Of a DNA stretch of 64,000 bases, positions 1-64,000 are shown in pieces. The position numbers and the translations under genes were made by a program. The notes beneath the pieces were generated by a model, which was not told the origin of the DNA, did no database searches, and saw only the letters and a list, made by a program, of their open reading frames with translations. Numbering within the stretch: position 1 is the first letter of the stretch; each line of letters begins with the position of its first letter. The stretch is from Candidatus Methanomethylophilaceae archaeon (GTDB lineage Archaea > Thermoplasmatota > Thermoplasmata > Methanomassiliicoccales > Methanomethylophilaceae): positions 44,201-108,200 of the forward strand of contig CAVIJO010000002.1 of assembly GCA_963643445.1 (NCBI GenBank). The letters run 5' to 3'.

Positions 1-74
1 AAGGGACGGAAAGAAAGCAGGAGCGGAACACCGACTACGGAATATAAATATTGGAAAACGGTTGGTGCGTGCAA

Positions 75-160
75 GCCGAGATAGCCAAGCCCGGTATGGC
101 GGTGGTCTCGAAAACCACTGGTCCTTGACCTCGGGAGTTCGAATCTCTCTCTCGGCGCCA
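75..160 (+). tRNA. tRNA-Ser(CGA)
   Basis: GCCGAGA/TCTCGGC acceptor stem, anticodon arm GTGGT-CT-CGA-AA-ACCAC, long variable arm, GTTCGAATC T-loop, encoded CCA; TATA-like TATAAATA at ~43-50. Confidence 0.95.
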
Positions 161-262
161 TCTTATTACCGCAGCCGTTCCCGCCCCGCCTCCCGCATCG
201 ACGGAAGACTCCCGGCGGAGATACCTGTTTATCCCTGTTCCCTTATCTCTCCGGAGGTATCC

Positions 263-574
263 ATGATAATAACCACGACGGAACGGATCCCCGGAAAGGA
301 ATACGAGATAATCGGAATCGCCCAGGGAAACACCATCCAGACCAAAAGCATCGGCCGCGACTTCACCCAAGGCCTCAGATCGCTGGCCGGAGGGGAGCTG
401 AAGTCGTACGTGGATATGGTCTCGAAGGCCCGCACCCTCGCCACCCAGAGAATGGTCGAGGATGCCGAGAAACAGGGAGCCGACGCAATCGTCATGATGA
501 GATATGCCTCCGCGGATGTGGCGGCAGGTGCGGCGGAGATCCTCGCATACGGGACCGCGGTCAGATTCGTCTGA
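263..574 (+). CDS. YbjQ/UPF0145 family protein
   Basis: MIITTTERIPGKEYEIIG...GGELKSY...A..RMVEDAEKQGADAIV...EILAYGTAV; GGAGGT SD upstream of ATG263. Confidence 0.9.
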   Translation: MIITTTERIPGKEYEIIGIAQGNTIQTKSIGRDFTQGLRSLAGGELKSYVDMVSKARTLATQRMVEDAEKQGADAIVMMRYASADVAAGAAEILAYGTAVRFV

Positions 575-610
575 CACAAACTTCTTCCACTGACACGCAG
601 AGGGCTGAAG

Positions 611-1237
611 ATGGCGAAAGAGGACCAGTACAGGAATCCGCAGGGAGACGAAGGCCGCGAGGTCATCAAGGAGATGAACGAACACCACCGTGAGCTCACC
701 GCATGGGGGCTCGAGAAGATCGGTTCGGTCGGGGATTTCAGTCCCAAGAGGATTCTGGACATCGGGTGCGGGGGAGGGAACTGCCTCCGTATGCTCGCCA
801 CCCGCTATCCGAATGCGCATGCAGACGGCATAGATATCTCCGAAGACGCCGTGAAGATGACCCTCGAACGCAACGCCGCATACCACAGCTGGGGAAAGAT
901 CGACGCACAGGTCGCCGGAGTCTCCGACCTGCCCTTCCCGGAGAAGAGTTTCGGTCTCATCACCGCCGTCGAGACGTATTTCTTCTGGCCCGACCTCGAG
1001 AAGGACATGGCGCATGCGGCATCCCGTCTGGAGGACGGAGGGGTGATGCTGATCGTCTCCGAACAGTATCCCGACGGGAACAACGATGCGGCGCTGAAGG
1101 AAAACTGCGAGAAATACCACATGAACATCGTCGCCAACGAGAAACTCTCCGGAATCATGGAGAAGGCGGGACTGAGGACCCGGACGTTCACCAATCCCGA
1201 CAGGAACTGGGTGGCGTTCGTCGGCAGGAAATGCTGA
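611..1237 (+). CDS. Class I SAM-dependent methyltransferase
   Basis: ILDIGCGGG motif I, GIDISE, LPFPEKSFGLITAVETYFFWPD. Confidence 0.88.
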   Translation: MAKEDQYRNPQGDEGREVIKEMNEHHRELTAWGLEKIGSVGDFSPKRILDIGCGGGNCLRMLATRYPNAHADGIDISEDAVKMTLERNAAYHSWGKIDAQVAGVSDLPFPEKSFGLITAVETYFFWPDLEKDMAHAASRLEDGGVMLIVSEQYPDGNNDAALKENCEKYHMNIVANEKLSGIMEKAGLRTRTFTNPDRNWVAFVGRKC

Positions 1238-1274
1238 GCAAGAGTATATAAACAACCCAATTAGTCCGGCGGTC

Positions 1275-1652
1275 ATGGGATTGTTCTCCAAGGACAGGAT
1301 CGAACTCGGAGACGGCGGACTGTCCGTCGAATCCGATTATTTCAGTTATGAAATCCCCTATTCGGAGATAAGAGACGTACATCTGAGGGATCCGTTCGAC
1401 TTCGAACTCGGCGACATGGTGGAAGGTTCCCGCAAAGTACTGAGCCAGTGCGGAAAATTCAGGAACAGGGAATACGGCCCCTACAGTCTTCTTTTCCACG
1501 TGACGTCCAAACTCTTCATCCTGCTGGATTTCGGAAAGGACGGCCACCTCGTGTTCAACCTGAAAGACATGGAAGGCACGAAGGACTTCTACAGGCACCT
1601 CAAAAACATTGTGAAGACCTCCCCGTCCGAACCTGTCCGCGATAGACTCTAA
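1275..1652 (+). CDS. Hypothetical protein, probable bacterial PH-domain fold
   Basis: 125-aa beta-rich ORF with IPYSEI..V and GKFRNREYGPY segments and a C-terminal helix. Confidence 0.55.
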   Translation: MGLFSKDRIELGDGGLSVESDYFSYEIPYSEIRDVHLRDPFDFELGDMVEGSRKVLSQCGKFRNREYGPYSLLFHVTSKLFILLDFGKDGHLVFNLKDMEGTKDFYRHLKNIVKTSPSEPVRDRL

Positions 1653-1678
1653 TAGTATGGTTGGATGTAGCATCCAAT

Positions 1679-2356
1679 ATGAGAACCGCTCAGGCCGAAG
1701 ACTACGTGAATGAAATTCTAGCCATGGCAGACGGCGGCAACCACGACGCCCAGTGCAGTATCGGCATAATGTACCTGAACGGAATATCCGTGGACAGGGA
1801 CGAGAAGAAAGGAATAGAATGGCTGAAGACAGCGGCGGAACACGGATCTGCGGAAGCCGCCAGCAAACTGGGTATTGCCCACTACTGCGGCATCGGCACC
1901 CCCGTCGACTATGCCGAAGCCCTGAAATGGTTCTGCACTGCGTCCGATATCGGACACGGTCCGTCCGATGTATATCTCGTATGGATGTACGCCCGCGGCC
2001 AGGGAACCTCCAGAAACGCCGCGGAGGCACTAAACCATTATTTCCGTGCGATAGCCTGCGCGGATGCAGGCGATGCGGCCACCCAGGGACATCTGGGCCG
2101 CGTATACATGATGGACGACAACGTATTCGGGAAGGACCCCGTGAAATCCGCCCATTACCTCAGACTCGCCGCTCTGCAGGACGATGCGGACTCCCAGTAC
2201 AGTCTCGGCCTCATGTATGCGGACGGATTCGGAGTAGAGCGCTCCGTCCCGAAGGCACGGATGTGGCTCGGAAGATCTCTCGCCAACGGCAAAACGGAAG
2301 CATCCGAAGCCCTGGAAAAACTCTCCGAACGCAAAGTGCCAGCAGATGTTTTTTAA
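1679..2356 (+). CDS. Sel1-repeat (TPR-like) protein
   Basis: Repeated AQ..LG.MY..G.GV..D...A..W...AA motifs; alternative TTG start at 1661. Confidence 0.9.
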   Translation: MRTAQAEDYVNEILAMADGGNHDAQCSIGIMYLNGISVDRDEKKGIEWLKTAAEHGSAEAASKLGIAHYCGIGTPVDYAEALKWFCTASDIGHGPSDVYLVWMYARGQGTSRNAAEALNHYFRAIACADAGDAATQGHLGRVYMMDDNVFGKDPVKSAHYLRLAALQDDADSQYSLGLMYADGFGVERSVPKARMWLGRSLANGKTEASEALEKLSERKVPADVF

Positions 2357-3030
2357 AGCGGCACCAGCACCCCGCCGCCGTATCTCCTGCAGGGAACCGA
2401 CGGGCCTCCGCGGAAAGGCATGACCCTGCGTATGGCATCCCCCGACAGAAGATTGTCTCTGCATTCGGCCTCGCCGCAGTCGTCGGGAGTCAGCAGAAGA
2501 CTCTTCCCGTCCGCACTCACCCGGACAGAATAACGTCCGGTGCGGAATTCCGAGGACAAAAGACCGTCGGGTGTGTTCCTCACGGTCGGACACGTCTCCC
2601 TCCCGAGCTGTACGTCCATCTTTTCCGTCAGGGCCTCTATCCTCCTCTCATACTCCTCCGCCGTCCTTTCGTAGATTTCCTTGGGGACCGCCTGCATCTC
2701 CGCAATCGCAGCGGCCGCCTCATTCCTGCATGTGTTCCAGAGGACCTCTGCAATCTCCTTCTTCTGATCCATGCAGAGTTCCATGAAAAATGACGCATCT
2801 ATCTTTCTGATAGCCCTTGCGAAGTAGTTCCCCATCCCGTAAGGATTCATTCTCAGAGAACAGAACCACGTCTCCCCGGGAGAAATGACGCCTTCGCTGG
2901 CCCTGTCGCGGAGAACGGCCACCCCCTTGTAGCGGCCGGAAACGTTTCCCATCCGATCGACAGCGAAGGAGACCGCAGCCACTGTGTCGAAATGTGCCAG
3001 ATACGGATCCCGGGGCGGTTCGGATCTCAT
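2353..3030 (-). CDS. Hypothetical protein
   Basis: 225-aa ORF; ATG overlaps the NYN gene stop (ATGA); no family recognised. Confidence 0.6.
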   Translation of the reverse strand: MRSEPPRDPYLAHFDTVAAVSFAVDRMGNVSGRYKGVAVLRDRASEGVISPGETWFCSLRMNPYGMGNYFARAIRKIDASFFMELCMDQKKEIAEVLWNTCRNEAAAAIAEMQAVPKEIYERTAEEYERRIEALTEKMDVQLGRETCPTVRNTPDGLLSSEFRTGRYSVRVSADGKSLLLTPDDCGEAECRDNLLSGDAIRRVMPFRGGPSVPCRRYGGGVLVPL

Positions 3031-3590
3031 GCCTCCTCACCTGCCGGGTCCGCCTGCGTCCTGTGCGCAGGCATGATGACGGGCAGGGAATCGAGCTCGC
3101 GGAACAGATCTCCCGCACGGATCACGGACTGACTGACGGACGACCTGAAGGCCGCCACCTCCACCCTCTTCCCGGCGGACTGCACATGTTCTATCGCAGG
3201 GATGAAGTCCCTGTCCCCGGAGACAATAAGGGCGGTGTCGAAGTGATCCATGAGCGCATGGGTGACCATGTCGCAGGCCAGACATACGTCGACCTCCTTC
3301 TGGACGTTTCTGTTCGGATCGCACGATTCCCTCACGACAACTCTGAATCCCAAATACTCCAGTCTGTCGCGGAGCCGTTTCGAGGGATCCTCGTATCCGT
3401 AAGGCATCCTCGCATCGTAGACGTAGGCCGCTACGAGATTCCTGTTTCCGGCGAGTCCGTTTACCAAGCCGCACAGGTCGACGGTGGCGTTTCCGCCGTC
3501 GCCTACGGCATCCGATGATCCGCTGAGCACATTGCGCAGGTCGATGAAAGCCATCAGCCTGTCTTTTCCGCATCCGGTAGTCAGAGACAT
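3027..3590 (-). CDS. NYN-domain (LabA/PIN-like) ribonuclease
   Basis: AFIDLRN, QKEVDV, SGDRDF motifs and GKRVEV. Confidence 0.88.
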   Translation of the reverse strand: MSLTTGCGKDRLMAFIDLRNVLSGSSDAVGDGGNATVDLCGLVNGLAGNRNLVAAYVYDARMPYGYEDPSKRLRDRLEYLGFRVVVRESCDPNRNVQKEVDVCLACDMVTHALMDHFDTALIVSGDRDFIPAIEHVQSAGKRVEVAAFRSSVSQSVIRAGDLFRELDSLPVIMPAHRTQADPAGEEA

Positions 3591-3641
3591 ACTCTGAAGG
3601 ACCTACCGGATGCATATAAAGCACGGATACTACATGCAGTA

Positions 3642-4877
3642 TTACTGTTTCTCACGGGCCTCCGAAGGGATATTGAAACCCTTCAGGTCCATGCCGCGCT
3701 TCACGAACACCGCCCACAGGGCGATGTAGATGACCGTTGACATGGCGATCAGCGCCGCGATTCCGAAGACATAATCCTTCCACGGAAGGGTGGAGAGGAT
3801 CATTCCCGCGCATCCGATCATGAAGAACACGAAATTGGAGAGGGACGAGACCGCACCGCTGTCCCCGTCATGGCTCGCCATCAATATGCCGAGTCCCCAC
3901 GGGCGCACCGTCATGGTCGAGAACATGCAGATCGCGAAGCAGATGAAGAATGCATACCATCCGACATCTCCGACGAGAAACATGGAGACTGTACTCACGG
4001 CGCTGATGGCCGGGAACAGCAGCACCTTGCGGCGGCTGGGAGTGTTCTTGGTGAGTTTGTTGATGATGATCATCGCCACCGTGCCAATTATCAGCGTTGC
4101 GGCGAGAAGGACGGAATAGACCGTCTGTCCCAGACCGAACATATCCTCGTAGATGTAGGACGAGACCGAGAGATACGCCATGAACGGCATGTTGAACAGG
4201 CACGTCATTATGGCGAATATCAGGAAAGAAGGGGCTTGGCAGAGCTTCTTCATACCGCTCATGCTCTCGCGGATGCCTCCGGCGATCCTCTCCTCCTTCG
4301 GAAGAGTCTCATCAAGCAGCAGGGACAGGAAGAGACATATCAGAGATACGGCTGCGGGGGCGATAAAGGTGGATCTCCATCCCCACGCCGCAATCATCCC
4401 GGATCCGATGATGGGTGCCAGAAGGGGCCCGAGAACCCCGACGATGGCTACTATGTTGAGGACTTTCAGACGGGCAATTCCCTGATAGCAGTCTTTCACA
4501 AATGCGACCGAAAGGGTCATCGCCGCTCCGGCACCGATGGCCTGCAGAACCCTCAGGGCGATCAGAGTCTCGACACTGTGCACGAATGCACACAGAAGAG
4601 TTGTGACAGTATATTCCGCAAGGGAGAGGATAAGGGGCATCCTCCTCCCGTACTTGTCCGTGATCGGACCGAGGAGGAAGATGGCGATGGCCATAGCGAA
4701 CATGAATCCGTAGAGGATCATGTTCATGATCGCCGCCGTTGTTCCGAATTCCGTTACCATGTCCGGAAGCGCAGGAAGGAACATATCTGTAGATATGGGA
4801 CCGAACGCCCCCAGCAGTATGATCAAGACCAGGAATGATCCCGAGTTCAGACGCCGCTGACCGTTCATTGCCGACAT
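3642..4877 (-). CDS. MFS drug-resistance transporter, Bcr/CflA (DHA1) type
   Basis: TDMFLPALP, GPITDKYGRR motif A, LRVLQAIG, GPLLAPIIG; about 12 TM segments. Confidence 0.9.
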   Translation of the reverse strand: MSAMNGQRRLNSGSFLVLIILLGAFGPISTDMFLPALPDMVTEFGTTAAIMNMILYGFMFAMAIAIFLLGPITDKYGRRMPLILSLAEYTVTTLLCAFVHSVETLIALRVLQAIGAGAAMTLSVAFVKDCYQGIARLKVLNIVAIVGVLGPLLAPIIGSGMIAAWGWRSTFIAPAAVSLICLFLSLLLDETLPKEERIAGGIRESMSGMKKLCQAPSFLIFAIMTCLFNMPFMAYLSVSSYIYEDMFGLGQTVYSVLLAATLIIGTVAMIIINKLTKNTPSRRKVLLFPAISAVSTVSMFLVGDVGWYAFFICFAICMFSTMTVRPWGLGILMASHDGDSGAVSSLSNFVFFMIGCAGMILSTLPWKDYVFGIAALIAMSTVIYIALWAVFVKRGMDLKGFNIPSEAREKQ

Positions 4878-4926
4878 GCGGCAGGCGAAACTACACTTCT
4901 GTAAAAGGTTTTGTATTATACTCCGC

Positions 4927-5364
4927 TCAGAACGCACGAAGCAGTGCATCCATGACGTCGGCCAGATGCTCCAATGCATCATCCGCGTCTTTCATTGCGT
5001 TGACTCTTCCGGGCGTGCCTGCCTCCATCGCCTCGGATGCATTGTGCTTCTCGAGATATGCATCGTATGCGGCTATGCCCTTCCCCAATTCATCGGCTAC
5101 GAACGCATCCCCCGCATCCCTGCAGGATTCCGCACTCTTCCTCATGTCGCCGAATGTCTTGTTGCACATGCGGACGGCGGCCTCCCTCGAAGGGGTGCCC
5201 TCCTCAGTATCCAGCGCCTTTGCGACCGTGTTGCATGCAAGCGTCACCATCGTCGCTGCGGTGATCCTCACCACAGTGAAATCCTTGGACATGACGTGCT
5301 CCTTCTTTCCGTCGTTCTCTCCCGACATACTGTCTCCTCCTGCCGACATTTCCGAACAAGTCAA
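4927..5364 (-). CDS. Hypothetical alpha-helical protein
   Basis: Ala-rich ORF between the IMPase and MFS genes on the same strand; true start uncertain. Confidence 0.55.
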   Translation of the reverse strand: MTCSEMSAGGDSMSGENDGKKEHVMSKDFTVVRITAATMVTLACNTVAKALDTEEGTPSREAAVRMCNKTFGDMRKSAESCRDAGDAFVADELGKGIAAYDAYLEKHNASEAMEAGTPGRVNAMKDADDALEHLADVMDALLRAF

Positions 5365-6170
5365 TAAGACTGCCGTCCCAGATCGATCCCCGAAAGGATC
5401 TTCTCCCTGTAGGCCCCGGCCTCCTCCTCCGTACCCGCGAGCAGGAGGAACTTCGTCTTCTCCAGGATCTCCTCGTCCACATAGGCGCCTGCGACGCGGG
5501 CCATGAACAGCCCCGGCATGAAGTCCCAGATCTTGTTCACGAAACGGATATGTATGTCCGTCCTCCCCGATGCGATGTATGCGAAATCCACGCAGGCGGC
5601 ACCGAACATCCTGACGCGCGCCACCTCATCCTTCATGGCGCCGATGATCTCATAATGCAGATCCCTCCACACCTGTTTCTTCCTGGAAAAATCCCCCGTC
5701 GACACGACGGCCTTCTTCAGATCGGTATTCCTGCGGGGATGCACCGGAACCCCGTTGAGTTTCACTCCCCCGGCCTCGGTCGCCGTGAACATCTCGCCGC
5801 GGACGGGCAGGTATATGACGGACATGACAGGCTTCCTGTCCTCCATCAGGACGATCTGCGTCCCGAACATCGGGATGCCGTGTTCGAAGTTCAGGGTGCC
5901 GTCGATGGGATCGATAGCCCAGGTCCTGGCACATGTGAGGGAGTTCTCCCGTCCCTCCTCCGCGATGAAGAGGTCTCCCGGGAACTGCGCCGATATCGCA
6001 TCGATTATGCTCTTCTGTGCGGCCTCATCCGAAACGGTGACGAGATCATAGGAACCGACGGCATTGGTCTTCTCCTCGGACGGCCCCGCCCCGGAACCGA
6101 CGTACATGTCGCCCGCGGCACGGACGGCGGAGACCGCCGCCTCCAATTCACGGGAATACGGATCTTCCAT
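5361..6170 (-). CDS. Inositol monophosphatase family protein (paralogue 1)
   Basis: LVT..D, AEE, WAIDPIDGTLNF, RMFGAAC, WDF motifs. Confidence 0.9.
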   Translation of the reverse strand: MEDPYSRELEAAVSAVRAAGDMYVGSGAGPSEEKTNAVGSYDLVTVSDEAAQKSIIDAISAQFPGDLFIAEEGRENSLTCARTWAIDPIDGTLNFEHGIPMFGTQIVLMEDRKPVMSVIYLPVRGEMFTATEAGGVKLNGVPVHPRRNTDLKKAVVSTGDFSRKKQVWRDLHYEIIGAMKDEVARVRMFGAACVDFAYIASGRTDIHIRFVNKIWDFMPGLFMARVAGAYVDEEILEKTKFLLLAGTEEEAGAYREKILSGIDLGRQSY

Positions 6171-6203
6171 GACCCAAACAAGAAAAAACGGACATATACG
6201 TTT

Positions 6204-6872
6204 TCAGGCGAAGGGGATGATTCTGCGGAACACGGAGGTCGCACGGATCCCGGGGAACTCCTCCCCCGAACCGTCCCCGGCGAAATACCAGTGTCCGTAT
6301 CCGATCTCCCTCAGAACGGATTCCAGGATTTCCGCAGACTGCGGGATATCCGATCCCGGAGAATACCTTTTCCAGGATCTGGGACAGTCGCATGTCAGCA
6401 CGACGTCCACCTTCCCGCCGGCCTTCCGTACGTTGCCGCAGGCGACATTCGCATCCTCCCGCGACGGATCCTGCTCCGGCCACCAGTCCCAGTATCTGCC
6501 GGCATCCGTACGCCCCGGAACGGTCATCCCGCCCATTGTCAGCACCGTCCTCCCGCCGAGTCTGAAGACCTGCCCGCGGGTGAGATGAATCAGCCCTCTG
6601 GACACCGTATGGACGGTGCCTCCGTTCCACGGGAACGGGGGATAATCGCCTATGAGGTCGTAATCGTCGCCGGGGCCGTCGAGGAAAAGAACGGAACAGG
6701 GGAGAGACCTGTATTCCTCCGCAATGCGGCGTAGATCGGCGCGGGGTGCGAACACCCCGCTGTCCCCGAGAATGACCAGAAAGTCGTTCTTGGACATGGA
6801 TGCGACGGCCGGATCGGACTCCAGACCCGAAAGACCCAGAGGCCCGGAGAACCCGGCCGCCGCTGCGAACAT
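6204..6872 (-). CDS. Calcineurin-like metallophosphoesterase homologue with degenerate metal ligands
   Basis: NDFLVILGDSG, LFLDG, IHLTRGQV, MGG, WWPEQ.PS, KVDVVLT, HWYF pattern; start placed at ATG6872 just after the TerC stop. Confidence 0.7.
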   Translation of the reverse strand: MFAAAAGFSGPLGLSGLESDPAVASMSKNDFLVILGDSGVFAPRADLRRIAEEYRSLPCSVLFLDGPGDDYDLIGDYPPFPWNGGTVHTVSRGLIHLTRGQVFRLGGRTVLTMGGMTVPGRTDAGRYWDWWPEQDPSREDANVACGNVRKAGGKVDVVLTCDCPRSWKRYSPGSDIPQSAEILESVLREIGYGHWYFAGDGSGEEFPGIRATSVFRRIIPFA

Positions 6873-6873
6873 C

Positions 6874-7827
6874 TCACTGCTTCCCGTCGATCTCCCTGTA
6901 TTCGGAAGACCTCTTCTCCCTGCGGGTCGATAACACGGATGCGACAACCGTCACTGCGAGGACCGTGATTATGAAGGCGAGGGATACGACGACCGGGATC
7001 TCGCAGATATCGGCGGCCGTCAGGAACATCTTCGCACCGATGAACGCAAGAATGACTCCGAGCCCGTACTTGAGGAACTTGAGCGATCCGATGACGTCCT
7101 TTATGACGAAATAGAGGGACCTGAGGCCCATGACTGCAAAGATATTCGATGTATAGACAATGAATATGTCCGTGGAAATGGCTAGCGCCGCCGGAATCGA
7201 GTCGAACGCGAACATCAGATCGGAGAGCTCGATGACTATCAGGCAGAGGAACATCGGAGTCGCCAGACGCTTCCCGTTCTCCTTTATGAAGAACTTGGCT
7301 CCGTGCAGTTCGGGTGTCGAATTTATGCGCCTGCTGAGACGGTACGGAAGGGTCTCCTCCGGAGGCTTGTCCCCGCTCTTGGAGAGGGCGGTCTTGTAAG
7401 CGGTGTAAATGAGTATGGCGCCGAACACGTACATCATCCAGTCGAAGGCATGGAGCAGTTCCGCACCCGCCGCAATGAATACTGCGCGGAAGAATATGGC
7501 CCCCATTATGCCCCAGAACAGAACCCTGTGCTGGTCCTCTCCCGGGATCAGGAACGCCGCGAAGATGATGATGAAAACGAACAGGTTGTCCACGGACATG
7601 GACAGCTCTATCACGTATGCGGCATAGTAGGAGACGGCCAAATCCGAACCCAGTTCGAAGAAGATCAGCAGGCCGAACGCAAGGGCCACGGCTATGTATA
7701 CGACCACCATCTTGGCGGCTTTGCGCGTGTCGATGGTCTTCGCATCCTTGTCCACGACCGCCAGATCTATAATCATGATCGCAAGAAAAATGACTGCGAA
7801 GATGATCCAGAGGAAGGACTCACTCAT
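6874..7827 (-). CDS. TerC/Alx family membrane protein
   Basis: ELSMSVDNLFVF, QHRVLFWG, IELSDLMFAFDSIPA, TSNIFAVMGLRSLYF. Confidence 0.92.
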   Translation of the reverse strand: MSESFLWIIFAVIFLAIMIIDLAVVDKDAKTIDTRKAAKMVVVYIAVALAFGLLIFFELGSDLAVSYYAAYVIELSMSVDNLFVFIIIFAAFLIPGEDQHRVLFWGIMGAIFFRAVFIAAGAELLHAFDWMMYVFGAILIYTAYKTALSKSGDKPPEETLPYRLSRRINSTPELHGAKFFIKENGKRLATPMFLCLIVIELSDLMFAFDSIPAALAISTDIFIVYTSNIFAVMGLRSLYFVIKDVIGSLKFLKYGLGVILAFIGAKMFLTAADICEIPVVVSLAFIITVLAVTVVASVLSTRREKRSSEYREIDGKQ

Positions 7828-7874
7828 AGTATTCCGGATATACAGGACGGTTATAAATCATAAGGTCCGGCGTC

Positions 7875-9749
7875 TCATTCGGATTCCGGGCCGCCCAGAA
7901 CCTTCCATACGGTGAATATGTTCCTCCCGGCGAAGTACTTGTAATCCATGTAGGTGACCAAGTTTTTGATCATGTGGATCCCGAAACCGCCGATGGGCCA
8001 GTTGCCGACGTCTTCGTCGATCTCGATCTCGTCCCTGCTGATAGGGTTGAACGCATCCGCGCTATCGGCAAACGTCAGCTTCATCTCGTTCCTGCGGGCG
8101 CTGCAGTATACGGTGACCTCCCCGTCCGAATCTTCGTAGGCGTGGTCGCAGATGTTGACGAATATCTCCTCCGCAACAATCTCCATCTTGAGGATCTCCT
8201 TCTCGGGAAAACCGTGTCCCGTCAGCACCTCCTCTATGAACGCATTGACCTTTCCGAGTTCCTCCGCCTTCCCGGGGACGGTGAGACTGCGGTAGTCCGG
8301 ACGGCGGACAATGAAACACAGCATCGTTATATCGTCCGACTGCGGCTGCTTCCCCGCAAACTCCCTCACGGCACTGCGGACGTTCTTCACGATGCCTTCC
8401 GCATCCTCTCCCGCAGAAGCGTCGAGGGTCTTCTCGAGGCGCTCTCTTCCGAACTGCTCCCCCCCGGCGTTGAAAGCCTCGTTCACCCCGTCGGTATAGC
8501 AGAAGAACGTATCCGTGTCGGATACCGAGACGGTATCGGTCTTGTAACGGACGGCTTCATTCACCCCGATCATCAGCCCCTTCTTCACGGGGAGTTTCCC
8601 GAACTTCCCGTCGGAATGCCTGACGTACGGCGGAGGGTGCCCGGCATTGGCGTACTGCAGGGTCCCGGTGTCGGAATCGTATACGCCCATCCATACGGTG
8701 ACGAACTGCTCCGCGGCGTTTCTGGCACATACCTCCCTGTTCACTGCGGAGAGGATGCGCCCGGGGTCGTTGTGGAGCATCGATGCCGCCCTTATGGACC
8801 CCATGACCCCCATCATCATCAGCGAGGCGGGAAGACCCTTGTCGGATACGTCGGCCGTGACGAACGCAGTGAGGTTCCTCCCGATGGAGAAGCAGTCGTA
8901 GAAATCGCCGGCCACCTCCGCGGCCGGCTCCATCATCCCGTAGATGTTCAGGGACCGGGTGATGGGGAATTCGGCGGGAAGAGCCGCCTGCTGTATGTCC
9001 TTCGCAAGACCCAGATCATGTTCTGTGCGCTTGGCGTTCTCCTGGGCCTCAATCAGGAGCACATACTTGTAATACAGAACGACCGCAAGACATCCGAACA
9101 AGAGGACGGCTGTACAGGACCACCCGTAGAGCATATGTGCATAGGGATCCCCGGCGATCCCCGCGTCGTCGAGCAGCGAAGGGATGCAGACCGCATACAC
9201 TGCAGCCACCGCCACAGGGACCAGATACCAGAGGAACCGGCTCTTCCCGAGGGTGCTCAGCAGGGCGGACAGCGCCCCTCCGACGAGCAGGAGGATGAGA
9301 TAGTACCACTGGAGATCGTAGTAATCCGGTATGACAAGTATGTGGACGAATATCGTAAATGCGGTCACGGCGGCGACATACAGGGGCCCGCTGCACATAC
9401 CCGTCAGCATGAGCCCGACGAAACCGCTCTGGAACAGCGTGCTGTCGTTGCTCCCCATGACACCGTTCAGGACCGACAGCCCCGTCATCAGCGCAAGGAA
9501 GGCGGCCTTGTAGTACCAACCGGAGAACCCGGGCTCCGTCAGCGCCCTGTACATGGGGCTGCGGAGTATGAGATACATGATCAGCACGGTGACGATGGTC
9601 CAGGCGACCCCGCTGCTCATGTAGTACGAGATCGCGTATGCGGGGTACTCCTGCATATCGAGATTATACGTCACGTACGCGGCGGCTGTGATCAGCAGCG
9701 TCGCGATGATAAATAGATTCTGCAGGGCAGATGCCAGTTTTCCGTCCAT
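7875..9749 (-). CDS. Membrane-bound SpoIIE/RsbU-type PP2C phosphatase fused to an RsbW-type HATPase kinase domain
   Basis: Multi-TM N-terminus; AGDFYD, ADVSDKG, NAGH, YTDGVNEA, DDIT; C-terminal EEIFVNICDHAY, DSADAFNP, GGFGIHMIK. Confidence 0.9.
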   Translation of the reverse strand: MDGKLASALQNLFIIATLLITAAAYVTYNLDMQEYPAYAISYYMSSGVAWTIVTVLIMYLILRSPMYRALTEPGFSGWYYKAAFLALMTGLSVLNGVMGSNDSTLFQSGFVGLMLTGMCSGPLYVAAVTAFTIFVHILVIPDYYDLQWYYLILLLVGGALSALLSTLGKSRFLWYLVPVAVAAVYAVCIPSLLDDAGIAGDPYAHMLYGWSCTAVLLFGCLAVVLYYKYVLLIEAQENAKRTEHDLGLAKDIQQAALPAEFPITRSLNIYGMMEPAAEVAGDFYDCFSIGRNLTAFVTADVSDKGLPASLMMMGVMGSIRAASMLHNDPGRILSAVNREVCARNAAEQFVTVWMGVYDSDTGTLQYANAGHPPPYVRHSDGKFGKLPVKKGLMIGVNEAVRYKTDTVSVSDTDTFFCYTDGVNEAFNAGGEQFGRERLEKTLDASAGEDAEGIVKNVRSAVREFAGKQPQSDDITMLCFIVRRPDYRSLTVPGKAEELGKVNAFIEEVLTGHGFPEKEILKMEIVAEEIFVNICDHAYEDSDGEVTVYCSARRNEMKLTFADSADAFNPISRDEIEIDEDVGNWPIGGFGIHMIKNLVTYMDYKYFAGRNIFTVWKVLGGPESE

Positions 9750-11479
9750 CAGACCGTCACCGTCAGGTTATTCAGTTTCACCGAATAACTGTATTCTATG
9801 TTCTTCGCGGCCGCACGCACCACCCTGATACCGAAGTGCTTCCCGTCATCGGCCGTTATAGGATTGAATCTGATGCCGTCGTCCCTCATACGGAAGATCA
9901 CGTCGTCCCCGTCCTTCGCGATGCGTATGTCGATGAAATGCTCCTTTCCGTCCGTGAATGCGTATTCCACAACGTTTCCCGCCATCTCCTCGATGCAGAG
10001 CGCGATGCGGTCCGCCTTGTCGCGGGAGATACCATGCTCTGCGCAGATGTCCGAGATCCGCTCCGTGAGCCCAGAGACCGCCTCCATCCTGTTGGGGATG
10101 GACAGTTCGCAGACCGTGTCCGCGGAGAAGGCGCCGGCGGGTGCGATGATGAAGTCCTCCGCATGATGCGGAAACTTCCCTGTCTTCACTCTGATGAACA
10201 CCGCAATCGTAAGCACGGAGAGGATGTCTGCGAGCACGAAGGACAGCCACACCCCGTCGAGGCCCATGACAGGGGCGAGGGCGAAGGACACGAGGATGAC
10301 ATACAGGGCGCCTCTCGAGAGGGAGATAACGTTCGACATCATCAGATTCCCCATCGTCTGGTACATATACAGGAAGATGAGACAGACGGTGGACGTGGGC
10401 TGGGACAGCGCGAACAGCCTCAGGCACCTGACCGCCAGATCGAGGTCCCCGCCGTCGGCTATGAACATCCTCGCCACAGGTTCGGCGAAGATTATCAGCA
10501 CGGCCGCGGCTGCGGAGGACACGGCCGCTCCAGATTTCAGAGTGACGCGTATCGTATCCGTGACGGCCCTCCTGTCCCTCTCCCCGAAGAAGATTCCGCA
10601 CATGGTGGCGACCATGAGCCCGTATCCGGTGGAAATAGCTATCAGAAACTGATACACATTGGTCTGCACCGAAAGTGCCAGCACCGCGGCGGAGCCTCCG
10701 AGGGACAGCAGGAATGCGTTGAGTACGAGGTTCTTGACAGTCTGGGAACCCCTGTTTATCGCAGTGGGGAGACCCGCCATGCAGATGTCCTTCAGTTCCT
10801 TCCCGCATCCCGAGGGGGAGCAGAACCTCATCATGCGCTCCTTTCTCCTGAAATGGGTGAGGGCGACGGCGAGTCCGATGACGTTCCCGAGCATGACGGA
10901 GAGCCCGATACCGAAAAGACCCAGATCCGTGGATGATGCGCTGTATACCGCAGCAGCGGTGTTCACGATGATGACCACCACCATCGAAATCAGCGAGATC
11001 CTCTGATTGCTGTCCATCCTCAGATAGATTAGCAGATTCTGCAGGAGGAGGAACGGCACCGCCGAGATCCCGAGTCCGCGGATATAATCGGCCGCCATCC
11101 CTTCGATGCTGTCCTCTGCGCCGAACAGATCCGACAGGGGATCGGCGAACAGGAGGCAGAATGCCGTGAAAACGGCACCCACGGCGGCGGATGCCAGTGT
11201 CGTCACGGTGTAATTCAGCCGTACGGCCGCCATATCTCCCCTGCCGATGTGGTTCGCGCACCTTATGGAGCCGCCGTTGCTGAAGATTCCGGCGGCCGCG
11301 CCCAGGAGGATGAACACCGGCGAAGCGAGACCGAACGCCACGAGGGCGTCGGACCCCAGCATCTGTCCTGTGATCAAACCGTTGATGACCATGCTCAGCG
11401 TGGCCGTGAGCGTCACCAGTATGGTGACGGCCAGGTGGCTGTGCAGGACCTTTTCGATCAGGTATGTGTTTGTATGCAT
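9749..11479 (-). CDS. MATE-family transporter fused to a C-terminal RsbW-type HATPase domain
   Basis: 12-TM MATE pattern (GSDALVAFG, DLGLFGIGL, MGLDGVW), then EEMAGNVVEYA, DDGIRFNP, HFGIRVV. Confidence 0.88.
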   Translation of the reverse strand: MHTNTYLIEKVLHSHLAVTILVTLTATLSMVINGLITGQMLGSDALVAFGLASPVFILLGAAAGIFSNGGSIRCANHIGRGDMAAVRLNYTVTTLASAAVGAVFTAFCLLFADPLSDLFGAEDSIEGMAADYIRGLGISAVPFLLLQNLLIYLRMDSNQRISLISMVVVIIVNTAAAVYSASSTDLGLFGIGLSVMLGNVIGLAVALTHFRRKERMMRFCSPSGCGKELKDICMAGLPTAINRGSQTVKNLVLNAFLLSLGGSAAVLALSVQTNVYQFLIAISTGYGLMVATMCGIFFGERDRRAVTDTIRVTLKSGAAVSSAAAAVLIIFAEPVARMFIADGGDLDLAVRCLRLFALSQPTSTVCLIFLYMYQTMGNLMMSNVISLSRGALYVILVSFALAPVMGLDGVWLSFVLADILSVLTIAVFIRVKTGKFPHHAEDFIIAPAGAFSADTVCELSIPNRMEAVSGLTERISDICAEHGISRDKADRIALCIEEMAGNVVEYAFTDGKEHFIDIRIAKDGDDVIFRMRDDGIRFNPITADDGKHFGIRVVRAAAKNIEYSYSVKLNNLTVTV

Positions 11480-11482
11480 CGC

Positions 11483-11779
11483 TCATTCCAGTGTGAGAAT
11501 CTCGTCGAGACCTGTCTCGGTGAACACTTCCATGACGAGTTCGGGCACGTTCCTGATAACCATCTTCCCGCCGTTCTTAGCCATCTTCTTCTCGAGTGCC
11601 AGTATAACCCTGAGGCCTGCGCTGGAGATGTAGATGCACGGCGAAAGGTCGATCTCGATGTACTTGGTATCATCCCCGATCTGCCTGTTCATGTCGGCCT
11701 CGAAATCGGGGGAGGATGTCCTGTCCAGTTTCCCCTCGATGACAGCTTTGATCTCTGTTCCGTTCTTTGCGATCTTCAT
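11483..11779 (-). CDS. STAS-domain anti-anti-sigma-type protein (RsbV/SpoIIAA-like)
   Basis: GKLD, DLSPCIYISSAGLR (phospho-Ser motif), VMEVFTETGL. Confidence 0.92.
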   Translation of the reverse strand: MKIAKNGTEIKAVIEGKLDRTSSPDFEADMNRQIGDDTKYIEIDLSPCIYISSAGLRVILALEKKMAKNGGKMVIRNVPELVMEVFTETGLDEILTLE

Positions 11780-13476
11780 TCTTCTTCCTCCCTGTCGACA
11801 AGTATTCTGAAGAAACGGAGCTGGGCTTCGTTCATGATTATCTTAACCGGTTTTATCTGGGTGGATGCGCCGCCCATCATGATCTGTTTGTCCCTCCAGA
11901 GGGCGTAGGTCTCGTCCTGGAGATAGTGGGACACCACGGGCCCCGTGAGCCTCCTCTCGAACTTGTACTCGAGCATGGGATTGGCCCTGATGAGCTCCTT
12001 CTGCAGGCATGCGGACAGCTCCTTCAGGTCCGCCTTCGGACGTCTGGGACATTCGATGAAGAACCTGTAGCAGGACGGCGTCATGTCGGTGTCGGGGTAC
12101 ACGCAGAAGTCAGTGTAATCGAAATCGAGGTCCTTCGCGGTAGCGTCCACCGCGGCCCTGAGGGCGGGCTCGTACGTCTTCTCCCCGTTGAGGTTGACGC
12201 ACATGTCTATGCGGTAGAGGTATTCCATCGTCGGAAGGCTGTTGTACATCTTCACGAAACGGACGGCATCGCGGGTCCTGTAGCGGTACAGTCCCGACTG
12301 GGTCGTCAGTATCACCTCGTACTCCTTCCCGATCTCCACCTCCGACACCGTGCATGTCTTCGACGGATCCTCCTCGCCGAGGGGGAGGAACTCCAGGAAC
12401 ATCGTGTTACCCAGGGGAGCCGAGTCCGGCGTGTCGAAATCGTACGGGGCGGAGATCGCACCTTCGGATGCCACGATCCCGATCATGACCACCGGGATGT
12501 CTTCGGAGACGAAGTTCTCCCTGAGTTTGCGCAGATATGCAGAGAAGGTCCCGGTGCTCACACCCATGACGAACGTGAGGTTCGGCCATATCCTCTTGGC
12601 TATGGTGTTGCTGAAACCCTCCGAGAATATTTTTCTGAGTTCCTCCGCCCTCTCCGGCATCGGGACGAGCTCGGATTCCAGCTTCGCACGGACGGAGTCG
12701 GACATCTTGACGGAGGGGTCGATCTTCCCGGTCTCTATGTCCCTGCAGAGCATCTCCCAGTTGCCCTGGATGTAATGGAACAGGTCCAGGACGAACGTGA
12801 TGAACGTGGTCTGGAGACTGGATACGTCCCTGTACGCGAGGCCGTATCTGGCATGGAGATACCTGCTGTCTGTCTCCTTCTCGGGACATACGGCCTCCTC
12901 GGGGGAAGTGAACATCTCCGGCTGCATCATCTGCCAGTCGTACACGCACTGGCCGGATACGCCGTAATATCTCTTGGGAGGAGTCCCGACGACGGCCCTG
13001 GCGGACGCCTCCGCGACGGAGAGCGCCTTCCCTTTCAGGAAATCGGTACCGAAACGTTTCACTGCCATCCCGTAGGGCCCTGCGAAGGCGTAGTCGAGCA
13101 GGTATCCCATGGATACCGAGGACATCGGGATCTTCTTGGGATTGCCCATGGTCCCGGAGGACCTGTTGTACTGCGCCACCCCGTACACGGAATGGAGATG
13201 TTCCTCCTTCCCCGTGAGTTCGCGGACCACGTATTCGGCGTAATCGTCGTAGACTGTGAGCGGGACCTTCCTTTTGTAGTCCTCCACCGTTCTGATACCG
13301 GAGAACTCCATCTTCCTGCCGTATTCGGTGTCCTTATTGTCGTCCAGTATCCTGAAGAGGAGTTCCTCGCTGATCCTCTCCGGATCCTTGGAAAAAGCCT
13401 CTAGGTCGTCCATCGCCTTCCTGCCGCGGTCTGCGGCCGAAAGGTTCATCTGGACGGTTTTCTCCGTTTCTGCCAT
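11776..13476 (-). CDS. GH3-family acyl-adenylate / acid-amino acid ligase
   Basis: NKDTEYG...KVPLTVYDDY, SSGTMGNPKKIP, VASEG, TTQSGLYRYRTRD, LNGEKT, QIKP. Confidence 0.88.
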   Translation of the reverse strand: MAETEKTVQMNLSAADRGRKAMDDLEAFSKDPERISEELLFRILDDNKDTEYGRKMEFSGIRTVEDYKRKVPLTVYDDYAEYVVRELTGKEEHLHSVYGVAQYNRSSGTMGNPKKIPMSSVSMGYLLDYAFAGPYGMAVKRFGTDFLKGKALSVAEASARAVVGTPPKRYYGVSGQCVYDWQMMQPEMFTSPEEAVCPEKETDSRYLHARYGLAYRDVSSLQTTFITFVLDLFHYIQGNWEMLCRDIETGKIDPSVKMSDSVRAKLESELVPMPERAEELRKIFSEGFSNTIAKRIWPNLTFVMGVSTGTFSAYLRKLRENFVSEDIPVVMIGIVASEGAISAPYDFDTPDSAPLGNTMFLEFLPLGEEDPSKTCTVSEVEIGKEYEVILTTQSGLYRYRTRDAVRFVKMYNSLPTMEYLYRIDMCVNLNGEKTYEPALRAAVDATAKDLDFDYTDFCVYPDTDMTPSCYRFFIECPRRPKADLKELSACLQKELIRANPMLEYKFERRLTGPVVSHYLQDETYALWRDKQIMMGGASTQIKPVKIIMNEAQLRFFRILVDREEEE

Positions 13477-13534
13477 AAGCGCGGGATGAATTTATGTTAT
13501 AAATGAATGGCGAACTCCCGGGACCTCGGTGTTT

Positions 13535-13773
13535 TCAGGCTTTTCTCCTCCTGATGATGACCGACATCGTGCCGTCACTGACGCTGAACGTCTTCCCGAC
13601 GGGATTCGCCTCGTTAGGGAGAAGGGCCCTGCCTTCGGAATCGTAGAATGAGACCCCGTCGAACGCATGGAGGCCGATGGATGCGACCGAATCGGGGATT
13701 AACAGGAACTCGAAGGAGGGACCGCCGGCGAATGCAGACATCTGCCGACGGTAAACGTACGTGTGCTGATCAT
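13535..13773 (-). pseudogene. Remnant C-terminus of a BspA-type leucine-rich-repeat surface protein
   Basis: IPDSVASIGLHAF LRR unit followed by FYDSEG..L...N..GKTF; the preceding TVG..SAF repeat is split by a frameshift near 13742. Confidence 0.55.
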
Positions 13774-13841
13774 AAATCTGTACCGCAGGAAGGATGGCGG
13801 GAGGGACGAGGTTTTATCTGACAGTAACCGAATGGAGAATC

Positions 13842-14321
13842 ATGTTCGGAAACAGGAAGAAAACAACCGGGACGAAACCCAGTAAAGTATACAGGGATTT
13901 GTGCACCGCCTTCGACTCCGAGAACATCAATTACAATTCTGATGAAGAGCATTTCGCCGTATACGGCACCTTCATCGGAGACGACCTCCCCATAAAACTT
14001 TCCGTCAATATCGACACCGAGATGCCCATCATGTGTTTCGATGCACTTCTGGACTTCCTGGTCCCCTCCGGCAGCGAAAACGCCGTCATCAGCGGACTCA
14101 ACGAGATTAACAGCACCCTCCACTTCGGGGCGTTCGTTTTCAGTTCCGACGAGAGACGCGTGATTTACAGATACCATCACCTGTTCGCCGAGTACGTTCC
14201 CTCGAAAGAATGCATCATCTCGATAACGAAAATGGTCATAGAGACGGTCGATGCCAACGACGGCAATCTCAAGAAGCTCATCCCGGAGCAGACGACGTTC
14301 TCCGACCCGATGTTCAACTGA
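13842..14321 (+). CDS. YbjN-domain (type III secretion chaperone fold) protein
   Basis: LNEINSTLHFGAFVF...VIYRY pattern; GGAG SD. Confidence 0.7.
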   Translation: MFGNRKKTTGTKPSKVYRDLCTAFDSENINYNSDEEHFAVYGTFIGDDLPIKLSVNIDTEMPIMCFDALLDFLVPSGSENAVISGLNEINSTLHFGAFVFSSDERRVIYRYHHLFAEYVPSKECIISITKMVIETVDANDGNLKKLIPEQTTFSDPMFN

Positions 14322-14396
14322 GACATCTGGCACATCGTAAAAACGGACTGCGCCCCCGAAATAAGGAGAGCGGACGGGGGCGCGGGGAAAAAAGTT

Positions 14397-15533
14397 TCAG
14401 ATCCCGAGCTTGTCCTTCAGCTTGGTCTTGCGGGCCTTCTTCGTGCCGGCCCCGTCATCCAGTTTCTGCAGGAGTTCCTTCTCGTAATCGGTGAGTCTTT
14501 TCGGCACGGTTATGCCGAGGACGATGTAGAGGTTCCCGCGTGCGGTGCGGCCGAGAGACGGGAGCCCCTGTCCCACGACCTTGAGGACTCCGCCCACCTG
14601 CGTACCGGCGGGAATGTTCACGCTCATCATCTGGCCCTCGAGGTTCTTGACCTCCAGAGTGCCTCCGAGCGCGAGTCTGGGATATGTGGTCTCGGCGTCC
14701 ATCCACAGGTCGCTGCCGTCCCTCTTGAATCCCATGTAGTCGGTAATGTGTATCACGACGTAGAGATCCCCGGCGGGACCGCCCCTGTATCCGGCATCGC
14801 CGGCCCCGGGTATGCGGAGATTGGTACCCTCGCCCATCCCGGGCTTGACATTGATGCTGACCTTGGTGTTCTTGGTGACCCTTCCGCGGCCGCGGCACTT
14901 GGGACATTCCTCGTCGTAGGTCCTCCCGGTACCGCCGCAGCGTTTGCAGGGCGACACCTGGATGGTGTCGCCGAACGGGGTGCGCATGCGGGTCTGCTGC
15001 TGACCGCTCCCGCCGCAGACGGGGCAGGATTTGGTCTTGCCGCCCTTGCCTCCGGTCCCGTGACAGTCGGGGCATTCGGAGGTATGGGGGACGGTGATCT
15101 CCACGGTCTTCCCCTTGAGCACATCCACCAGAGTGATGCCGAGATCGTAGCGGAGGGATTCCCCGGCCTGCGGGGCGTTGGGGTCCTGCCTCCTCCGCCC
15201 GCCGCCGAAGATCCCGCCGAACAGATCCCCGAAGATATCGTTCAGATCGTCCCCGTGGGTGAAGTTGTCCCACGAGAACCCTCCCTGCCCGAACTGTCCG
15301 TCGACGCCGGCGTGCCCGTACTGGTCGTACATGCTGCGCTTCTGCTCGTCGGACAGAACCTCGTACGCCTCCGAGATCTCCTTGAACTTGGCCTCCGCCA
15401 CCTCTTTGGGTTCGGTAGACACGTCGGGGTGGTACTTCTTCGCAAGGGTGCGGTAGGCCTTCTTGATCTCGTCGGGAGTCGCGGTCTTGGATACTCCGAG
15501 TACCTCGTAGTAATCCCTTTTCTCTTCGGGCAT
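14397..15533 (-). CDS. dnaJ: Chaperone DnaJ
   Basis: J-domain with HPD, G/F-rich region, four CxxCxGxG motifs. Confidence 0.97.
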
Positions 15534-15552
15534 CTGAACTTACCTCTTCGGA

Positions 15553-17433
15553 TCACTGGTCGTCGACTATCTTGTAGTCGGCGTCAACGACGTTGTCGTC
15601 GGCCTTCTTGGAAGCGCCCTCGTTCTTCTGGGCCTGCTCCTGGTATGCCTTCGCGGCATCCTGGGCAGCCTGCTGCTGCTCGGGGGTGGCGTTCTTGTAG
15701 ATCTTCTCGCTGATGGGAGCCATCGCCTTCATCAGGGCGTCGGTCTTGGTCTTGATGTCGTCGACGTTGTCGGTCTTGGCCGCAGCCTCCAGGTCGGAGA
15801 CGGCCGCCTCGACGGAGGTGCGCTCCTCGTTGGTGACCTTGTCACCGAGTTCGGACAGGGTCTTGCGGACGGAGTAGACCATGGTCTCGGCGCCGTTGCG
15901 GGCGTCGATGAGCTCCTCCTTCTTCTTGTCCGCGTCGGCGAACTTCTCGGCATCCTTGATGGCCGCGTCGATGTCCTCTTTGGACAGCTTGTTGGAGGAT
16001 GCGATGGTGATGTGCTGCTCCTTCCCGGTACCGAGGTCCTTCGCGGAGACGTTGATGATACCGTTGGCGTCGATGTCGAAGGTGACCTCGATCTGGGGCA
16101 CTCCGCGGTGCGCAGGAGGTATTCCGTCGAGGACGAATCTTCCGAGACTGGTGTTGTCGGCGGCCATCTTCCTCTCTCCCTGGACGACGTTGATCTCCAC
16201 GGAAGGCTGGTTGTCGGCCGCAGTGGAGAACACCTGGCTCTTCTTGGTCGGGATGGTGGTGTTCCTGTCGATCAGCTTGGTGGCGACTCCGCCGAGGGTC
16301 TCGATACCGAGGGACAGCGGGGTGACATCCAGAAGGAGGACGTCCTTGACGTCTCCGGAGAGGACCGCTCCCTGGATGGCCGCTCCCATGGAGACGCATT
16401 CCATGGGGTCGACTCCGTGCTGGATCTTGGGTCCGACGATGGACTCGACGAAGTTCTGGATGATGGGCATCCTGGTGGGCCCTCCGACCATGATGACCTT
16501 GTCGACGCCGTCGGAGGTGAGTCCCGCATCGGACAGGGCCTGCTCGATGGGTCCCCTGCATCTCTCCACGATGGGCTCCACGAGCTCCTCGAGTTTCGCA
16601 CGGGTGATGGTCTGAACCAGATGTTTGGGTCCGGAGGCATCTGCGGTGATGAAAGGCAGATTGATCTCGGTCTGCATGGTGGTGGAGAGTTCGATCTTCG
16701 CCTTCTCGGCAGCCTCCCTCACCCTGACCCTCGCGGCGTTATCCTTGGCGAGGTCGACACCGGTCTCGTTCCTGAACTGCCCGATCACGTAGTTAGTGAG
16801 GGCCTCGTCCATATCGGATCCTCCGAGCTGGGTGTCTCCGGAGGTCGAGAGGACCTGGAACACTCCGTCGTCGAAGTCCATGATGGTGACATCGAGGGTT
16901 CCTCCTCCGAGGTCGAAGACGAGGATCTTCTGGGACTGTCCCGCCTTGTCGAGACCGTAGGCGAGAGCGGCCGCAGTGGGCTCGTTGATGATACGGACGA
17001 CATCGAGTCCTGCGATCTTGCCGGCGTCCTTGGTGGCCTGCCTCTGGTTGTCGTTGAAGTAGGCGGGGACGGTGATGACGGCCTTGTCGATGGGTTCGCC
17101 GACGAACGCCTCCGCGTCCTTCTTGATTTTCATAAGGATGTATGCGGAGATCTGCTGGGGGGAGTACTCTTTCCCGAGGGCGGTAACCTTCTCGCTGGAA
17201 CCCATCTTCCTCTTGACGTTCTTGATGGTTCCGTCGGGGTTGGTGACGGCCTGTCTCCTGGCGGGCTCTCCCACGAGGAGCTGTCCGTCTTTGGTGAATG
17301 CTACATAGGACGGGAAGGATTTCCCGCCGACGCTGGTCCCCTCTGCGCTGGGGATGACGGTAGGCCTGCCTCCCTCCATGATGGAGGCGGCAGAGTTGCT
17401 GGTTCCGAGATCGATTCCGATTATTCTTGACAT
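15553..17433 (-). CDS. dnaK: Chaperone DnaK (Hsp70)
   Basis: [38 protein letters not shown]. Confidence 0.98.
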
Positions 17434-17463
17434 TTCTAACACCTCATTGTTCTCTTAAACGGT

Positions 17464-18033
17464 TTATTCGGCCGCATCCCCTTCCGGGGCGGCCTGTTTC
17501 TTCTTGGTTACTCTGACTTTGGCATAGCGGAGGACCTTGCCGTTCATCATGTACCCTTTCTGGTACACTTCGGCGATCATGTCGTCCTCGTCGCCCTCCG
17601 AGACCATCAGGGCCTCGTGCATATTGGGGTCGAACTTCCCGTCCGCAGGAATCTCCCTGAGCCCCTGCGACTCGAGTATCTTCATCAGGTTGCCCCTGAC
17701 TGCCCTGACCCCCTCGGAAAGGGATGTCTCCTCCTTGACGGAGGCGAGCGCCCTCTCGAGGTCGTCCGCGATGTTCAGGAGCTGCGACACGAGGTCCTTG
17801 GTGGCGTATTTCCGATATTCCTCGGCATCCCTCTCGGTCCTCTTGCGGTAGTTCTCGAAGTCCGCCTGCAGGCGTTTGGCCATATCGAGCATCTTGGCGG
17901 AGTTCTCCTTCTCCTCTTCGAGACGTGCTTTGAGTTCCTCAACGGCCTTCTTCTGACCTTTGTTTTCCTTCTTCGCAGTATCCGCCTCCTGCCCGGGGGC
18001 TTCCGCGCCCTTGTTTTCAGACTTATCAGTCAT
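17464..18033 (-). CDS. grpE: Nucleotide exchange factor GrpE
   Basis: ADFENYRKR, FDPNMHEA, QKGY...VLRYAKVRV. Confidence 0.96.
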   Translation of the reverse strand: MTDKSENKGAEAPGQEADTAKKENKGQKKAVEELKARLEEEKENSAKMLDMAKRLQADFENYRKRTERDAEEYRKYATKDLVSQLLNIADDLERALASVKEETSLSEGVRAVRGNLMKILESQGLREIPADGKFDPNMHEALMVSEGDEDDMIAEVYQKGYMMNGKVLRYAKVRVTKKKQAAPEGDAAE

Positions 18034-18061
18034 AGGTGAACCTCTTGCGTGAACTTTCGGG

Positions 18062-18090
18062 GGACGGGAGGGCTCCTGACCCTCCCGTCC
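18062..18090. terminator. Perfect 11-bp inverted repeat between the thermosome gene and grpE
   Basis: GGACGGGAGGG-7 nt-CCCTCCCGTCC. Confidence 0.55.
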
Positions 18091-18108
18091 GGGTGTGTTT
18101 CAGAAGAC

Positions 18109-19737
18109 TCAGTCGTCCATTCCGCCCATTCCGGGTGCTCCTCCGGCGGGAGCGGGGGCGGATTTGGAGGCGATGACATCGTCGATCCTGAGGATCATGA
18201 CCGCCGCATCGGTTGCGGAGGAGATGGCCTGCTGACCGATCCTGATGGGCTCGATGACGTCGAGGGCCATCATGTCCTCCACCTTTCCGGTGAAGGGGTT
18301 GATTCCGGCGTACTTCTTGCCGGCCTTGTGCTGCTTCCTCATCTCGATGACCATGTTGATGGGGTCGAGACCCGCATTCTCGGCGAGGGTGGTGGGAATG
18401 ATTTCCATTGCGGACGCGAAGGCCTCGATGGCGATCTGCTCCCTTCCGCCGACGGATGCCGCGTAGTCGCGGACTCCCATGGCGAGCTCCATTGCGGTGG
18501 ATCCTCCTCCGGTGACGATCATTCCGTCCTCGATGGAGACCTTGACGACGGACCATGCATCGACGAGAGACCTCTCGACCTCGTCAGCGACGTGGTTGGT
18601 TCCTCCCCTGACGAGGATGGAAACGGTCTTGGGGTCCTTGCATCCGGTGATGAAGGTCATCTGCTCGTCTCCGACGAACTTGAGCTCGACGGACTCGGCG
18701 TCTCCGAGGTCCTCGGCGGACAGCTCGCTGATCTTGCTGACGATGGAGGCGTTGGTGGATTTTCCGAGCCTCTCCATGTCGGACTTCTTCACGCGGCGGC
18801 ATGCGTAGATGCCTTCCTTGGCGAAGAAGTGCTGTGCGAGGTCGTCGATTCCCTTCTGGCAGAAGACGACGCTGGCTCCGGCCTTCTTGACGGACATGAC
18901 CATGTCCTTCAGGGTCTTCTCCTCCTCGGCGATGAACTTGCTGAGCATCTCGGGGTCGGTGATCTGGATCTTCGCGTCGATCTCGGGTTTCTTGACCTCG
19001 AAGGCGGCGTCGATCAGGGCGATCTTGGCGTTCTTCACCAGCTTGGGCATGGTGGGGGAAACGGGCTCCTTGTCGATGATGAGTCCTTTCACGAGGACGG
19101 ACTCGTCCATGCTCGCTCCGGCCTTCTTGACGGTCTGGATGTTCTTCAGGTCGGCGGTGTACTTTCCGTTCCCGTCCTTCTCGAGGATGGTCTTGACGGC
19201 GTCGACGACCATCTTGGCGAAGAACTTCTTGGAAGCGTTGACCTGCTTGCTGATCATAGAGGTCTCGGCGATCTTCTCGAGGAGGGCCTCGTCGTCGAGG
19301 GACACTTTGGTCGCGACGTTCTTCAGGATCTCCTGGGCTTTCTCGTTGGCAAGCCTGTATCCGGTGGTGATGATGGTGGGGTGGACGTTGGAGTCGATCA
19401 GGTCGAGGGATTTCTTCAGAAGTTCCCCGGCGACGATGACGGAGGTGGTGGTTCCGTCTCCGACTTCCTGGTCCTGGGTCTTTGCAACCTCCACGAGCAT
19501 CTTGGCGGCGGGGTGCTGCACATCCATCTCCTTGAGGATGGTCACACCGTCGTTGGTGATGACGACGTCGCCGATGGAGTCGACGAGCATCTTGTCCATT
19601 CCCCTGGGTCCGAGGCTGCTCCTCACTGCGTCGGCGATGGTCCTCGCCGCGGTGATGTTGTTGAACTGAGCATCCTTTCCTTTGTCTCTCTTGGTGCCTT
19701 CCCTGAGGATCAGCACAGGTGCGTTACCCATTCCCAT
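18109..19737 (-). CDS. ths: Thermosome (group II chaperonin) subunit
   Basis: LGPRGMDKM, TNDGVTIL, GDGTTT, GGM-type tail; alpha or beta subunit not assigned. Confidence 0.96.
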   Translation of the reverse strand: MGMGNAPVLILREGTKRDKGKDAQFNNITAARTIADAVRSSLGPRGMDKMLVDSIGDVVITNDGVTILKEMDVQHPAAKMLVEVAKTQDQEVGDGTTTSVIVAGELLKKSLDLIDSNVHPTIITTGYRLANEKAQEILKNVATKVSLDDEALLEKIAETSMISKQVNASKKFFAKMVVDAVKTILEKDGNGKYTADLKNIQTVKKAGASMDESVLVKGLIIDKEPVSPTMPKLVKNAKIALIDAAFEVKKPEIDAKIQITDPEMLSKFIAEEEKTLKDMVMSVKKAGASVVFCQKGIDDLAQHFFAKEGIYACRRVKKSDMERLGKSTNASIVSKISELSAEDLGDAESVELKFVGDEQMTFITGCKDPKTVSILVRGGTNHVADEVERSLVDAWSVVKVSIEDGMIVTGGGSTAMELAMGVRDYAASVGGREQIAIEAFASAMEIIPTTLAENAGLDPINMVIEMRKQHKAGKKYAGINPFTGKVEDMMALDVIEPIRIGQQAISSATDAAVMILRIDDVIASKSAPAPAGGAPGMGGMDD

Positions 19738-20064
19738 ATTTATTTCTCCGATAGCTTCCGCCCCTTACGGCGGAATATGTACCCTTGATGGTTAGTCCTT
19801 CTATATAACTATTGCTATGGTAGACAACTGAGGGTTAATTACATATTGGATGAGTGACTGTAAATATCTGGCATATCGGAAAGTATCGTTTTTTGATTAC
19901 TCATTCTACATATTCCGAAAAATGATACGAAAAACTATTTTTATCCTTCAAAGGAAAATCTGACTGCCTGCGGGACTGTTTCCGGGAACGGAAAACCCGT
20001 GCCGCATCGTCGGCATATGTTCGCAAGTCCTTTAATAACATTATATAGAGATTGAAAGGCTCGT

Positions 20065-20421
20065 ATGGATGAATTGATGGCATGGGTGGTTCTTATCATC
20101 GCCAGCTGTATCGAACCGATATGGGTCACCTGTCTTGACAAGTCCGAAGGTTTCAAGCGCAAGGGATGGGGCGCCGCAACCATTATCCTGGTCCTGCTCT
20201 GCCTGTATCTCCTCGCATATGCCGTCGGAATGACCGACAGCGACGGAAACAACTATATCGGACCGGGAGTCGCCTATGCCGTACTGGCGGGAATAGGTGC
20301 CGCGGGCATCGTCGCCGTAGGGCGCGTCCTGCATCGCGAGAAGCTCACGGCCAGAAGATTGTTCTTCGTCCTGCTGATCGTGCTCGGGATCATAGGTACC
20401 AGACTTGCGGGAGGTCTCTGA
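20065..20421 (+). CDS. SMR/DMT family small multidrug transporter, subunit 1
   Basis: AWVVLIIASCIEPIW (Glu14 equivalent), SEGF, GVAYAVLAGIG, EKL. Confidence 0.85.
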   Translation: MDELMAWVVLIIASCIEPIWVTCLDKSEGFKRKGWGAATIILVLLCLYLLAYAVGMTDSDGNNYIGPGVAYAVLAGIGAAGIVAVGRVLHREKLTARRLFFVLLIVLGIIGTRLAGGL

Positions 20422-20422
20422 A

Positions 20423-20815
20423 ATGAAGTTCCTCGAAGGGAAGAGCGAACTTACGCTCGCATGGATCGTCCTGATCCTCGGAGGTGTGTTCCAGATCGGA
20501 TGGTCCATCGGCGTCGATTACACCGAGAAGTTCACCGTGTGGACCTGGGACATCGTCACCATCGTGTTCCTCGCGCTCAGCATGATATGCATGGAGTGGC
20601 CCATGAGGCACGGCATCGCATTCACCACGGCCTACGCCGTATGGATCGGTGTCGGTGTGAGCCTGACCGTCGTCGTCTCGGCCCTGCTGGGTCTCGATGA
20701 CTTCAACTGGCTCATGGGAGTGTTCCTGATAGTCGTCATCGCGGGAGTCGTCGGTCTGAAGGCCACGCCCGTGGAGTATCTGGACCCTCTGCCGGAAAAG
20801 AAGGAAAAGGAATGA
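20423..20815 (+). CDS. SMR/DMT family small multidrug transporter, subunit 2
   Basis: AWIVLILGGVFQIGW, TAYAVWIGVG, GVVGLK. Confidence 0.85.
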   Translation: MKFLEGKSELTLAWIVLILGGVFQIGWSIGVDYTEKFTVWTWDIVTIVFLALSMICMEWPMRHGIAFTTAYAVWIGVGVSLTVVVSALLGLDDFNWLMGVFLIVVIAGVVGLKATPVEYLDPLPEKKEKE

Positions 20816-20822
20816 ATGCCCA

Positions 20823-20853
20823 GGGGACCGGGTTTCCCGGTCCCCCGTTTTTT
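20823..20853 (+). terminator. Stem-loop plus T-tract terminator
   Basis: GGGGACCGGG-TTT-CCCGGTCCCC then TTTTTT. Confidence 0.7.
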
Positions 20854-20933
20854 GATTCCCCGATGTCGCGCACGTATGTGCCAGCATAGGGAATTATGCG
20901 GCCCTGCGGATAACCTGCGGGACCGAAGGTGTT

Positions 20934-23117
20934 TCAGTGTATGAACAGTAGCTCCCTGTACTTAGGGAGAGGCCACATCTGATCGTCGACCATCATCTCG
21001 AGGGAGTCCACATGGGACCTGATCTTCTCGAGCATCGGCGCCATCTTATCGTAGTAGATGATAGCTGCGGCGCGTCCTTCCTCCTCCTGGGACAGTTTGG
21101 CATCCAGGGCATCAAGCTCGTCGACGAGGCTCTCTGCGGCGGATATGTCCTCGGAGATGCATCTGATGAGGTCCATCTGGGATGCAGCCATCTTCCTGAA
21201 GTCCTTGTCGCCGTAGATGTCCTTGAGGTTCCTTACGTTGTCGAGGAGAATGTTCTGATACCTGATCGACACAGGGATGACGTGGTTGGTGGTGAGATCG
21301 CTGAGGACCTTGCCCTCGATCGCCATCTTCTTGCAGTAGATCTCCCAGAACACCTCCTTCCTGGAATCCAGCTCGACCTCTGTCATGACCTTGGTCTCGG
21401 CGAATATCTTCACAGTCTGTTCGGAAGTGAATACATCGTAGACAAGGGGCACGGAACTCTCGCAGTCGAGGCCGCGTTTGAGAGCCTCGGCCTTCCACTC
21501 GTCGGAGTACCCGTTGCCGTCGAAGCATACGTTCTGGCATGCCCTGTAGGTCTCGCGGGTCTCGTCGAGGACCGCCTGCATGACAGGAACACCGGATGCG
21601 ATCCTCGCATCGACGGCCTTCTTGAACTGTGCCAGCTGGTATGCGAGTATGGTGTTGAGGACGGTGACGGCACCGGAACAGTTCGCGCTGGAACCGACCG
21701 CTCTGAACTCGAACCTGTTGCCGGTGAAGGCGAACGGGGAGGTCCTGTTCCTGTCGGTGTTGTCCACCAGGAGTTCGGGGATCTGCGGGATTCCGAGGCT
21801 GTATCCCTTCTTTCCGGCGATCTTGACCATATCCTTGCTGTCCAGCAGCTGGGCGAAGGCCGCGCTGACCTGCTTGCCGAGGAACGACGAGATGATCGCC
21901 GGCGGGGCCTCGTTCGCGCCGAGCCTGTGGGCGTTGGTCGCATTGAGGACGGTGGCCTTGAGGAGGGCGTTGTTGTCATAGACCGCCTTGAGGGTGTTCG
22001 CCATGAAACACAGGAACCTGAGGTTCTCCTTGTCGGTCTTTCCGGGGGACATCAGGGCGATACCGCTCTCGGACCCGATGGACCAGTTGCAGTGTTTCCC
22101 GGATCCGTTGATTCCTGCGAAGGGCTTCTCGTGGAAGAGCGCCTCGAATCCGTGTTTCTCCGCAACGGTCTTCATGAGGGACATCAGCAGGAGGTTGTGG
22201 TCGATGGCCAGGTTCGACGACTCGAAGACGGGTGCGATCTCGAACTGGTTGGGCGCCACCTCGTTGTGCCTCGTCTTCACGGGGATGCCGAGCTTGTACG
22301 CCTCGAACTCCAGATCCTTCATGAACTCGAGTACGCGGGGCGGGATTGCGGCGAAGTAGTGGTCGTCGAGCTGCTGGTTTCTGGCACTGTCGTGTCCGAT
22401 GAGGGTGCGGTCCGTGAGAACCAGGTCGGGGCGCTGCATGTACAGGTCCCTGTCGACCAGGAAGTACTCCTGCTCCCATCCGAGATAGGAGTGGAGGACC
22501 TCGTTTCCCTCGCCGAAGTATTCCAGGATTGCCTTAGCGGCCTTGGTGACGGCGGAATCGGATTTCAGAAGAGGGGTCTTGTAATCGAGGGCCTCCCCGG
22601 TGTATGAGACGAACACGGTGGGGATGCACAGGGTGTCCCCTATAACGAAGGCGGGTGACGAGGGGTCCCATGCAGTGTATCCTCTGGCCTCGAAGGTGTT
22701 CCTGAGTCCTCCGCTGGGGAAGGATGACGCATCGGGTTCCTGCTGGAAAAGGAGTTTTCCCTCGAATTTCTCCAGGGACTGCCCGTGGTCGCGGGGATGT
22801 GCGAAGGAGTCGTGTTTCTCGGCGGTGCCTCCGGTGAGAGGCTGGAACCAGTGGGTGTAGTGCGTCGCCCCCTGGTCCATGGCCCATCTCTTCATGCCCT
22901 CGGCCACGTGGTTCGCCACGTTGCCGTCGAGGGTCGCTCCTCTCTCGACCGTCTCGTAGATGGATCTCCTGGTCTCTTCGGAGAGATATCTCCTCATGGC
23001 GGCCCTGTTGAAGACATTGCGTCCGTAGTACGCGGAAGTCTCATTCTCCGGGGCCTCGGCGATGACGGGTTCCTTTGCATTGGCTTTCTCGACTGCAGTG
23101 AACCTGAAGGTCTGCAT
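20934..23117 (-). CDS. glnA: Glutamine synthetase type III (GlnN-like)
   Basis: 727 aa; THYTHWFQPLTG.TAEKHD, EPDASSFPSGG, HNEVAPNQFE, GINGSGKH, DRNRTSPFAFTGNRFEFR, WPLPKYRELLF. Confidence 0.95.
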   Translation of the reverse strand: MQTFRFTAVEKANAKEPVIAEAPENETSAYYGRNVFNRAAMRRYLSEETRRSIYETVERGATLDGNVANHVAEGMKRWAMDQGATHYTHWFQPLTGGTAEKHDSFAHPRDHGQSLEKFEGKLLFQQEPDASSFPSGGLRNTFEARGYTAWDPSSPAFVIGDTLCIPTVFVSYTGEALDYKTPLLKSDSAVTKAAKAILEYFGEGNEVLHSYLGWEQEYFLVDRDLYMQRPDLVLTDRTLIGHDSARNQQLDDHYFAAIPPRVLEFMKDLEFEAYKLGIPVKTRHNEVAPNQFEIAPVFESSNLAIDHNLLLMSLMKTVAEKHGFEALFHEKPFAGINGSGKHCNWSIGSESGIALMSPGKTDKENLRFLCFMANTLKAVYDNNALLKATVLNATNAHRLGANEAPPAIISSFLGKQVSAAFAQLLDSKDMVKIAGKKGYSLGIPQIPELLVDNTDRNRTSPFAFTGNRFEFRAVGSSANCSGAVTVLNTILAYQLAQFKKAVDARIASGVPVMQAVLDETRETYRACQNVCFDGNGYSDEWKAEALKRGLDCESSVPLVYDVFTSEQTVKIFAETKVMTEVELDSRKEVFWEIYCKKMAIEGKVLSDLTTNHVIPVSIRYQNILLDNVRNLKDIYGDKDFRKMAASQMDLIRCISEDISAAESLVDELDALDAKLSQEEEGRAAAIIYYDKMAPMLEKIRSHVDSLEMMVDDQMWPLPKYRELLFIH

Positions 23118-23360
23118 AATGTCTGTTAGTTCCGTTCGCTTAATATAATTTTCCCACCGAAAAAACTCCGTTTTGACGCTGAAACAGCAGAAAACATACC
23201 ACCTTCAATACTATTTCAACCTTTTAATTAGACAAATATCTAATAAATCAATAAATTGAATAAGTGTTAACAACCATATTATCAGGTTAACGGTACTAAA
23301 CACGAGTATATATCCTCAATCAGGCAGACAAGTGCATACCGGGATGTCCTCGAATGGACG

Positions 23361-23374
23361 GGAAAAACCTTTCC
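23361..23374. promoter_or_regulatory. Candidate NrpR operator GGAA-N6-TTCC
   Basis: GGAAAAACCTTTCC in the divergent intergenic region upstream of glnA. Confidence 0.4.
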
Positions 23375-23507
23375 GAGAGGCAGGCCAGATGTCCGCGGAC
23401 AGTCTGCCGGAGCAAACATCTGGCACATACATTCCGTGCAATAACATAGATTGTTTCAAATACCGAGTAGAAATATGATGCATCCGTAAGAAAAAGGGGG
23501 ACACGCC

Positions 23508-24434
23508 ACGGGATTCAAATTATTCAAATCCGGCGACCAGCTGTATGACGAGGCTATCGACCTCGTAAACAGGAAAGAGTATGGGAACGCCAAGGAGAAA
23601 TTTGCAGACGCACTGTCCAAGAACACCGGCAAGGCTGACATGGCCCAGACGTACATCAGCCTGATCTCGCTCCTCGGCAACCGCGGGGACCAGAATGCCT
23701 ACAGGAATCTCCTCAACCGCCTGGAAACATGCGGAGAGAGTTCGTTCAAATTCGGTCTCACGGACATCGATGTGGAGGCTCTGAAGACCGAGTGCAACCT
23801 TTCGATAGAGGAAATCGGCACCACGAGCATGCCCGACTCCGACTACATGGCCAAGGGCCAGGCGATGATCGACCTGGCGGCAAAATATGCCGGCCTGATC
23901 GGAGACAACCCTCTCAAGATTGCCGAGATTGTCAGCGGCAACACCGAGGCCAACGGCACCAGGGAAGCCCTCATCCTCCAGGCCATGGCCTACGAGTGCA
24001 TGGGAACTGGCATCGTACTGAAGGATCCCAAGCAGGGTTCCGAGTACATGCAGATGGCCTACAACTTCCGCAGGCAGATAGGAGACTCCGGGGACAGGGA
24101 CCTCGAGCTGATGAAAAGCTACGCAAAATCCGGCAAATGCTGGCTCTGCGGAAGACCCGCCAACGGGGAGGGCGTCCACTTCATATCCGTCAGGAGTACG
24201 ATATCCCAGATGTTCAGAGACAGGGAGGGCTCCAATATCATCAGAGCCGCCAACGACGACTTCGAATCGATCTACATCTGCATGCCCTGCTACACCGCCG
24301 TGTCCAACAGGGCCGACCAGATCTCCAGGGGCTACTACGACCAGGCCATCAGCGAAATGAGGGCCATGGAGGCGAGGCTCGAGATGGAAATCGCCGCGGT
24401 CCGCAGAGACCTGGCGTTCGCCAGAACGAGGTGA
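23508..24434 (+). CDS. TPR-like helical protein with CxxC...CxxC Zn finger and C-terminal coiled coil; probable ACG start
   Basis: Frame open from in-frame TAA at 23487; AGGGGG then ACG-GGA-TTC-AAA; CWLC and CMPC motifs. Confidence 0.75.
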   Translation, partial: TGFKLFKSGDQLYDEAIDLVNRKEYGNAKEKFADALSKNTGKADMAQTYISLISLLGNRGDQNAYRNLLNRLETCGESSFKFGLTDIDVEALKTECNLSIEEIGTTSMPDSDYMAKGQAMIDLAAKYAGLIGDNPLKIAEIVSGNTEANGTREALILQAMAYECMGTGIVLKDPKQGSEYMQMAYNFRRQIGDSGDRDLELMKSYAKSGKCWLCGRPANGEGVHFISVRSTISQMFRDREGSNIIRAANDDFESIYICMPCYTAVSNRADQISRGYYDQAISEMRAMEARLEMEIAAVRRDLAFARTR

Positions 24435-24448
24435 TCGGTACGGACAGC

Positions 24449-25981
24449 ATGGTTTCCCTCAGATGCAAATACTGCGGCGCACCCCTCGATGCCGGGGATA
24501 TCAAGGGCGACAGTCCCTACGTCACATGTCCCAGCTGCGGCACGACCCAGCAGAGAATCGACGCACAGGCGTACCTCGACCAGCTCATGGGACAGGTCCG
24601 CTCCTGGATCAACAAGGCCGTCCCCGGCGGGCTGAGCGTCGCCCAGTCGGAGAACGTGGACAGCGTCGCAAGGCACAGCATATTCATGAACAGCGTCAAG
24701 CCGAGGGTCGACATGGAGTTCGGCGAATACAAATTCGCCCTCACATCCCTGCTCGCCAACCCGATGCTCGTCATGCCTTTCACCGTAGACACGAAAATCA
24801 AGACGAAGCACACCCCCGCCCAGGCATTCGAGTTCAGCGAGAAGATGTCGGGAGTGGCGCCTCTGGCGGTGGATTCCGACAGCAAGGACCTCATCACCAC
24901 GGCGAAGAACGTCTCCGATGCCTACGCCCTGCTGATCAACAACTCCAATCTGCTCAAGGAGAACAAGGACGGAAGGTACATCCTCATGTCCAACAACTTC
25001 GGCGCGGCCTCCGAGGACTTCGGGGCCCTGAAGGACTACGAACCCGCGGCCACCCGCTTCGCCGGCCTCAGCACGGCCTGTCAGGGATGTGAGAAGCTCC
25101 TCAACGGAGACGTCGCCACAGCCCTGCAGCTTTTCGAACAGGGGAAAAGCAAACTGAACGAGGCAAAGACCCAGCTTGCCGGGAACATGAAAGTCGCCAT
25201 CATGGGACAGCCCATCGCGACGGAGATCAAACAGGTCGAGGCACTCGAGGAGACAGCGAAATCCGTATACTCCATGGGCGGAGACCCCGTCAAGGCGCTG
25301 GACAATATAAGGCGCATCTTCGAGTACGAGTTCCCCTCCGGAGGAAACTGGGGATTCATGCTCAACAACAAGGACAGGCTGACCGAGATATTCGCCAACA
25401 TGACAGATGCCGTGAAGGCCAAAAGCGGAGGGTCCGTCAACATCGCGCCCGGCGACGGAGACATACTCGTCCCGTTTTGGCACATCGACCTCAGGTACAG
25501 TTTCCAGACGGGTTCCCTCTGGAAGAAGAAGGCCGTCGAGGTCCGCGAGGACCTCCTGGTTCCCGCAGACTTCGTGATAGACGAGGCCTGCCTGAACAAT
25601 CCCCGTTCTGCGGTCACCGACATATTCAGCGTCAGGACCAAGGACGGCGTCTTCGCAGGCATCCTAGGGAACGAGAAATCGATCAGCAACGGTTCCGGGA
25701 TCTCCGACATCGCATCGAGTGCGGCCCCCAACTCCATCGGAAGCAGGGCCGCCGTAGTGCCGCTCAGCACCGAAAAGGAAGCCGAGCGTCTCGCAGAACA
25801 GTACGTGAGCGCCGTGGCCTCCGCCGAATCCAAACTCAAACTCAGCAACCCGGACGTGGACAAACTCATTTACATCCCGTTCAGAAGATCCGGCAACCGT
25901 CTGGAAGCGCCGTCCAGCTTCGGACAGCTCGTCCCCGGCAGGATCGGACGCACGGACCTGAACGAACTGATCATCATCTGA
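24449..25981 (+). CDS. N-terminal Zn-ribbon protein with helical core
   Basis: CKYCGA...CPSCGT; ILVPFW and LIYIPF segments; GAGGTGA SD. Confidence 0.8.
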   Translation: MVSLRCKYCGAPLDAGDIKGDSPYVTCPSCGTTQQRIDAQAYLDQLMGQVRSWINKAVPGGLSVAQSENVDSVARHSIFMNSVKPRVDMEFGEYKFALTSLLANPMLVMPFTVDTKIKTKHTPAQAFEFSEKMSGVAPLAVDSDSKDLITTAKNVSDAYALLINNSNLLKENKDGRYILMSNNFGAASEDFGALKDYEPAATRFAGLSTACQGCEKLLNGDVATALQLFEQGKSKLNEAKTQLAGNMKVAIMGQPIATEIKQVEALEETAKSVYSMGGDPVKALDNIRRIFEYEFPSGGNWGFMLNNKDRLTEIFANMTDAVKAKSGGSVNIAPGDGDILVPFWHIDLRYSFQTGSLWKKKAVEVREDLLVPADFVIDEACLNNPRSAVTDIFSVRTKDGVFAGILGNEKSISNGSGISDIASSAAPNSIGSRAAVVPLSTEKEAERLAEQYVSAVASAESKLKLSNPDVDKLIYIPFRRSGNRLEAPSSFGQLVPGRIGRTDLNELIII

Positions 25982-26007
25982 GAATTCAACGAAAGGAAGG
26001 GATTGAA

Positions 26008-26388
26008 ATGGTAGACAACCAAGGAAACGCATACAGGACGAGAGGCGTCATAATGGCGGCCGTTGCGCTCATCGGCATAGCCATATGCGCAGTCCTCTAC
26101 GGAGTGGCAGGAGTGGACCTCCTCACGGTATTCGGAGCATTCCTCGTCATCATCGGCGCGGACCTGTTCCTCGTCGGGGCGACCTACAGCTCCGCACCCG
26201 ACAAATTCGGACCCTCCGAACAGATGTACAGAGTATCGGCAGGTCTCCTGGTGACCGTCATCGGCATAGCCGTGGTCCTCATCGGACTCAACGTGAACAT
26301 GTGGGTGGCCGTCGCCGTAGTGATTGTCGGAATCGCACTGATCGGTCTCGCCACCGGACTCATAAACAGCAAGAAATCCAAATTCTGA
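26008..26388 (+). CDS. Small 4-TM membrane protein
   Basis: Four hydrophobic helices and a basic tail. Confidence 0.8.
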   Translation: MVDNQGNAYRTRGVIMAAVALIGIAICAVLYGVAGVDLLTVFGAFLVIIGADLFLVGATYSSAPDKFGPSEQMYRVSAGLLVTVIGIAVVLIGLNVNMWVAVAVVIVGIALIGLATGLINSKKSKF

Positions 26389-26400
26389 GGGTGAAGGCAA

Positions 26401-26943
26401 ATGGCTAACACACTGGAAAACAACGTAGAAGGCCAGATGGCCAAGAACAGGTCCCTCGTCGAGAGGATCGCGATGTACGTCCCGTTCTACAGGGGCTACA
26501 AGCAGAAGAACCTCCGCAGGGACGAGGACAGGGCGATCAGAGACGTCGTGGCCAAGGAACTGATGAACGTGAAGACCGACCTGTCCAACGCATCCCGCGC
26601 CGCCGTCGGCGACCTCGATGCCATGAGGGACGCCGAGAGAATCAAGGCGAAGGTTGACAGATACTGCGTGGACGTCAAGAAGGCCGCGGCCGGATACAGT
26701 GCGTTCCACGACTCCGTGAAGATAATGGAGACGGAACTCGACAACATCATCTCCTGGGACGCCCAACTGATAGACGGCGTGCAGAACCTCAAGACCGCAT
26801 CTGCGGAACTTGTGCAGTATGCGGACACCGGCGAGAACATCAGGCCGGCCCTCCGCGCCGTGGAGAAGGAGATCGATGCGATGATCGAGGCCTACAACCA
26901 GAGGGAGAACATCATGAAAGGCTTCGTCGGCGGAGAGGAGTGA
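26401..26943 (+). CDS. Hypothetical alpha-helical bundle protein
   Basis: ERIAMYVPFYRGYKQKNLRRDEDR...AAAGYSAFHDSVKI; lies within the operon. Confidence 0.8.
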   Translation: MANTLENNVEGQMAKNRSLVERIAMYVPFYRGYKQKNLRRDEDRAIRDVVAKELMNVKTDLSNASRAAVGDLDAMRDAERIKAKVDRYCVDVKKAAAGYSAFHDSVKIMETELDNIISWDAQLIDGVQNLKTASAELVQYADTGENIRPALRAVEKEIDAMIEAYNQRENIMKGFVGGEE

Positions 26944-26948
26944 TTCCA

Positions 26949-28052
26949 ATGGCAGAAAAGAAACAGAACGTCGTATTCTGGAAAGACCAGGGACCGGATG
27001 ACATCATCTACGTGTCCCCCGATGACGACCTGAGGACCATCACCTCCGTCACCGTACCCGAACACTCCGTCGCCCTGTTCATCAGGGACGGACAGCTACA
27101 GGGGATCCTGGAGCCCGGAAGGCATGTGGTCACCAGCGCCAACATCCCCTGGCTCACCGCCCTCTACAACAAGGCCCTCGGATTCAGGGAGACCCCCTTC
27201 AAATGCTCCGTGGTCTTCATCTCGCTGAAGATCTTCAACGGAAGGTGGGGCCTCAGATCCATGATCAAAGCAGCCAAGGAATACGAGGTGCCCATAACCC
27301 TTATGGCGAACGGGGACTTCCAGTTCCGCATCCAGGACGTCAACGTGTTCTACACCCAGGTCCTGGGAGGAATGAAGAGCTACACGACCGGCGACGTGAA
27401 CCAGTTCATGAAGAGCTTCATCACGGAACAGCTGATCCAGCAGCTCAACACCCAGTATTACATGGATGTCATGGGCAACCTGGAGAAGGCCTCCACCTCC
27501 ACCAAGATCCTCATCGACCCCTACTTCCAGCAGAGAGGAATCGAACTGCTGGCACTGAAGATCAACGAGGTCTCCACCACCGAGGAGGAGAAGACCAAGG
27601 TGTTCGAGTACCTCCAGTTCAGCAGCGCCAACGGAGAGGCCTTCAAGAGATACGAGGTCATGGACCGTATGGCGGATGCCATCGGAGATTCCCAGGGAGG
27701 TGCGGCCATGGGCGCAGGAATGCTCCTGTTCCCGCAGATGTACCAGCAGCTCAGCCAGCAGCCCGTCCAGGGAGTGCAGCAGCAGGCGGCGCAGCCCCAG
27801 GCCCAGAAGGTCATGTGCCCGTTCTGCGGCGGTCTCAACGACTATCCGTACAAGTTCTGCGGGAACTGCGGAAAGCCCTCCCCCATGATGCAGAACCAGC
27901 AGCAGGCCGCAGCACCCGCCGCACAGCCTGCGGCGGCGGCTCCCGCCGCCGGAGGAGCGGTCTTCAAGATCTGCCCCTACTGCGGACAGGATCTCAGCGG
28001 TCTGAAGAAGACCCCCAAGTTCTGCCCCTACTGCTCCGAGCAGCTTCAGTAA
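26949..28052 (+). CDS. SPFH (Band 7) domain protein with two C-terminal zinc ribbons
   Basis: VPEHSVALFIRDG...LEPGRH; GAAMGAGM; CPFC..FCGNCG and CPYC..FCPYC separated by Q/A/P-rich linkers. Confidence 0.88.
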   Translation: MAEKKQNVVFWKDQGPDDIIYVSPDDDLRTITSVTVPEHSVALFIRDGQLQGILEPGRHVVTSANIPWLTALYNKALGFRETPFKCSVVFISLKIFNGRWGLRSMIKAAKEYEVPITLMANGDFQFRIQDVNVFYTQVLGGMKSYTTGDVNQFMKSFITEQLIQQLNTQYYMDVMGNLEKASTSTKILIDPYFQQRGIELLALKINEVSTTEEEKTKVFEYLQFSSANGEAFKRYEVMDRMADAIGDSQGGAAMGAGMLLFPQMYQQLSQQPVQGVQQQAAQPQAQKVMCPFCGGLNDYPYKFCGNCGKPSPMMQNQQQAAAPAAQPAAAAPAAGGAVFKICPYCGQDLSGLKKTPKFCPYCSEQLQ

Positions 28053-28154
28053 ACCCTTCAAACCCGGGCTCCGGCCCGGGACCTTGTCTTTTCCGATATG
28101 TTTTTACGCCTGTCCAGAGTGGTACGGCCCAAGGTGTTCTCCGTGGACAGGATC

Positions 28155-28961
28155 ATGTTATCGGTCATAGACCTCGCCGTCAAGGCGGGAGAGATGGTTC
28201 TATGCGACTCCGGATTCGAAGTGAGGAACAAAGGGACCAAGGAGAACTACGTGACCTCCACCGACGTCAAGGTGCAGGAATACCTGCGGAGAGAACTCAC
28301 CGCACTTATCCCGGGATCATACTTCATGGGGGAGGAGGGGGACCTCCCGGAAGAGGATGACAGACTCCGCGGCAGCGACCGGTGGATATGGATCGTGGAC
28401 CCCATCGATGGGACTGCCAATTATGCCAGGGGGATGGAGAACTCCGTCGTCTCCATCGCCTTAGTACGGTACGGGAAAGTGGTCCTCGGGGCCGTACGCC
28501 ACCCGTATCTCGACATGACCTTCCATGCGCAGAAAGGCATGGGCGCATACATGAACGGAGAGAGGATCCGCGTCTCAGACAGGGATCTGGCACATTCGAT
28601 CTTCGCGACTGCATGGTCCGCATACGACAAGAGCCGGGCCCACCAGTGCTTCCGCATATCGGAGAGGCTTTACGGCGAATGCGAGGACATCAGGAGGACC
28701 GGTACGGCCGCCTTCGAACTCTGCATGCTCGCCAAAGGCGCCATAGACATCTACTTCGAGATCAACCTCGCACCGTGGGACTACGCCGCCGCCTCACTCA
28801 TCGTGAAAGAGGCGGGGGGATTCACCGCATCCCTGAAGGGAGACCTCGACCTCTACGCCCAGGGAACCGCCATGGCCGGCAACACGGAAGAGAACCTGGA
28901 ACATGTGAAGGCCGTGGTCTCGGAGGAACTCTCTGGATCCGAAAACAATGGGTCCGACTGA
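28155..28961 (+). CDS. Inositol monophosphatase family protein (paralogue 2, SuhB-like)
   Basis: YVTSTD, GEE, WIVDPIDGTANY, RRTGTAA, PWDYAAA..IVKEAGG. Confidence 0.92.
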   Translation: MLSVIDLAVKAGEMVLCDSGFEVRNKGTKENYVTSTDVKVQEYLRRELTALIPGSYFMGEEGDLPEEDDRLRGSDRWIWIVDPIDGTANYARGMENSVVSIALVRYGKVVLGAVRHPYLDMTFHAQKGMGAYMNGERIRVSDRDLAHSIFATAWSAYDKSRAHQCFRISERLYGECEDIRRTGTAAFELCMLAKGAIDIYFEINLAPWDYAAASLIVKEAGGFTASLKGDLDLYAQGTAMAGNTEENLEHVKAVVSEELSGSENNGSD

Positions 28962-29054
28962 AGTTTTCATCAAACCTATTACGATTTCCGCAGTAAATTG
29001 CCGTTAATCGTACGAAGATAGATTATTTATATCTTAAATTCGATGTCTATATCA

Positions 29055-29238
29055 CAGGAGGCGCAAAACCATAGGCAAAAAGAATACGTCGGAATTCCGC
29101 GGAGAGAAGCATATCGTTCGGAAGCTCACCGCCATGAGCGACGCAGGGCCAGTTGGCGCGTCTGTGTGCGGAAGTTTCTAAGCGGTCAACTCAGGTCTCT
29201 CTGACGCGGCCAAACCCATTAGCCCCTCGGGCATTTTT
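29055..29238 (+). ncRNA. Candidate structured small RNA or small-peptide transcript
   Basis: TTTATAT box at 29026-29032, nested stems 29097-29209, hairpin plus T5 at 29222-29238. Confidence 0.35.
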
Positions 29239-29277
29239 GTAACAATCTATAATACGGACCTCCCTGTTTTCAGCCGC

Positions 29278-29808
29278 ATGGCAGAAGACCTCGAGAAGTA
29301 CGTCACGACCATACCTGATTTCCCTCAGCCCGGAGTCATGTTCAGAGACATCACCACCATCATCTCCAACCCCGTCGGCCTCAGGCTCGCCGTGGACGGA
29401 CTGTGCGACATGGTGAAGGACATGGACGTCGACATCGTGGTCGGCTCTGAATCCAGAGGATTCGTCTTCGGAACCCCTGTGGCCTACAAACTCGGCAAGG
29501 GCTTCGTTATGGCGAGGAAGAAAGGCAAACTTCCCCGCGAGACCGTATCGGAGACCTACGACCTCGAGTACGGCACCGCCACCCTGGAAATGCACAAGGA
29601 CAGTATCAAGCCGGGGATGAAAGTATTCCTGGTGGACGACCTCGTCGCCACCGGCGGAACCACCGCCGCCATCATCAAAATGGTGGAAAAACTCGGCGGA
29701 AAGATCGTCAAGATCGGATTCGTCCTCGAACTCGCCGGATTCGACGCCAAAAACAGAGTACTCAAAGGCTACGACGTAGAGAGCCTTCTCTCCTATCCCG
29801 GCGCCTGA
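29278..29808 (+). CDS. apt: Adenine phosphoribosyltransferase
   Basis: IPDFPQPGVMFRDIT, ESRGF, RKKGKLP, YDLEYG, VDDLVATGGT. Confidence 0.97.
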   Translation: MAEDLEKYVTTIPDFPQPGVMFRDITTIISNPVGLRLAVDGLCDMVKDMDVDIVVGSESRGFVFGTPVAYKLGKGFVMARKKGKLPRETVSETYDLEYGTATLEMHKDSIKPGMKVFLVDDLVATGGTTAAIIKMVEKLGGKIVKIGFVLELAGFDAKNRVLKGYDVESLLSYPGA

Positions 29809-29824
29809 AAGGCCCGGATACGGA

Positions 29825-29902
29825 TGGAGGGCGTGCCGGGATTCGAACCCGGGTTGTCAGCTCCGAAGGCTGATAGGATCGTCCTGGCTACCACACACGC
29901 CC
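29825..29902 (-). tRNA. tRNA-Arg(TCG)
   Basis: GGGCGTG/CACGCCC acceptor stem, TCAGC-CT-TCG-GA-GCTGA, GGTTCGAATCC, encoded CCA. Confidence 0.93.
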
Positions 29903-29992
29903 GTCCGCACCATCGTCGGCGCTCTATTAATTATGATTGGACGGGCGGCTCTCTCAATACCCTTTAATCAAACCTATCCGATTACCGTCGCA

Positions 29993-31039
29993 ATGTCAAA
30001 GGTTGTAATGAACGACGGCGCGGGCGGAGAACTCATGCAGGAGTTCATCTCGAAGCATATCACCGGCCATTTCCCAAAAATGGAGTCGGAGATCCCGCTG
30101 GACGCATTGGATGATTCCGCAGTGGTCGACGACGTCGTATTCACCATCGACGGACATACCGTCAACCCCCTGTTCTTCCCCGGAGGCGACATCGGGAGGA
30201 TCGCAGTCTCCGGAACGGTCAACGACATCTCGGTCATGGGTGCGAAACCCATCGGGATCGCCAGTTCCGTCATCCTTGAGGAAGGACTCGATTCCGACAC
30301 CGTCGACAGAGTCATGAAAAGCATGGGCGCCACCGCCGGAGAGGCAGGCGTCCCCGTCGTCACAGGCGACACGAAGGTCATGGGTGCAGGCGAGATCGAC
30401 AAGATGGTCATCACCACCGCCGCCATCGGGAAGAGGCCCGACTACCTCGACCACGACATGGAGGTGGCCAACTCCTACAGGAAGGTGGACAGCAGATGGT
30501 GCTCCGATTCCAACACCCGTCCGGGAGACGTCATAATCGTCTCCGGATACATGGGAGACCACGGCATAGCCCTCCTCTCGTTCAGGGAAGGATACGGATT
30601 CGACAGCGTCATAGAATCGGACGTGCAGCCCCTCAACAAAATGATCGAGAAGGGTCTCCGCACCGGAGGCATCGTAGCGATGAAGGATCCGACCAGGGGA
30701 GGACTTGCGAACACCCTCAACGAGTGGGCTGAGAAATCAAAGTGCCAGCTCGAGATAGATGAAGCGGACATCCCCCTGAGGGACGGTGTCGTCAGCGCCT
30801 GCGAACTGCTCGGGATCGAGCCCCTCAACATAGGGAATGAAGGCAAGTGCGTGATTTCCGTCATCCCGGAGATGGCGGAGGAGGTCCTGAAAGCCATCAG
30901 GTCCACTCCCGAGGGAAAGGACGCAGCCATCATCGGAAAGGCGTCCGAAGGGCCCGCAAGGGTCATCCTGCGCACCGAAGTCGGCGGAAGGAGGATTCTC
31001 GAACCCCCGTCCGGAGACCCCGTCCCCAGAATCTGCTGA
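29993..31039 (+). CDS. hypE: Hydrogenase maturation protein HypE
   Basis: PLFFPGGDIG, GTVNDI, TGDTKV, DPTRGGL, NEGK, C-terminal PRIC. Confidence 0.96.
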   Translation: MSKVVMNDGAGGELMQEFISKHITGHFPKMESEIPLDALDDSAVVDDVVFTIDGHTVNPLFFPGGDIGRIAVSGTVNDISVMGAKPIGIASSVILEEGLDSDTVDRVMKSMGATAGEAGVPVVTGDTKVMGAGEIDKMVITTAAIGKRPDYLDHDMEVANSYRKVDSRWCSDSNTRPGDVIIVSGYMGDHGIALLSFREGYGFDSVIESDVQPLNKMIEKGLRTGGIVAMKDPTRGGLANTLNEWAEKSKCQLEIDEADIPLRDGVVSACELLGIEPLNIGNEGKCVISVIPEMAEEVLKAIRSTPEGKDAAIIGKASEGPARVILRTEVGGRRILEPPSGDPVPRIC

Positions 31040-31051
31040 AACTTTTCAAAG

Positions 31052-31084
31052 GGGAGACGGAAACGCCTCCCCGTCTCCCTTTTT
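31052..31084 (+). terminator. Stem-loop plus T-tract after hypE
   Basis: GGGAGACGG...CCGTCTCCC then TTTTT. Confidence 0.65.
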
Positions 31085-31221
31085 CCGCAACCGGAACCCC
31101 GAATGACCCAGATGTCTGAATCCGTATCCTGCCCGTTTTTCCCGAAACGGTACGGAACCCCCGCCGGAGAATAGAACCTTTATAGAACAATCCTGTTGAT
31201 ACCCAATCAGAGTCGGTCATC

Positions 31222-32412
31222 ATGGTCACATTCCTTCCGTTCAAAGGCTACAGGCCCAACATCCGCGCGGGCGAGAACATCGGCAGCCGCGTATCCCCTC
31301 CGTACGACGTCATCGGAGACGACTATCTGGCACAGCTGCAGTCGGACGCCAACAACGTCACGAACCTCACCCTCGCACCCGATGCAGACAAGAGATACAC
31401 GCAGGCCAGGAAGAGGCTCGACGGTATGATCGAAAGCGGCGCCCTGAAACAGGACGAGCCGTCGTTCTACATCTACGACCAGACGTTCGAAGCCGACGGG
31501 AAGACCTATACCAGAAGGGGTCTCGTGGGCATCCTGAAGACGGAGGACTACTCCGAAGGGAACATCATTCCCCACGAAGAGACGTTCTCCAAGGTGAAGG
31601 CGGACAGGCTGAACCTCCTGAGGGACATGGAGACCCACCTCGAGAGCATCTTCGGGATATTCCCCGGTCTCGGGGAGGACCTCAACAGGGAGACCGACAA
31701 CAGTGCCAGACTGCTCTACAGATACGTCGACGGGAACGGCGTCGAGCACAGGTACAGCAGAATCTGCGACCCCGGTCTCTGCGGGAGAATCTCCGAGAAA
31801 CTGAAGGATCAGAAGATGCTGATTGCGGACGGACACCACAGGTACGAGACCGCTCTGAACTATGCGAAGGAGAACCCGGACTGCGAGGCGAAGCAGTACG
31901 TCCTCTGCACCATGGTGGCGCAGGACGACCCGGGGCTCGTCATATGGCCCACCCACCGCCTCATCGATGCGGGGGACATCGGGGAGACCTCCGCCATCAA
32001 GAAGATCGGAAAGACCATGGCAATGAAAGAGGTCTCCGAGGAGGAGATGGAGGCGGAACTCGGCTCCCACCTCTTCGGGATGATGTTCAGGTCCGGAAGG
32101 TGCTTCCTCCTCGACAGCACATCCGATGACGGCAACATCCTCATGAAACTCGACACGTATGCCGCCCAGCAGAAGATCCTCTACGGCGTCTACAAGAGCG
32201 ACGAAGGGAAATCCAAGATCTCCTACGACGCCGAACTGGAATCCGTCAAGAAGGCCATGGCCGAGAAGAAGCACGATGCGGCCGTGATCCTCAATGCGCC
32301 GTGCCTTCAGACGATCTGGGACATTGCTGGACAGGGCAAGAGGATGCCCAAGAAGACCACCTACTTCTTCCCCAAGATCTGGTCCGGCTGGGTATTCTAC
32401 AGGATGGCATGA
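31222..32412 (+). CDS. DUF1015 family protein (ParB/Srx-like fold)
   Basis: SPPYDVI, PHEET, IADGHHRYETA, PTHR, MPKKTTYFFPK. Confidence 0.9.
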   Translation: MVTFLPFKGYRPNIRAGENIGSRVSPPYDVIGDDYLAQLQSDANNVTNLTLAPDADKRYTQARKRLDGMIESGALKQDEPSFYIYDQTFEADGKTYTRRGLVGILKTEDYSEGNIIPHEETFSKVKADRLNLLRDMETHLESIFGIFPGLGEDLNRETDNSARLLYRYVDGNGVEHRYSRICDPGLCGRISEKLKDQKMLIADGHHRYETALNYAKENPDCEAKQYVLCTMVAQDDPGLVIWPTHRLIDAGDIGETSAIKKIGKTMAMKEVSEEEMEAELGSHLFGMMFRSGRCFLLDSTSDDGNILMKLDTYAAQQKILYGVYKSDEGKSKISYDAELESVKKAMAEKKHDAAVILNAPCLQTIWDIAGQGKRMPKKTTYFFPKIWSGWVFYRMA

Positions 32413-32414
32413 AC

Positions 32415-32453
32415 GGCCCTGCCGCATACGTGCGGCACGGCCCTTTCTTTTTT
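32415..32453 (+). terminator. Stem-loop plus T-tract
   Basis: TGCCGCA-TACG-TGCGGCA followed by TTTCTTTTTT. Confidence 0.65.
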
Positions 32454-32502
32454 GAATGAAGGCAGAGGATACGCAGAACCGTAATCCGCAAAAATGATGA
32501 GA

Positions 32503-32577
32503 TGGAGCCGCTGGAGGGAATTGAACCCTCGGCCTACGCCTTACCAAGGCGTCGCTATACCCCTTAGCCACAGCGGC
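32503..32577 (-). tRNA. tRNA-Thr(GGT)
   Basis: GCCGCTG/CAGCGGC acceptor stem, ACGCC-TT-GGT-AA-GGCGT, GGTTCAATTCC, encoded CCA. Confidence 0.95.
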
Positions 32578-32713
32578 AGCATTCCTCGCTAATTGTACAT
32601 TCATATTTAATGGTTATTGGCTGGCAAGTTCCGGAGGACGGTCCCGGGACTCCGAACTTCCGACCGTTCTCCGGAAAGAGGCTATTTTATCGATGAACAC
32701 GTTAGCGGCGGAC

Positions 32714-34648
32714 ATGAAGAAGGAGATGAGCTCTTTCGATGTCCGCTCCGTGGTCACCGAGATGGCCGCATTGGAGAACGCCCACATGGACAAAATCTTC
32801 CAGTGGGGCGCGGGAAACGTCCTGTTCCGTATCAACACCAAGAACGGCAAAGAAGATCTTTTCTTCAAGGACAAGAAATGGCTCTATCTGTCACCCGACA
32901 GGCCCGATACGCCGGTCACCCCCACCTCCTTCGCCACGTTCCTGAGGAAATACCTCGCCAACGCCCGCATCGGAAAGACAAGGCAGGTCGGTTTCGACCG
33001 TATCGTCGAGATGCAGGTGTTCAAGGCCGAAGGCGAATACCTCCTGATCTTCGAGATGTTCGGCGGAGGCAACGTCCTCCTGGTGCAGGACGGGAAGATC
33101 GTCAACTGCCTCACCCAGAGGACCTTCCGCGACAGGGCCACCCGCCCGGGGGAGGAATACGTCATGCCCAAGGAGCGGTTCAACCCCCTGACCTCCGATC
33201 TGAAATCCTTCGGGGAACTCTTCAGAAGTTCAGACTCCGACACCGTCAGGACCCTGGCCACCGTCAACAACCTCGGAGGGCAGTATGCGGAGGAGGTCTG
33301 CAGACGCGCGGGCGCCGACAAGACCGTGCCCGCCAAGGAGGCGGACGAAGGCACCGTCGCCGCCCTCCACTCCGCGGTCATGGAGATCGCGGACTACGTC
33401 ATGGGGAACCCGTGCCCGACCGTGTTCCGCAGGGACGGGAGGATAGTGGATATCGCTCCCATGGATCTGCAGATCTACGACGACTGCGTGAAGGAATCCG
33501 TCCCCACTATTTCCGAGGCCATCGGGAAGTACATGGAGGAGAACAGGGAAGAGGAGAAGAGGGAGTACGTCGACCCCGAGATCGAGAAACTCAAGAAGAG
33601 GATCGAGAAGCAGAGGGAGACCGTGGACGCATACCGCATGGAAGCCGAACGCCTCAAGGCACAGGCGGATTCCCTGTACACGGAATATCAGAAGGTGTCC
33701 GAACTCCTGAACGTCCTCGGGGAACAGAGCAGAAAACTGTCATGGGAGAAACTCACGGAAGGCGCCCTGAAGATTCCGTACGTGGCCTACATCGACCCCT
33801 CCAAGAACACTGTGGCTGCGAAGATCGGCATCCTCGAGGTGGAGATGGACTACACCAAGAACATCGACACCAACGCCTCCGACATATATGCCAGAGGGAA
33901 GGAGCAGGGCGCCAAGGCAGACAACGCGGAGAAGGCCCTGAACGACTCCCTGGCGGAGCTGGAGAAGAAGCAGAAGGGTTTCGATAAAAAGGTGGCCGCG
34001 GAACTGTCCAAGGCCAAACCCACGAAGAGATTCTGGTTCGAATCGTACAAATGGTTCATATCCTCCGGAGGGAGGCTCGTCATCGCGGGAAGGGATGCCC
34101 ACTCCAACGACCAGGCGGTGAAGAAGCATCTGAAGGACGGTGACATTTATGCCCATGCGGACATCCACGGCGCGCCGTCCATTATCCTCAAGGACGGCCT
34201 CAAGGCATCCGGAGAGGAGCTCAGGGAGGCCTGCTGGTTCGCTCTGGCACATTCGAAGGCGTGGATGGCCGGATCGGCCGAGGGAGGGGCTTTCTGGGCC
34301 TATCCCGACCAGGTCAGCAAGACCCCCAATGCGGGAGAGTTCGTCCCGAGGGGAGCGTTCATCATCAGAGGGAAGAGGAACTACGAATACCACCTCCCGC
34401 TGGAAATGGGAATCGGGGAGATGTATTACGAGAACGAACGCAAGGTCATGTGCGCCCCCACCCCGGTGATCGAGAAATGCAGCGAGAGATACTGCGTCAT
34501 CCGCCCCTCGAAGGAGAAGAACGGCAGGATGGCGGGAGACCTCGCCAAGATGTTCGAGGTCCCGGAGGAGGAGGTATCGAGAATCCTCCCGCCGGGATCG
34601 GTGGAGATAGTCCGCAGAGTGTTCCCCAAGCCGGAAGAGGACGAATGA
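32714..34648 (+). CDS. rqcH: Ribosome quality-control protein RqcH (NEMF/NFACT family)
   Basis: MSSFDV, QVGFDRIV, EMFGGGNV, WFESYKWFISS, GRDAHSND, HADIHGA, GAFIIRGKRNY; alternative start at 32693. Confidence 0.92.
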   Translation: MKKEMSSFDVRSVVTEMAALENAHMDKIFQWGAGNVLFRINTKNGKEDLFFKDKKWLYLSPDRPDTPVTPTSFATFLRKYLANARIGKTRQVGFDRIVEMQVFKAEGEYLLIFEMFGGGNVLLVQDGKIVNCLTQRTFRDRATRPGEEYVMPKERFNPLTSDLKSFGELFRSSDSDTVRTLATVNNLGGQYAEEVCRRAGADKTVPAKEADEGTVAALHSAVMEIADYVMGNPCPTVFRRDGRIVDIAPMDLQIYDDCVKESVPTISEAIGKYMEENREEEKREYVDPEIEKLKKRIEKQRETVDAYRMEAERLKAQADSLYTEYQKVSELLNVLGEQSRKLSWEKLTEGALKIPYVAYIDPSKNTVAAKIGILEVEMDYTKNIDTNASDIYARGKEQGAKADNAEKALNDSLAELEKKQKGFDKKVAAELSKAKPTKRFWFESYKWFISSGGRLVIAGRDAHSNDQAVKKHLKDGDIYAHADIHGAPSIILKDGLKASGEELREACWFALAHSKAWMAGSAEGGAFWAYPDQVSKTPNAGEFVPRGAFIIRGKRNYEYHLPLEMGIGEMYYENERKVMCAPTPVIEKCSERYCVIRPSKEKNGRMAGDLAKMFEVPEEEVSRILPPGSVEIVRRVFPKPEEDE

Positions 34649-34910
34649 CGGGAACGGCGCCGGGTCCTAGTTATTAACACGGATACGGTGTCCTGCCCCT
34701 GCGGATACATCGATTACGCAGTATGACGGAAAATGTCACCTGCGACAAAATGGATTCGGCGGCATATGCAGAACGTATCGGCGCAGAATGGCCGGCCGAA
34801 CCTGACCTAACGCCTCGGACGCGTAAGAGATGCGATATCCGAATCAGCAGAGGCCGGACGGCGTAAACGCATGAATATCCCGGATTCGGAAACCAATGTC
34901 GAAAAAGGCA

Positions 34911-34987
34911 TGGCGGGCATATTGGGATTCGAACCCAAGTCTAGGGCTCCGCAAGCCCCTAGGATATCCAAGCTACCCCATATGCCC
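34911..34987 (-). tRNA. tRNA-Arg(GCG)
   Basis: GGGCATA/TATGCCC acceptor stem, GGGC-TT-GCG-GA-GCCC, GGTTCGAATCC, encoded CCA. Confidence 0.95.
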
Positions 34988-35035
34988 GTGTAATTTGCGG
35001 TCAGATCCTTTCGGATAAGTAAATGGTTTTACCTA

Positions 35036-35227
35036 TCATGCCTCAGGGTGAGACAGATAGCGGGTGATGTATCCGGCGATCTTGTTCCTCATGGGAACCG
35101 TCTTGACGTCGGTAAGGGTTGCGACCATTTCCTTGTTGTTGTCGAAATCCTTGTTGAACGCCTGAGGATATTTGTTGACGAGTTCGATGGATACTCTCTT
35201 GATGTAGGTGGGTCTTATTCTTCCCAT
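35036..35227 (-). CDS. rps17e: 30S ribosomal protein S17e
   Basis: MGRIRPTYIKR...DFDNNK...RNKIAGYITR. Confidence 0.97.
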   Translation of the reverse strand: MGRIRPTYIKRVSIELVNKYPQAFNKDFDNNKEMVATLTDVKTVPMRNKIAGYITRYLSHPEA

Positions 35228-35353
35228 ATCTTTCACCGAGTAATCCGACTGATGGATATTCCTTATTTAAAACATTGTGAACAGGAAGTGCCTGCATCCG
35301 TACGGGAGACCCCGTTTCCCGCATACTCCGATGCGTAAAACACGGGCCTGCGG

Positions 35354-36022
35354 TCACTGTCCTTTCATATCTCTGCGGGGATGTCCGCAGGTCTTCTTCC
35401 CCTCTGGACACGGCCCCCTGACGCATGCGGGTCCCGCATCGACGAATATGACGGGGGATACCTCCCTGCAGAGACGGAGCATCTCGTCGGCCATGGCCCT
35501 GATCTCCCACTGGGCCCTGTTGCAGCACCTCATGGAGAAGAAGTGGAGCAGCTCGCGGGCGTTCATCGTGATGGTGATGTCGGTGGTGCAGCCGTTAGGA
35601 AGGACGTACCTCGCATCCTCCGCGGGAATACCCAGATCGATGAGGTCCGCATACGCCTTCCATATTCTGTCCATGGTATCGGCGTAGATCTGCGATGCCT
35701 TCCCGTCCCCCTTCACGGTCTCGGGAACCACGAACGTCGGCTCCGAGATCTCCACGTACCTCTGGGACTGCTGGGAAAACGATGCGATGCGGTGCCTCAC
35801 CAGCTGATGGGTGAGGGCGCGGGAAACTCCCTCCACGGAGAATGTGAACACTGCGTGTTCGATGACGGAATGATGTCCCATCCCGATGACACGGCGCAGC
35901 ATCTTCTCTGGGTCGACATCCTCCAGGAGGTCCGCAGAGGACCTGTCCGAGTAACATGAATGCGCCGCCGCAGCGCAGATCCTGTCTGCGTCGGGGGTAT
36001 GTGCCAGCAGTGTAACTTTCAT
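35354..36022 (-). CDS. thyX: Flavin-dependent thymidylate synthase
   Basis: GHHSVIEH, SRALTHQLVRHRIASFSQQSQRY, EDARYVLP, AQWEIR. Confidence 0.96.
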   Translation of the reverse strand: MKVTLLAHTPDADRICAAAAHSCYSDRSSADLLEDVDPEKMLRRVIGMGHHSVIEHAVFTFSVEGVSRALTHQLVRHRIASFSQQSQRYVEISEPTFVVPETVKGDGKASQIYADTMDRIWKAYADLIDLGIPAEDARYVLPNGCTTDITITMNARELLHFFSMRCCNRAQWEIRAMADEMLRLCREVSPVIFVDAGPACVRGPCPEGKKTCGHPRRDMKGQ

Positions 36023-36771
36023 CAATCCGCACCTTCCCAATACTCTGTCTTGAGTTCCTTCAGACGGGCGGGATCCATGAGTTCCTTCAGACGGATCACC
36101 CTCCTGTCCGAATCCGGAAGCAGTTTCAGGAGACCGTCCACGTGGCCGTCCCCGACCACCGCCACGACCCTCTCGTGGGTGGCGCATATCTCCCGGATCC
36201 TCGCGGCCATGTGCTCGTTCCTCTCGTCGATGAGGACCCTCACCATTGCGGGATACTTCTTCCTCATCTCCTCGACATAGGCCGCCTGGTCCTTGGAATA
36301 ATCCTTCTGGGTCTTATCGACCTTCCTCTTCCCGAAGATGTTGTCGGTGATACCGGACATCCTGTAACGGAACCTCTCGCCGCGTCCCATCTGGGACCAC
36401 ATGCGGTCCATTGCGGCGGCTGCGTCCGTGTCTATGCAGAAGATCTCCGCATCGCAGGACTTCGCTGCGCCGATGGCCGCCACCATGTCCGCTCCCGCGG
36501 TGCTCCTGTTCTGCGCAGACATCTTCTCCTGGTATCTGGCAGACTGCCTGTAGGCCGCATTCGTATTCTTCAGCCGCTCCTCCTTGGATGCGTCGGGATC
36601 TATCCCGCGGGCCTCCAGATCCTTCCTGAGGGCCTCCTTGTCGCCCGTGAGGGCGTGATACCTCATATCATCGAGTTCCACGCACACGGCCTGCGGCCAG
36701 CACCGTCTGACGATGAACGAGACGGGTTCCGATATGTTGAAGACATGGCCTGTCCCGATTATCGTGAGCAT
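36022..36771 (-). CDS. TraB/GumN family protein
   Basis: IIGTGHV, VCVELD..R, GADM..A, VLIDERNEHM, VVGDGHVDG. Confidence 0.88.
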   Translation of the reverse strand: MLTIIGTGHVFNISEPVSFIVRRCWPQAVCVELDDMRYHALTGDKEALRKDLEARGIDPDASKEERLKNTNAAYRQSARYQEKMSAQNRSTAGADMVAAIGAAKSCDAEIFCIDTDAAAAMDRMWSQMGRGERFRYRMSGITDNIFGKRKVDKTQKDYSKDQAAYVEEMRKKYPAMVRVLIDERNEHMAARIREICATHERVVAVVGDGHVDGLLKLLPDSDRRVIRLKELMDPARLKELKTEYWEGAD

Positions 36772-36823
36772 ATCCTTCCCAATGCCGTCGGGCGATATAA
36801 CGCATTTGTTCCTTCCGGGACGG

Positions 36824-37264
36824 TCACTCCCCGGCCGATACGGGACAGCCCTGTATCCACTCGCCGGAATAGGTCACGGAGCCGTCGGGAGCGTAGAGGA
36901 CGCCGATGCCTTCCATCTTCCCGTCCTTGAAACCGCCCTCGTAGACCTCGCCGTTGGCCCAGGCCATCTTCCCTATGCCGCAGAAGGTTCCGTCGACAAA
37001 ATCCCCTGTGTAGACGTCTCCCGCAGGCCATCTGAAGATGCCCTTCCCCGTGCGGACGTCGTCCCTGAAATCGCCCTCGTAGACCCTTCCGTCGGGCCAT
37101 CTGAACGTTCCTCTCCCGGTGCGGACGCCGTTCTCGAAGTAACCCACGTAGGATTCGCCGTTGTTCCACATGAACATCCCGAGACCGTGCTCGGTCGTCC
37201 CGTCCTCTGCGACCGCACCGACATAGTACCCGTTGTCGTAATCGATCCTGATGTCCTCTGCCAT
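36824..37264 (-). CDS. Stand-alone MORN-repeat protein
   Basis: Five tandem Y.G.F..G...G.G...W.NG repeats. Confidence 0.9.
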   Translation of the reverse strand: MAEDIRIDYDNGYYVGAVAEDGTTEHGLGMFMWNNGESYVGYFENGVRTGRGTFRWPDGRVYEGDFRDDVRTGKGIFRWPAGDVYTGDFVDGTFCGIGKMAWANGEVYEGGFKDGKMEGIGVLYAPDGSVTYSGEWIQGCPVSAGE

Positions 37265-37345
37265 GAGCAACCCAATCCCGCATACGGTGTTAAAACCTGC
37301 GCTGCGGGGACCAGTATAATCTACGGGCTCGGCATATCCCCGGCC

Positions 37346-38011
37346 ATGCGCAGAAAATACGACCTCGTCTGCTTCGACATGGACGGGGTTCTCACCAAAC
37401 TGAGGAGTTCCTGGGCCTGGATCCACCAGAGTCTCGGAGTGGAGAACGAAGCCGCCTACAGGGCGTTCATCAACCAGGAGATCGACGAGAGGGAGTTCAT
37501 GCGCAGGGATATCGCCAAATGGAAATCCGCGAAGCCCGACATCTGCGAACGCGACCTCATCCGCTTCTTCCGCGACATGCCGGTCATCGACGGCATCCAG
37601 GAGACCGTGGCATCCCTCAGGGAATGCGGGATGAAATGCGTCATAATCAGCGGCGGCATAGACATCGCGGCGAACATGCTGAAGAACGAGTACGGGTTCG
37701 ACGACTGCGTAGCCGACAGAGTGCTCACCAATCCCGACGGCACCCTCTCGGGGGAAGGGGAGGTCGTGGTCGATCTGAAGGACAAGGGGATTTTCGTCAG
37801 GAAATACATCGAGAAATACGGCACCTCTCAGGAGAGGACCGTGTCCCTCGGCAACTCGTTCACCGACATACCGATGTTCAAGAACTCCGCCGTATCGATC
37901 GCGTTCAACCCCACCGACCCATACACGTCGGATGCAGCCACCTACACGGTGAAAAGCGACAACATCGCAGACATCCTGGACTGCATCCTGCCCGACGGGC
38001 ACGGGAACTGA
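37346..38011 (+). CDS. HAD-IB phosphatase (phosphoserine phosphatase-like)
   Basis: FDMDGVL, IISGG, K, GNSFTD motifs. Confidence 0.88.
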   Translation: MRRKYDLVCFDMDGVLTKLRSSWAWIHQSLGVENEAAYRAFINQEIDEREFMRRDIAKWKSAKPDICERDLIRFFRDMPVIDGIQETVASLRECGMKCVIISGGIDIAANMLKNEYGFDDCVADRVLTNPDGTLSGEGEVVVDLKDKGIFVRKYIEKYGTSQERTVSLGNSFTDIPMFKNSAVSIAFNPTDPYTSDAATYTVKSDNIADILDCILPDGHGN

Positions 38012-38014
38012 ATC

Positions 38015-38698
38015 TCACTCGTCGAGATCCATCGTCCCGTCGTCGTAGACGGATTCGTCGAACGGGGCGTCCTCGTCGACGAGGAGTTCCTCGGGGCGCT
38101 GCTGTCCGCTGAGTTTCTTGCCGTAGATGCGGACGATGTCCCTGGCCTCCGCAGTGCCTCTCCTGATGAGCTTCGTGTGGGTCTTGATTGCGTGGATGAC
38201 CGCATCCCAGGTCTCGAAGTTCATGATCATCCCGACAGTGAACTCGTCGTCGGGCTCCGCCTCGACGTACATGGGGTAGGTCTTCTTGTAATCGTTGACG
38301 GAGACCTTCACGTGGAGAACGTCGAAACTCTTGACCCAGAGGGCCTTCACGTCGGGTGCGTTGCAGGATTTCCTCCTCTTCCCCTCGGCGTTGTCGATAT
38401 AGGTGATCCTGACATGGCGGCCGTCGTCCAGATCGAACTCGTCCCCGACCTCCACGATCTCGTCCTCCAGGAGGACGGTCTTGGTAACCTCGGTGACATC
38501 CTGGTCACTGAACATGACCTTCACCTCGATCTTCCTGGGAAGTCTGATAGTCCCGGTGAACACGCGTCCGCACTCCCTGCAGCGGAAGGTCCCGCTGATG
38601 CTGGATTTCCCCATCTTCGCCTTCAGGATATCATGTTCCGTGATATCGGCGCAGTCGGGGCACTGATATAATATCGTATCCGGGAGTTCTTCTGCCAT
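38015..38698 (-). CDS. HVO_0476-family archaeal zinc-finger protein
   Basis: CPDC...HDILK...CRECG; EVGDEF; EARDIVRIYG. Confidence 0.8.
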   Translation of the reverse strand: MAEELPDTILYQCPDCADITEHDILKAKMGKSSISGTFRCRECGRVFTGTIRLPRKIEVKVMFSDQDVTEVTKTVLLEDEIVEVGDEFDLDDGRHVRITYIDNAEGKRRKSCNAPDVKALWVKSFDVLHVKVSVNDYKKTYPMYVEAEPDDEFTVGMIMNFETWDAVIHAIKTHTKLIRRGTAEARDIVRIYGKKLSGQQRPEELLVDEDAPFDESVYDDGTMDLDE

Positions 38699-38730
38699 AT
38701 CCTTCACCTATGGGCCACGTGTAGGCTGTC

Positions 38731-39333
38731 TTATTTATAAAGCCTTTTAAGGGATCCGAGATTGAACGGTTTTCCGTGGCCGGGAATGACCACATCGGCG
38801 TATCTCGCGATCCTCCTCATGGATTCTGCGGCCTTCTCCGGATCCGTGTTGAGGGCGGGGACGGCCTTCTTGGCCAGGTTGTCCTGCAGCGGGACTGCGT
38901 CCCCCGCGAACGCATAGTTCCTGTCGGCGTCGACGAACACGGAACCGGAATCATCGCTGTGCCCGGGAGTGCGGACGAAACGCACGCCTCTGGCGATCTC
39001 CTTCTCGGTCTCCAGAACCGAGACCCCGTCCATAAATTCCCCGCCGGAGAACTTGTAGACCTCCGCATTGCGGAACATTCCGACGTTGCCGACGTGGTCG
39101 GGATGGGAATGGGTGAGCAGTACGATGTCCACATCATCCGGGAATATCTTCCCGATCTGCCTGAAGGACGTCTTTATCCCGGCCCTCATGTACTCCTGGG
39201 ACGTGTCGATGACGATGTTGTGCCCGTCATCCGTCCTTACGAGTGCCGAGGTGGACCATGTCTCGGAGGGGATGACCGCACCGGAGACGTCCCTCCCGAG
39301 GTGTCCGATGACCAGGATGTCTATGGATGTCAT
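38731..39333 (-). CDS. MBL-fold metallo-hydrolase
   Basis: LTHSHPDHVG, TPGH, AGDA, IPGHG. Confidence 0.9.
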   Translation of the reverse strand: MTSIDILVIGHLGRDVSGAVIPSETWSTSALVRTDDGHNIVIDTSQEYMRAGIKTSFRQIGKIFPDDVDIVLLTHSHPDHVGNVGMFRNAEVYKFSGGEFMDGVSVLETEKEIARGVRFVRTPGHSDDSGSVFVDADRNYAFAGDAVPLQDNLAKKAVPALNTDPEKAAESMRRIARYADVVIPGHGKPFNLGSLKRLYK

Positions 39334-39378
39334 GGAATCAGGAATAAAATACCCCGATGAATATGTTGTCCCGGTACA

Positions 39379-39954
39379 ATGGAATACAGAGACGGTCTCG
39401 ATATAGCGGAGGATCCGGAGGTATATCCTCCGTCCGAGGACAGCATACTCCTTGCCGAATCTCTGGACATCAGGAAGGGGGAGAAGGTTCTGGAGATCGG
39501 GCCCGGCTCCGGGATCGTTTCCATACAGTGCGCACTGAACGGGGCGGAGGTCGTCTGCGGAGACATCAACCCGAAGGCGGTGGCTCTTACAAAGAGGAAT
39601 GCGGAAGCGAACGGTGTATCCCTGAAGGCTGTGGAGAGCGACGTATACTCCGCCGTCGAAGGGAGGTTCGATACGATTGTGTTCAACCTCCCGTACCTCC
39701 CCGTGGAGGACGAGGGCGAACTGGCGAAAGCATGGTCCGGCGGGAAGGACGGCCTCGGGCCTCTGCCGAAACTTCTCGAAGGCGCGCCGGAGCATCTCCT
39801 CCCGGGCGGGAGGGCGGTCGTAGTGGTGTCGTCCCTCATGGACGGAGAACGTCTGAAAGAAGTCATCGGAGAACGCCCGGTGAAAGTCCTCGGAGAACTT
39901 CCCCTGTTCTTCGAGAAACTGCAGGTCCTGGAGATCCGTTTCTCCGACCTCTGA
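39379..39954 (+). CDS. HemK2/PrmC-type N5-glutamine methyltransferase
   Basis: VYPPSEDSILL, LEIGPGSG, DINP, FNLPYLP, WSGGKDG. Confidence 0.92.
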   Translation: MEYRDGLDIAEDPEVYPPSEDSILLAESLDIRKGEKVLEIGPGSGIVSIQCALNGAEVVCGDINPKAVALTKRNAEANGVSLKAVESDVYSAVEGRFDTIVFNLPYLPVEDEGELAKAWSGGKDGLGPLPKLLEGAPEHLLPGGRAVVVVSSLMDGERLKEVIGERPVKVLGELPLFFEKLQVLEIRFSDL

Positions 39955-40015
39955 TTTTTCCATCTGGCACATATGCGGTTCCAACTTGGATACAGGCGCT
40001 GCGCCGTCTAAAATG

Positions 40016-40093
40016 TGTGAAAAATGCAGACAAATCTACAAAATTGATGTAAAAAATGCGTGAAAAACTGCATTTTTATCTGTAAAAAATGCA
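40016..40093 (+). repeat. Three 13-bp direct repeats TGT(A/G)AAAAATGC(A/G) upstream of the AAA gene
   Basis: Copies at 40016, 40048 and 40081. Confidence 0.65.
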
Positions 40094-40126
40094 ACTCTTT
40101 AAATACAGTCAAATCGTCCGAACCAT

Positions 40127-41482
40127 ATGCGCCGCCTCGTAATGAACGAACTGATAGCGTGGAAGAGCAGCAGGGACCGCATGCCCCTCATTCTGGACGG
40201 CGTACGCCAATGCGGCAAGACGTACATCCTGACGGAATTCGGGAAAGAGCAGTACGAGAACACTGTCTATCTCAACTTCGAGAAGACGCCCAGCATCTGC
40301 GGCATCTTCAAAGGCGACTTCGATGCCCGCAACATCATTTCCAAGATCGAGCTGGCAACGGATTCCCGTGCGGAACCGGAAAAAACGCTGATAATCCTGG
40401 ATGAGATACAGATCTGTCCCAGGGCCCTCGCTTCTCTCAAATACCTGTGTGAGGACGCGCCCGAATACCACATCGCCTGTGCGGGCTCCCTTCTGGGACT
40501 GCTGATCCACGGAAACGGGGAGGACTGCCACGTCCCGTTCCCCGTCGGAAAGGTGAACCGGATAAGTATGTATCCCATGACATTTCCGGAATTTCTGCTG
40601 GCCAAAGGAATGGACAGGACCTACACATATCTCCGCGATCTGAGACCTGGGGAGGAGATACTGGAGACCGTGAAGGAAAAGGCGGAGGAGGCCCTGCGCG
40701 AATACCTGGTCGTGGGAGGCATGCCGAAGGCGGTGAAGGCGTGGACGGAAAACCGCAGCCTCGACGAGGTGAACGCCATCCTCAGAAATCTGCTACTCGA
40801 CTACGCCGACGATTTCGGAAAATACGCCATCAAAGACCTCCGCAATCTGACCCTTCTGTGGAATTCCGTCCCGGAGCAGCTGGCCCGCGACAACAGAAAG
40901 TTCTTCTTCGGCCATGCCAAGAAAGGTGCCAGAGGAAAAAATCTGGAGAATTCCCTCCAATGGCTCACGGATTCCCATCTGGTTTACAAGGCGCATCTGA
41001 CGGAAAACCCGCGGATACCCCTATCCGCCTGCGCCGACCCGACGTACTTCAAAATCTACATGGCGGACCTCGGACTTCTCCGCATCAAATCCGGATACCC
41101 CGCGAGATTCGTGGCGGACAGCGACCCGTCGCTTTCGGTTTACAAAGGTGCGGCGGCGGAAAATTACGTCTGCTGCGAACTGGCCGCCCTCGGAAAGGGC
41201 CTGTATTTCTGGAGAGACGGGAGATATGAAGTGGATTTCCTGTACGAATACGACGGGAACATCATCCCGCTGGAGGTCAAATCCGAGAATGACAGGCGGT
41301 CTGCGAGCCTGAACGCATACTGCGGAAAATACGGCCCCGAGATGTCGGCCGTGGTCGCGATGCTTCCTCCCGGAGCCGGAAAAAGAACCGTCATACCGCT
41401 GTTCCTCGTCTGGAACATCGAAAATTTCGTAAAGGCAGAACTGGAAAAGGACTCTCGGAAAGGGGCCTCGGCGGATTCCTGA
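40127..41482 (+). CDS. AAA_14 ATPase with DUF4143 / PD-(D/E)XK C-terminal domain
   Basis: GVRQCGKT Walker A, ILDEIQ Walker B, GGMP, KIYMADLG, EVDF...PLEVKS. Confidence 0.92.
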   Translation: MRRLVMNELIAWKSSRDRMPLILDGVRQCGKTYILTEFGKEQYENTVYLNFEKTPSICGIFKGDFDARNIISKIELATDSRAEPEKTLIILDEIQICPRALASLKYLCEDAPEYHIACAGSLLGLLIHGNGEDCHVPFPVGKVNRISMYPMTFPEFLLAKGMDRTYTYLRDLRPGEEILETVKEKAEEALREYLVVGGMPKAVKAWTENRSLDEVNAILRNLLLDYADDFGKYAIKDLRNLTLLWNSVPEQLARDNRKFFFGHAKKGARGKNLENSLQWLTDSHLVYKAHLTENPRIPLSACADPTYFKIYMADLGLLRIKSGYPARFVADSDPSLSVYKGAAAENYVCCELAALGKGLYFWRDGRYEVDFLYEYDGNIIPLEVKSENDRRSASLNAYCGKYGPEMSAVVAMLPPGAGKRTVIPLFLVWNIENFVKAELEKDSRKGASADS

Positions 41483-41569
41483 AATCCGCATCTGGCACAT
41501 TGTTTTTCAAACAGGAATCCGCAGAAATAAACAATGATGCGGGCCCGTCCCTGCGGACGGGCGGGTGCA

Positions 41570-43441
41570 TCATCCGAGAAGTTTTCCGATGGCCTCGGTG
41601 AGCAGATCGGACGCCTGTTTCCCGTCGATCTTACCTCTGAGAGCGCCCATGACGGGACCCATCAGGGGGCCGACCGCGGCCATGCCCTTGGACTTCACGA
41701 AGTCGGCGCGCTCGGCTACGATCTTGGCGATGATCGCGGCCGCCTCGCCGGCATCCACAGCCGAAAGACCCAGCTTCCCGATTGCGGCCTCCATGGAGGC
41801 CCCGGACGCCATCTCCTTCAGAAGTGCGGGGATGGCCTCCTTGGCGAACTTCCCCTCCTTCAGTCCTGCGAACACGCCGTAGAGGGCGTCGTAGGTGAAC
41901 ATGTCTGTATCGATGCCGTCATGCTCCAGCTCCTGGAAGGTGTTCTGGAACGTGGTGGCCGCCACTGCGGACAGTCCGAACTCATCGGAGATGTGGCAGA
42001 ACAGGTCGTCCCTGCCCTGCCTGACGATCTGGTCGGCCTGCTGGGCGTTCAGCCCGTAGTCCTTCATCAGCCTCGCCTTGATCTGCTCGGGGAACTCGGG
42101 CAGGTTCGCCCTGATCCTCTCGAGCCTCGCAGCGGGTATGGGCGTGGGCGGGACATCGGTCTCGGGATACATCCTCGCCGCACCCGGCAGGGGCCTCGAG
42201 TACTTGGTGGTCCCGTCGGGCAGAGGATCCCTGGTCTCCTCGGGAACGCCGTCGAGGGCGGTGTTGGCCCTGCCGGCGGCGAGGACGAGTGCGTCCCTGG
42301 CCTTCTTCTCGGATGCGGCGCAGATGACGAACGCATCGTACTCGCCGGTCATACCGAGGAATTCCCTCAGGGAATCGACGTACCTCTGCTCGATACCGTA
42401 GTTGGGAAGTTCGTCCGAATGGAAGATACCTTTGACTCCGACTGTCCTGGCATACTGCGCCATCTCGGAACCGAGACGGAGTGTCTTGCCGTCGCCGTTC
42501 ATGACTCCCGCGAATCCGGGGAGTTTCACGGCGAGGACCTTGCCCTTGGATTTCAGGGCGGAGGAGATAATCTTGGACTCGCAGTCCCTGAAGAGGTCGG
42601 TGACATCGACCGTCTCCGCGGGAACGGGTTTCACGCCCCTCTCCTTCAGAATGTCCCTGACCCTGACGAGCATCTTCTGCCTTTTCACTTCATTGGAGAC
42701 GAAGTCGGGGAGCATCCTGAGCTCCTGGACGCCCTTGATCTCGATGCGGGCGCCCTCGGGGATGGAGATGTTCAGGTCCTCCCTGATGGTTCCGAGTCCC
42801 CTCTTGACCCTCTTGGTGGCCCTGAGAAGGGTTCCGATCCTCGAGGCGACTTCCATGACCTCCTCGGGAGTCCTCATATCGGGGGCGGTGGCCACCTCGA
42901 TGAGGGGGATACCCAGACGGTCGGTCCTCCACGTGACCTCCGTCTCGCCGGTCTCGACCTTCCTGCAGGCGTCCTCCTCGAGACAGACGGAGAGGATCCC
43001 GATCTTCCTCCCGATGGCCTCGACGGATCCGTCGACGGCCACGAGCGAGGTCCTCTGGAAACCGGAGGTGTTGGAGCCGTCCACGACGATTTTCCTCATG
43101 AACTGGACCTCGTCGATGACGCTTGCACCCAGGAGTTCGCTGAAGATCAGCGCAGTCTCCATGGCGTCGGGGTTCACCTCGTGGGGAGGCTCCTCGTCGA
43201 GTTCCACGAGACAGGTCTCGCAGGCGCAGCTCTGGTACCTGTACCCGTACCCTCTCCTGAACTGTGCCAGGGCGGCGCGGTCGACCTCCCCCATCTCGGA
43301 GGTGGTGGGCCTGAGCCTCCTGTAGATGCCGCCGGTGCCGTCCTCGGACAGTTCGCTGCGGCAGTTGCAGAACAGCTTGTGGGTGTCGAGCTGCTGGTGG
43401 ATCTCGATGCCGCACATCATCTCATACTTCTCGCCGCTCAA
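41570..43441 (-). CDS. gatE: Glu-tRNA(Gln) amidotransferase subunit E
   Basis: GIEIHQQL, RKIVVDGSNTSGFQRT, RLGIPLIE, RPLPGAARMYPETD; TTG start overlapping the gatD stop, with AGGAGG SD. Confidence 0.96.
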   Translation of the reverse strand: MSGEKYEMMCGIEIHQQLDTHKLFCNCRSELSEDGTGGIYRRLRPTTSEMGEVDRAALAQFRRGYGYRYQSCACETCLVELDEEPPHEVNPDAMETALIFSELLGASVIDEVQFMRKIVVDGSNTSGFQRTSLVAVDGSVEAIGRKIGILSVCLEEDACRKVETGETEVTWRTDRLGIPLIEVATAPDMRTPEEVMEVASRIGTLLRATKRVKRGLGTIREDLNISIPEGARIEIKGVQELRMLPDFVSNEVKRQKMLVRVRDILKERGVKPVPAETVDVTDLFRDCESKIISSALKSKGKVLAVKLPGFAGVMNGDGKTLRLGSEMAQYARTVGVKGIFHSDELPNYGIEQRYVDSLREFLGMTGEYDAFVICAASEKKARDALVLAAGRANTALDGVPEETRDPLPDGTTKYSRPLPGAARMYPETDVPPTPIPAARLERIRANLPEFPEQIKARLMKDYGLNAQQADQIVRQGRDDLFCHISDEFGLSAVAATTFQNTFQELEHDGIDTDMFTYDALYGVFAGLKEGKFAKEAIPALLKEMASGASMEAAIGKLGLSAVDAGEAAAIIAKIVAERADFVKSKGMAAVGPLMGPVMGALRGKIDGKQASDLLTEAIGKLLG

Positions 43442-44730
43442 AGCAGTTCCCTCCTGTCGCCCATCTCGCCTGCAAGAGGCGTCTGCATCACGGCCTTGGC
43501 CGCCTCGGCGGACTTGGTGTTGGCGAGGGCCCACATCAGTTTGACGTAGGCCGTCTCGGGAAGCATGTCCCAGACGGTCACGGCACCGGCCGCGAGCATG
43601 TCCCTGCCGGTGTTGTAGACGTTGAGGTTCGTCCTGCCGTTGAGGCACTGGGACGTCACCACTACGACGATCCCCGCATCGGACGCCTCCTTTATGAGGG
43701 GGACCATGTTGCTGTTCACGTGTCCGAGGCCGGAACCTGCGATCACCACGCCCCTGCTCTTCATCACGACGTCGCGGAAGAGGGCGGGATCCATACCGGG
43801 GTAGAACTGCAGGAGGACCACATCGGTGCACATGGAGTTCATGAGCTCCGTCTTCTCCGCGGACACCTCCCTCCCGGGGGTGTTGAATGTTATCCTGCCG
43901 GCGGCATCCACATGCGCCACCGGAGGCACGTTGATGCTCCTGAAAGCGTCTCTGCGGGACGTGTGCATCTTCCTGACCCTGGTGCCGCAGTGCACTGCGA
44001 AAGAATCGTCGCCGGGAGTGTCGTGCATTACCACGAAGACCCCTGCGCGGTTCCCGTCGGTGCAGAACCTGGCGGCCGCCATGAGATTGGAGCTGGCATC
44101 GGAGGACGGCCTGTCCGAGGATCTTTGGGCCCCTACGAACACGACGGGTTTCGGGACGTCCCCGAGCATGAACGACACCGCGGCGGCGGTGTATCCCATG
44201 GTGTCCGTGCCGTGGGGGACGATGACCGCGTCCGCCCCGGCATTCAGCTCCTCTGCGATGGCCTCGGCCAGTTTCTGCCAGTGGGGCACCGTCATGTTCT
44301 CGGAGAAGATGGAGAACAGGACTTTCGCCTTCAGATTGGCGATCTCCCTGATCTCCGGGACGGCGTTGATCATGTCGGAGGTGGACAGGGCGGGGTGCAC
44401 CGCGCCGGTCCTGTAATCGACATAGGATGCGATGGTACCGCCGGTACCGATCAGGACGATGGTCTTCATACCGGGGACCGCATCCTCCGCGGCCTCGGTC
44501 TTCACCCTCTCGGCGGGCCTCGACACGACCTCGACCCTGGCATCCGCATCCATGCGGATACCGATGTTGTATCCGCTCTTCACCTTCAGGATGACGACGT
44601 CGCTGCCGCTGAACTCGTGATGCGGCATGAGGACGCCCTTGTAAGTTTTACCGGAAGTCTCGACAGTAAGCATACAGCCCTCCTCGGCCCCTGCTTCCGC
44701 GAGCTTACCCGACAGGAATTCGGCATACAT
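43438..44730 (-). CDS. gatD: Glu-tRNA(Gln) amidotransferase subunit D
   Basis: SGYNIG, GTGGTIAS, HGTDTM, QRSSDRPSSD, RKMHTSRRDAF. Confidence 0.97.
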   Translation of the reverse strand: MYAEFLSGKLAEAGAEEGCMLTVETSGKTYKGVLMPHHEFSGSDVVILKVKSGYNIGIRMDADARVEVVSRPAERVKTEAAEDAVPGMKTIVLIGTGGTIASYVDYRTGAVHPALSTSDMINAVPEIREIANLKAKVLFSIFSENMTVPHWQKLAEAIAEELNAGADAVIVPHGTDTMGYTAAAVSFMLGDVPKPVVFVGAQRSSDRPSSDASSNLMAAARFCTDGNRAGVFVVMHDTPGDDSFAVHCGTRVRKMHTSRRDAFRSINVPPVAHVDAAGRITFNTPGREVSAEKTELMNSMCTDVVLLQFYPGMDPALFRDVVMKSRGVVIAGSGLGHVNSNMVPLIKEASDAGIVVVVTSQCLNGRTNLNVYNTGRDMLAAGAVTVWDMLPETAYVKLMWALANTKSAEAAKAVMQTPLAGEMGDRRELL

Positions 44731-44818
44731 GATACTGCGGCGTATTCCCTTGTCCCTTTTATACGTACGCGCACGCGCACACTCAACCTTTAATTCGGAG
44801 GAGGGGCATCATACCCGT

Positions 44819-45469
44819 ATGCACATAGTTCAGGCCGGAATGGAGACCGACGTCCTCAGGGCGAACAACAAGATCGCCCACGAGATCTACCACATGTTCA
44901 AGGAACACGGCATAAGGTCCGTCGACTTCATGGGATCCATCGGGTCCGGGAAGACCACCCTCATCTGCGAGATGGGGAAGCGTCTCAAGGAACGCGGGAA
45001 AAGAGTCGTCGTAATCGCCGGGGATGTCACCGGGGACGATGATTTCAAACGCTTCAGGGCGGCCGGGCTGGACGCGATCAACTGCAACACGAACAAGGAA
45101 TGCCACCTGGAGGCCAGGCAGATAAAGAAGGTCCTGGAGGGTACCGACCTCTCGCAGTACGACACCGTCATAATCGAGAACGTCGGGAACCTCGTATGCC
45201 CCGCCGACTTCCCCCTGGGGACCGACTACAGGGCCGTCGTCATATCCACCACGGAAGGGGACGACATGGTCAGGAAACACCACGCTGTCTTCCTCCATTC
45301 GGATGTGGCGGTCCTGAACAAGATAGACATCTGCGATGCAGTGGGAGTGGATCCGGCGGTCATTCTGAACGATTATTCCAAACTCACCGGCGGAGCGAAG
45401 AAGATGTACACGGCCAGCGCCAAGAAGGGGGACGGCGTCGACGCCGTCATTGATGCACTGGACCTCTGA
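44819..45469 (+). CDS. hypB: Hydrogenase nickel-insertion GTPase HypB
   Basis: GSGKTT, ECHL, ENVGNLVCPADF, EGDD, NKID. Confidence 0.96.
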   Translation: MHIVQAGMETDVLRANNKIAHEIYHMFKEHGIRSVDFMGSIGSGKTTLICEMGKRLKERGKRVVVIAGDVTGDDDFKRFRAAGLDAINCNTNKECHLEARQIKKVLEGTDLSQYDTVIIENVGNLVCPADFPLGTDYRAVVISTTEGDDMVRKHHAVFLHSDVAVLNKIDICDAVGVDPAVILNDYSKLTGGAKKMYTASAKKGDGVDAVIDALDL

Positions 45470-45533
45470 GTCCGGACGCATGGGATAAAATCATTTAATA
45501 ACCCGCTAGCCATAGGTGATTGAAGTGAGCAAT

Positions 45534-46856
45534 ATGAAGATCCTGACAATCGGCGGAGGAGCAAGGGAACACGCCGCCGTGTGTGCCCTCTCCCGCGGAG
45601 GGGCGGAGATTTACGCCGTCATGAAAAACGCAAACCCGGGGATCGAGGAACTCGCCAAGGAGGTCCTGATCTGCGACGAGTCCGATATCGACAGGATCTG
45701 CGATTTCGCTCTCAACAACTTCATCGAATTCGCATTCGTCGGGCCGGAAGCCCCCCTTGCGGCCGGCGTCGTGGACGCTCTCGCCAATATGGGCGTGAAA
45801 TGCGCATCCCCGACCAAGGCCGCCGCCAGGATTGAGACATCGAAGACCTTCATGAGGAATCTCGTCCAGAAATACAACATCGAGGGCAACATCGCCTTCG
45901 CCAGTTTCGACAACGAGACCGATGCGGTCGAATACGTCAGGAACGTGAAGTACCAGGTCGCCGTGAAACCCGTCGGACTCACGGGCGGAAAAGGTGTCAA
46001 GGTCCAGGGAGACCAGCTCGAGAGCATCGAAGATACGGTCGCATACATCGACGAGATCTTCCAGAACAACGTCGGCGGAGGAAAGGTCATCATCGAGGAG
46101 AAGGCCGTGGGAGAGGAATTCACCCAGATGGTATTCACCGACGGGAAGGACGTCATCCCCATGCCGCTCGTACAGGACCACAAGCGCGCTTACGAGGGGG
46201 ACATGGGACCCAACACCGGCGGAATGGGTTCCTACAGCGATGCGGACGGTCTCCTGCCCTTCGTGAACGGAGAGGACAGGCAGAAGGCTCTCGACATCAT
46301 CAGGGCCATCGTGAAGGCCCTCGCCGACGAAGGATGCCCCTACAAGGGCACGATGTACGGCCAGTTCATGCTCACCAAGGACGGACCCAAGATTATCGAG
46401 ATCAACGCCAGATTCGGCGACCCCGAAGCCATGAACGTCCTCACCGCCCTGAGGTCCGACTTCACGGAGATCATCAGATGGATGGCGACCGGGAAGATGA
46501 GGGGCGAAGTGGAATTCGCACCCGTGGCCACAGTCTGCAAATACCTGGTCCCCAAGGGATACGGCGTACAGTCCGAACCCGGGCACACTATTGCGGTCGA
46601 CACGGATGCTGTGGACACCGCCGGAGCGGTGGCCTACTTCGGAAGCGTCGAGAAGAGGGACGGAAAACTCGTCACCGGGACATCCCGTTCCGTCGGAGTC
46701 GTCGGTATCGGCAGCACCCTCGAGGAAGCGAACGAGAACTGCGAGCAGGCGCTGAAATACGTAAGATGCGACGCATCCTACGTCCGCCACGATATCGGGA
46801 CCGCAGATCTCATCTCCAAGAGAGTAGAGCACATGAGGCAGATCCGCGAACAATGA
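45534..46856 (+). CDS. purD: Phosphoribosylamine--glycine ligase
   Basis: GGGAREHA, VGPEAPL, GGKGV, QDHKR, GPNTGGMG, EINARFGDPE. Confidence 0.97.
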   Translation: MKILTIGGGAREHAAVCALSRGGAEIYAVMKNANPGIEELAKEVLICDESDIDRICDFALNNFIEFAFVGPEAPLAAGVVDALANMGVKCASPTKAAARIETSKTFMRNLVQKYNIEGNIAFASFDNETDAVEYVRNVKYQVAVKPVGLTGGKGVKVQGDQLESIEDTVAYIDEIFQNNVGGGKVIIEEKAVGEEFTQMVFTDGKDVIPMPLVQDHKRAYEGDMGPNTGGMGSYSDADGLLPFVNGEDRQKALDIIRAIVKALADEGCPYKGTMYGQFMLTKDGPKIIEINARFGDPEAMNVLTALRSDFTEIIRWMATGKMRGEVEFAPVATVCKYLVPKGYGVQSEPGHTIAVDTDAVDTAGAVAYFGSVEKRDGKLVTGTSRSVGVVGIGSTLEEANENCEQALKYVRCDASYVRHDIGTADLISKRVEHMRQIREQ

Positions 46857-47662
46857 GACGCGTAGCTGTCAAAATCGCCTATCTGGGTGACGGATTCAGC
46901 GGTTCCCAGATACAGCCCCCGGAAACAGGTCTCCGCACTGTCGCGGGAGAGATATTGGACAAACTCCTCCTCGTAGACCATGTGCCGGAGGACAGGATAG
47001 ACCTGCGTTTCTCCAGCCGCACCGATTCGGGCGTCAGCGCCCTCGGGAACGTGATTGCGTTCTATACCGAATTCAAGGATCTGGGTCTTCTTCTCCAGGC
47101 TCTCAACTCCGTATCGTACGGAGTCTATTACACCGCCGCTGCGGAAATATCCGACACATTCAATCCGAGGATGGCCGACAAACGCTACTACAGATACGTC
47201 ACCCCGTCCAAAAACATAGATCTGGGTCGTTTCACGGAGGCGGCGAAGCTGTTCGAAGGGCATCATGATTTCAAGAGATTCGCCAAGAATGAGACAGGAA
47301 GGTCCACCATCATGGCCATCGATTACGTGAAGGTGCATGAGGAGAACGGGGTCATCTCGACCGACTTCTGTGCCAATTACTTCCTCTGGAACATGATCCG
47401 CAGGATAATGGCCGCCGTCATACAGGTGGGGAACGGCATGTCCGACCTGGACGACGTCAAGGAGGCACTGGCCGGAAAGGACACCACGTTCGGACTCGCC
47501 AAACCGTACGGCCTCACCCTGATGGACGTCACATTCCCGGATCTGGAATTCAGAAGACCTGACACGTGCCCGTACACCAAACGCATCGAACACGACCTGT
47601 ACACCGATGCCGTGACAGCGAATTTCCACAGGGCCCTGAAATACCCGGAGCGACCGATATGA
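46853..47662 (+). CDS. truA: tRNA pseudouridine(38-40) synthase
   Basis: KIAYLG..F.GSQ.QP, SRTDSGVSA, GHHDF..F, FLWNMIRR. Confidence 0.94.
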   Translation: MRRVAVKIAYLGDGFSGSQIQPPETGLRTVAGEILDKLLLVDHVPEDRIDLRFSSRTDSGVSALGNVIAFYTEFKDLGLLLQALNSVSYGVYYTAAAEISDTFNPRMADKRYYRYVTPSKNIDLGRFTEAAKLFEGHHDFKRFAKNETGRSTIMAIDYVKVHEENGVISTDFCANYFLWNMIRRIMAAVIQVGNGMSDLDDVKEALAGKDTTFGLAKPYGLTLMDVTFPDLEFRRPDTCPYTKRIEHDLYTDAVTANFHRALKYPERPI

Positions 47663-48249
47663 GTTTCAAAGAAGACATAGAAGGAGCTGCTGCCGCCCTG
47701 GCGGATCTCGAAAAGACCCAGGAAGAGGTATTCGTACAGTCTAGGAAAATCATCAGGAAAACGAAGACCGCCATCCACCTCATACATGAAGGAAAACGGG
47801 ACCCCGAACTCCTCGATTCGATATCCGGAGATTTGGCGGTCATGGCGGAAAGCGCCGCCGGCCATCCGCAGCTGATGTACGGACAGGCCGCCGAAGATGC
47901 AATGGCGGAGTTCGCGGAAACCGTCATCTACGACTATGCATCCCGCGGAGAGGAGATACCTTCTTACAGCATCCTCGATGTCACTCCGAGTGCCTGGGTC
48001 ATGGGTCTCGCCGATGCCGTGGGAGAACTAAGAAGGGATCTTCTGAACGACCTGATGAAAGACGACATCGACGGCGCCGGAAGGATCTTCTCCTCCATGG
48101 AAACACTCTCGGACGCCCTCATGACATTCGATGTGAAGGATTCCGTAATCCCGATAAGAAGGAAACAGGACATAGCCAGGGGAATTATGGACCGTTCCCG
48201 CACAGACCTTTCCACCGCACGGATCATGTCCCGTTACGGGAACAGATGA
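47659..48249 (+). CDS. Translin/TRAX-like (C3PO) protein
   Basis: SRKIIRKTKTAI..IH, EFAE, GLADAVGELRR, RRKQD.AR. Confidence 0.88.
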   Translation: MSFKEDIEGAAAALADLEKTQEEVFVQSRKIIRKTKTAIHLIHEGKRDPELLDSISGDLAVMAESAAGHPQLMYGQAAEDAMAEFAETVIYDYASRGEEIPSYSILDVTPSAWVMGLADAVGELRRDLLNDLMKDDIDGAGRIFSSMETLSDALMTFDVKDSVIPIRRKQDIARGIMDRSRTDLSTARIMSRYGNR

Positions 48250-48322
48250 AAAACCCGAAGGTGCGGATTGCACAGACTGGGTATTTTATAAAATGAAGGG
48301 GCCCGGGGGCCCCTGAAAAGTT

Positions 48323-49114
48323 TTAACGCCTCGCTTTCGGCTTGCCGTAGTTCTTCACGGGCTTCCTTACGACATAGATCAGCGCAATGATGACGATCAC
48401 GAAGATAATCGCCATTATGTAGTTCAGCCAGTCGTAGTTGCCGTCCTCGTAGTAGAACGAGGAGTCACTCAGAACGATACTGCCGTCGGGAGTCGCCACA
48501 TGGAACGAGTGCTTGCCCTGGGACAGGTCGGAGTTGTAGTACTCGTAGGTTATGGTGGTGGAATCTCCTGGAGAGACCTTCAGAGCGGTGGAACTGTCCT
48601 CCGCCTTCACTCCGTCCACGTAGAAGTAGACGTTCGTGTCGATGTCGACCTCCCCGTTGTTGGAGATGGTGGCAGAGAGTGTGATCGGGGTCACGACCCT
48701 GATGTCGACGGAGTCGGTGAACTCCTTCTCATTCCCGTCGTCGACAGTCTCCTCCCAGGTCACGGTGAGGGTGTACCTGCCGGTGTCATCCGGTGCGGTC
48801 ACGGTGAGGGTGACGATCGCACCGTCGTCGATGTCCCCGGAAGAGGGGGTGACGGCGTCGCTCTCGGTGCTCCCGGAGGAGTCGGTCAGCTTGGCGGTGT
48901 AGGAGACGGAGAGGGTGCTGTAGGCGGCGGTCTCCTTGAAGGTGATGTCGAACTTCAGCTCTCCTCCGGGTTTGGCGGAGGTCTCGTCTCCCTTTATCGA
49001 ATAGTTGGCGGTCTGTTCCTCGTCTGAATCCGCGGCGGAACCGTCCCCGCTGAGGAGGACGGCTCCGGCCGAGAAGACGACCAGTGCGGCCGCCAGGATT
49101 GTCCATACTTTCAT
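48323..49114 (-). CDS. Secreted two-Ig-domain (CARDB-like) protein with C-terminal membrane anchor
   Basis: Signal peptide MKVWTILAAAL, beta-rich acidic body (ITLSATISNNG), TM plus basic tail; ATG overlaps the upstream stop. Confidence 0.8.
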   Translation of the reverse strand: MKVWTILAAALVVFSAGAVLLSGDGSAADSDEEQTANYSIKGDETSAKPGGELKFDITFKETAAYSTLSVSYTAKLTDSSGSTESDAVTPSSGDIDDGAIVTLTVTAPDDTGRYTLTVTWEETVDDGNEKEFTDSVDIRVVTPITLSATISNNGEVDIDTNVYFYVDGVKAEDSSTALKVSPGDSTTITYEYYNSDLSQGKHSFHVATPDGSIVLSDSSFYYEDGNYDWLNYIMAIIFVIVIIALIYVVRKPVKNYGKPKARR

Positions 49115-52100
49115 CTGCGTGCGAACACCCCCCTCTTGGACCCGGTCCAGATTATCAGGAGCAGGACCAGGACGGTCAGTACGAAGAGGACCCAGAAGGT
49201 CGTTCCGATCTTCTTGCCCTCGTCGGATGCGCCTCCGTCGGAGACGGAACCGCTGTCGAGGGACAGGTCGGCCTTCTGTGCCTTCAGATCCGCTGCGGAC
49301 ACCGTGCTGCCCGAAACCGTCAGCTCGGAGCAGTCGGTCGACAGGGCGACAGTGTTGCCGTCCAGATCCTCGACGGAAATGCCGAACTTCACATCGGGTA
49401 CGGAGTTGCTCTGTCCGTCGGTGTTGATCACGGCGACATACACCGTCGTGGTCGAGTAACCCTTCAGGAGGAAGGGTCCGTTCGACAGGCCGCTGAATAC
49501 CATGTATCCCTCGCTGTCCATCCAGCAGACCGTCCAATCGGCAGCGGAACCGACGAATTCCGCAGTGACGGTCGCCATCTCCGCCCAGAGGTTGGAGTTA
49601 GCGAATGTCACTGCATACTTGTAGACGGAACCGGCCGCTATGTCGGCGCTTGCGCCGTCGGCAGAGGTGACATTCACCTTGGTTCCCGAATCGTCTCCGG
49701 ACCTTTCGTAGCAGTCGGCGGGGACGATGATGTCCGCCACTTCATTTCCGGCCGTGTCGGTGATGCAGACGTACATGTCTTCGCTGCCCGCACCGACGGT
49801 GGCCGCATCGAAGTGTCCCTTGACGGTGACGGTTCCGGTGTATCCCGGAACGATCGACAGCGCATAGGTCTCATCGAGGACGAACGCAGAGCTTCCCTTG
49901 ATCAGGTAGGTCAGGTAGAAGTCGGAATTGTTGGTGATGGTGAACGTCATCTCTCCGCTGCCGTCGGACTTGAACGACCCGTCGATATCGTCGTAATCGA
50001 CAGACACGTCGTCTCCCCAGTCGTACACGGCATCGGTGGTGACGACGGAGAAGTTGCAGGTGACATCCTTGTCCGCGACCTCCACCGTCTTGTCGGCGTC
50101 GGTGTCGAACGTGTATATCTTGCCGTCGTTCTCATACTCGAGTCCTCCGACCCTCATTGTGACGGTTCCGACATTCTCGGGCACCTCGAACTCGTACTCC
50201 CCGTCACTCACATCCACGTAGAATGTGTAGGAATTGGAGTTGAAGGTGTACTCGGTCTCCATCGTTCCGCTGATCTTCGCACCGACGGAACCGGAGACCT
50301 TCACGGTATCGTAAAGGGTCGTCAGGTCGACGGATATGCTGGTAGGAGTATCGGCGAAGACTATAGGAGATACCGCAACGAGTCCGTCGGAATTCTTTAC
50401 ATCGAAGGTGTAATCGAAGTTCTGCTGGAGGTAATACTTCACGGTGGCGACGTTGGTGGTTTCGTCGACGGTCTTCTCTCCCTTCTCGTACTCGCCTGTG
50501 TCTCCGTTGGAATCCTTGAGGGCAGAGATATTCAGGGTGTCCCCGTCGTTGTACCTGACCTCGGCGGTGAGACACTCGAATCCGGACAGGTCGTCGAGGA
50601 CGATCTTGTCATGCCCGAGGTAGAGAGTGAAGCTCTCGGCGGAATGGTATCCTTCACCGAGGAGGGCCTCGGTGTCCACATACCACTTCCCGGCATACAT
50701 GTCCATAGAGGCCGCATCGGCCCAGTCTGTATACTCGTCGGATTCCTTGTACTTCACCTTGAGGGGGTATCCGGTACCGTTCTTCACCGAAATCTTCGCG
50801 ACCTGCAGTTTATCCGACTCGGCGTCGCTCAGTCTGAACGTCCAGGTGTTGGAGGTGTTGGAGGTCACGTCGTCTTTGCTGTAGGTCTGATCCTCGGTAG
50901 CCTTCAGGATGCCTCCGTCCGAGGTGGAATCGAACGCCTTGAGGGTGATGGTTATGCCGGAGTTCTCGGGAACCCAGAATACTGCGCGTCCGGAGGTGTT
51001 GGTCAGCATGGGGACGGTGTAGACCGCATCTCCCACGGTGATCTTCCCTTCGACTCCGAAGTATGCGAGGTACTTCGAGGATCCGCCGCTGGCGGTGTAG
51101 GTGTTGACATACTGTCCCACGGAGTATGCCGTACCCATACTGATGTCCGCATTGTCGCTGTCGGCGGAGACGGTGAGGTTCGCCAGAGAGACAAGGGAAC
51201 TGCCGTTGTAAGCATACTGCACAAAGGTTCCGGCGGGCAGATAGGCGGTGTACTTGCCGTCGCTGTCGGTCGTGTAGACGAACACGTTGGAGCCGTCGGT
51301 GAAGTTGACGGTCGCACCGGAGACGGTGTCTCCGTCGGCGTTCTTCACGATTCCGGAAACAGTGTAGAAGTCGGTTCCGACGAGGGTGATGCCGCTCTCG
51401 TAGGTTCCGCTGCCGTAGTAGATCTTGCCGTTCTCGATGACGCAGGCGGTGTAGGTGTTGATCGCCCCTCCGGGTGCTGGCACATATGCTTTGTCAGCGG
51501 ATGCCGCGACACCGGTGTATCCGATGGCGGAGACCGTGGGCACAGACCCGGCGGTGTTGCTGATAGCTATCTCCTTCGCGTCGAAGAGGGTCAGGCTGAT
51601 GGTCTTGGAACCGCCGGATGTCACGGAGACAGTGGAGGTGGAGCTGAATGCATAGTTCTCGACCGTCTTCACCGCGTAGGTTCCGACGGGGACGGAGATC
51701 TTTGCGGATCCCGCTTCGGCGGCACCCGCGAACTCCATTCCGGTGGAGACGTCGTACACCGTAACGGATCCGGTGTAGCTTCCTCCGTAGGGTTCGGTGA
51801 TACTCACGGTGACCGTTCCGGAAGGCACGGAGACACGTGCGTTGACCATGCTGTTGACAAAGGTCACATCTGCGGTGGTGACGGAGGTTCCGTCCGCGGA
51901 GATGAGGTCGGCGGAATACACATCGGGGACCATGTCGGAGACGGTGAACCTTCCGTCGATGACATCGACCTGGTATGTCCTGCTGCATGATTTCCCGGTG
52001 AATTTGATGTAACCGTCGTACTCGTAGAGGGAACCGTCGCTCTCGATGACGGTGGAACCCTCGATGTCCACGGGGTCGACATCCAGGGAGTAGTACCCAG

Positions 52101-54924
52101 GTGCCGGGACATCTGCCCTGTAGACCGTCTTCACGGAGGTGCCGTCGAACGCATTCGACGCACCCACGCTGTACTGGATGTAATATTCGCCGGAAACGGG
52201 GACGGAGACGGTGTACATTCCGTTGGTGTCGGTGAATGCGGTGGAGCGCTGCACGTATCTGCCGAGTTTCTCGTTGTATTCGAACACGGCAACCTTGACA
52301 CCGCCGACGTTGTCGCTGTCCGCGGTGATCAGCCCGCTGACTTCGCTGCGGGCGCTGTTTCCGCCGTTGTACTCGAGGAGCACCACGGAGGACAGGTAGT
52401 TGATGAGTCCTCCTTCGGACTTCTGCTTGGCGACGGCCTCGTAGCCGTCCATCTCGGTCCATCCGTCGGAATCGGCGGTCGCATCGGAGTCCGCATTGTA
52501 CTTGACGTGCCAGTAGACTACGTCGAAGCTGCCGAGGGCGGTCGCGGGAGCGACCGATACGGACCTGTCCGCAAGGGCGAGCTTCTCGAGGAGATCGGCG
52601 GTGCTGTCGTAGCCGCTTCCGTCGATGCCGAAGAGGGCCTTCCAGAGGAACGTCTGGTACATTGCGTCCTTGTAGTTCGCGTATCCGGTGGTGTAACCGA
52701 AGGAGTAGAACTCCTTGACGGCGCCGTAGTAATCGGTGGTGTAGTTCCCGAGGTATGCCATGGTGGCGAAGGAGGAACTGTCGCCGTAGTAAATCGGAAG
52801 CATGCTTCCGTCGACCTGGACGTATTTGATGCCGTTGTAGTGTCCGGCGGTCCTGCATACGGAGGCGTAGAGCTTCTGGATCTCGTCCTCCCCGATCGTG
52901 TCGGCGATGTAGTCGGTTACGGCCAAGTACACCGCGTTCTCGCAGGTCGCGTCTGCGACATCGATGCCGGAGAACCTTGCGGACTCGGTCTCGATGTACT
53001 TCTCCGCACCGTCGGCAGTAAAAAGATGCTTCACATTGTCGAAGAAGGCCGTGCTCGAGGGCCCGGCGGGATCCACGGCGGAGAAATCGGCCTCGAAATC
53101 GTCGATATCCGCAGAGGACATCACACGGACGATGAATGAGGCCACTGCCTTGGCGCTGCTGTCCGCCAGACAGACGGACGTCATGGCGGACGAACCGCCG
53201 CCGACGACATCGGTGACAGTCTTGAAACCGCCCTCGGTGACGGCGTCGTTGGAGTTGGAAATCCATGTGACGAGGGCACCGCTCTTGTCCTTTCCGGAGT
53301 AATCCGTCCAAAGGGTGTCGATCATGGAATCGTCGGTGGTGCTGATGGTATATCCCAGACCTCCGAAGTAATCGGTCTTCTCGTCGTTGGTGGGGGTGGC
53401 GGCGTCGACGGCGTACACCGCATTGGGGACGGCCACGAGGAACACCGCCACGAGAAGGGTCGTGAGCGGGAAGAAGTTGAGTGCCTTCCTGGCACCTGCC
53501 CTGAACCCGTTGCCCCTGAGGGATGCGAGATATCCCTTCAGATCGACGGACCTGATCACCGTCACGGTGAGTGCGGCGCATCCGATGGCGAAGGCCGCAC
53601 CTGCGGCGACCGCATAGTCGGCACTGAACCATGCCGCGAAGAACATGAGAAGGATGAAGAGCACAGTGAATCCGTAGAGCCTGGAGTTGGCGTGCTTCCT
53701 GTATTTGTAGAGCATCCATCCGCCGAGGATCAGCGGGAGCCACAGGGTGAGCCATCCGTAGTAGGCGGCCATGCCGGAGATGCTGGTTGCGGAACTGCTG
53801 TCCACAAGAGACCTCATGAGGCTTCCGCTGTACACGCTGTTGCCGCTGTTCATCGCCTCGGAGATCTCAGGGAGACCGAAGGCGAAGACGACGGCGATCA
53901 CGGCGATGGCGACGATGAAGACGGGGATCGTGACGACCCAGGGCTTCTTCTCCGCGGCCGCGAAGGCGAGGCTGAGGACAATGGTCAGCAGACCTAGGAC
54001 GAATCCGCCGGAGAAGACGGTGTCCCACAGCCCGGCGGGGATGTAGTAGCACGCTCCGAGGACGAGTCCGACGGCGAGGACGGTGTCCGTGATGAGGACG
54101 GAGGACCAGAGGTCCTTTCCGCCGATGCGCAGGAAGACCGATGCAACCGCAATGCCGAAAGCAGCGGCAACGACGAACATCCTGAAGTCGGTCCAGGAGA
54201 GGACGACCGCCGCAAAGAAGACGGCTGCGAGGACAGTGTTCCTGAGGACGGACCTGTTGGCGAATACCCCTTTGGATCCGACGACGCCGTCCCTGTCGAC
54301 CGCTTCGAAGGCGGATGCCAGGAAGTAGACCATCCAGGCGGCCACGAAGCAGACGAAGGCGAAACCGGTCCCGTTGGAGAAGGGTGCCGTCATAATGAGC
54401 AGCGCGAAGAAGGCGTAGAACAGGGCGGCGGCGATGCCGATGACCTCGTCTCCCTTGAACATCTTCTTGGCGGCCATGTAGACGGGGATGCAGGTGAGCG
54501 CGCCCAGTACGGGTGCGGACCATGCAAGCACGCCTGCGGCAGCGGTGGCGTCGGAGACGCCGAAGAAGGTCGCAACGAGTGCGAAGGCTGCAATAATATA
54601 GTCGAAGAGCGGGCCGAAGGTGTTGACCGAGCCGAAGGGATAGTTCAGTGCGGCATCCCTGGCGGGACTGTAGGTGCCCGCGAGGATCTCCTCCACGATG
54701 CGGAGGTTGTTGGTGGCGCTTGAACCGCCGGACAGTGCGTAATTGTCCCCGGCGGAGATCCCGTACGCGAACACGAACCTCATGAGGAAGGCTGCAATGA
54801 TGATCACGAACAGGGAAAGCAGGCGCCAATGCTCTCTGAACCATGCACCGCTGCTTCCGCCCTCGGCGGAAGAGCTGGTTTTCCCATCATCCGGGACGGC
54901 TTTTCCGATAGCAAATTTGCGCAT
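49111..54924 (-). CDS. Giant AglB/STT3-like membrane protein with tandem extracellular beta-sandwich domains and C-terminal TM anchor; catalytic motifs degenerate
   Basis: LMRFV..., LNYPFG....GPLFD, APVLGALTCIPVY STT3-type multi-TM N-terminus; carboxypeptidase-regulatory-like repeats (VSG.V...G..V.GA.V...TTDSDGKY). Confidence 0.8.
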   Translation of the reverse strand: MRKFAIGKAVPDDGKTSSSAEGGSSGAWFREHWRLLSLFVIIIAAFLMRFVFAYGISAGDNYALSGGSSATNNLRIVEEILAGTYSPARDAALNYPFGSVNTFGPLFDYIIAAFALVATFFGVSDATAAAGVLAWSAPVLGALTCIPVYMAAKKMFKGDEVIGIAAALFYAFFALLIMTAPFSNGTGFAFVCFVAAWMVYFLASAFEAVDRDGVVGSKGVFANRSVLRNTVLAAVFFAAVVLSWTDFRMFVVAAAFGIAVASVFLRIGGKDLWSSVLITDTVLAVGLVLGACYYIPAGLWDTVFSGGFVLGLLTIVLSLAFAAAEKKPWVVTIPVFIVAIAVIAVVFAFGLPEISEAMNSGNSVYSGSLMRSLVDSSSATSISGMAAYYGWLTLWLPLILGGWMLYKYRKHANSRLYGFTVLFILLMFFAAWFSADYAVAAGAAFAIGCAALTVTVIRSVDLKGYLASLRGNGFRAGARKALNFFPLTTLLVAVFLVAVPNAVYAVDAATPTNDEKTDYFGGLGYTISTTDDSMIDTLWTDYSGKDKSGALVTWISNSNDAVTEGGFKTVTDVVGGGSSAMTSVCLADSSAKAVASFIVRVMSSADIDDFEADFSAVDPAGPSSTAFFDNVKHLFTADGAEKYIETESARFSGIDVADATCENAVYLAVTDYIADTIGEDEIQKLYASVCRTAGHYNGIKYVQVDGSMLPIYYGDSSSFATMAYLGNYTTDYYGAVKEFYSFGYTTGYANYKDAMYQTFLWKALFGIDGSGYDSTADLLEKLALADRSVSVAPATALGSFDVVYWHVKYNADSDATADSDGWTEMDGYEAVAKQKSEGGLINYLSSVVLLEYNGGNSARSEVSGLITADSDNVGGVKVAVFEYNEKLGRYVQRSTAFTDTNGMYTVSVPVSGEYYIQYSVGASNAFDGTSVKTVYRADVPAPGYYSLDVDPVDIEGSTVIESDGSLYEYDGYIKFTGKSCSRTYQVDVIDGRFTVSDMVPDVYSADLISADGTSVTTADVTFVNSMVNARVSVPSGTVTVSITEPYGGSYTGSVTVYDVSTGMEFAGAAEAGSAKISVPVGTYAVKTVENYAFSSTSTVSVTSGGSKTISLTLFDAKEIAISNTAGSVPTVSAIGYTGVAASADKAYVPAPGGAINTYTACVIENGKIYYGSGTYESGITLVGTDFYTVSGIVKNADGDTVSGATVNFTDGSNVFVYTTDSDGKYTAYLPAGTFVQYAYNGSSLVSLANLTVSADSDNADISMGTAYSVGQYVNTYTASGGSSKYLAYFGVEGKITVGDAVYTVPMLTNTSGRAVFWVPENSGITITLKAFDSTSDGGILKATEDQTYSKDDVTSNTSNTWTFRLSDAESDKLQVAKISVKNGTGYPLKVKYKESDEYTDWADAASMDMYAGKWYVDTEALLGEGYHSAESFTLYLGHDKIVLDDLSGFECLTAEVRYNDGDTLNISALKDSNGDTGEYEKGEKTVDETTNVATVKYYLQQNFDYTFDVKNSDGLVAVSPIVFADTPTSISVDLTTLYDTVKVSGSVGAKISGTMETEYTFNSNSYTFYVDVSDGEYEFEVPENVGTVTMRVGGLEYENDGKIYTFDTDADKTVEVADKDVTCNFSVVTTDAVYDWGDDVSVDYDDIDGSFKSDGSGEMTFTITNNSDFYLTYLIKGSSAFVLDETYALSIVPGYTGTVTVKGHFDAATVGAGSEDMYVCITDTAGNEVADIIVPADCYERSGDDSGTKVNVTSADGASADIAAGSVYKYAVTFANSNLWAEMATVTAEFVGSAADWTVCWMDSEGYMVFSGLSNGPFLLKGYSTTTVYVAVINTDGQSNSVPDVKFGISVEDLDGNTVALSTDCSELTVSGSTVSAADLKAQKADLSLDSGSVSDGGASDEGKKIGTTFWVLFVLTVLVLLLIIWTGSKRGVFARR

Positions 54925-55055
54925 TCTCGATTCTCCGTAACGATATCGAATGCGCGAACATGCCCGACTTGTTATTTATAGGTTTACGGGTGCGCGTTTT
55001 TAATATAATAATATAAAAGAGAGGTTGGATGGATTAATCCGACAGCTTCCGTAGA

Positions 55056-55703
55056 TTACAGTACCGTGCGGATCTCGTCAGCCACGGCGCCGGCGGCCGC
55101 CGCGGGGTCATCGGCCCTGTAAATGGCCCTTCCGACGATGACGTAGTCGGCGCCCGCGCTTATGGCGGCGGAGGCGGAACCTCCCTGGGCACCCACTCCG
55201 GGGGAGAGAATCTCCCTGTCTCCTATGACTTTCCTGATTGCGGCTATCCTCTCAGGACGCGTCGCAGGGGCGATGAAACCCTTCACCCCGCACCTTACGC
55301 CCACAAGTGCCAGATCCTCCGCGTTGGGTGCGGTGAACTCCTGTCCTCCGGGGTGGCTCATCTCCGTGACGGCGTAGATGCTCCCTCTTCCTGCGGCGGT
55401 GTCGACGGCCTCCTTCATGGAATCGCTGCCGGTGAATGCGTGGACGATGACCGCGGAGGCACCCCTCCCGAGGGCCCCGTCCACGATGAGATGTACGGTG
55501 TTGGGTATGTCGGCCACCTTAAAATCGCAGATGACGTCCGAACGCTTCGAAAGTTCGGTGATCATCCCGGGGCCGGCAGAGAGTACCAGAGGCCAGTTGA
55601 TCTTGATCGCATCCACTGTGCCAGACACGGAATCCGCTACCGCAAGTGCCTTCTCCCTGTCGGTCTCGTCGAGTGCGAGTATCAGACGGCTGCTCTTTCT
55701 CAT
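55056..55703 (-). CDS. pyrF: Orotidine-5'-phosphate decarboxylase
   Basis: LILALD, DFKVADIPNT, EMSHPG, SPGVGAQGG, IVGRAIY. Confidence 0.97.
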   Translation of the reverse strand: MRKSSRLILALDETDREKALAVADSVSGTVDAIKINWPLVLSAGPGMITELSKRSDVICDFKVADIPNTVHLIVDGALGRGASAVIVHAFTGSDSMKEAVDTAAGRGSIYAVTEMSHPGGQEFTAPNAEDLALVGVRCGVKGFIAPATRPERIAAIRKVIGDREILSPGVGAQGGSASAAISAGADYVIVGRAIYRADDPAAAAGAVADEIRTVL

Positions 55704-55755
55704 CGGTGTTGCCATCGTCCGAACATTTTTAAAACCTTGCCATAGATTGTGCGTC

Positions 55756-56817
55756 ATGTCCTTCGTAAGGTTCGATTCCGGGTCCGCCGCGAACGGCGCG
55801 CTTGCCAAAGGCTGCGATTTCTGCATCGAGGGGGCCAAAATGGTCCTTTTCATCACCGGACGCTGCAAAGCAGGCTGTTTCTACTGCCCGATCTCGGCCG
55901 AGAGGAAGGGACGGGACACCGTCTACGCCAACGAATGCCCGGCCGCCAACGACGACCAGGTGATCGAGGAGGCGGAAGCCATGAACGCCCTGGGAACCGG
56001 CATCACCGGCGGGGACCCTTCGGAAAAAATGGACAGGACCGTCCACTTCATACATCTCCTGAAGAGCCGTTTCGGAAAGGACCACCACATCCACATGTAC
56101 ACGTCGGTCATCAGTCTTGAGAATGCGAAGATTCTCGAGGAGGCGGGGCTCGACGAGATCCGCTACCACCCCCGCGAAGATCAGTGGACGGAGATGGAAA
56201 AAACCGAACTGGAACTTGTGATCCGTTCGGTCGGAATGGATGTCGGAATAGAGGTCCCTGCACTCCCCGGGAAGGAGAAGGAACTGACGGCACTCATCAG
56301 GTATGCCGTCGGGGCCGGAGCGAAATTCGTCAACCTCAACGAACTCGAGTTCTCCGAGACCAACTGGGACATGATGGAGAAGTACGGTTACGAAGTGAAG
56401 GACGATCTCTCTGCGGCGGTCCTCGGATCGGAAGAGACCGCAGTCAATGTCATGAATGCGCTGCCCGATGCGCCTATACACTTCTGTTCATCCGCTTTCA
56501 AGGACGGGGTGCAGCTCAGGAACAGGCTGAAGAGGAGGGCGGAGAACACCGCCCGCGAATACGATGTGGTCACCGAAGACGGAACCGTCCTGAAGGGCAT
56601 CGTCTACGCGGACGACCTCGATGCGGCGGTCTCGCTGCTGAAGGGAGATTACGATGTGCCAGACGAACTTATTTCTGTCGACTGCGACAGGAACAGGATC
56701 GAAACGGCGTCGTGGGTCCTCGACGAGATCGCGGAGGAGCTCCCATATAAATGCTACATCGTGGAGGAATACCCCACGAAAGACCGTCTCGAGGTCGAAA
56801 GGACTCCGCTGAACTGA
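55756..56817 (+). CDS. Archaeal radical SAM protein
   Basis: GCDFC..GAKMVLFITG.CKAGCFYC (CxxxCxxC), GITGGDP, LNELEFSETN. Confidence 0.9.
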   Translation: MSFVRFDSGSAANGALAKGCDFCIEGAKMVLFITGRCKAGCFYCPISAERKGRDTVYANECPAANDDQVIEEAEAMNALGTGITGGDPSEKMDRTVHFIHLLKSRFGKDHHIHMYTSVISLENAKILEEAGLDEIRYHPREDQWTEMEKTELELVIRSVGMDVGIEVPALPGKEKELTALIRYAVGAGAKFVNLNELEFSETNWDMMEKYGYEVKDDLSAAVLGSEETAVNVMNALPDAPIHFCSSAFKDGVQLRNRLKRRAENTAREYDVVTEDGTVLKGIVYADDLDAAVSLLKGDYDVPDELISVDCDRNRIETASWVLDEIAEELPYKCYIVEEYPTKDRLEVERTPLN

Positions 56818-56834
56818 AAAACCAAACAGAAGGA

Positions 56835-56852
56835 CCCTCCCCTGAGGGAGGG
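56835..56852. terminator. Hairpin between convergent radical SAM and nusA genes
   Basis: CCCTCCC-CTGA-GGGAGGG. Confidence 0.5.
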
Positions 56853-56907
56853 CCGGTAAAAGGTTTGTGATGTTCCATACACCTGATACGTTTACCGGGG
56901 GCACCGG

Positions 56908-57336
56908 TCAGTCCACGCTGAGGCTCTGGATATCGTGATGTCTGTTCACGATGTCTCTGGCTATGCGCAGATTCTTCCCGGCTTTGCCGATCGCACGGCC
57001 CTTGAGCTTCGGGTCGACGGTGACCGTGGCGTGCGTTATGTTTCCACGCTGCTCGATAACGACCTTCTGAGGTTCATAGATGTGGAACACGTTCATGACA
57101 AACTGCTGGGGATCTTCGGAGTACTCGACCACCTGGATGTTCTTTCCCGTCATGTCCTTCAGTTTGATGACGTGCTCCCCCTTCTTTCCTACAGCTATGT
57201 TCCCCTGACCTTTCTCGACTACGAAGACGAGCTTGTCCTCGGTGTCCATGCAGTCGACCGCGTTGGTGTGGGTCAGCTGCTGGAACAGGGCGATATAGCG
57301 CAGAGTCTCCTCTGTCAGTACGATATCTGCCGCCAT
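56908..57336 (-). CDS. nusA: Archaeal NusA (KH domains)
   Basis: AVGKKGE, VVEYSED, AIGKAGKN; canonical position after rpl30e. Confidence 0.95.
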   Translation of the reverse strand: MAADIVLTEETLRYIALFQQLTHTNAVDCMDTEDKLVFVVEKGQGNIAVGKKGEHVIKLKDMTGKNIQVVEYSEDPQQFVMNVFHIYEPQKVVIEQRGNITHATVTVDPKLKGRAIGKAGKNLRIARDIVNRHHDIQSLSVD

Positions 57337-57341
57337 AGAGC

Positions 57342-57626
57342 TCACAACGTTAAGATGTTGGAGGTACCCTTGTCGATAACGGCCAGGGCAGACACGGAGA
57401 AGGGCTTTCCGCAGAGGGCTCCCAGCTCCATGTTGTTTCCGCCGTATATGTGTACCTTGACCTTGCTGTTTGAGACGAGGAACTCGCTGGGACAGTTGTC
57501 CGCGAGGACGATCATCTGTGCCTTTCCGGCCTTGACGGCCTTCTCGGTCTGGTCTACTCCGAACTCCACCTTTCCGGTGGCGATGGCTGCTTTCAGTGCT
57601 TTGCTGATATCTACTTCTTCGCTCAT
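57342..57626 (-). CDS. rpl30e: 50S ribosomal protein L30e
   Basis: TGKVEFG...LADNCP...ELGALCGKPFSVS. Confidence 0.97.
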   Translation of the reverse strand: MSEEVDISKALKAAIATGKVEFGVDQTEKAVKAGKAQMIVLADNCPSEFLVSNSKVKVHIYGGNNMELGALCGKPFSVSALAVIDKGTSNILTL

Positions 57627-59083
57627 TCATCTTCCCCCTTTTTCTTCTTGGGTGTATATATGAGATTGACTGCGCCGGTTCCAAGGGTCACCGGCTGACC
57701 CACAATGATGTTTTCCGTGACTCCCTCCAGATGATCGACCTCTCCGACCATCGCCGCATGCAGCAGGTGCGCGGCGGTGATCTCGAAGGCGGCCCTGGCG
57801 AGAACCGACGACTTCTTTCCGGATACTCCGTGCCTTCCGATGGCCCTCACGGTACCGTCGTTGGTCATGAGATCCGCAACGAGCATAACGTGTCTTACAT
57901 CGACATCCAGTCCGGCGTGCCTCATGGTGGTCATAGCCTCGTGGACTATCGAGTTCCTGGCGGCCTCGATACCGAGGACGTCGGCCACCTCCAGGACGGA
58001 GTTGGTCATGACGTTCGGCGCATCGACGTTCTCCACCTGCAGGACCTCCTTGAGGTTGCTTCCCTCGGTGACGATGGACCAGTGTCCGGTCGCCTTGTCC
58101 TTCTCGAGGATGGCTCTCTTGATGCCGTCGATACCTTTCAGTTTGGCATGTCTGATGGCGTCGTACATCTGCTGGAGTTTCTTGAAGGAAGCTTCCTCGG
58201 ATGCGATGACGATGTCGTACTCCTCTTTGGTGACCATGCCGCGGACGGCCTTGATCTTGTTGAGCCTCTCGGCGATGTCGTCGATGTTGAGACCGCGGTC
58301 CTCCATCTTCTTCGCGTCGGGTACGACGACGAGTCTCTGGTTGGTGATGTCGGTCTCGATCGAAGCGACGTCCAGGAGGGAGGTGATCTCGATGTTGGAT
58401 GCCACGTACCTCGCGAACTTCTCGTCCTCGGCGGCGAGGCCGATGAGCGGAATGTTCATGGACGGGGTGCTGGGCTCGCGCCTCGCATCCACGATCTCGA
58501 TGATCCTCGGCAGACCTTCCGTAACGTTGATGTTCGCGACTCCCGCGAAGTGGAAGGTACGCAGGTTCATCTGGGTGGCGGGCTCTCCCAGGGAGTGGGC
58601 GGCCATGACGCCGGCGGACTCGTTCTGGTCCATGAGATGGGATGTGTACATCCTGTTCGCCACGGAGATCAGCTTCTCGCAGATCTCGTCGGAGAGATCC
58701 GCATTCTCGATGGTGTGTGCAATGTCGCATACGATCTTCATAGGGAGGTTCACACCCAGTTTCTCCTCGATGGTGTAGAGTTTCTTCTCCATCTCGGTGT
58801 ACTCGTGGGGGCGGAAGACCTCCTCGGGAGGGTCCCTGGGGACCTCGGGAACAGGCTCCTCCTCTTTCTTCTTGGATTTGGAAGTGCTGCGGGAGGAGCT
58901 GCGTTTGCCGATCTTCGAGATGATGGACTCGGCCTCCGCCTGGTCCACTCCGAGGGCAGCGAGGCCCTCGGCCCCGGCATCGGAGATGTCCCCGAGGGTG
59001 TCGTACTTGGACATGATGAGTTTCGCAACCTCCTCGCTGACATCTCTCTTAAGCAATGCTTTGAGTGTATCTTTCTTGGCCAT
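57623..59083 (-). CDS. rpoA2: RNA polymerase subunit A'' (Rpo1C) with N-terminal extension
   Basis: GEPATQMNLRTFHFAG, GLPRIIE, SVLARAAFE, GVTENIIVGQ. Confidence 0.96.
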   Translation of the reverse strand: MAKKDTLKALLKRDVSEEVAKLIMSKYDTLGDISDAGAEGLAALGVDQAEAESIISKIGKRSSSRSTSKSKKKEEEPVPEVPRDPPEEVFRPHEYTEMEKKLYTIEEKLGVNLPMKIVCDIAHTIENADLSDEICEKLISVANRMYTSHLMDQNESAGVMAAHSLGEPATQMNLRTFHFAGVANINVTEGLPRIIEIVDARREPSTPSMNIPLIGLAAEDEKFARYVASNIEITSLLDVASIETDITNQRLVVVPDAKKMEDRGLNIDDIAERLNKIKAVRGMVTKEEYDIVIASEEASFKKLQQMYDAIRHAKLKGIDGIKRAILEKDKATGHWSIVTEGSNLKEVLQVENVDAPNVMTNSVLEVADVLGIEAARNSIVHEAMTTMRHAGLDVDVRHVMLVADLMTNDGTVRAIGRHGVSGKKSSVLARAAFEITAAHLLHAAMVGEVDHLEGVTENIIVGQPVTLGTGAVNLIYTPKKKKGEDE

Positions 59084-59085
59084 CG

Positions 59086-61917
59086 TCACTCGCCTCCGTC
59101 ATAGTCGCCGCCGTCGTCGTAATCGGTGCTCTCCTCGTCTCCGTCGGAGTCGAAGTCGTCCTCTCCGAGCCCCTCGAGATCTTTCTCGCGGGCTCCGTAG
59201 TCATCTCCGCTGTTCTCCTTCTGGTCGACGTTGAGCAGCTTGTCTGCGTCGTCGCCGAGGACCTCCGCCAGGAGGTCGTTGATGTCGATCGCCTTTCCGC
59301 GGACGGCACGGGACGGGTCTATCCCGTCCTCTCCGTACCTGAACTGGACGATCGTTCCGACGGTGTTCCTGACGGTGCCGTCGGAAGTCAGTTTGAGGTC
59401 CTCGAGTGCGGAGATCAGACGCCTCTGCATGTATCCGGACCTCGAAGTCCTGACCGCAGTATCGACCAGTCCCTCTCTTCCTCCCATTGCGTGGAAGAAG
59501 AACTCGGTGGGGCTGAGTCCGCTCTTGTAGGAGTCGGAGCAGAATCCCCTGGCGTATGCGCCCAGGTCTCCCTTGTGGAAGTGGGGCAGGGTCCTGTCCC
59601 AGTATCCTCTTGCGATCCTCTCACCACGGACGGCCTGCTGTCCGACGCAACCCGCCATCTGGGACAGGTTGAGCATCGAACCGCGGGCTCCGGTCTTCGC
59701 CATGATGACGGCGGGGTTGGACATACCCAGGTAGTTACCCGCGATGGTACCTGCCTGGTCACGGGCTCCTGCGAGGGTGCTCATGATATTGACCTCGAGG
59801 GTATCCCTCAGGGACCTTCCGGGCATCTCGGCGAGGGTTCCCTCGCGGTAGGAGCTGACGAGGTCGTCCACCTTCTGGATGCACTCAGAGCTGTTGGTGT
59901 TGATCTGGTCGACGGCCTGCAGGGGGATATCCTCGTCGGAGATACCGGTGGAGAATCCGTGGTCCATGATCGCACCGAGGGCGAGCCTCGTGACCTCGTT
60001 GAGGAACTTGGCGGCGCGGTCCGCTCCGTAGTCGCGGGCGATGCGCTCGAGGATCTTTCCCTTGCTGTTCCCGATACCTTTCTCGTCGATGGTTCCCATG
60101 AGGAGCTGTCCGTTGCGGATCTTCACGTATCCGTCCCAGGGGCACTCCTCCTTCTTGCAGGCGCCCTGGCACTGGCACACGGCGGCCTTGTAGGTGATGT
60201 TGAAGTCGGGGGGCAGGAGGAGGGAGAACAGCTGTTTCCCGGTCCAATAGGGCTTCCCGTTCTCATCGGTGCCGGCGGGCTCGGGGACCTTGACATCCGG
60301 GAGCTTCAGGAGGATGTTCATGGCCTCGTAGCGGTCGAAGTGGGGTCCTCCGTCCTTACCGTGGGTGAGGAAGTAGGCTCCGGTGATGTGATCGTGGATA
60401 CCTCCGATGATAGGTCCTCCGTACCTCGGGGAGAGGATGTTCTCCTGGACCTGCATGAGGATACGCGCCTCTGCGCGGGCCTCGTCGGACTGGAGGACGT
60501 GGAGGTTCATCTCATCGCCGTCGAAGTCGGCGTTGTAGGGTGCGCAGACGCAGAGGTTGAACCTGAAGGTGCGTCCGGGCATGACCCTCACACGGTGGGC
60601 CATGATGGACATCCTATGCAGCGAAGGCTGCCTGTTGAACAGGACGACGTCGCCGTCGACGAGCTGCCTCTCGACGGTGTAGTCGATCTCGAGACCCTCG
60701 GCGACCTCGGCCGCGTTGTGGTCGGTGACCCTGATCCTCCTTCCGTCGGACCTGATGACGTAGTTGGCGCCGGGCTTGTAGCCGTCGGTCTCGTCGGGGG
60801 CGGGTCCGCGGGATACGAGTTCCCTCATCAGGTCGATGTTGTGCTCGTTCACGTGGACGGGGACGGTGAGTTCCCTGGCCGCGATGATGGGCACCCCGAC
60901 GTCGTTGATGGACAGGTTGGGGTCGGGCGAGATTACGGTACGGGCCGAGAAGTTGACACGCTTACCGGACAGGTTGGATCTGAAACGTCCCTCCTTTCCC
61001 TTCAGCCTCTGGGCGAGGGTCTTCAGCGGACGGCCGGACCTGTGCCTCGCAGGCGGGATGCCGGACGTCTGGTTGTCGAAGTAGGTGGTGACGTGATACT
61101 GCAGGAGTTCCCACAGATCCTCGACGATCAGCTGGGGTGCTCCCGCGTCACGGTTCTCCCTGAGCCTCTGGTTGATCCTGAGGACGTCGACCAGCTTGTG
61201 GGTGAGGTCGTCCTCGGACCTGTCTCCGGAGTCGAGGGTGATGGAAGGCCTGACCGTCACGGGCGGGACGGCGAGGGCGGTGAGGACCATCCACTCGGGC
61301 CTGCAGGTGGCGGGGTCGATACCGAGCGCCCTGAGGTCGTCGTCGGGGATCCTCTCGAGTCTCTCGCGGACCTCTTTGGCGGTCAGTTTGTGGTTGTCGT
61401 TGACCTCCCTGAAGGTGGTGGGCTTGTCGAGTTTGATCTTGATCTGCTCTGCGCCGCAGTAGGGGCAGACGCCTTTGGACGAAGCGTCCTTGACGGTCTC
61501 CTTGCTGTAGAGCTTCTGGTCGATGGTGTCTCCTCCGAGGTCGAGGATGGTGTTCATCCTGTCGAGCCTCGCCTGGATCTCCTCGGCGGGAAGCATCAGC
61601 CTTCCGCAGGAGCGGCAGGTGGATTCGAGCATGAGCTTGATATCCTTGATGAAACCGACGTGGATGACGGGCATGGCGAGGTCGATGTGGCCGAAGTGGC
61701 CGGGACACTCGTCCACCTTGCATCCGCAGGTCTTGCAGCGGAGTCCGGGCTCGATGACACCCATGTGGGGATCCATCAGACCCTGGGTGATGGGATACCC
61801 CTCGTCGTCGTAGGTGTCGGCGGTGATGATCTTCACCGCGGACATCCTCCTGATCTCGTCGGGCGAGACGCAGGAGAATTTGATAGATCCTATCCTCTTG
61901 GTAATACTGTTAATCAT
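59086..61917 (-). CDS. rpoA1: RNA polymerase subunit A' (Rpo1N)
   Basis: [20 protein letters not shown], catalytic [11 protein letters not shown], acidic C-terminal tail. Confidence 0.98.
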
Positions 61918-64000
61918 GAGAGGTCCTCCAGCTGAAGTCTCATGGCCACACCCAGCGACAGAAGCTCGTCCATGAGGAGCTTGAAGGCGTAGGATGTCTG
62001 TATGAGATGGATGCTCGAGTTGTTGCCGCAGACGGGGCAGTAGAGCTGTCCCCTCCTGTCCATAATGGCGATGTGTCCGCATGCGGGGTTGCCGCAGACG
62101 TACTGCTGCGTTCCGTCGGACTCGTCGAGCAGACGGTCCTTGATGACCATGGCGGCTCCGTGACCGATGAGACAGTCACGCTCCATTTCTCCGAACCTGA
62201 GACCTCCCTGTCTGGAACGTCCCTCGGTAGGCTGCCTGGTGAGGATCTGGACGGGTCCTCTGGACCTGACATGGAGTTTCCCGCTGACCATGTGGTGCAG
62301 CTTCTCGTAGAAGATGACACCGGTGTAGACCTCGGTCTGGATCATGCGGCCGGTCCTTCCGTCGTACATGATCTCTTTCCCGGTCCTGTTGAATCCGTTC
62401 CTGACGAGTCCGTCCCTGATGGACTCCTCGTTCTCTCCGGAGAAGGCGGTACCGTCGATGGTGCGTCCCTCCATGGATCCGACCTTACCTGCAATCATCT
62501 CGAGCACGTGCCCGACGGTCATACGGGAAGGTATACCGTGGGGGTTGACGACCAGGTCGGGGGTGACACCGTTGGAGGTGAAAGGCATGTCGCACTGGTC
62601 GACGAGCCTTCCGACGACTCCCTTCTGTCCGAACCTGGAGCAGAACTTGTCCCCGAGCTCGGGTATCCTCTCGTCCCTGACCTTGACGCGGACGAGCCTG
62701 GAACCGTTCTCGGACTCGGTGACGATGACGGAGTCTACGAATCCCTTCTCCCCGGGCCTTACGGTGACGGAGGTCTCCCTCCTCTTCTGCGGGGTCAGGA
62801 AGTCGGTCTCCTCCTCGAGGAACCTGGGAGGCGAGGTCTTACCGATGAGGACATCGGATCCCTCGACGTAGGATTCGGGGGATATGAGACCGTCCTCTCC
62901 GAGGGACTGGTACGCCTCGTCGGCGCGGGCGCCGACTATGTCGGGGGAGGGGATCTCGAAGTGGTCCTCCTGTCCTCCGGGGTAGCGGCGTTCCTCGGCG
63001 CGGTAGGATCTCATGAAGGTGGTCCTTCCGAGTCCCCTCTGCACCGAGCTCTTGTTCATGACGATCGCATCCTCGATGTTGTATCCGTGGTAGGAGAGGA
63101 CGGCGATGCAGAAGTTCTGTCCTGCGGGCCTGTACTTGTATCCCATGTAATCCATTGTCTGGGTCTGTACCATCGGGACCTGCGGGTAGTGCATGACATG
63201 TCCGCGGGTGTCGGGCCTGATCCTGTAGTTGGCGGTGGAGATTCCCAGAGCCTGCTTTGCCATTCCGGCACCCATGGTGATACGGGGTGCGGAGTTGTGC
63301 TCGGGGTACGGGACGATTCCGGCGGCGACTCCCAGTATGATCATGGGGTCGACCTCCATGTGGGTGTACTCGGACCTGCCGTCCTCGCCGATGATGTTGC
63401 TGGGGACGTTGAAGTCGCCGTGGCACCACCTGCAGGATAGTTCGCAGAACTTCTCCGCCTTGCCGGGGTTCATCCAGTCGAGGTCGGTCTCGGACAGCGC
63501 GTGTCCGCAGCAGGGGCATCTCCTGGGCATGGTGTAGGGGCGGACGAGCACGAGGGAGTCCTCCTCCTCTTCGGCGTCGAGCCACTCGAGGATACCGTCG
63601 CGGAACAGGTCGTCCCACGAGATCTTGCCCTCGCGGATGCCCTCGATGTGCTTCCTGGTGATGACGGTCCTGCCGTCCTTGAGGACGAGCAGGGGCCTTC
63701 TGAGCCTTCCGTCATCGCAGTTGATGATGACTTCTCCCATCTCGTCGTCGTAGCGGATGTTGATGCTGGAGTTGATGAGTCCGTATCTCCTGCGCTCCCT
63801 GATCTCTCCGACGAGTTTCTCGGGGTCGGGGTAGGTTCCGACGAGGTTCCCGTTCACGAAGACGCGGGTGTCCTCTTCTTTGACGGATGCGAGACCGTAT
63901 TCCTTCAGCATCCTGATGACCTCGGACTCGGGGAACGACTCGGAGACGTCGATGATGAGGGCGGCGTTCTTCACCAGACCGCAGTTCTGTCCCTCGGGGG
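61914..64000 (-). CDS. rpoB: RNA polymerase subunit B (Rpo2), 5' part outside the window
   Basis: [40 protein letters not shown]; frame stays open to the window edge. Confidence 0.97.

What the first reader, a model, noticed from the sequence alone, without database searches (positions are those of the whole stretch)
2992..56663. Highly over-represented non-palindromic motif (CA)TCTGGCACAT, resembling a DNA-uptake or chromosome signal sequence
Seen (counted by eye, may be incomplete): exact TCTGGCACAT on + at 8721, 14326, 23419, 28586, 34243, 39963 and 41491, and on - at 2992 and 56654. Four more copies carry the 9-mer CTGGCACAT (near 5926, 20876-, 35999-, 51477), and 10/12 intergenic variants lie at 19865 and 31103-. 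Uniform expectation for a 10-mer is about 128000/4^10 = 0.12. The full 12-mer CATCTGGCACAT occurs four times, all intergenic (14324, 23417, 39961, 41489), three of them within 7 nt of a stop codon. Coding copies read in three phases (xLAH, xCAR, xVPx) and use A/T-ending codons in otherwise GC3-rich genes, so protein sequence does not explain them. Established: Neisseria DUS and Pasteurellaceae USS show this pattern. Inference: an uptake sequence, Chi/KOPS-like signal or nucleoid-protein site. I know of no such signal described for this archaeal group.
Basis: partly seen in the sequence, partly recalled or inferred. Interest (0 to 1): 0.85.

Follow-up and report, generated by a model that had tools for sequence, protein, structure and literature searches.

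The report
Hyper-abundant DNA signal in gut methanogens
A ten-letter DNA word is scattered about a hundred times more often than chance through the genome of a gut methane-making archaeon and many of its relatives, in the manner of the "uptake sequences" by which a few bacteria recognise their own DNA, something not yet described in archaea.

Summary
TCTGGCACAT occurs 9 times in the window (0.10 expected). It occurs 219 times in the 1.42 Mb genome (2.25 expected), where it is the top over-represented 10-mer.

- **Not a repeat or structure:** flanks are not conserved and there is no hairpin excess.
- **Not protein-driven:** 90 of 108 Leu-Ala-His tripeptides use CTG GCA CAT, against 2.3 expected. 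The motif distorts the proteome: Met-Cys-Gln occurs 36 times against 4.6 expected.
- **Placement:** both strands are used equally, with no replication polarity in three complete relatives. It is 2.9-fold enriched between genes, and copies avoid close neighbours.
- **Motif family:** it belongs to CTGG-S-W-C-W-T, with species "dialects". G007 uses CTC. G010 has none.
- **Distribution:** patchy across Methanomethylophilaceae, background in other families of the order.

Best reading (about 0.4): a DUS/USS-like signal spread by biased DNA transfer. Main rival: a Chi-like site for the family's AddAB-like nuclease, which fits the data less well. The recognising protein is not identified.

The parts
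2992..3001 (-). TCTGGCACAT copy inside ORF 2353-3030 (-), sense strand
5926..5934 (+). CTGGCACAT copy, antisense inside the inositol-monophosphatase-family gene 5361-6170 (-)
8721..8730 (+). TCTGGCACAT copy, antisense inside the SpoIIE/HATPase gene 7875-9749 (-)
14324..14335 (+). CATCTGGCACAT copy, intergenic, starting 2 nt after the stop of ORF 13794-14321 (+), in a convergent spacer before dnaJ. Conserved in the closest relative, L001.
20876..20884 (-). CTGGCACAT copy, intergenic, in the convergent spacer between 20405-20815 (+) and the glutamine synthetase gene 20934-23117 (-). L001 has a one-mismatch version.
23417..23428 (+). CATCTGGCACAT copy in the divergent spacer upstream of 23640 (+). 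It is exact in L001 although the flanks have diverged.
28586..28595 (+). TCTGGCACAT copy, sense in gene 28098-28961 (+), read as Leu-Ala-His. Conserved in L001.
34243..34252 (+). TCTGGCACAT copy, sense in the NFACT gene 32693-34648 (+), read as Leu-Ala-His
35999..36007 (-). CTGGCACAT copy at the junction of ORF 35354-36040 (-) and the TraB-family gene 36022-36771 (-). The gene call here is uncertain.
39961..39972 (+). CATCTGGCACAT copy starting 6 nt after the stop of the methyltransferase ORF 39379-39954 (+)
41489..41500 (+). CATCTGGCACAT copy starting 6 nt after the stop of 40127-41482 (+), in a convergent spacer
51477..51485 (+). CTGGCACAT copy, antisense inside the 1937-aa ORF 49111-54924 (-)
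56654..56663 (-). TCTGGCACAT copy, antisense inside the radical-SAM gene ending at 56817 (+)
2334..2342 (-). family variant CTGGCACTT
10673..10681 (-). family variant CTGGCACTT
30740..30748 (-). family variant CTGGCACTT
55305..55313 (-). family variant CTGGCACTT
6831..6839 (-). family variant CTGGGTCTT (second type)
9006..9014 (-). family variant CTGGGTCTT
10916..10924 (-). family variant CTGGGTCTT
19474..19482 (+). family variant CTGGGTCTT, inside the thermosome gene. One copy of this word is present in most related loci, so it is probably a conserved codon context.
25166..25174 (-). family variant CTGGGTCTT
31103..31114 (-). CATCTGGGTCAT, the intergenic form of the second type
36307..36315 (+). 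family variant CTGGGTCTT
41765..41773 (-). family variant CTGGGTCTT
47081..47089 (+). family variant CTGGGTCTT
47713..47721 (-). family variant CTGGGTCTT
47994..48002 (+). family variant CTGGGTCAT
5521..5529 (-). weaker family variant CTGGGACTT
12044..12052 (+). weaker family variant CTGGGACAT
20545..20553 (+). weaker family variant CTGGGACAT
24526..24534 (-). weaker family variant CTGGGACAT
32316..32324 (+). weaker family variant CTGGGACAT
43565..43573 (-). weaker family variant CTGGGACAT
56364..56372 (+). weaker family variant CTGGGACAT
16234..16242 (+). weaker family variant CTGGCTCTT
20707..20715 (+). weaker family variant CTGGCTCAT

Best explanation
The motif is a short double-stranded DNA recognition signal. 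Its unconstrained form is about (A)CATCTGGCACAT(T), with an A/T-rich patch one helical turn upstream. A second type is ATCTGGGTCAT, and the degenerate core is CTGG-S-W-C-W-T.

It has been multiplied across the chromosome by point substitutions, not by insertion of a repeat. It behaves like the DNA uptake sequences of Neisseriaceae (DUS) and Pasteurellaceae (USS).

Proposed mechanism (inferred, not shown):
1. A protein of the DNA-transfer route between cells of this lineage binds the word preferentially. The route could be uptake by the type IV-like pilus and an unknown translocator, or packaging or entry by another route.
2. DNA carrying the word is therefore brought in and recombined more often.
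3. New copies spread through the population (molecular drive) wherever the cost is low.
4. Changes in the protein's specificity give species dialects, and its loss lets the word decay.

Shown here:
- the excess;
- its DNA-level nature;
- strand symmetry;
- location bias;
- site turnover;
- dialects.

Inferred: that transfer bias is the force, and which machinery reads the word.
For: **Size of the excess.** There are 219 copies against 2.25 expected (order-3 Markov) or 16.5 (order-5). It is the top 10-mer of the genome. In intergenic DNA alone there are 82 against 0.38.

**Sharp specificity.** Single-substitution variants in CTGG..C sit near expectation. Only T/G at -1, C/G at 5, and A/T at 8 are tolerated.

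**Not a repeat element or a structure.**
- No flank conservation over 320 copies.
- Folding energy is equal to control spacers: -7.05 against -7.03 kcal/mol, p = 0.79.
- Orthologous sites differ by point changes.

**A DNA-level force that overrides protein sequence.**
- 90 of 108 LAH tripeptides are encoded CTG GCA CAT, against 2.3 expected. LAH itself occurs 108 times against 45 expected.
- MCQ occurs 36 times against 4.6, and KTQ 68 against 23.8.
- Only 20 of 162 mapped coding sites have the same residues in the motif-free congener G010.

**Location follows constraint.**
- 84 of 219 copies are not inside called genes, against 13.2% non-coding bases.
- 42 of 64 12-mers are intergenic.
- Convergent spacers are densest: 0.83 per kb, against 0.48 for tandem and 0.59 for divergent.
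- The most conserved genes carry the fewest copies: 0.054 per kb, against 0.135-0.164.

**Strand symmetry without replication polarity** in three complete relatives.

**Copies avoid each other.** Neighbours within 100 bp number 16, against 50.8 +/- 6.5 expected.

**Extended A/T patch.** At -11 to -8, 60-81% of copies carry A or T, in coding and intergenic copies alike. The S and W degeneracy fits reading of duplex DNA (inference).

**Dialects and loss among congeners.**
- G007: CTC type 127 (control 18), CAC type 7.
- G010: maximum obs/exp 8.8 at k = 10, against 97-100 in G000.

**The same word tops the dispersed words in another genus** (G147).

**Positions turn over while density is kept**.

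**Parts needed for archaeal transformation elsewhere have homologues here.**
- A T2SSE pilus ATPase is in 20 of 21 genus genomes.
- A TctA-like protein is in 21 of 21.
- Competent archaea have no identified ComEC homologues either (PMC10133366, passages).
Against: - No uptake, transformation or gene transfer has been shown for this organism.
- ComEC and DprA were not found in a 99.9% complete genome.
- The pilus ATPase and TctA homologues are also present in the motif-free G010, G003 and G014. They do not explain who has the motif.
- No candidate receptor was found. Of the 243 G000 proteins absent or weak in G010, the 114 I scanned against Pfam (30 of them also against PADLOC) gave none with a fitting distribution.
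- Inverted pairs in terminators, typical of DUS, are not enriched.
- Motif deserts are housekeeping operons, not recognisable foreign DNA. Genes absent from G010 carry as many copies as core genes. The expected depletion in recently acquired DNA could therefore not be shown.
- Two abundant types coexist in most genomes, which a single receptor explains only if its specificity is degenerate.
- The family has an AddAB-like enzyme, the kind of machine that reads Chi.
Confidence: 0.4

Rival explanations
1. This is a Chi-like regulatory and self-recognition sequence for the family's AddAB-like helicase-nuclease. The enzyme would degrade linear DNA until it meets the word, then switch to loading the recombinase. 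Fragments or chromosomes carrying the word would survive and recombine, which could also drive the word's spread. Two-ended breaks or incoming linear DNA would need both orientations, which could explain the missing polarity.
For: **An AddAB-like operon is present at G000:C11:20604-26359.**
- A 1009-aa protein carries UvrD-helicase, UvrD_C and a C-terminal PD-(D/E)XK domain. Its best NCBIfam match is addA_Gpos (E = 9.6e-43), below the curated cut-off.
- It is preceded by a 909-aa protein with a C-terminal PD-(D/E)XK domain.

**Distribution of the AddB-like protein.**
- It is in 136 of 138 family genomes.
- In the order it was found in f1 24/24, f2 1/1 and f5 1/1.
- It was not found in f3, f4, f6 or f7 (0 of 54).
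- The motif occurs only inside the AddAB-bearing family.

**Other points.**
- NurA, the usual archaeal resection nuclease, was not found in G000, while the control found it in 4 of 4 archaeal control genomes.
- AddA and AddB are 46% and 43% identical between G000 and G010, against a 68% proteome median. That rate could track a changing target.
- The density, one site per 2-6 kb, is in the range recalled for Chi. The core shares CTGG with E. coli Chi (recalled, not from a call).
Against: - No replication-linked orientation bias in three complete genomes. Known Chi sites are mostly co-oriented with replication (recalled).
- The excess of about 100-fold, the information spread over 10-13 bp and the upstream A/T patch exceed the 5-8 nt single-strand sites known for AddAB/RecBCD (recalled).
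- S and W degeneracy suggests duplex reading (inference).
- AddAB is intact in G010 (ORFs of 905 and 989 aa) and present in G038. Neither has a hyper-abundant word. Enzyme presence therefore does not predict the motif.
- Intergenic enrichment and proteome distortion are not features I know of for Chi.
Confidence: 0.22
2. This is the binding site of an abundant chromosomal double-strand DNA-binding protein, for example a nucleoid-organising, segregation or self-marking factor. Its function would need sites every few kb, so the sites are kept by selection and not by transfer bias.
For: - Sharp sequence specificity with S/W degeneracy and an A/T patch one turn away.
- Genome-wide, roughly even coverage of all contigs.
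- Avoidance of close neighbours.
- Exact conservation of an intergenic copy while its flanks diverged in L001.
- Orientation independence.
Against: - Positions are not conserved beyond the closest relative.
- Congeners do without the motif (G010, G003, G014) or use another word (G007). That is hard to square with an essential chromosome function.
- The known site-specific nucleoid systems I can recall have tens of sites, often palindromic. They do not have hundreds of asymmetric sites forced into coding sequence.
- No candidate protein emerged.
Confidence: 0.18
3. This is a by-product of a sequence-specific mutation or repair bias, of the HIP1 or very-short-patch-repair kind, for example linked to a DNA methyltransferase. 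The motif itself would have no function.
For: - The motif is created by point substitutions.
- It accumulates where constraint is weak.
- G000 and three congeners carry a bacterial-type PolA-LigA-endonuclease IV cluster.
Against: - No match to PF00145 or PF02384, and only a sub-threshold 46-residue match to PF01555, in G000. Other methyltransferase families were not searched.
- One-off neighbours of the motif are not depleted, as a directed repair of near-cognate sites would predict.
- A repair bias acting on all 10 positions has no known precedent.
- The PolA cluster is in only 4 of 21 genus genomes, while motif-rich G017, G032 and G031 lack it.
- The motif is not palindromic, unlike HIP1.
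Confidence: 0.1
4. This is a polarised chromosome signal (KOPS or architecture-imparting type), or a dispersed repeat (MITE/REP) family, or a consequence of protein sequence and codon usage.
For: In the window 9 of 13 copies are on the + strand. Coding sense copies strongly prefer one frame: 90 of 117.
Against: - Polarity was tested and is absent.
- There is no flank conservation or structure.
- The codon-aware nulls are rejected.
- 35-66% of copies are intergenic, depending on word length.
Confidence: 0.02

Closest known systems
DNA uptake sequence (DUS) of Neisseriaceae, read by the minor pilin ComP
   Same: - A non-palindromic 10-12-mer.
- Excess of order 100-fold or more.
- Both strands equal.
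- Enriched between genes.
- Present in coding sequence in tolerated frames.
- Species-specific dialects that differ at a few positions.
   Different: - The organism is an archaeon.
- No ComP, ComEC or DprA was found.
- No excess of inverted pairs forming terminators.
- Density is lower: one 10-mer per 6.5 kb, or one family site per 1.6-2 kb.
- Two types coexist.
- Uptake has not been shown.
Uptake signal sequence (USS) of Pasteurellaceae
   Same: - A 9-mer core plus helically phased A/T-rich flank.
- Preferred reading frames and distortion of peptide content.
- More even spacing than chance at short range.
- Two subtypes in the family.
   Different: - The A/T patch lies on one side only, and is weaker.
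- The machinery is unknown.
- Several congeners have lost the signal altogether.
Chi sites of AddAB/RecBCD
   Same: - An asymmetric, species-specific, over-represented word.
- An AddAB-like enzyme is encoded, and is universal in the family.
- Site density is every few kb.
   Different: - No co-orientation with replication.
- A far larger excess and a longer word.
- An upstream A/T patch.
- Intergenic enrichment.
- The motif is absent from genomes with intact AddAB.
HIP1 (highly iterated palindrome) of cyanobacteria
   Same: A very abundant short word of unknown function that pervades coding sequence and varies between lineages.
   Different: HIP1 is a palindrome linked to methyltransferases. 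This word is asymmetric, and no DNA methyltransferase of three main families was found.

Membership tests
DUS/USS-type uptake sequences | Short word in vast excess over composition-aware expectation, genome-wide | tested here: met
   219 against 2.25 (order-3) or 16.5 (order-5). It is the top 10-mer and is spread over all large contigs.
DUS/USS-type uptake sequences | Equal use of both strands, no replication polarity | tested here: met
   G000 122/97 (p = 0.10); G012 88/91 (p = 0.33); G018 44/49; G015 28/26. G018 and G015 are balanced in every quarter.
DUS/USS-type uptake sequences | Excess not explained by protein sequence; preferred frames; effect on peptide content | tested here: met
DUS/USS-type uptake sequences | Preferential uptake of motif-bearing DNA by competent cells | not testable with these tools
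   Needs an uptake or transformation competition experiment.
DUS/USS-type uptake sequences | Bacterial competence machinery (ComEC, DprA) and a type IV pilus | tested here: not met
   ComEC (PF03772) and DprA (PF02481) were not found. A T2SSE pilus ATPase is present. Archaea that transform also have no identified ComEC homologues (PMC10133366).
DUS/USS-type uptake sequences | A dedicated receptor whose specificity matches the dialect | tested here: inconclusive
   No candidate was found among the G000 proteins missing from G010 that I screened.
DUS/USS-type uptake sequences | Inverted pairs acting as terminators (a DUS feature) | tested here: not met
   Within 300 bp there are 60 tandem and 50 inverted pairs, and fewer close pairs than chance.
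Chi (AddAB/RecBCD) | A RecBCD- or AddAB-type helicase-nuclease is encoded | tested here: met
   An AddA-like protein (1009 aa) and an AddB-like protein (909 aa) lie on C11. AddA scores below NCBIfam's equivalog cut-off.
Chi (AddAB/RecBCD) | Co-orientation with replication | tested here: not met
Chi (AddAB/RecBCD) | The motif is present wherever the enzyme is | tested here: not met
   G010 and G038 have the enzyme but no hyper-abundant word. A short, inconspicuous Chi in those genomes cannot be excluded.
Chi (AddAB/RecBCD) | Attenuates the nuclease and stimulates recombination in one orientation | not testable with these tools
   Needs biochemistry.
KOPS / architecture-imparting sequences | Strong strand skew that switches at origin and terminus | tested here: not met
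REP/MITE-type dispersed repeats | Conserved flanks or a hairpin beyond the core | tested here: not met
HIP1-like methylation-linked words | A palindrome and a cognate DNA methyltransferase | tested here: not met
   The word is asymmetric. PF00145 and PF02384 gave no match, and PF01555 only a sub-threshold one. PF02086 and PF07669 were not searched.

The most novel reading that the evidence does not exclude
This is the first uptake or transfer signal sequence of the Archaea. On this reading, Methanomethylophilaceae, gut methanogens of people and animals, exchange chromosomal DNA by a sequence-selective route. The reader protein of that route has changed specificity between species (CAC, GTC and CTC dialects) and has been lost in some species. 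The word would then mark the gene-flow units within the family. It would also be a handle for finding the still unknown archaeal DNA receptor and translocator.
Probability: 0.35. Interest if true: 0.9.

Novelty: new variant of a known kind. Interest (0 to 1): 0.8.

Why it matters
- **No archaeal precedent in print that I could find.** The word itself returned only unrelated papers among the 20 of 1,266 listed (listing only). No paper joins Methanomassiliicoccales with ComEC or Methanomethylophilus with natural competence. The four papers joining archaea, DNA uptake sequence and overrepresented are on other subjects (titles and abstract starts). These searches cover only the held library.
- **If it is a transfer signal,** it predicts natural, self-preferring gene exchange in a family of host-associated methanogens. 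It also gives a direct bait, a 20-bp duplex, for the unknown archaeal DNA-uptake receptor.
- **If it is a Chi-like site,** it would be the first for an archaeon, and for an AddAB that has replaced HerA-NurA.
- **Practical uses either way.** The word is a sharp genomic signature for binning, for spotting foreign DNA, and for designing DNA that these organisms may take up or keep. One member of the genus is a widely used source of genetic-code-expansion parts (recalled).

Tried and rejected
1. **Hairpin or terminator structure around intergenic copies.** Mean energy equals that of 300 control spacer windows.
2. **A fixed position after stop codons.** Not beyond random placement.
3. **Motif deserts as mobile elements.** The five largest gaps hold ribosomal-protein, hydrogenase, ribonucleotide reductase, SRP54, FttA, LeuRS and FtsZ genes.
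4. **Depletion in accessory genes.** Not seen.
5. **Phyletic candidates for the reader protein.** I fetched the whole motif-free G010 and ran tblastn with 1283 G000 proteins. 176 had no hit and 67 had weak hits.
   - Pfam scans covered 79 plus 35 of these, and PADLOC covered 30.
   - The PolA-LigA-endonuclease IV cluster is in only 4 of 21 genus genomes.
   - AAA-ATPase_like/PDDEXK_9 copies do not track the motif.
   - The pilus ATPase and TctA are in nearly all genomes.
   - The remaining candidates, those under 150 aa and a few others, were not scanned.
6. **Viral contigs.** Of the 80 loci fetched, 45 held a single family site. The richest, L257, has a different flank-conserved repeat. This is uninformative.
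7. **Sequencing runs.** None was listed, so no reads were laid.
9. **Literature on methylomes.** One review lists only predicted GCWGC and GATC methylases for one Methanomethylophilus strain (PMC11033074, one passage).
10. **Literature on AddAB in archaea.** A search returned 169 papers, of which 15 were listed. None, by title or abstract start, concerned this family.
11. **Two technical failures.** One Pfam call failed on my wrong coordinates and was resent without them.

Full report
**Observation.**
- TCTGGCACAT occurs 9 times in the 64-kb window, against 0.10 expected from dinucleotide-preserving shuffles.
- CTGGCACAT occurs 13 times against 0.46.
- The 12-mer CATCTGGCACAT occurs 4 times, and the two 10/12 variants are where stated.
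- The window is G000:C2:44201-108200 of a 1,418,041-base, 45-contig genome rated 99.9% complete.

**Genome-wide counts.**
- The 10-mer occurs 122 + 97 = 219 times, the 9-mer 325, the 11-mer 140 and the 12-mer 64.
- In an unbiased ranking of all words it is the most over-represented 10-mer: 219 against 2.25 under an order-3 Markov model and 16.5 under order 5.
- Copies are spread over the contigs in proportion to length. Contig C28 is the clearest exception, with 0 of 6.8 expected family sites.

**Organism.** Window proteins are archaeal: split RNA polymerase A'/A'', thermosome, GatE-type amidotransferase. The thermosome's nearest named relatives are Methanomassiliicoccales, labelled Methanomethylophilus or Methanomethylophilaceae: 99% to one metagenome-assembled genome, and 93% to one labelled Candidatus Methanomethylophilus sp..

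**Not a repeat element, not a structure.**
- Aligning 320 copies of the 9-mer with 25-bp flanks shows no conserved flank. The exceptions are T at -1 (214 of 320), A at -2 (153 of 320) and weaker signals.
- Intergenic copies (111) give the fuller consensus (A)CAT-CTGGCACAT-(T), plus an A/T-rich patch at -11 to -8 (62-81% A/T). The patch is also visible in the 209 coding copies (53-65%).
- DNA folding of 61-nt windows around the 111 intergenic copies gives -7.05 kcal/mol, against -7.03 for 300 random spacer windows (Mann-Whitney p = 0.79).

**Not explained by proteins or codons.** Gene calls come from my own codon-log-odds caller (1283 genes, 87% coding). It makes some errors; for example it missed the methyltransferase ORF 39379-39954 that Pfam supports. 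Fractions below are therefore approximate.
- Of the 219 10-mers, 69 are sense, 66 are antisense and 84 are not inside a called gene. That is 38%, against 13.2% non-coding bases.
- Sense copies prefer one frame: 58 of 69 read T|CTG|GCA|CAT. Antisense copies use all three frames.
- The tripeptide Leu-Ala-His occurs 108 times against 45 expected from amino-acid frequencies. 90 of the 108 are encoded CTG GCA CAT, against 2.3 expected from codon usage.
- Likewise 87 of 269 Leu-Ala-Leu are CTG GCA CTT (1.6 expected), and 58 of 231 Leu-Gly-Leu are CTG GGT CTT (1.0 expected).
- Shuffling synonymous codons within each gene gives 24.5 +/- 2.8 10-mers in coding sequence, against 136 observed (30 shuffles).
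- The antisense readings are inflated too: Met-Cys-Gln 36 against 4.6, Lys-Thr-Gln 68 against 23.8.
- Of 211 coding 9-mer sites, 162 could be mapped onto the motif-free congener G010. Only 20 of those have the same residues there. Of the 71 sense-frame Leu-Ala-His sites, 8 are Leu-Ala-His in G010, with other codons.
- At the 68% median identity of the two proteomes, about 31% of triplets would be expected to be identical (my arithmetic).

The word is therefore imposed at the DNA level, by point substitutions, at some cost to protein sequence.

**Motif family.**
- Single substitutions inside CTGG..C drop to near expectation. Tolerated changes are G at -1 (66 copies), G at position 5 (55) and T at position 8 (58).
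- All eight words CTGG-S-W-C-W-T are enriched. The top obs/exp ratios run CACAT 38, CACTT 30, GTCTT 20, GTCAT 9.3, GACAT 5.7 and CTCTT 4.5.
- In spacers the two preferred forms are ATCTGGCACAT and ATCTGGGTCAT.
- The ...CTT forms are almost wholly coding: 108 of 120 CTGGCACTT. I read them as the nearest versions a protein tolerates, with Leu for His (inference).
- The window holds 37 family sites against 4.24 expected.

**Where copies sit.**
- Spacer density is 0.83 per kb in convergent, 0.59 in divergent and 0.48 in tandem spacers.
- Within genes, position is uniform.
- Density falls with conservation. The 10-mer runs at 0.054 per kb in genes at least 70% identical to G010, 0.135 in less conserved core genes and 0.164 in genes absent from G010.
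- The five largest gaps are housekeeping operons, not mobile elements.
- Copies avoid each other at short range. Neighbours within 100 bp number 16, against 50.8 +/- 6.5; within 300 bp, 110 against 142.8 +/- 9.7. Within 1 kb they are slightly in excess: 419 against 388.9 +/- 10.5.
- Close pairs are as often tandem (60) as inverted (50).

**Polarity.**
- G012 is a single 1.67-Mb contig. 179 of its 180 copies were listed: 88 + and 91 -. The range of the cumulative orientation walk is ordinary (permutation p = 0.33) and runs are near random (p = 0.088).
- G018 (44+/49-) and G015 (28+/26-) are balanced in each quarter of the chromosome: 9/10, 10/12, 9/12, 16/15 and 10/9, 8/6, 4/5, 6/6. I tallied these by hand.
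- A KOPS-like or classical Chi-like polarity is thus not met.

**Relatives: distribution, dialects, turnover.**
- In the genus (21 species genomes) the CAC-type 10-mer ranges from 232 (G004) to 4 (G010).
- The GTC type (TCTGGGTCWT) ranges from 402 (G017) to 7 (G010). The two types rise and fall together.
- G007 has few of either (7 and 13), but 127 of TCTGGCTCWT against a control of 18. That word tops the unbiased ranking of 212 kb of its genome.
- I fetched G010 whole (1,496,212 bases). It has no dispersed hyper-abundant word. After masking a roughly 50-copy array repeat, the largest obs/exp is 8.8 at k = 10, against 97-100 in G000.
- G003 and G014 are near background for all three types.
- Twelve genomes of six other families of the order have 1-8 copies.
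- Among 138 family genomes at least 80% complete, other genera are also enriched:
  - g23, up to 113;
  - g25, mostly 23-40 in 1.0-1.3 Mb;
  - g22, 19-38;
  - some of g20, up to 75.
- Others in the family are at background: g21, g18, g19.
- In 195 kb of G147 (g25), after masking a CRISPR-like array, the top dispersed words are again CTGGCACTT, TCTGGCAC and CTGGCACAT. In G038 (g13) they are not.
- Positions turn over. The closest relative locus (L001) keeps 3 of 4 alignable window sites exactly and has one mismatch in the fourth. At 23417 the motif is exact while the flanks have diverged. More distant loci have other sequences at those positions but carry their own copies elsewhere.

**Machinery.**
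- ComEC and DprA were not found. The paper on Methanococcus maripaludis states that ComEC homologues have not been identified in naturally competent archaea. It also reports that a type IV-like pilus, an OB-fold membrane protein and a TctA-like protein are needed there (PMC10133366, passages read).
- G000 has a T2SSE pilus ATPase locus and a TctA-like gene. So do 20 of 21 and 21 of 21 genus genomes, the motif-free ones included. No OB-fold neighbour sits beside TctA in G000 (by inspection only).
- Three main DNA methyltransferase families gave nothing above threshold.
- An unexpected find is an AddAB-like operon on C11.
  - Its AddB-like protein is in 136 of 138 family genomes.
  - Outside the family it was found only in two small sister families of the order, at 24-26% identity.
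  - NurA was not found.
  - The pair evolves fast: 43-46% identity to G010 against a 68% median.
  - It is intact in motif-free G010.
- A screen for the reader protein found no candidate whose distribution fits. It covered G000 proteins missing from G010: 243 in all, of which 114 were scanned against Pfam and 30 against PADLOC.

**Interpretation.** The phenomenology matches uptake sequences point for point:
- the size of the excess;
- a 10-13-bp duplex-type word with a phased A/T patch;
- strand symmetry;
- enrichment where constraint is weakest;
- frame preference and proteome distortion;
- short-range spacing;
- dialects and losses among close relatives;
- turnover of positions at constant density.

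I therefore favour a transfer-biased molecular drive (confidence 0.4). The act of transfer and the reader protein are inferred, not shown. The Chi-like reading has a concrete enzyme behind it, and a version with incoming linear DNA would not need polarity. It fits worse, however, on word length, the size of the excess, the duplex-type degeneracy, and above all the motif's absence from genomes with intact AddAB (confidence 0.22). A chromosomal binding-site function (0.18) is hard to reconcile with loss and dialect change among congeners. A repair or mutation bias (0.1) lacks both an enzyme and the expected depletion of near-cognate words.

**Novelty.** My library searches found nothing on this word or on uptake sequences in archaea. 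Only listings, abstract starts or single passages were seen, and subscription journals are not covered. I rate it a new variant of a known kind: a DUS/USS-like genomic signal in a new domain, with unknown machinery.

Noticed in passing
G000:C11:20604-26359 (outside the window); locus L199:5604-11359: An AddAB-like helicase-nuclease operon in an archaeon. The AddB-like protein is in 136 of 138 family genomes. Outside the family it was found only in two small sister families of the order. NurA was not found in G000. The pair is among the faster-evolving conserved proteins (43-46% identity to G010 against a 68% median).
   Followed up: partly
G000:C22:662-6130 (locus L176): A bacterial-type cluster of NAD-dependent DNA ligase, family-A DNA polymerase with 5'-3' exonuclease, and an endonuclease IV-like TIM-barrel protein. 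An SF1 helicase in two ORFs and a NYN protein lie beside it. The polymerase was found in only 4 of 21 genus genomes (G000, G004, G012, G001).
   Followed up: partly
G000 contig ends, e.g. C5:85378-87048, C11:30693-32102, C12:3-959, C23:3-878, C40:215-1849: A multi-copy gene family (AAA-ATPase_like plus PDDEXK_9) sits at many contig ends and so probably breaks the assembly. There are 16 matches in G000 and 40 in G009, and none in 8 of 21 genus genomes.
   Followed up: partly
G000:C43:1139-4771 (locus L183): A reverse transcriptase matching the defence-associated UG26 class (E = 7e-143), next to a NYN-domain protein and two proteins of no known family. It is absent from G010.
   Followed up: no
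whole genome G000: Stop codon use among called genes is TGA 1021, TAA 146 and TAG 47. TAG is rare, which would fit a lineage that reads TAG as pyrrolysine in some genes (recalled for this order; not tested here).
   Followed up: no
G000 spacers, e.g. window 41460-41540: TCCGCA/TGCGGA half-sites are enriched in intergenic DNA (424 against 230 expected). They often form short palindromes or longer inverted repeats near, and sometimes around, the motif.
   Followed up: no
window 7875-13476: A run of genes absent or only weakly matched in G010: a SpoIIE phosphatase fused to an HATPase, a MatE transporter fused to an HATPase, and a GH3-family adenylating enzyme. The fusions are unusual.
   Followed up: no
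window 49111-54924 (-): A 1937-aa ORF with only a weak CarboxypepD_reg match. Several other giant ORFs (1800-3500 aa) and BspA-type LRR or Listeria-Bacteroides-repeat proteins in G000 are poorly conserved in G010.
   Followed up: no
L341:8842-13727 (G147); L355-L357 (G038); L112 and L142 (G010): Arrays seen in the relatives: 75 copies of a repeat at 66-bp period in G147 (CRISPR-like); about 110 copies of a 228-240-bp tandem unit over some 35 kb in G038; and about 50 copies of a CRISPR-like repeat in G010.
   Followed up: no
L257 (viral contig, 35% G+C): Seven CTGGCACAT words in 20 kb, four of them (three with an A in place of the T before the core) inside a longer conserved context (CTACA.CTGGCACAT). 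This is a different, flank-conserved repeat, not the motif studied here.
   Followed up: partly
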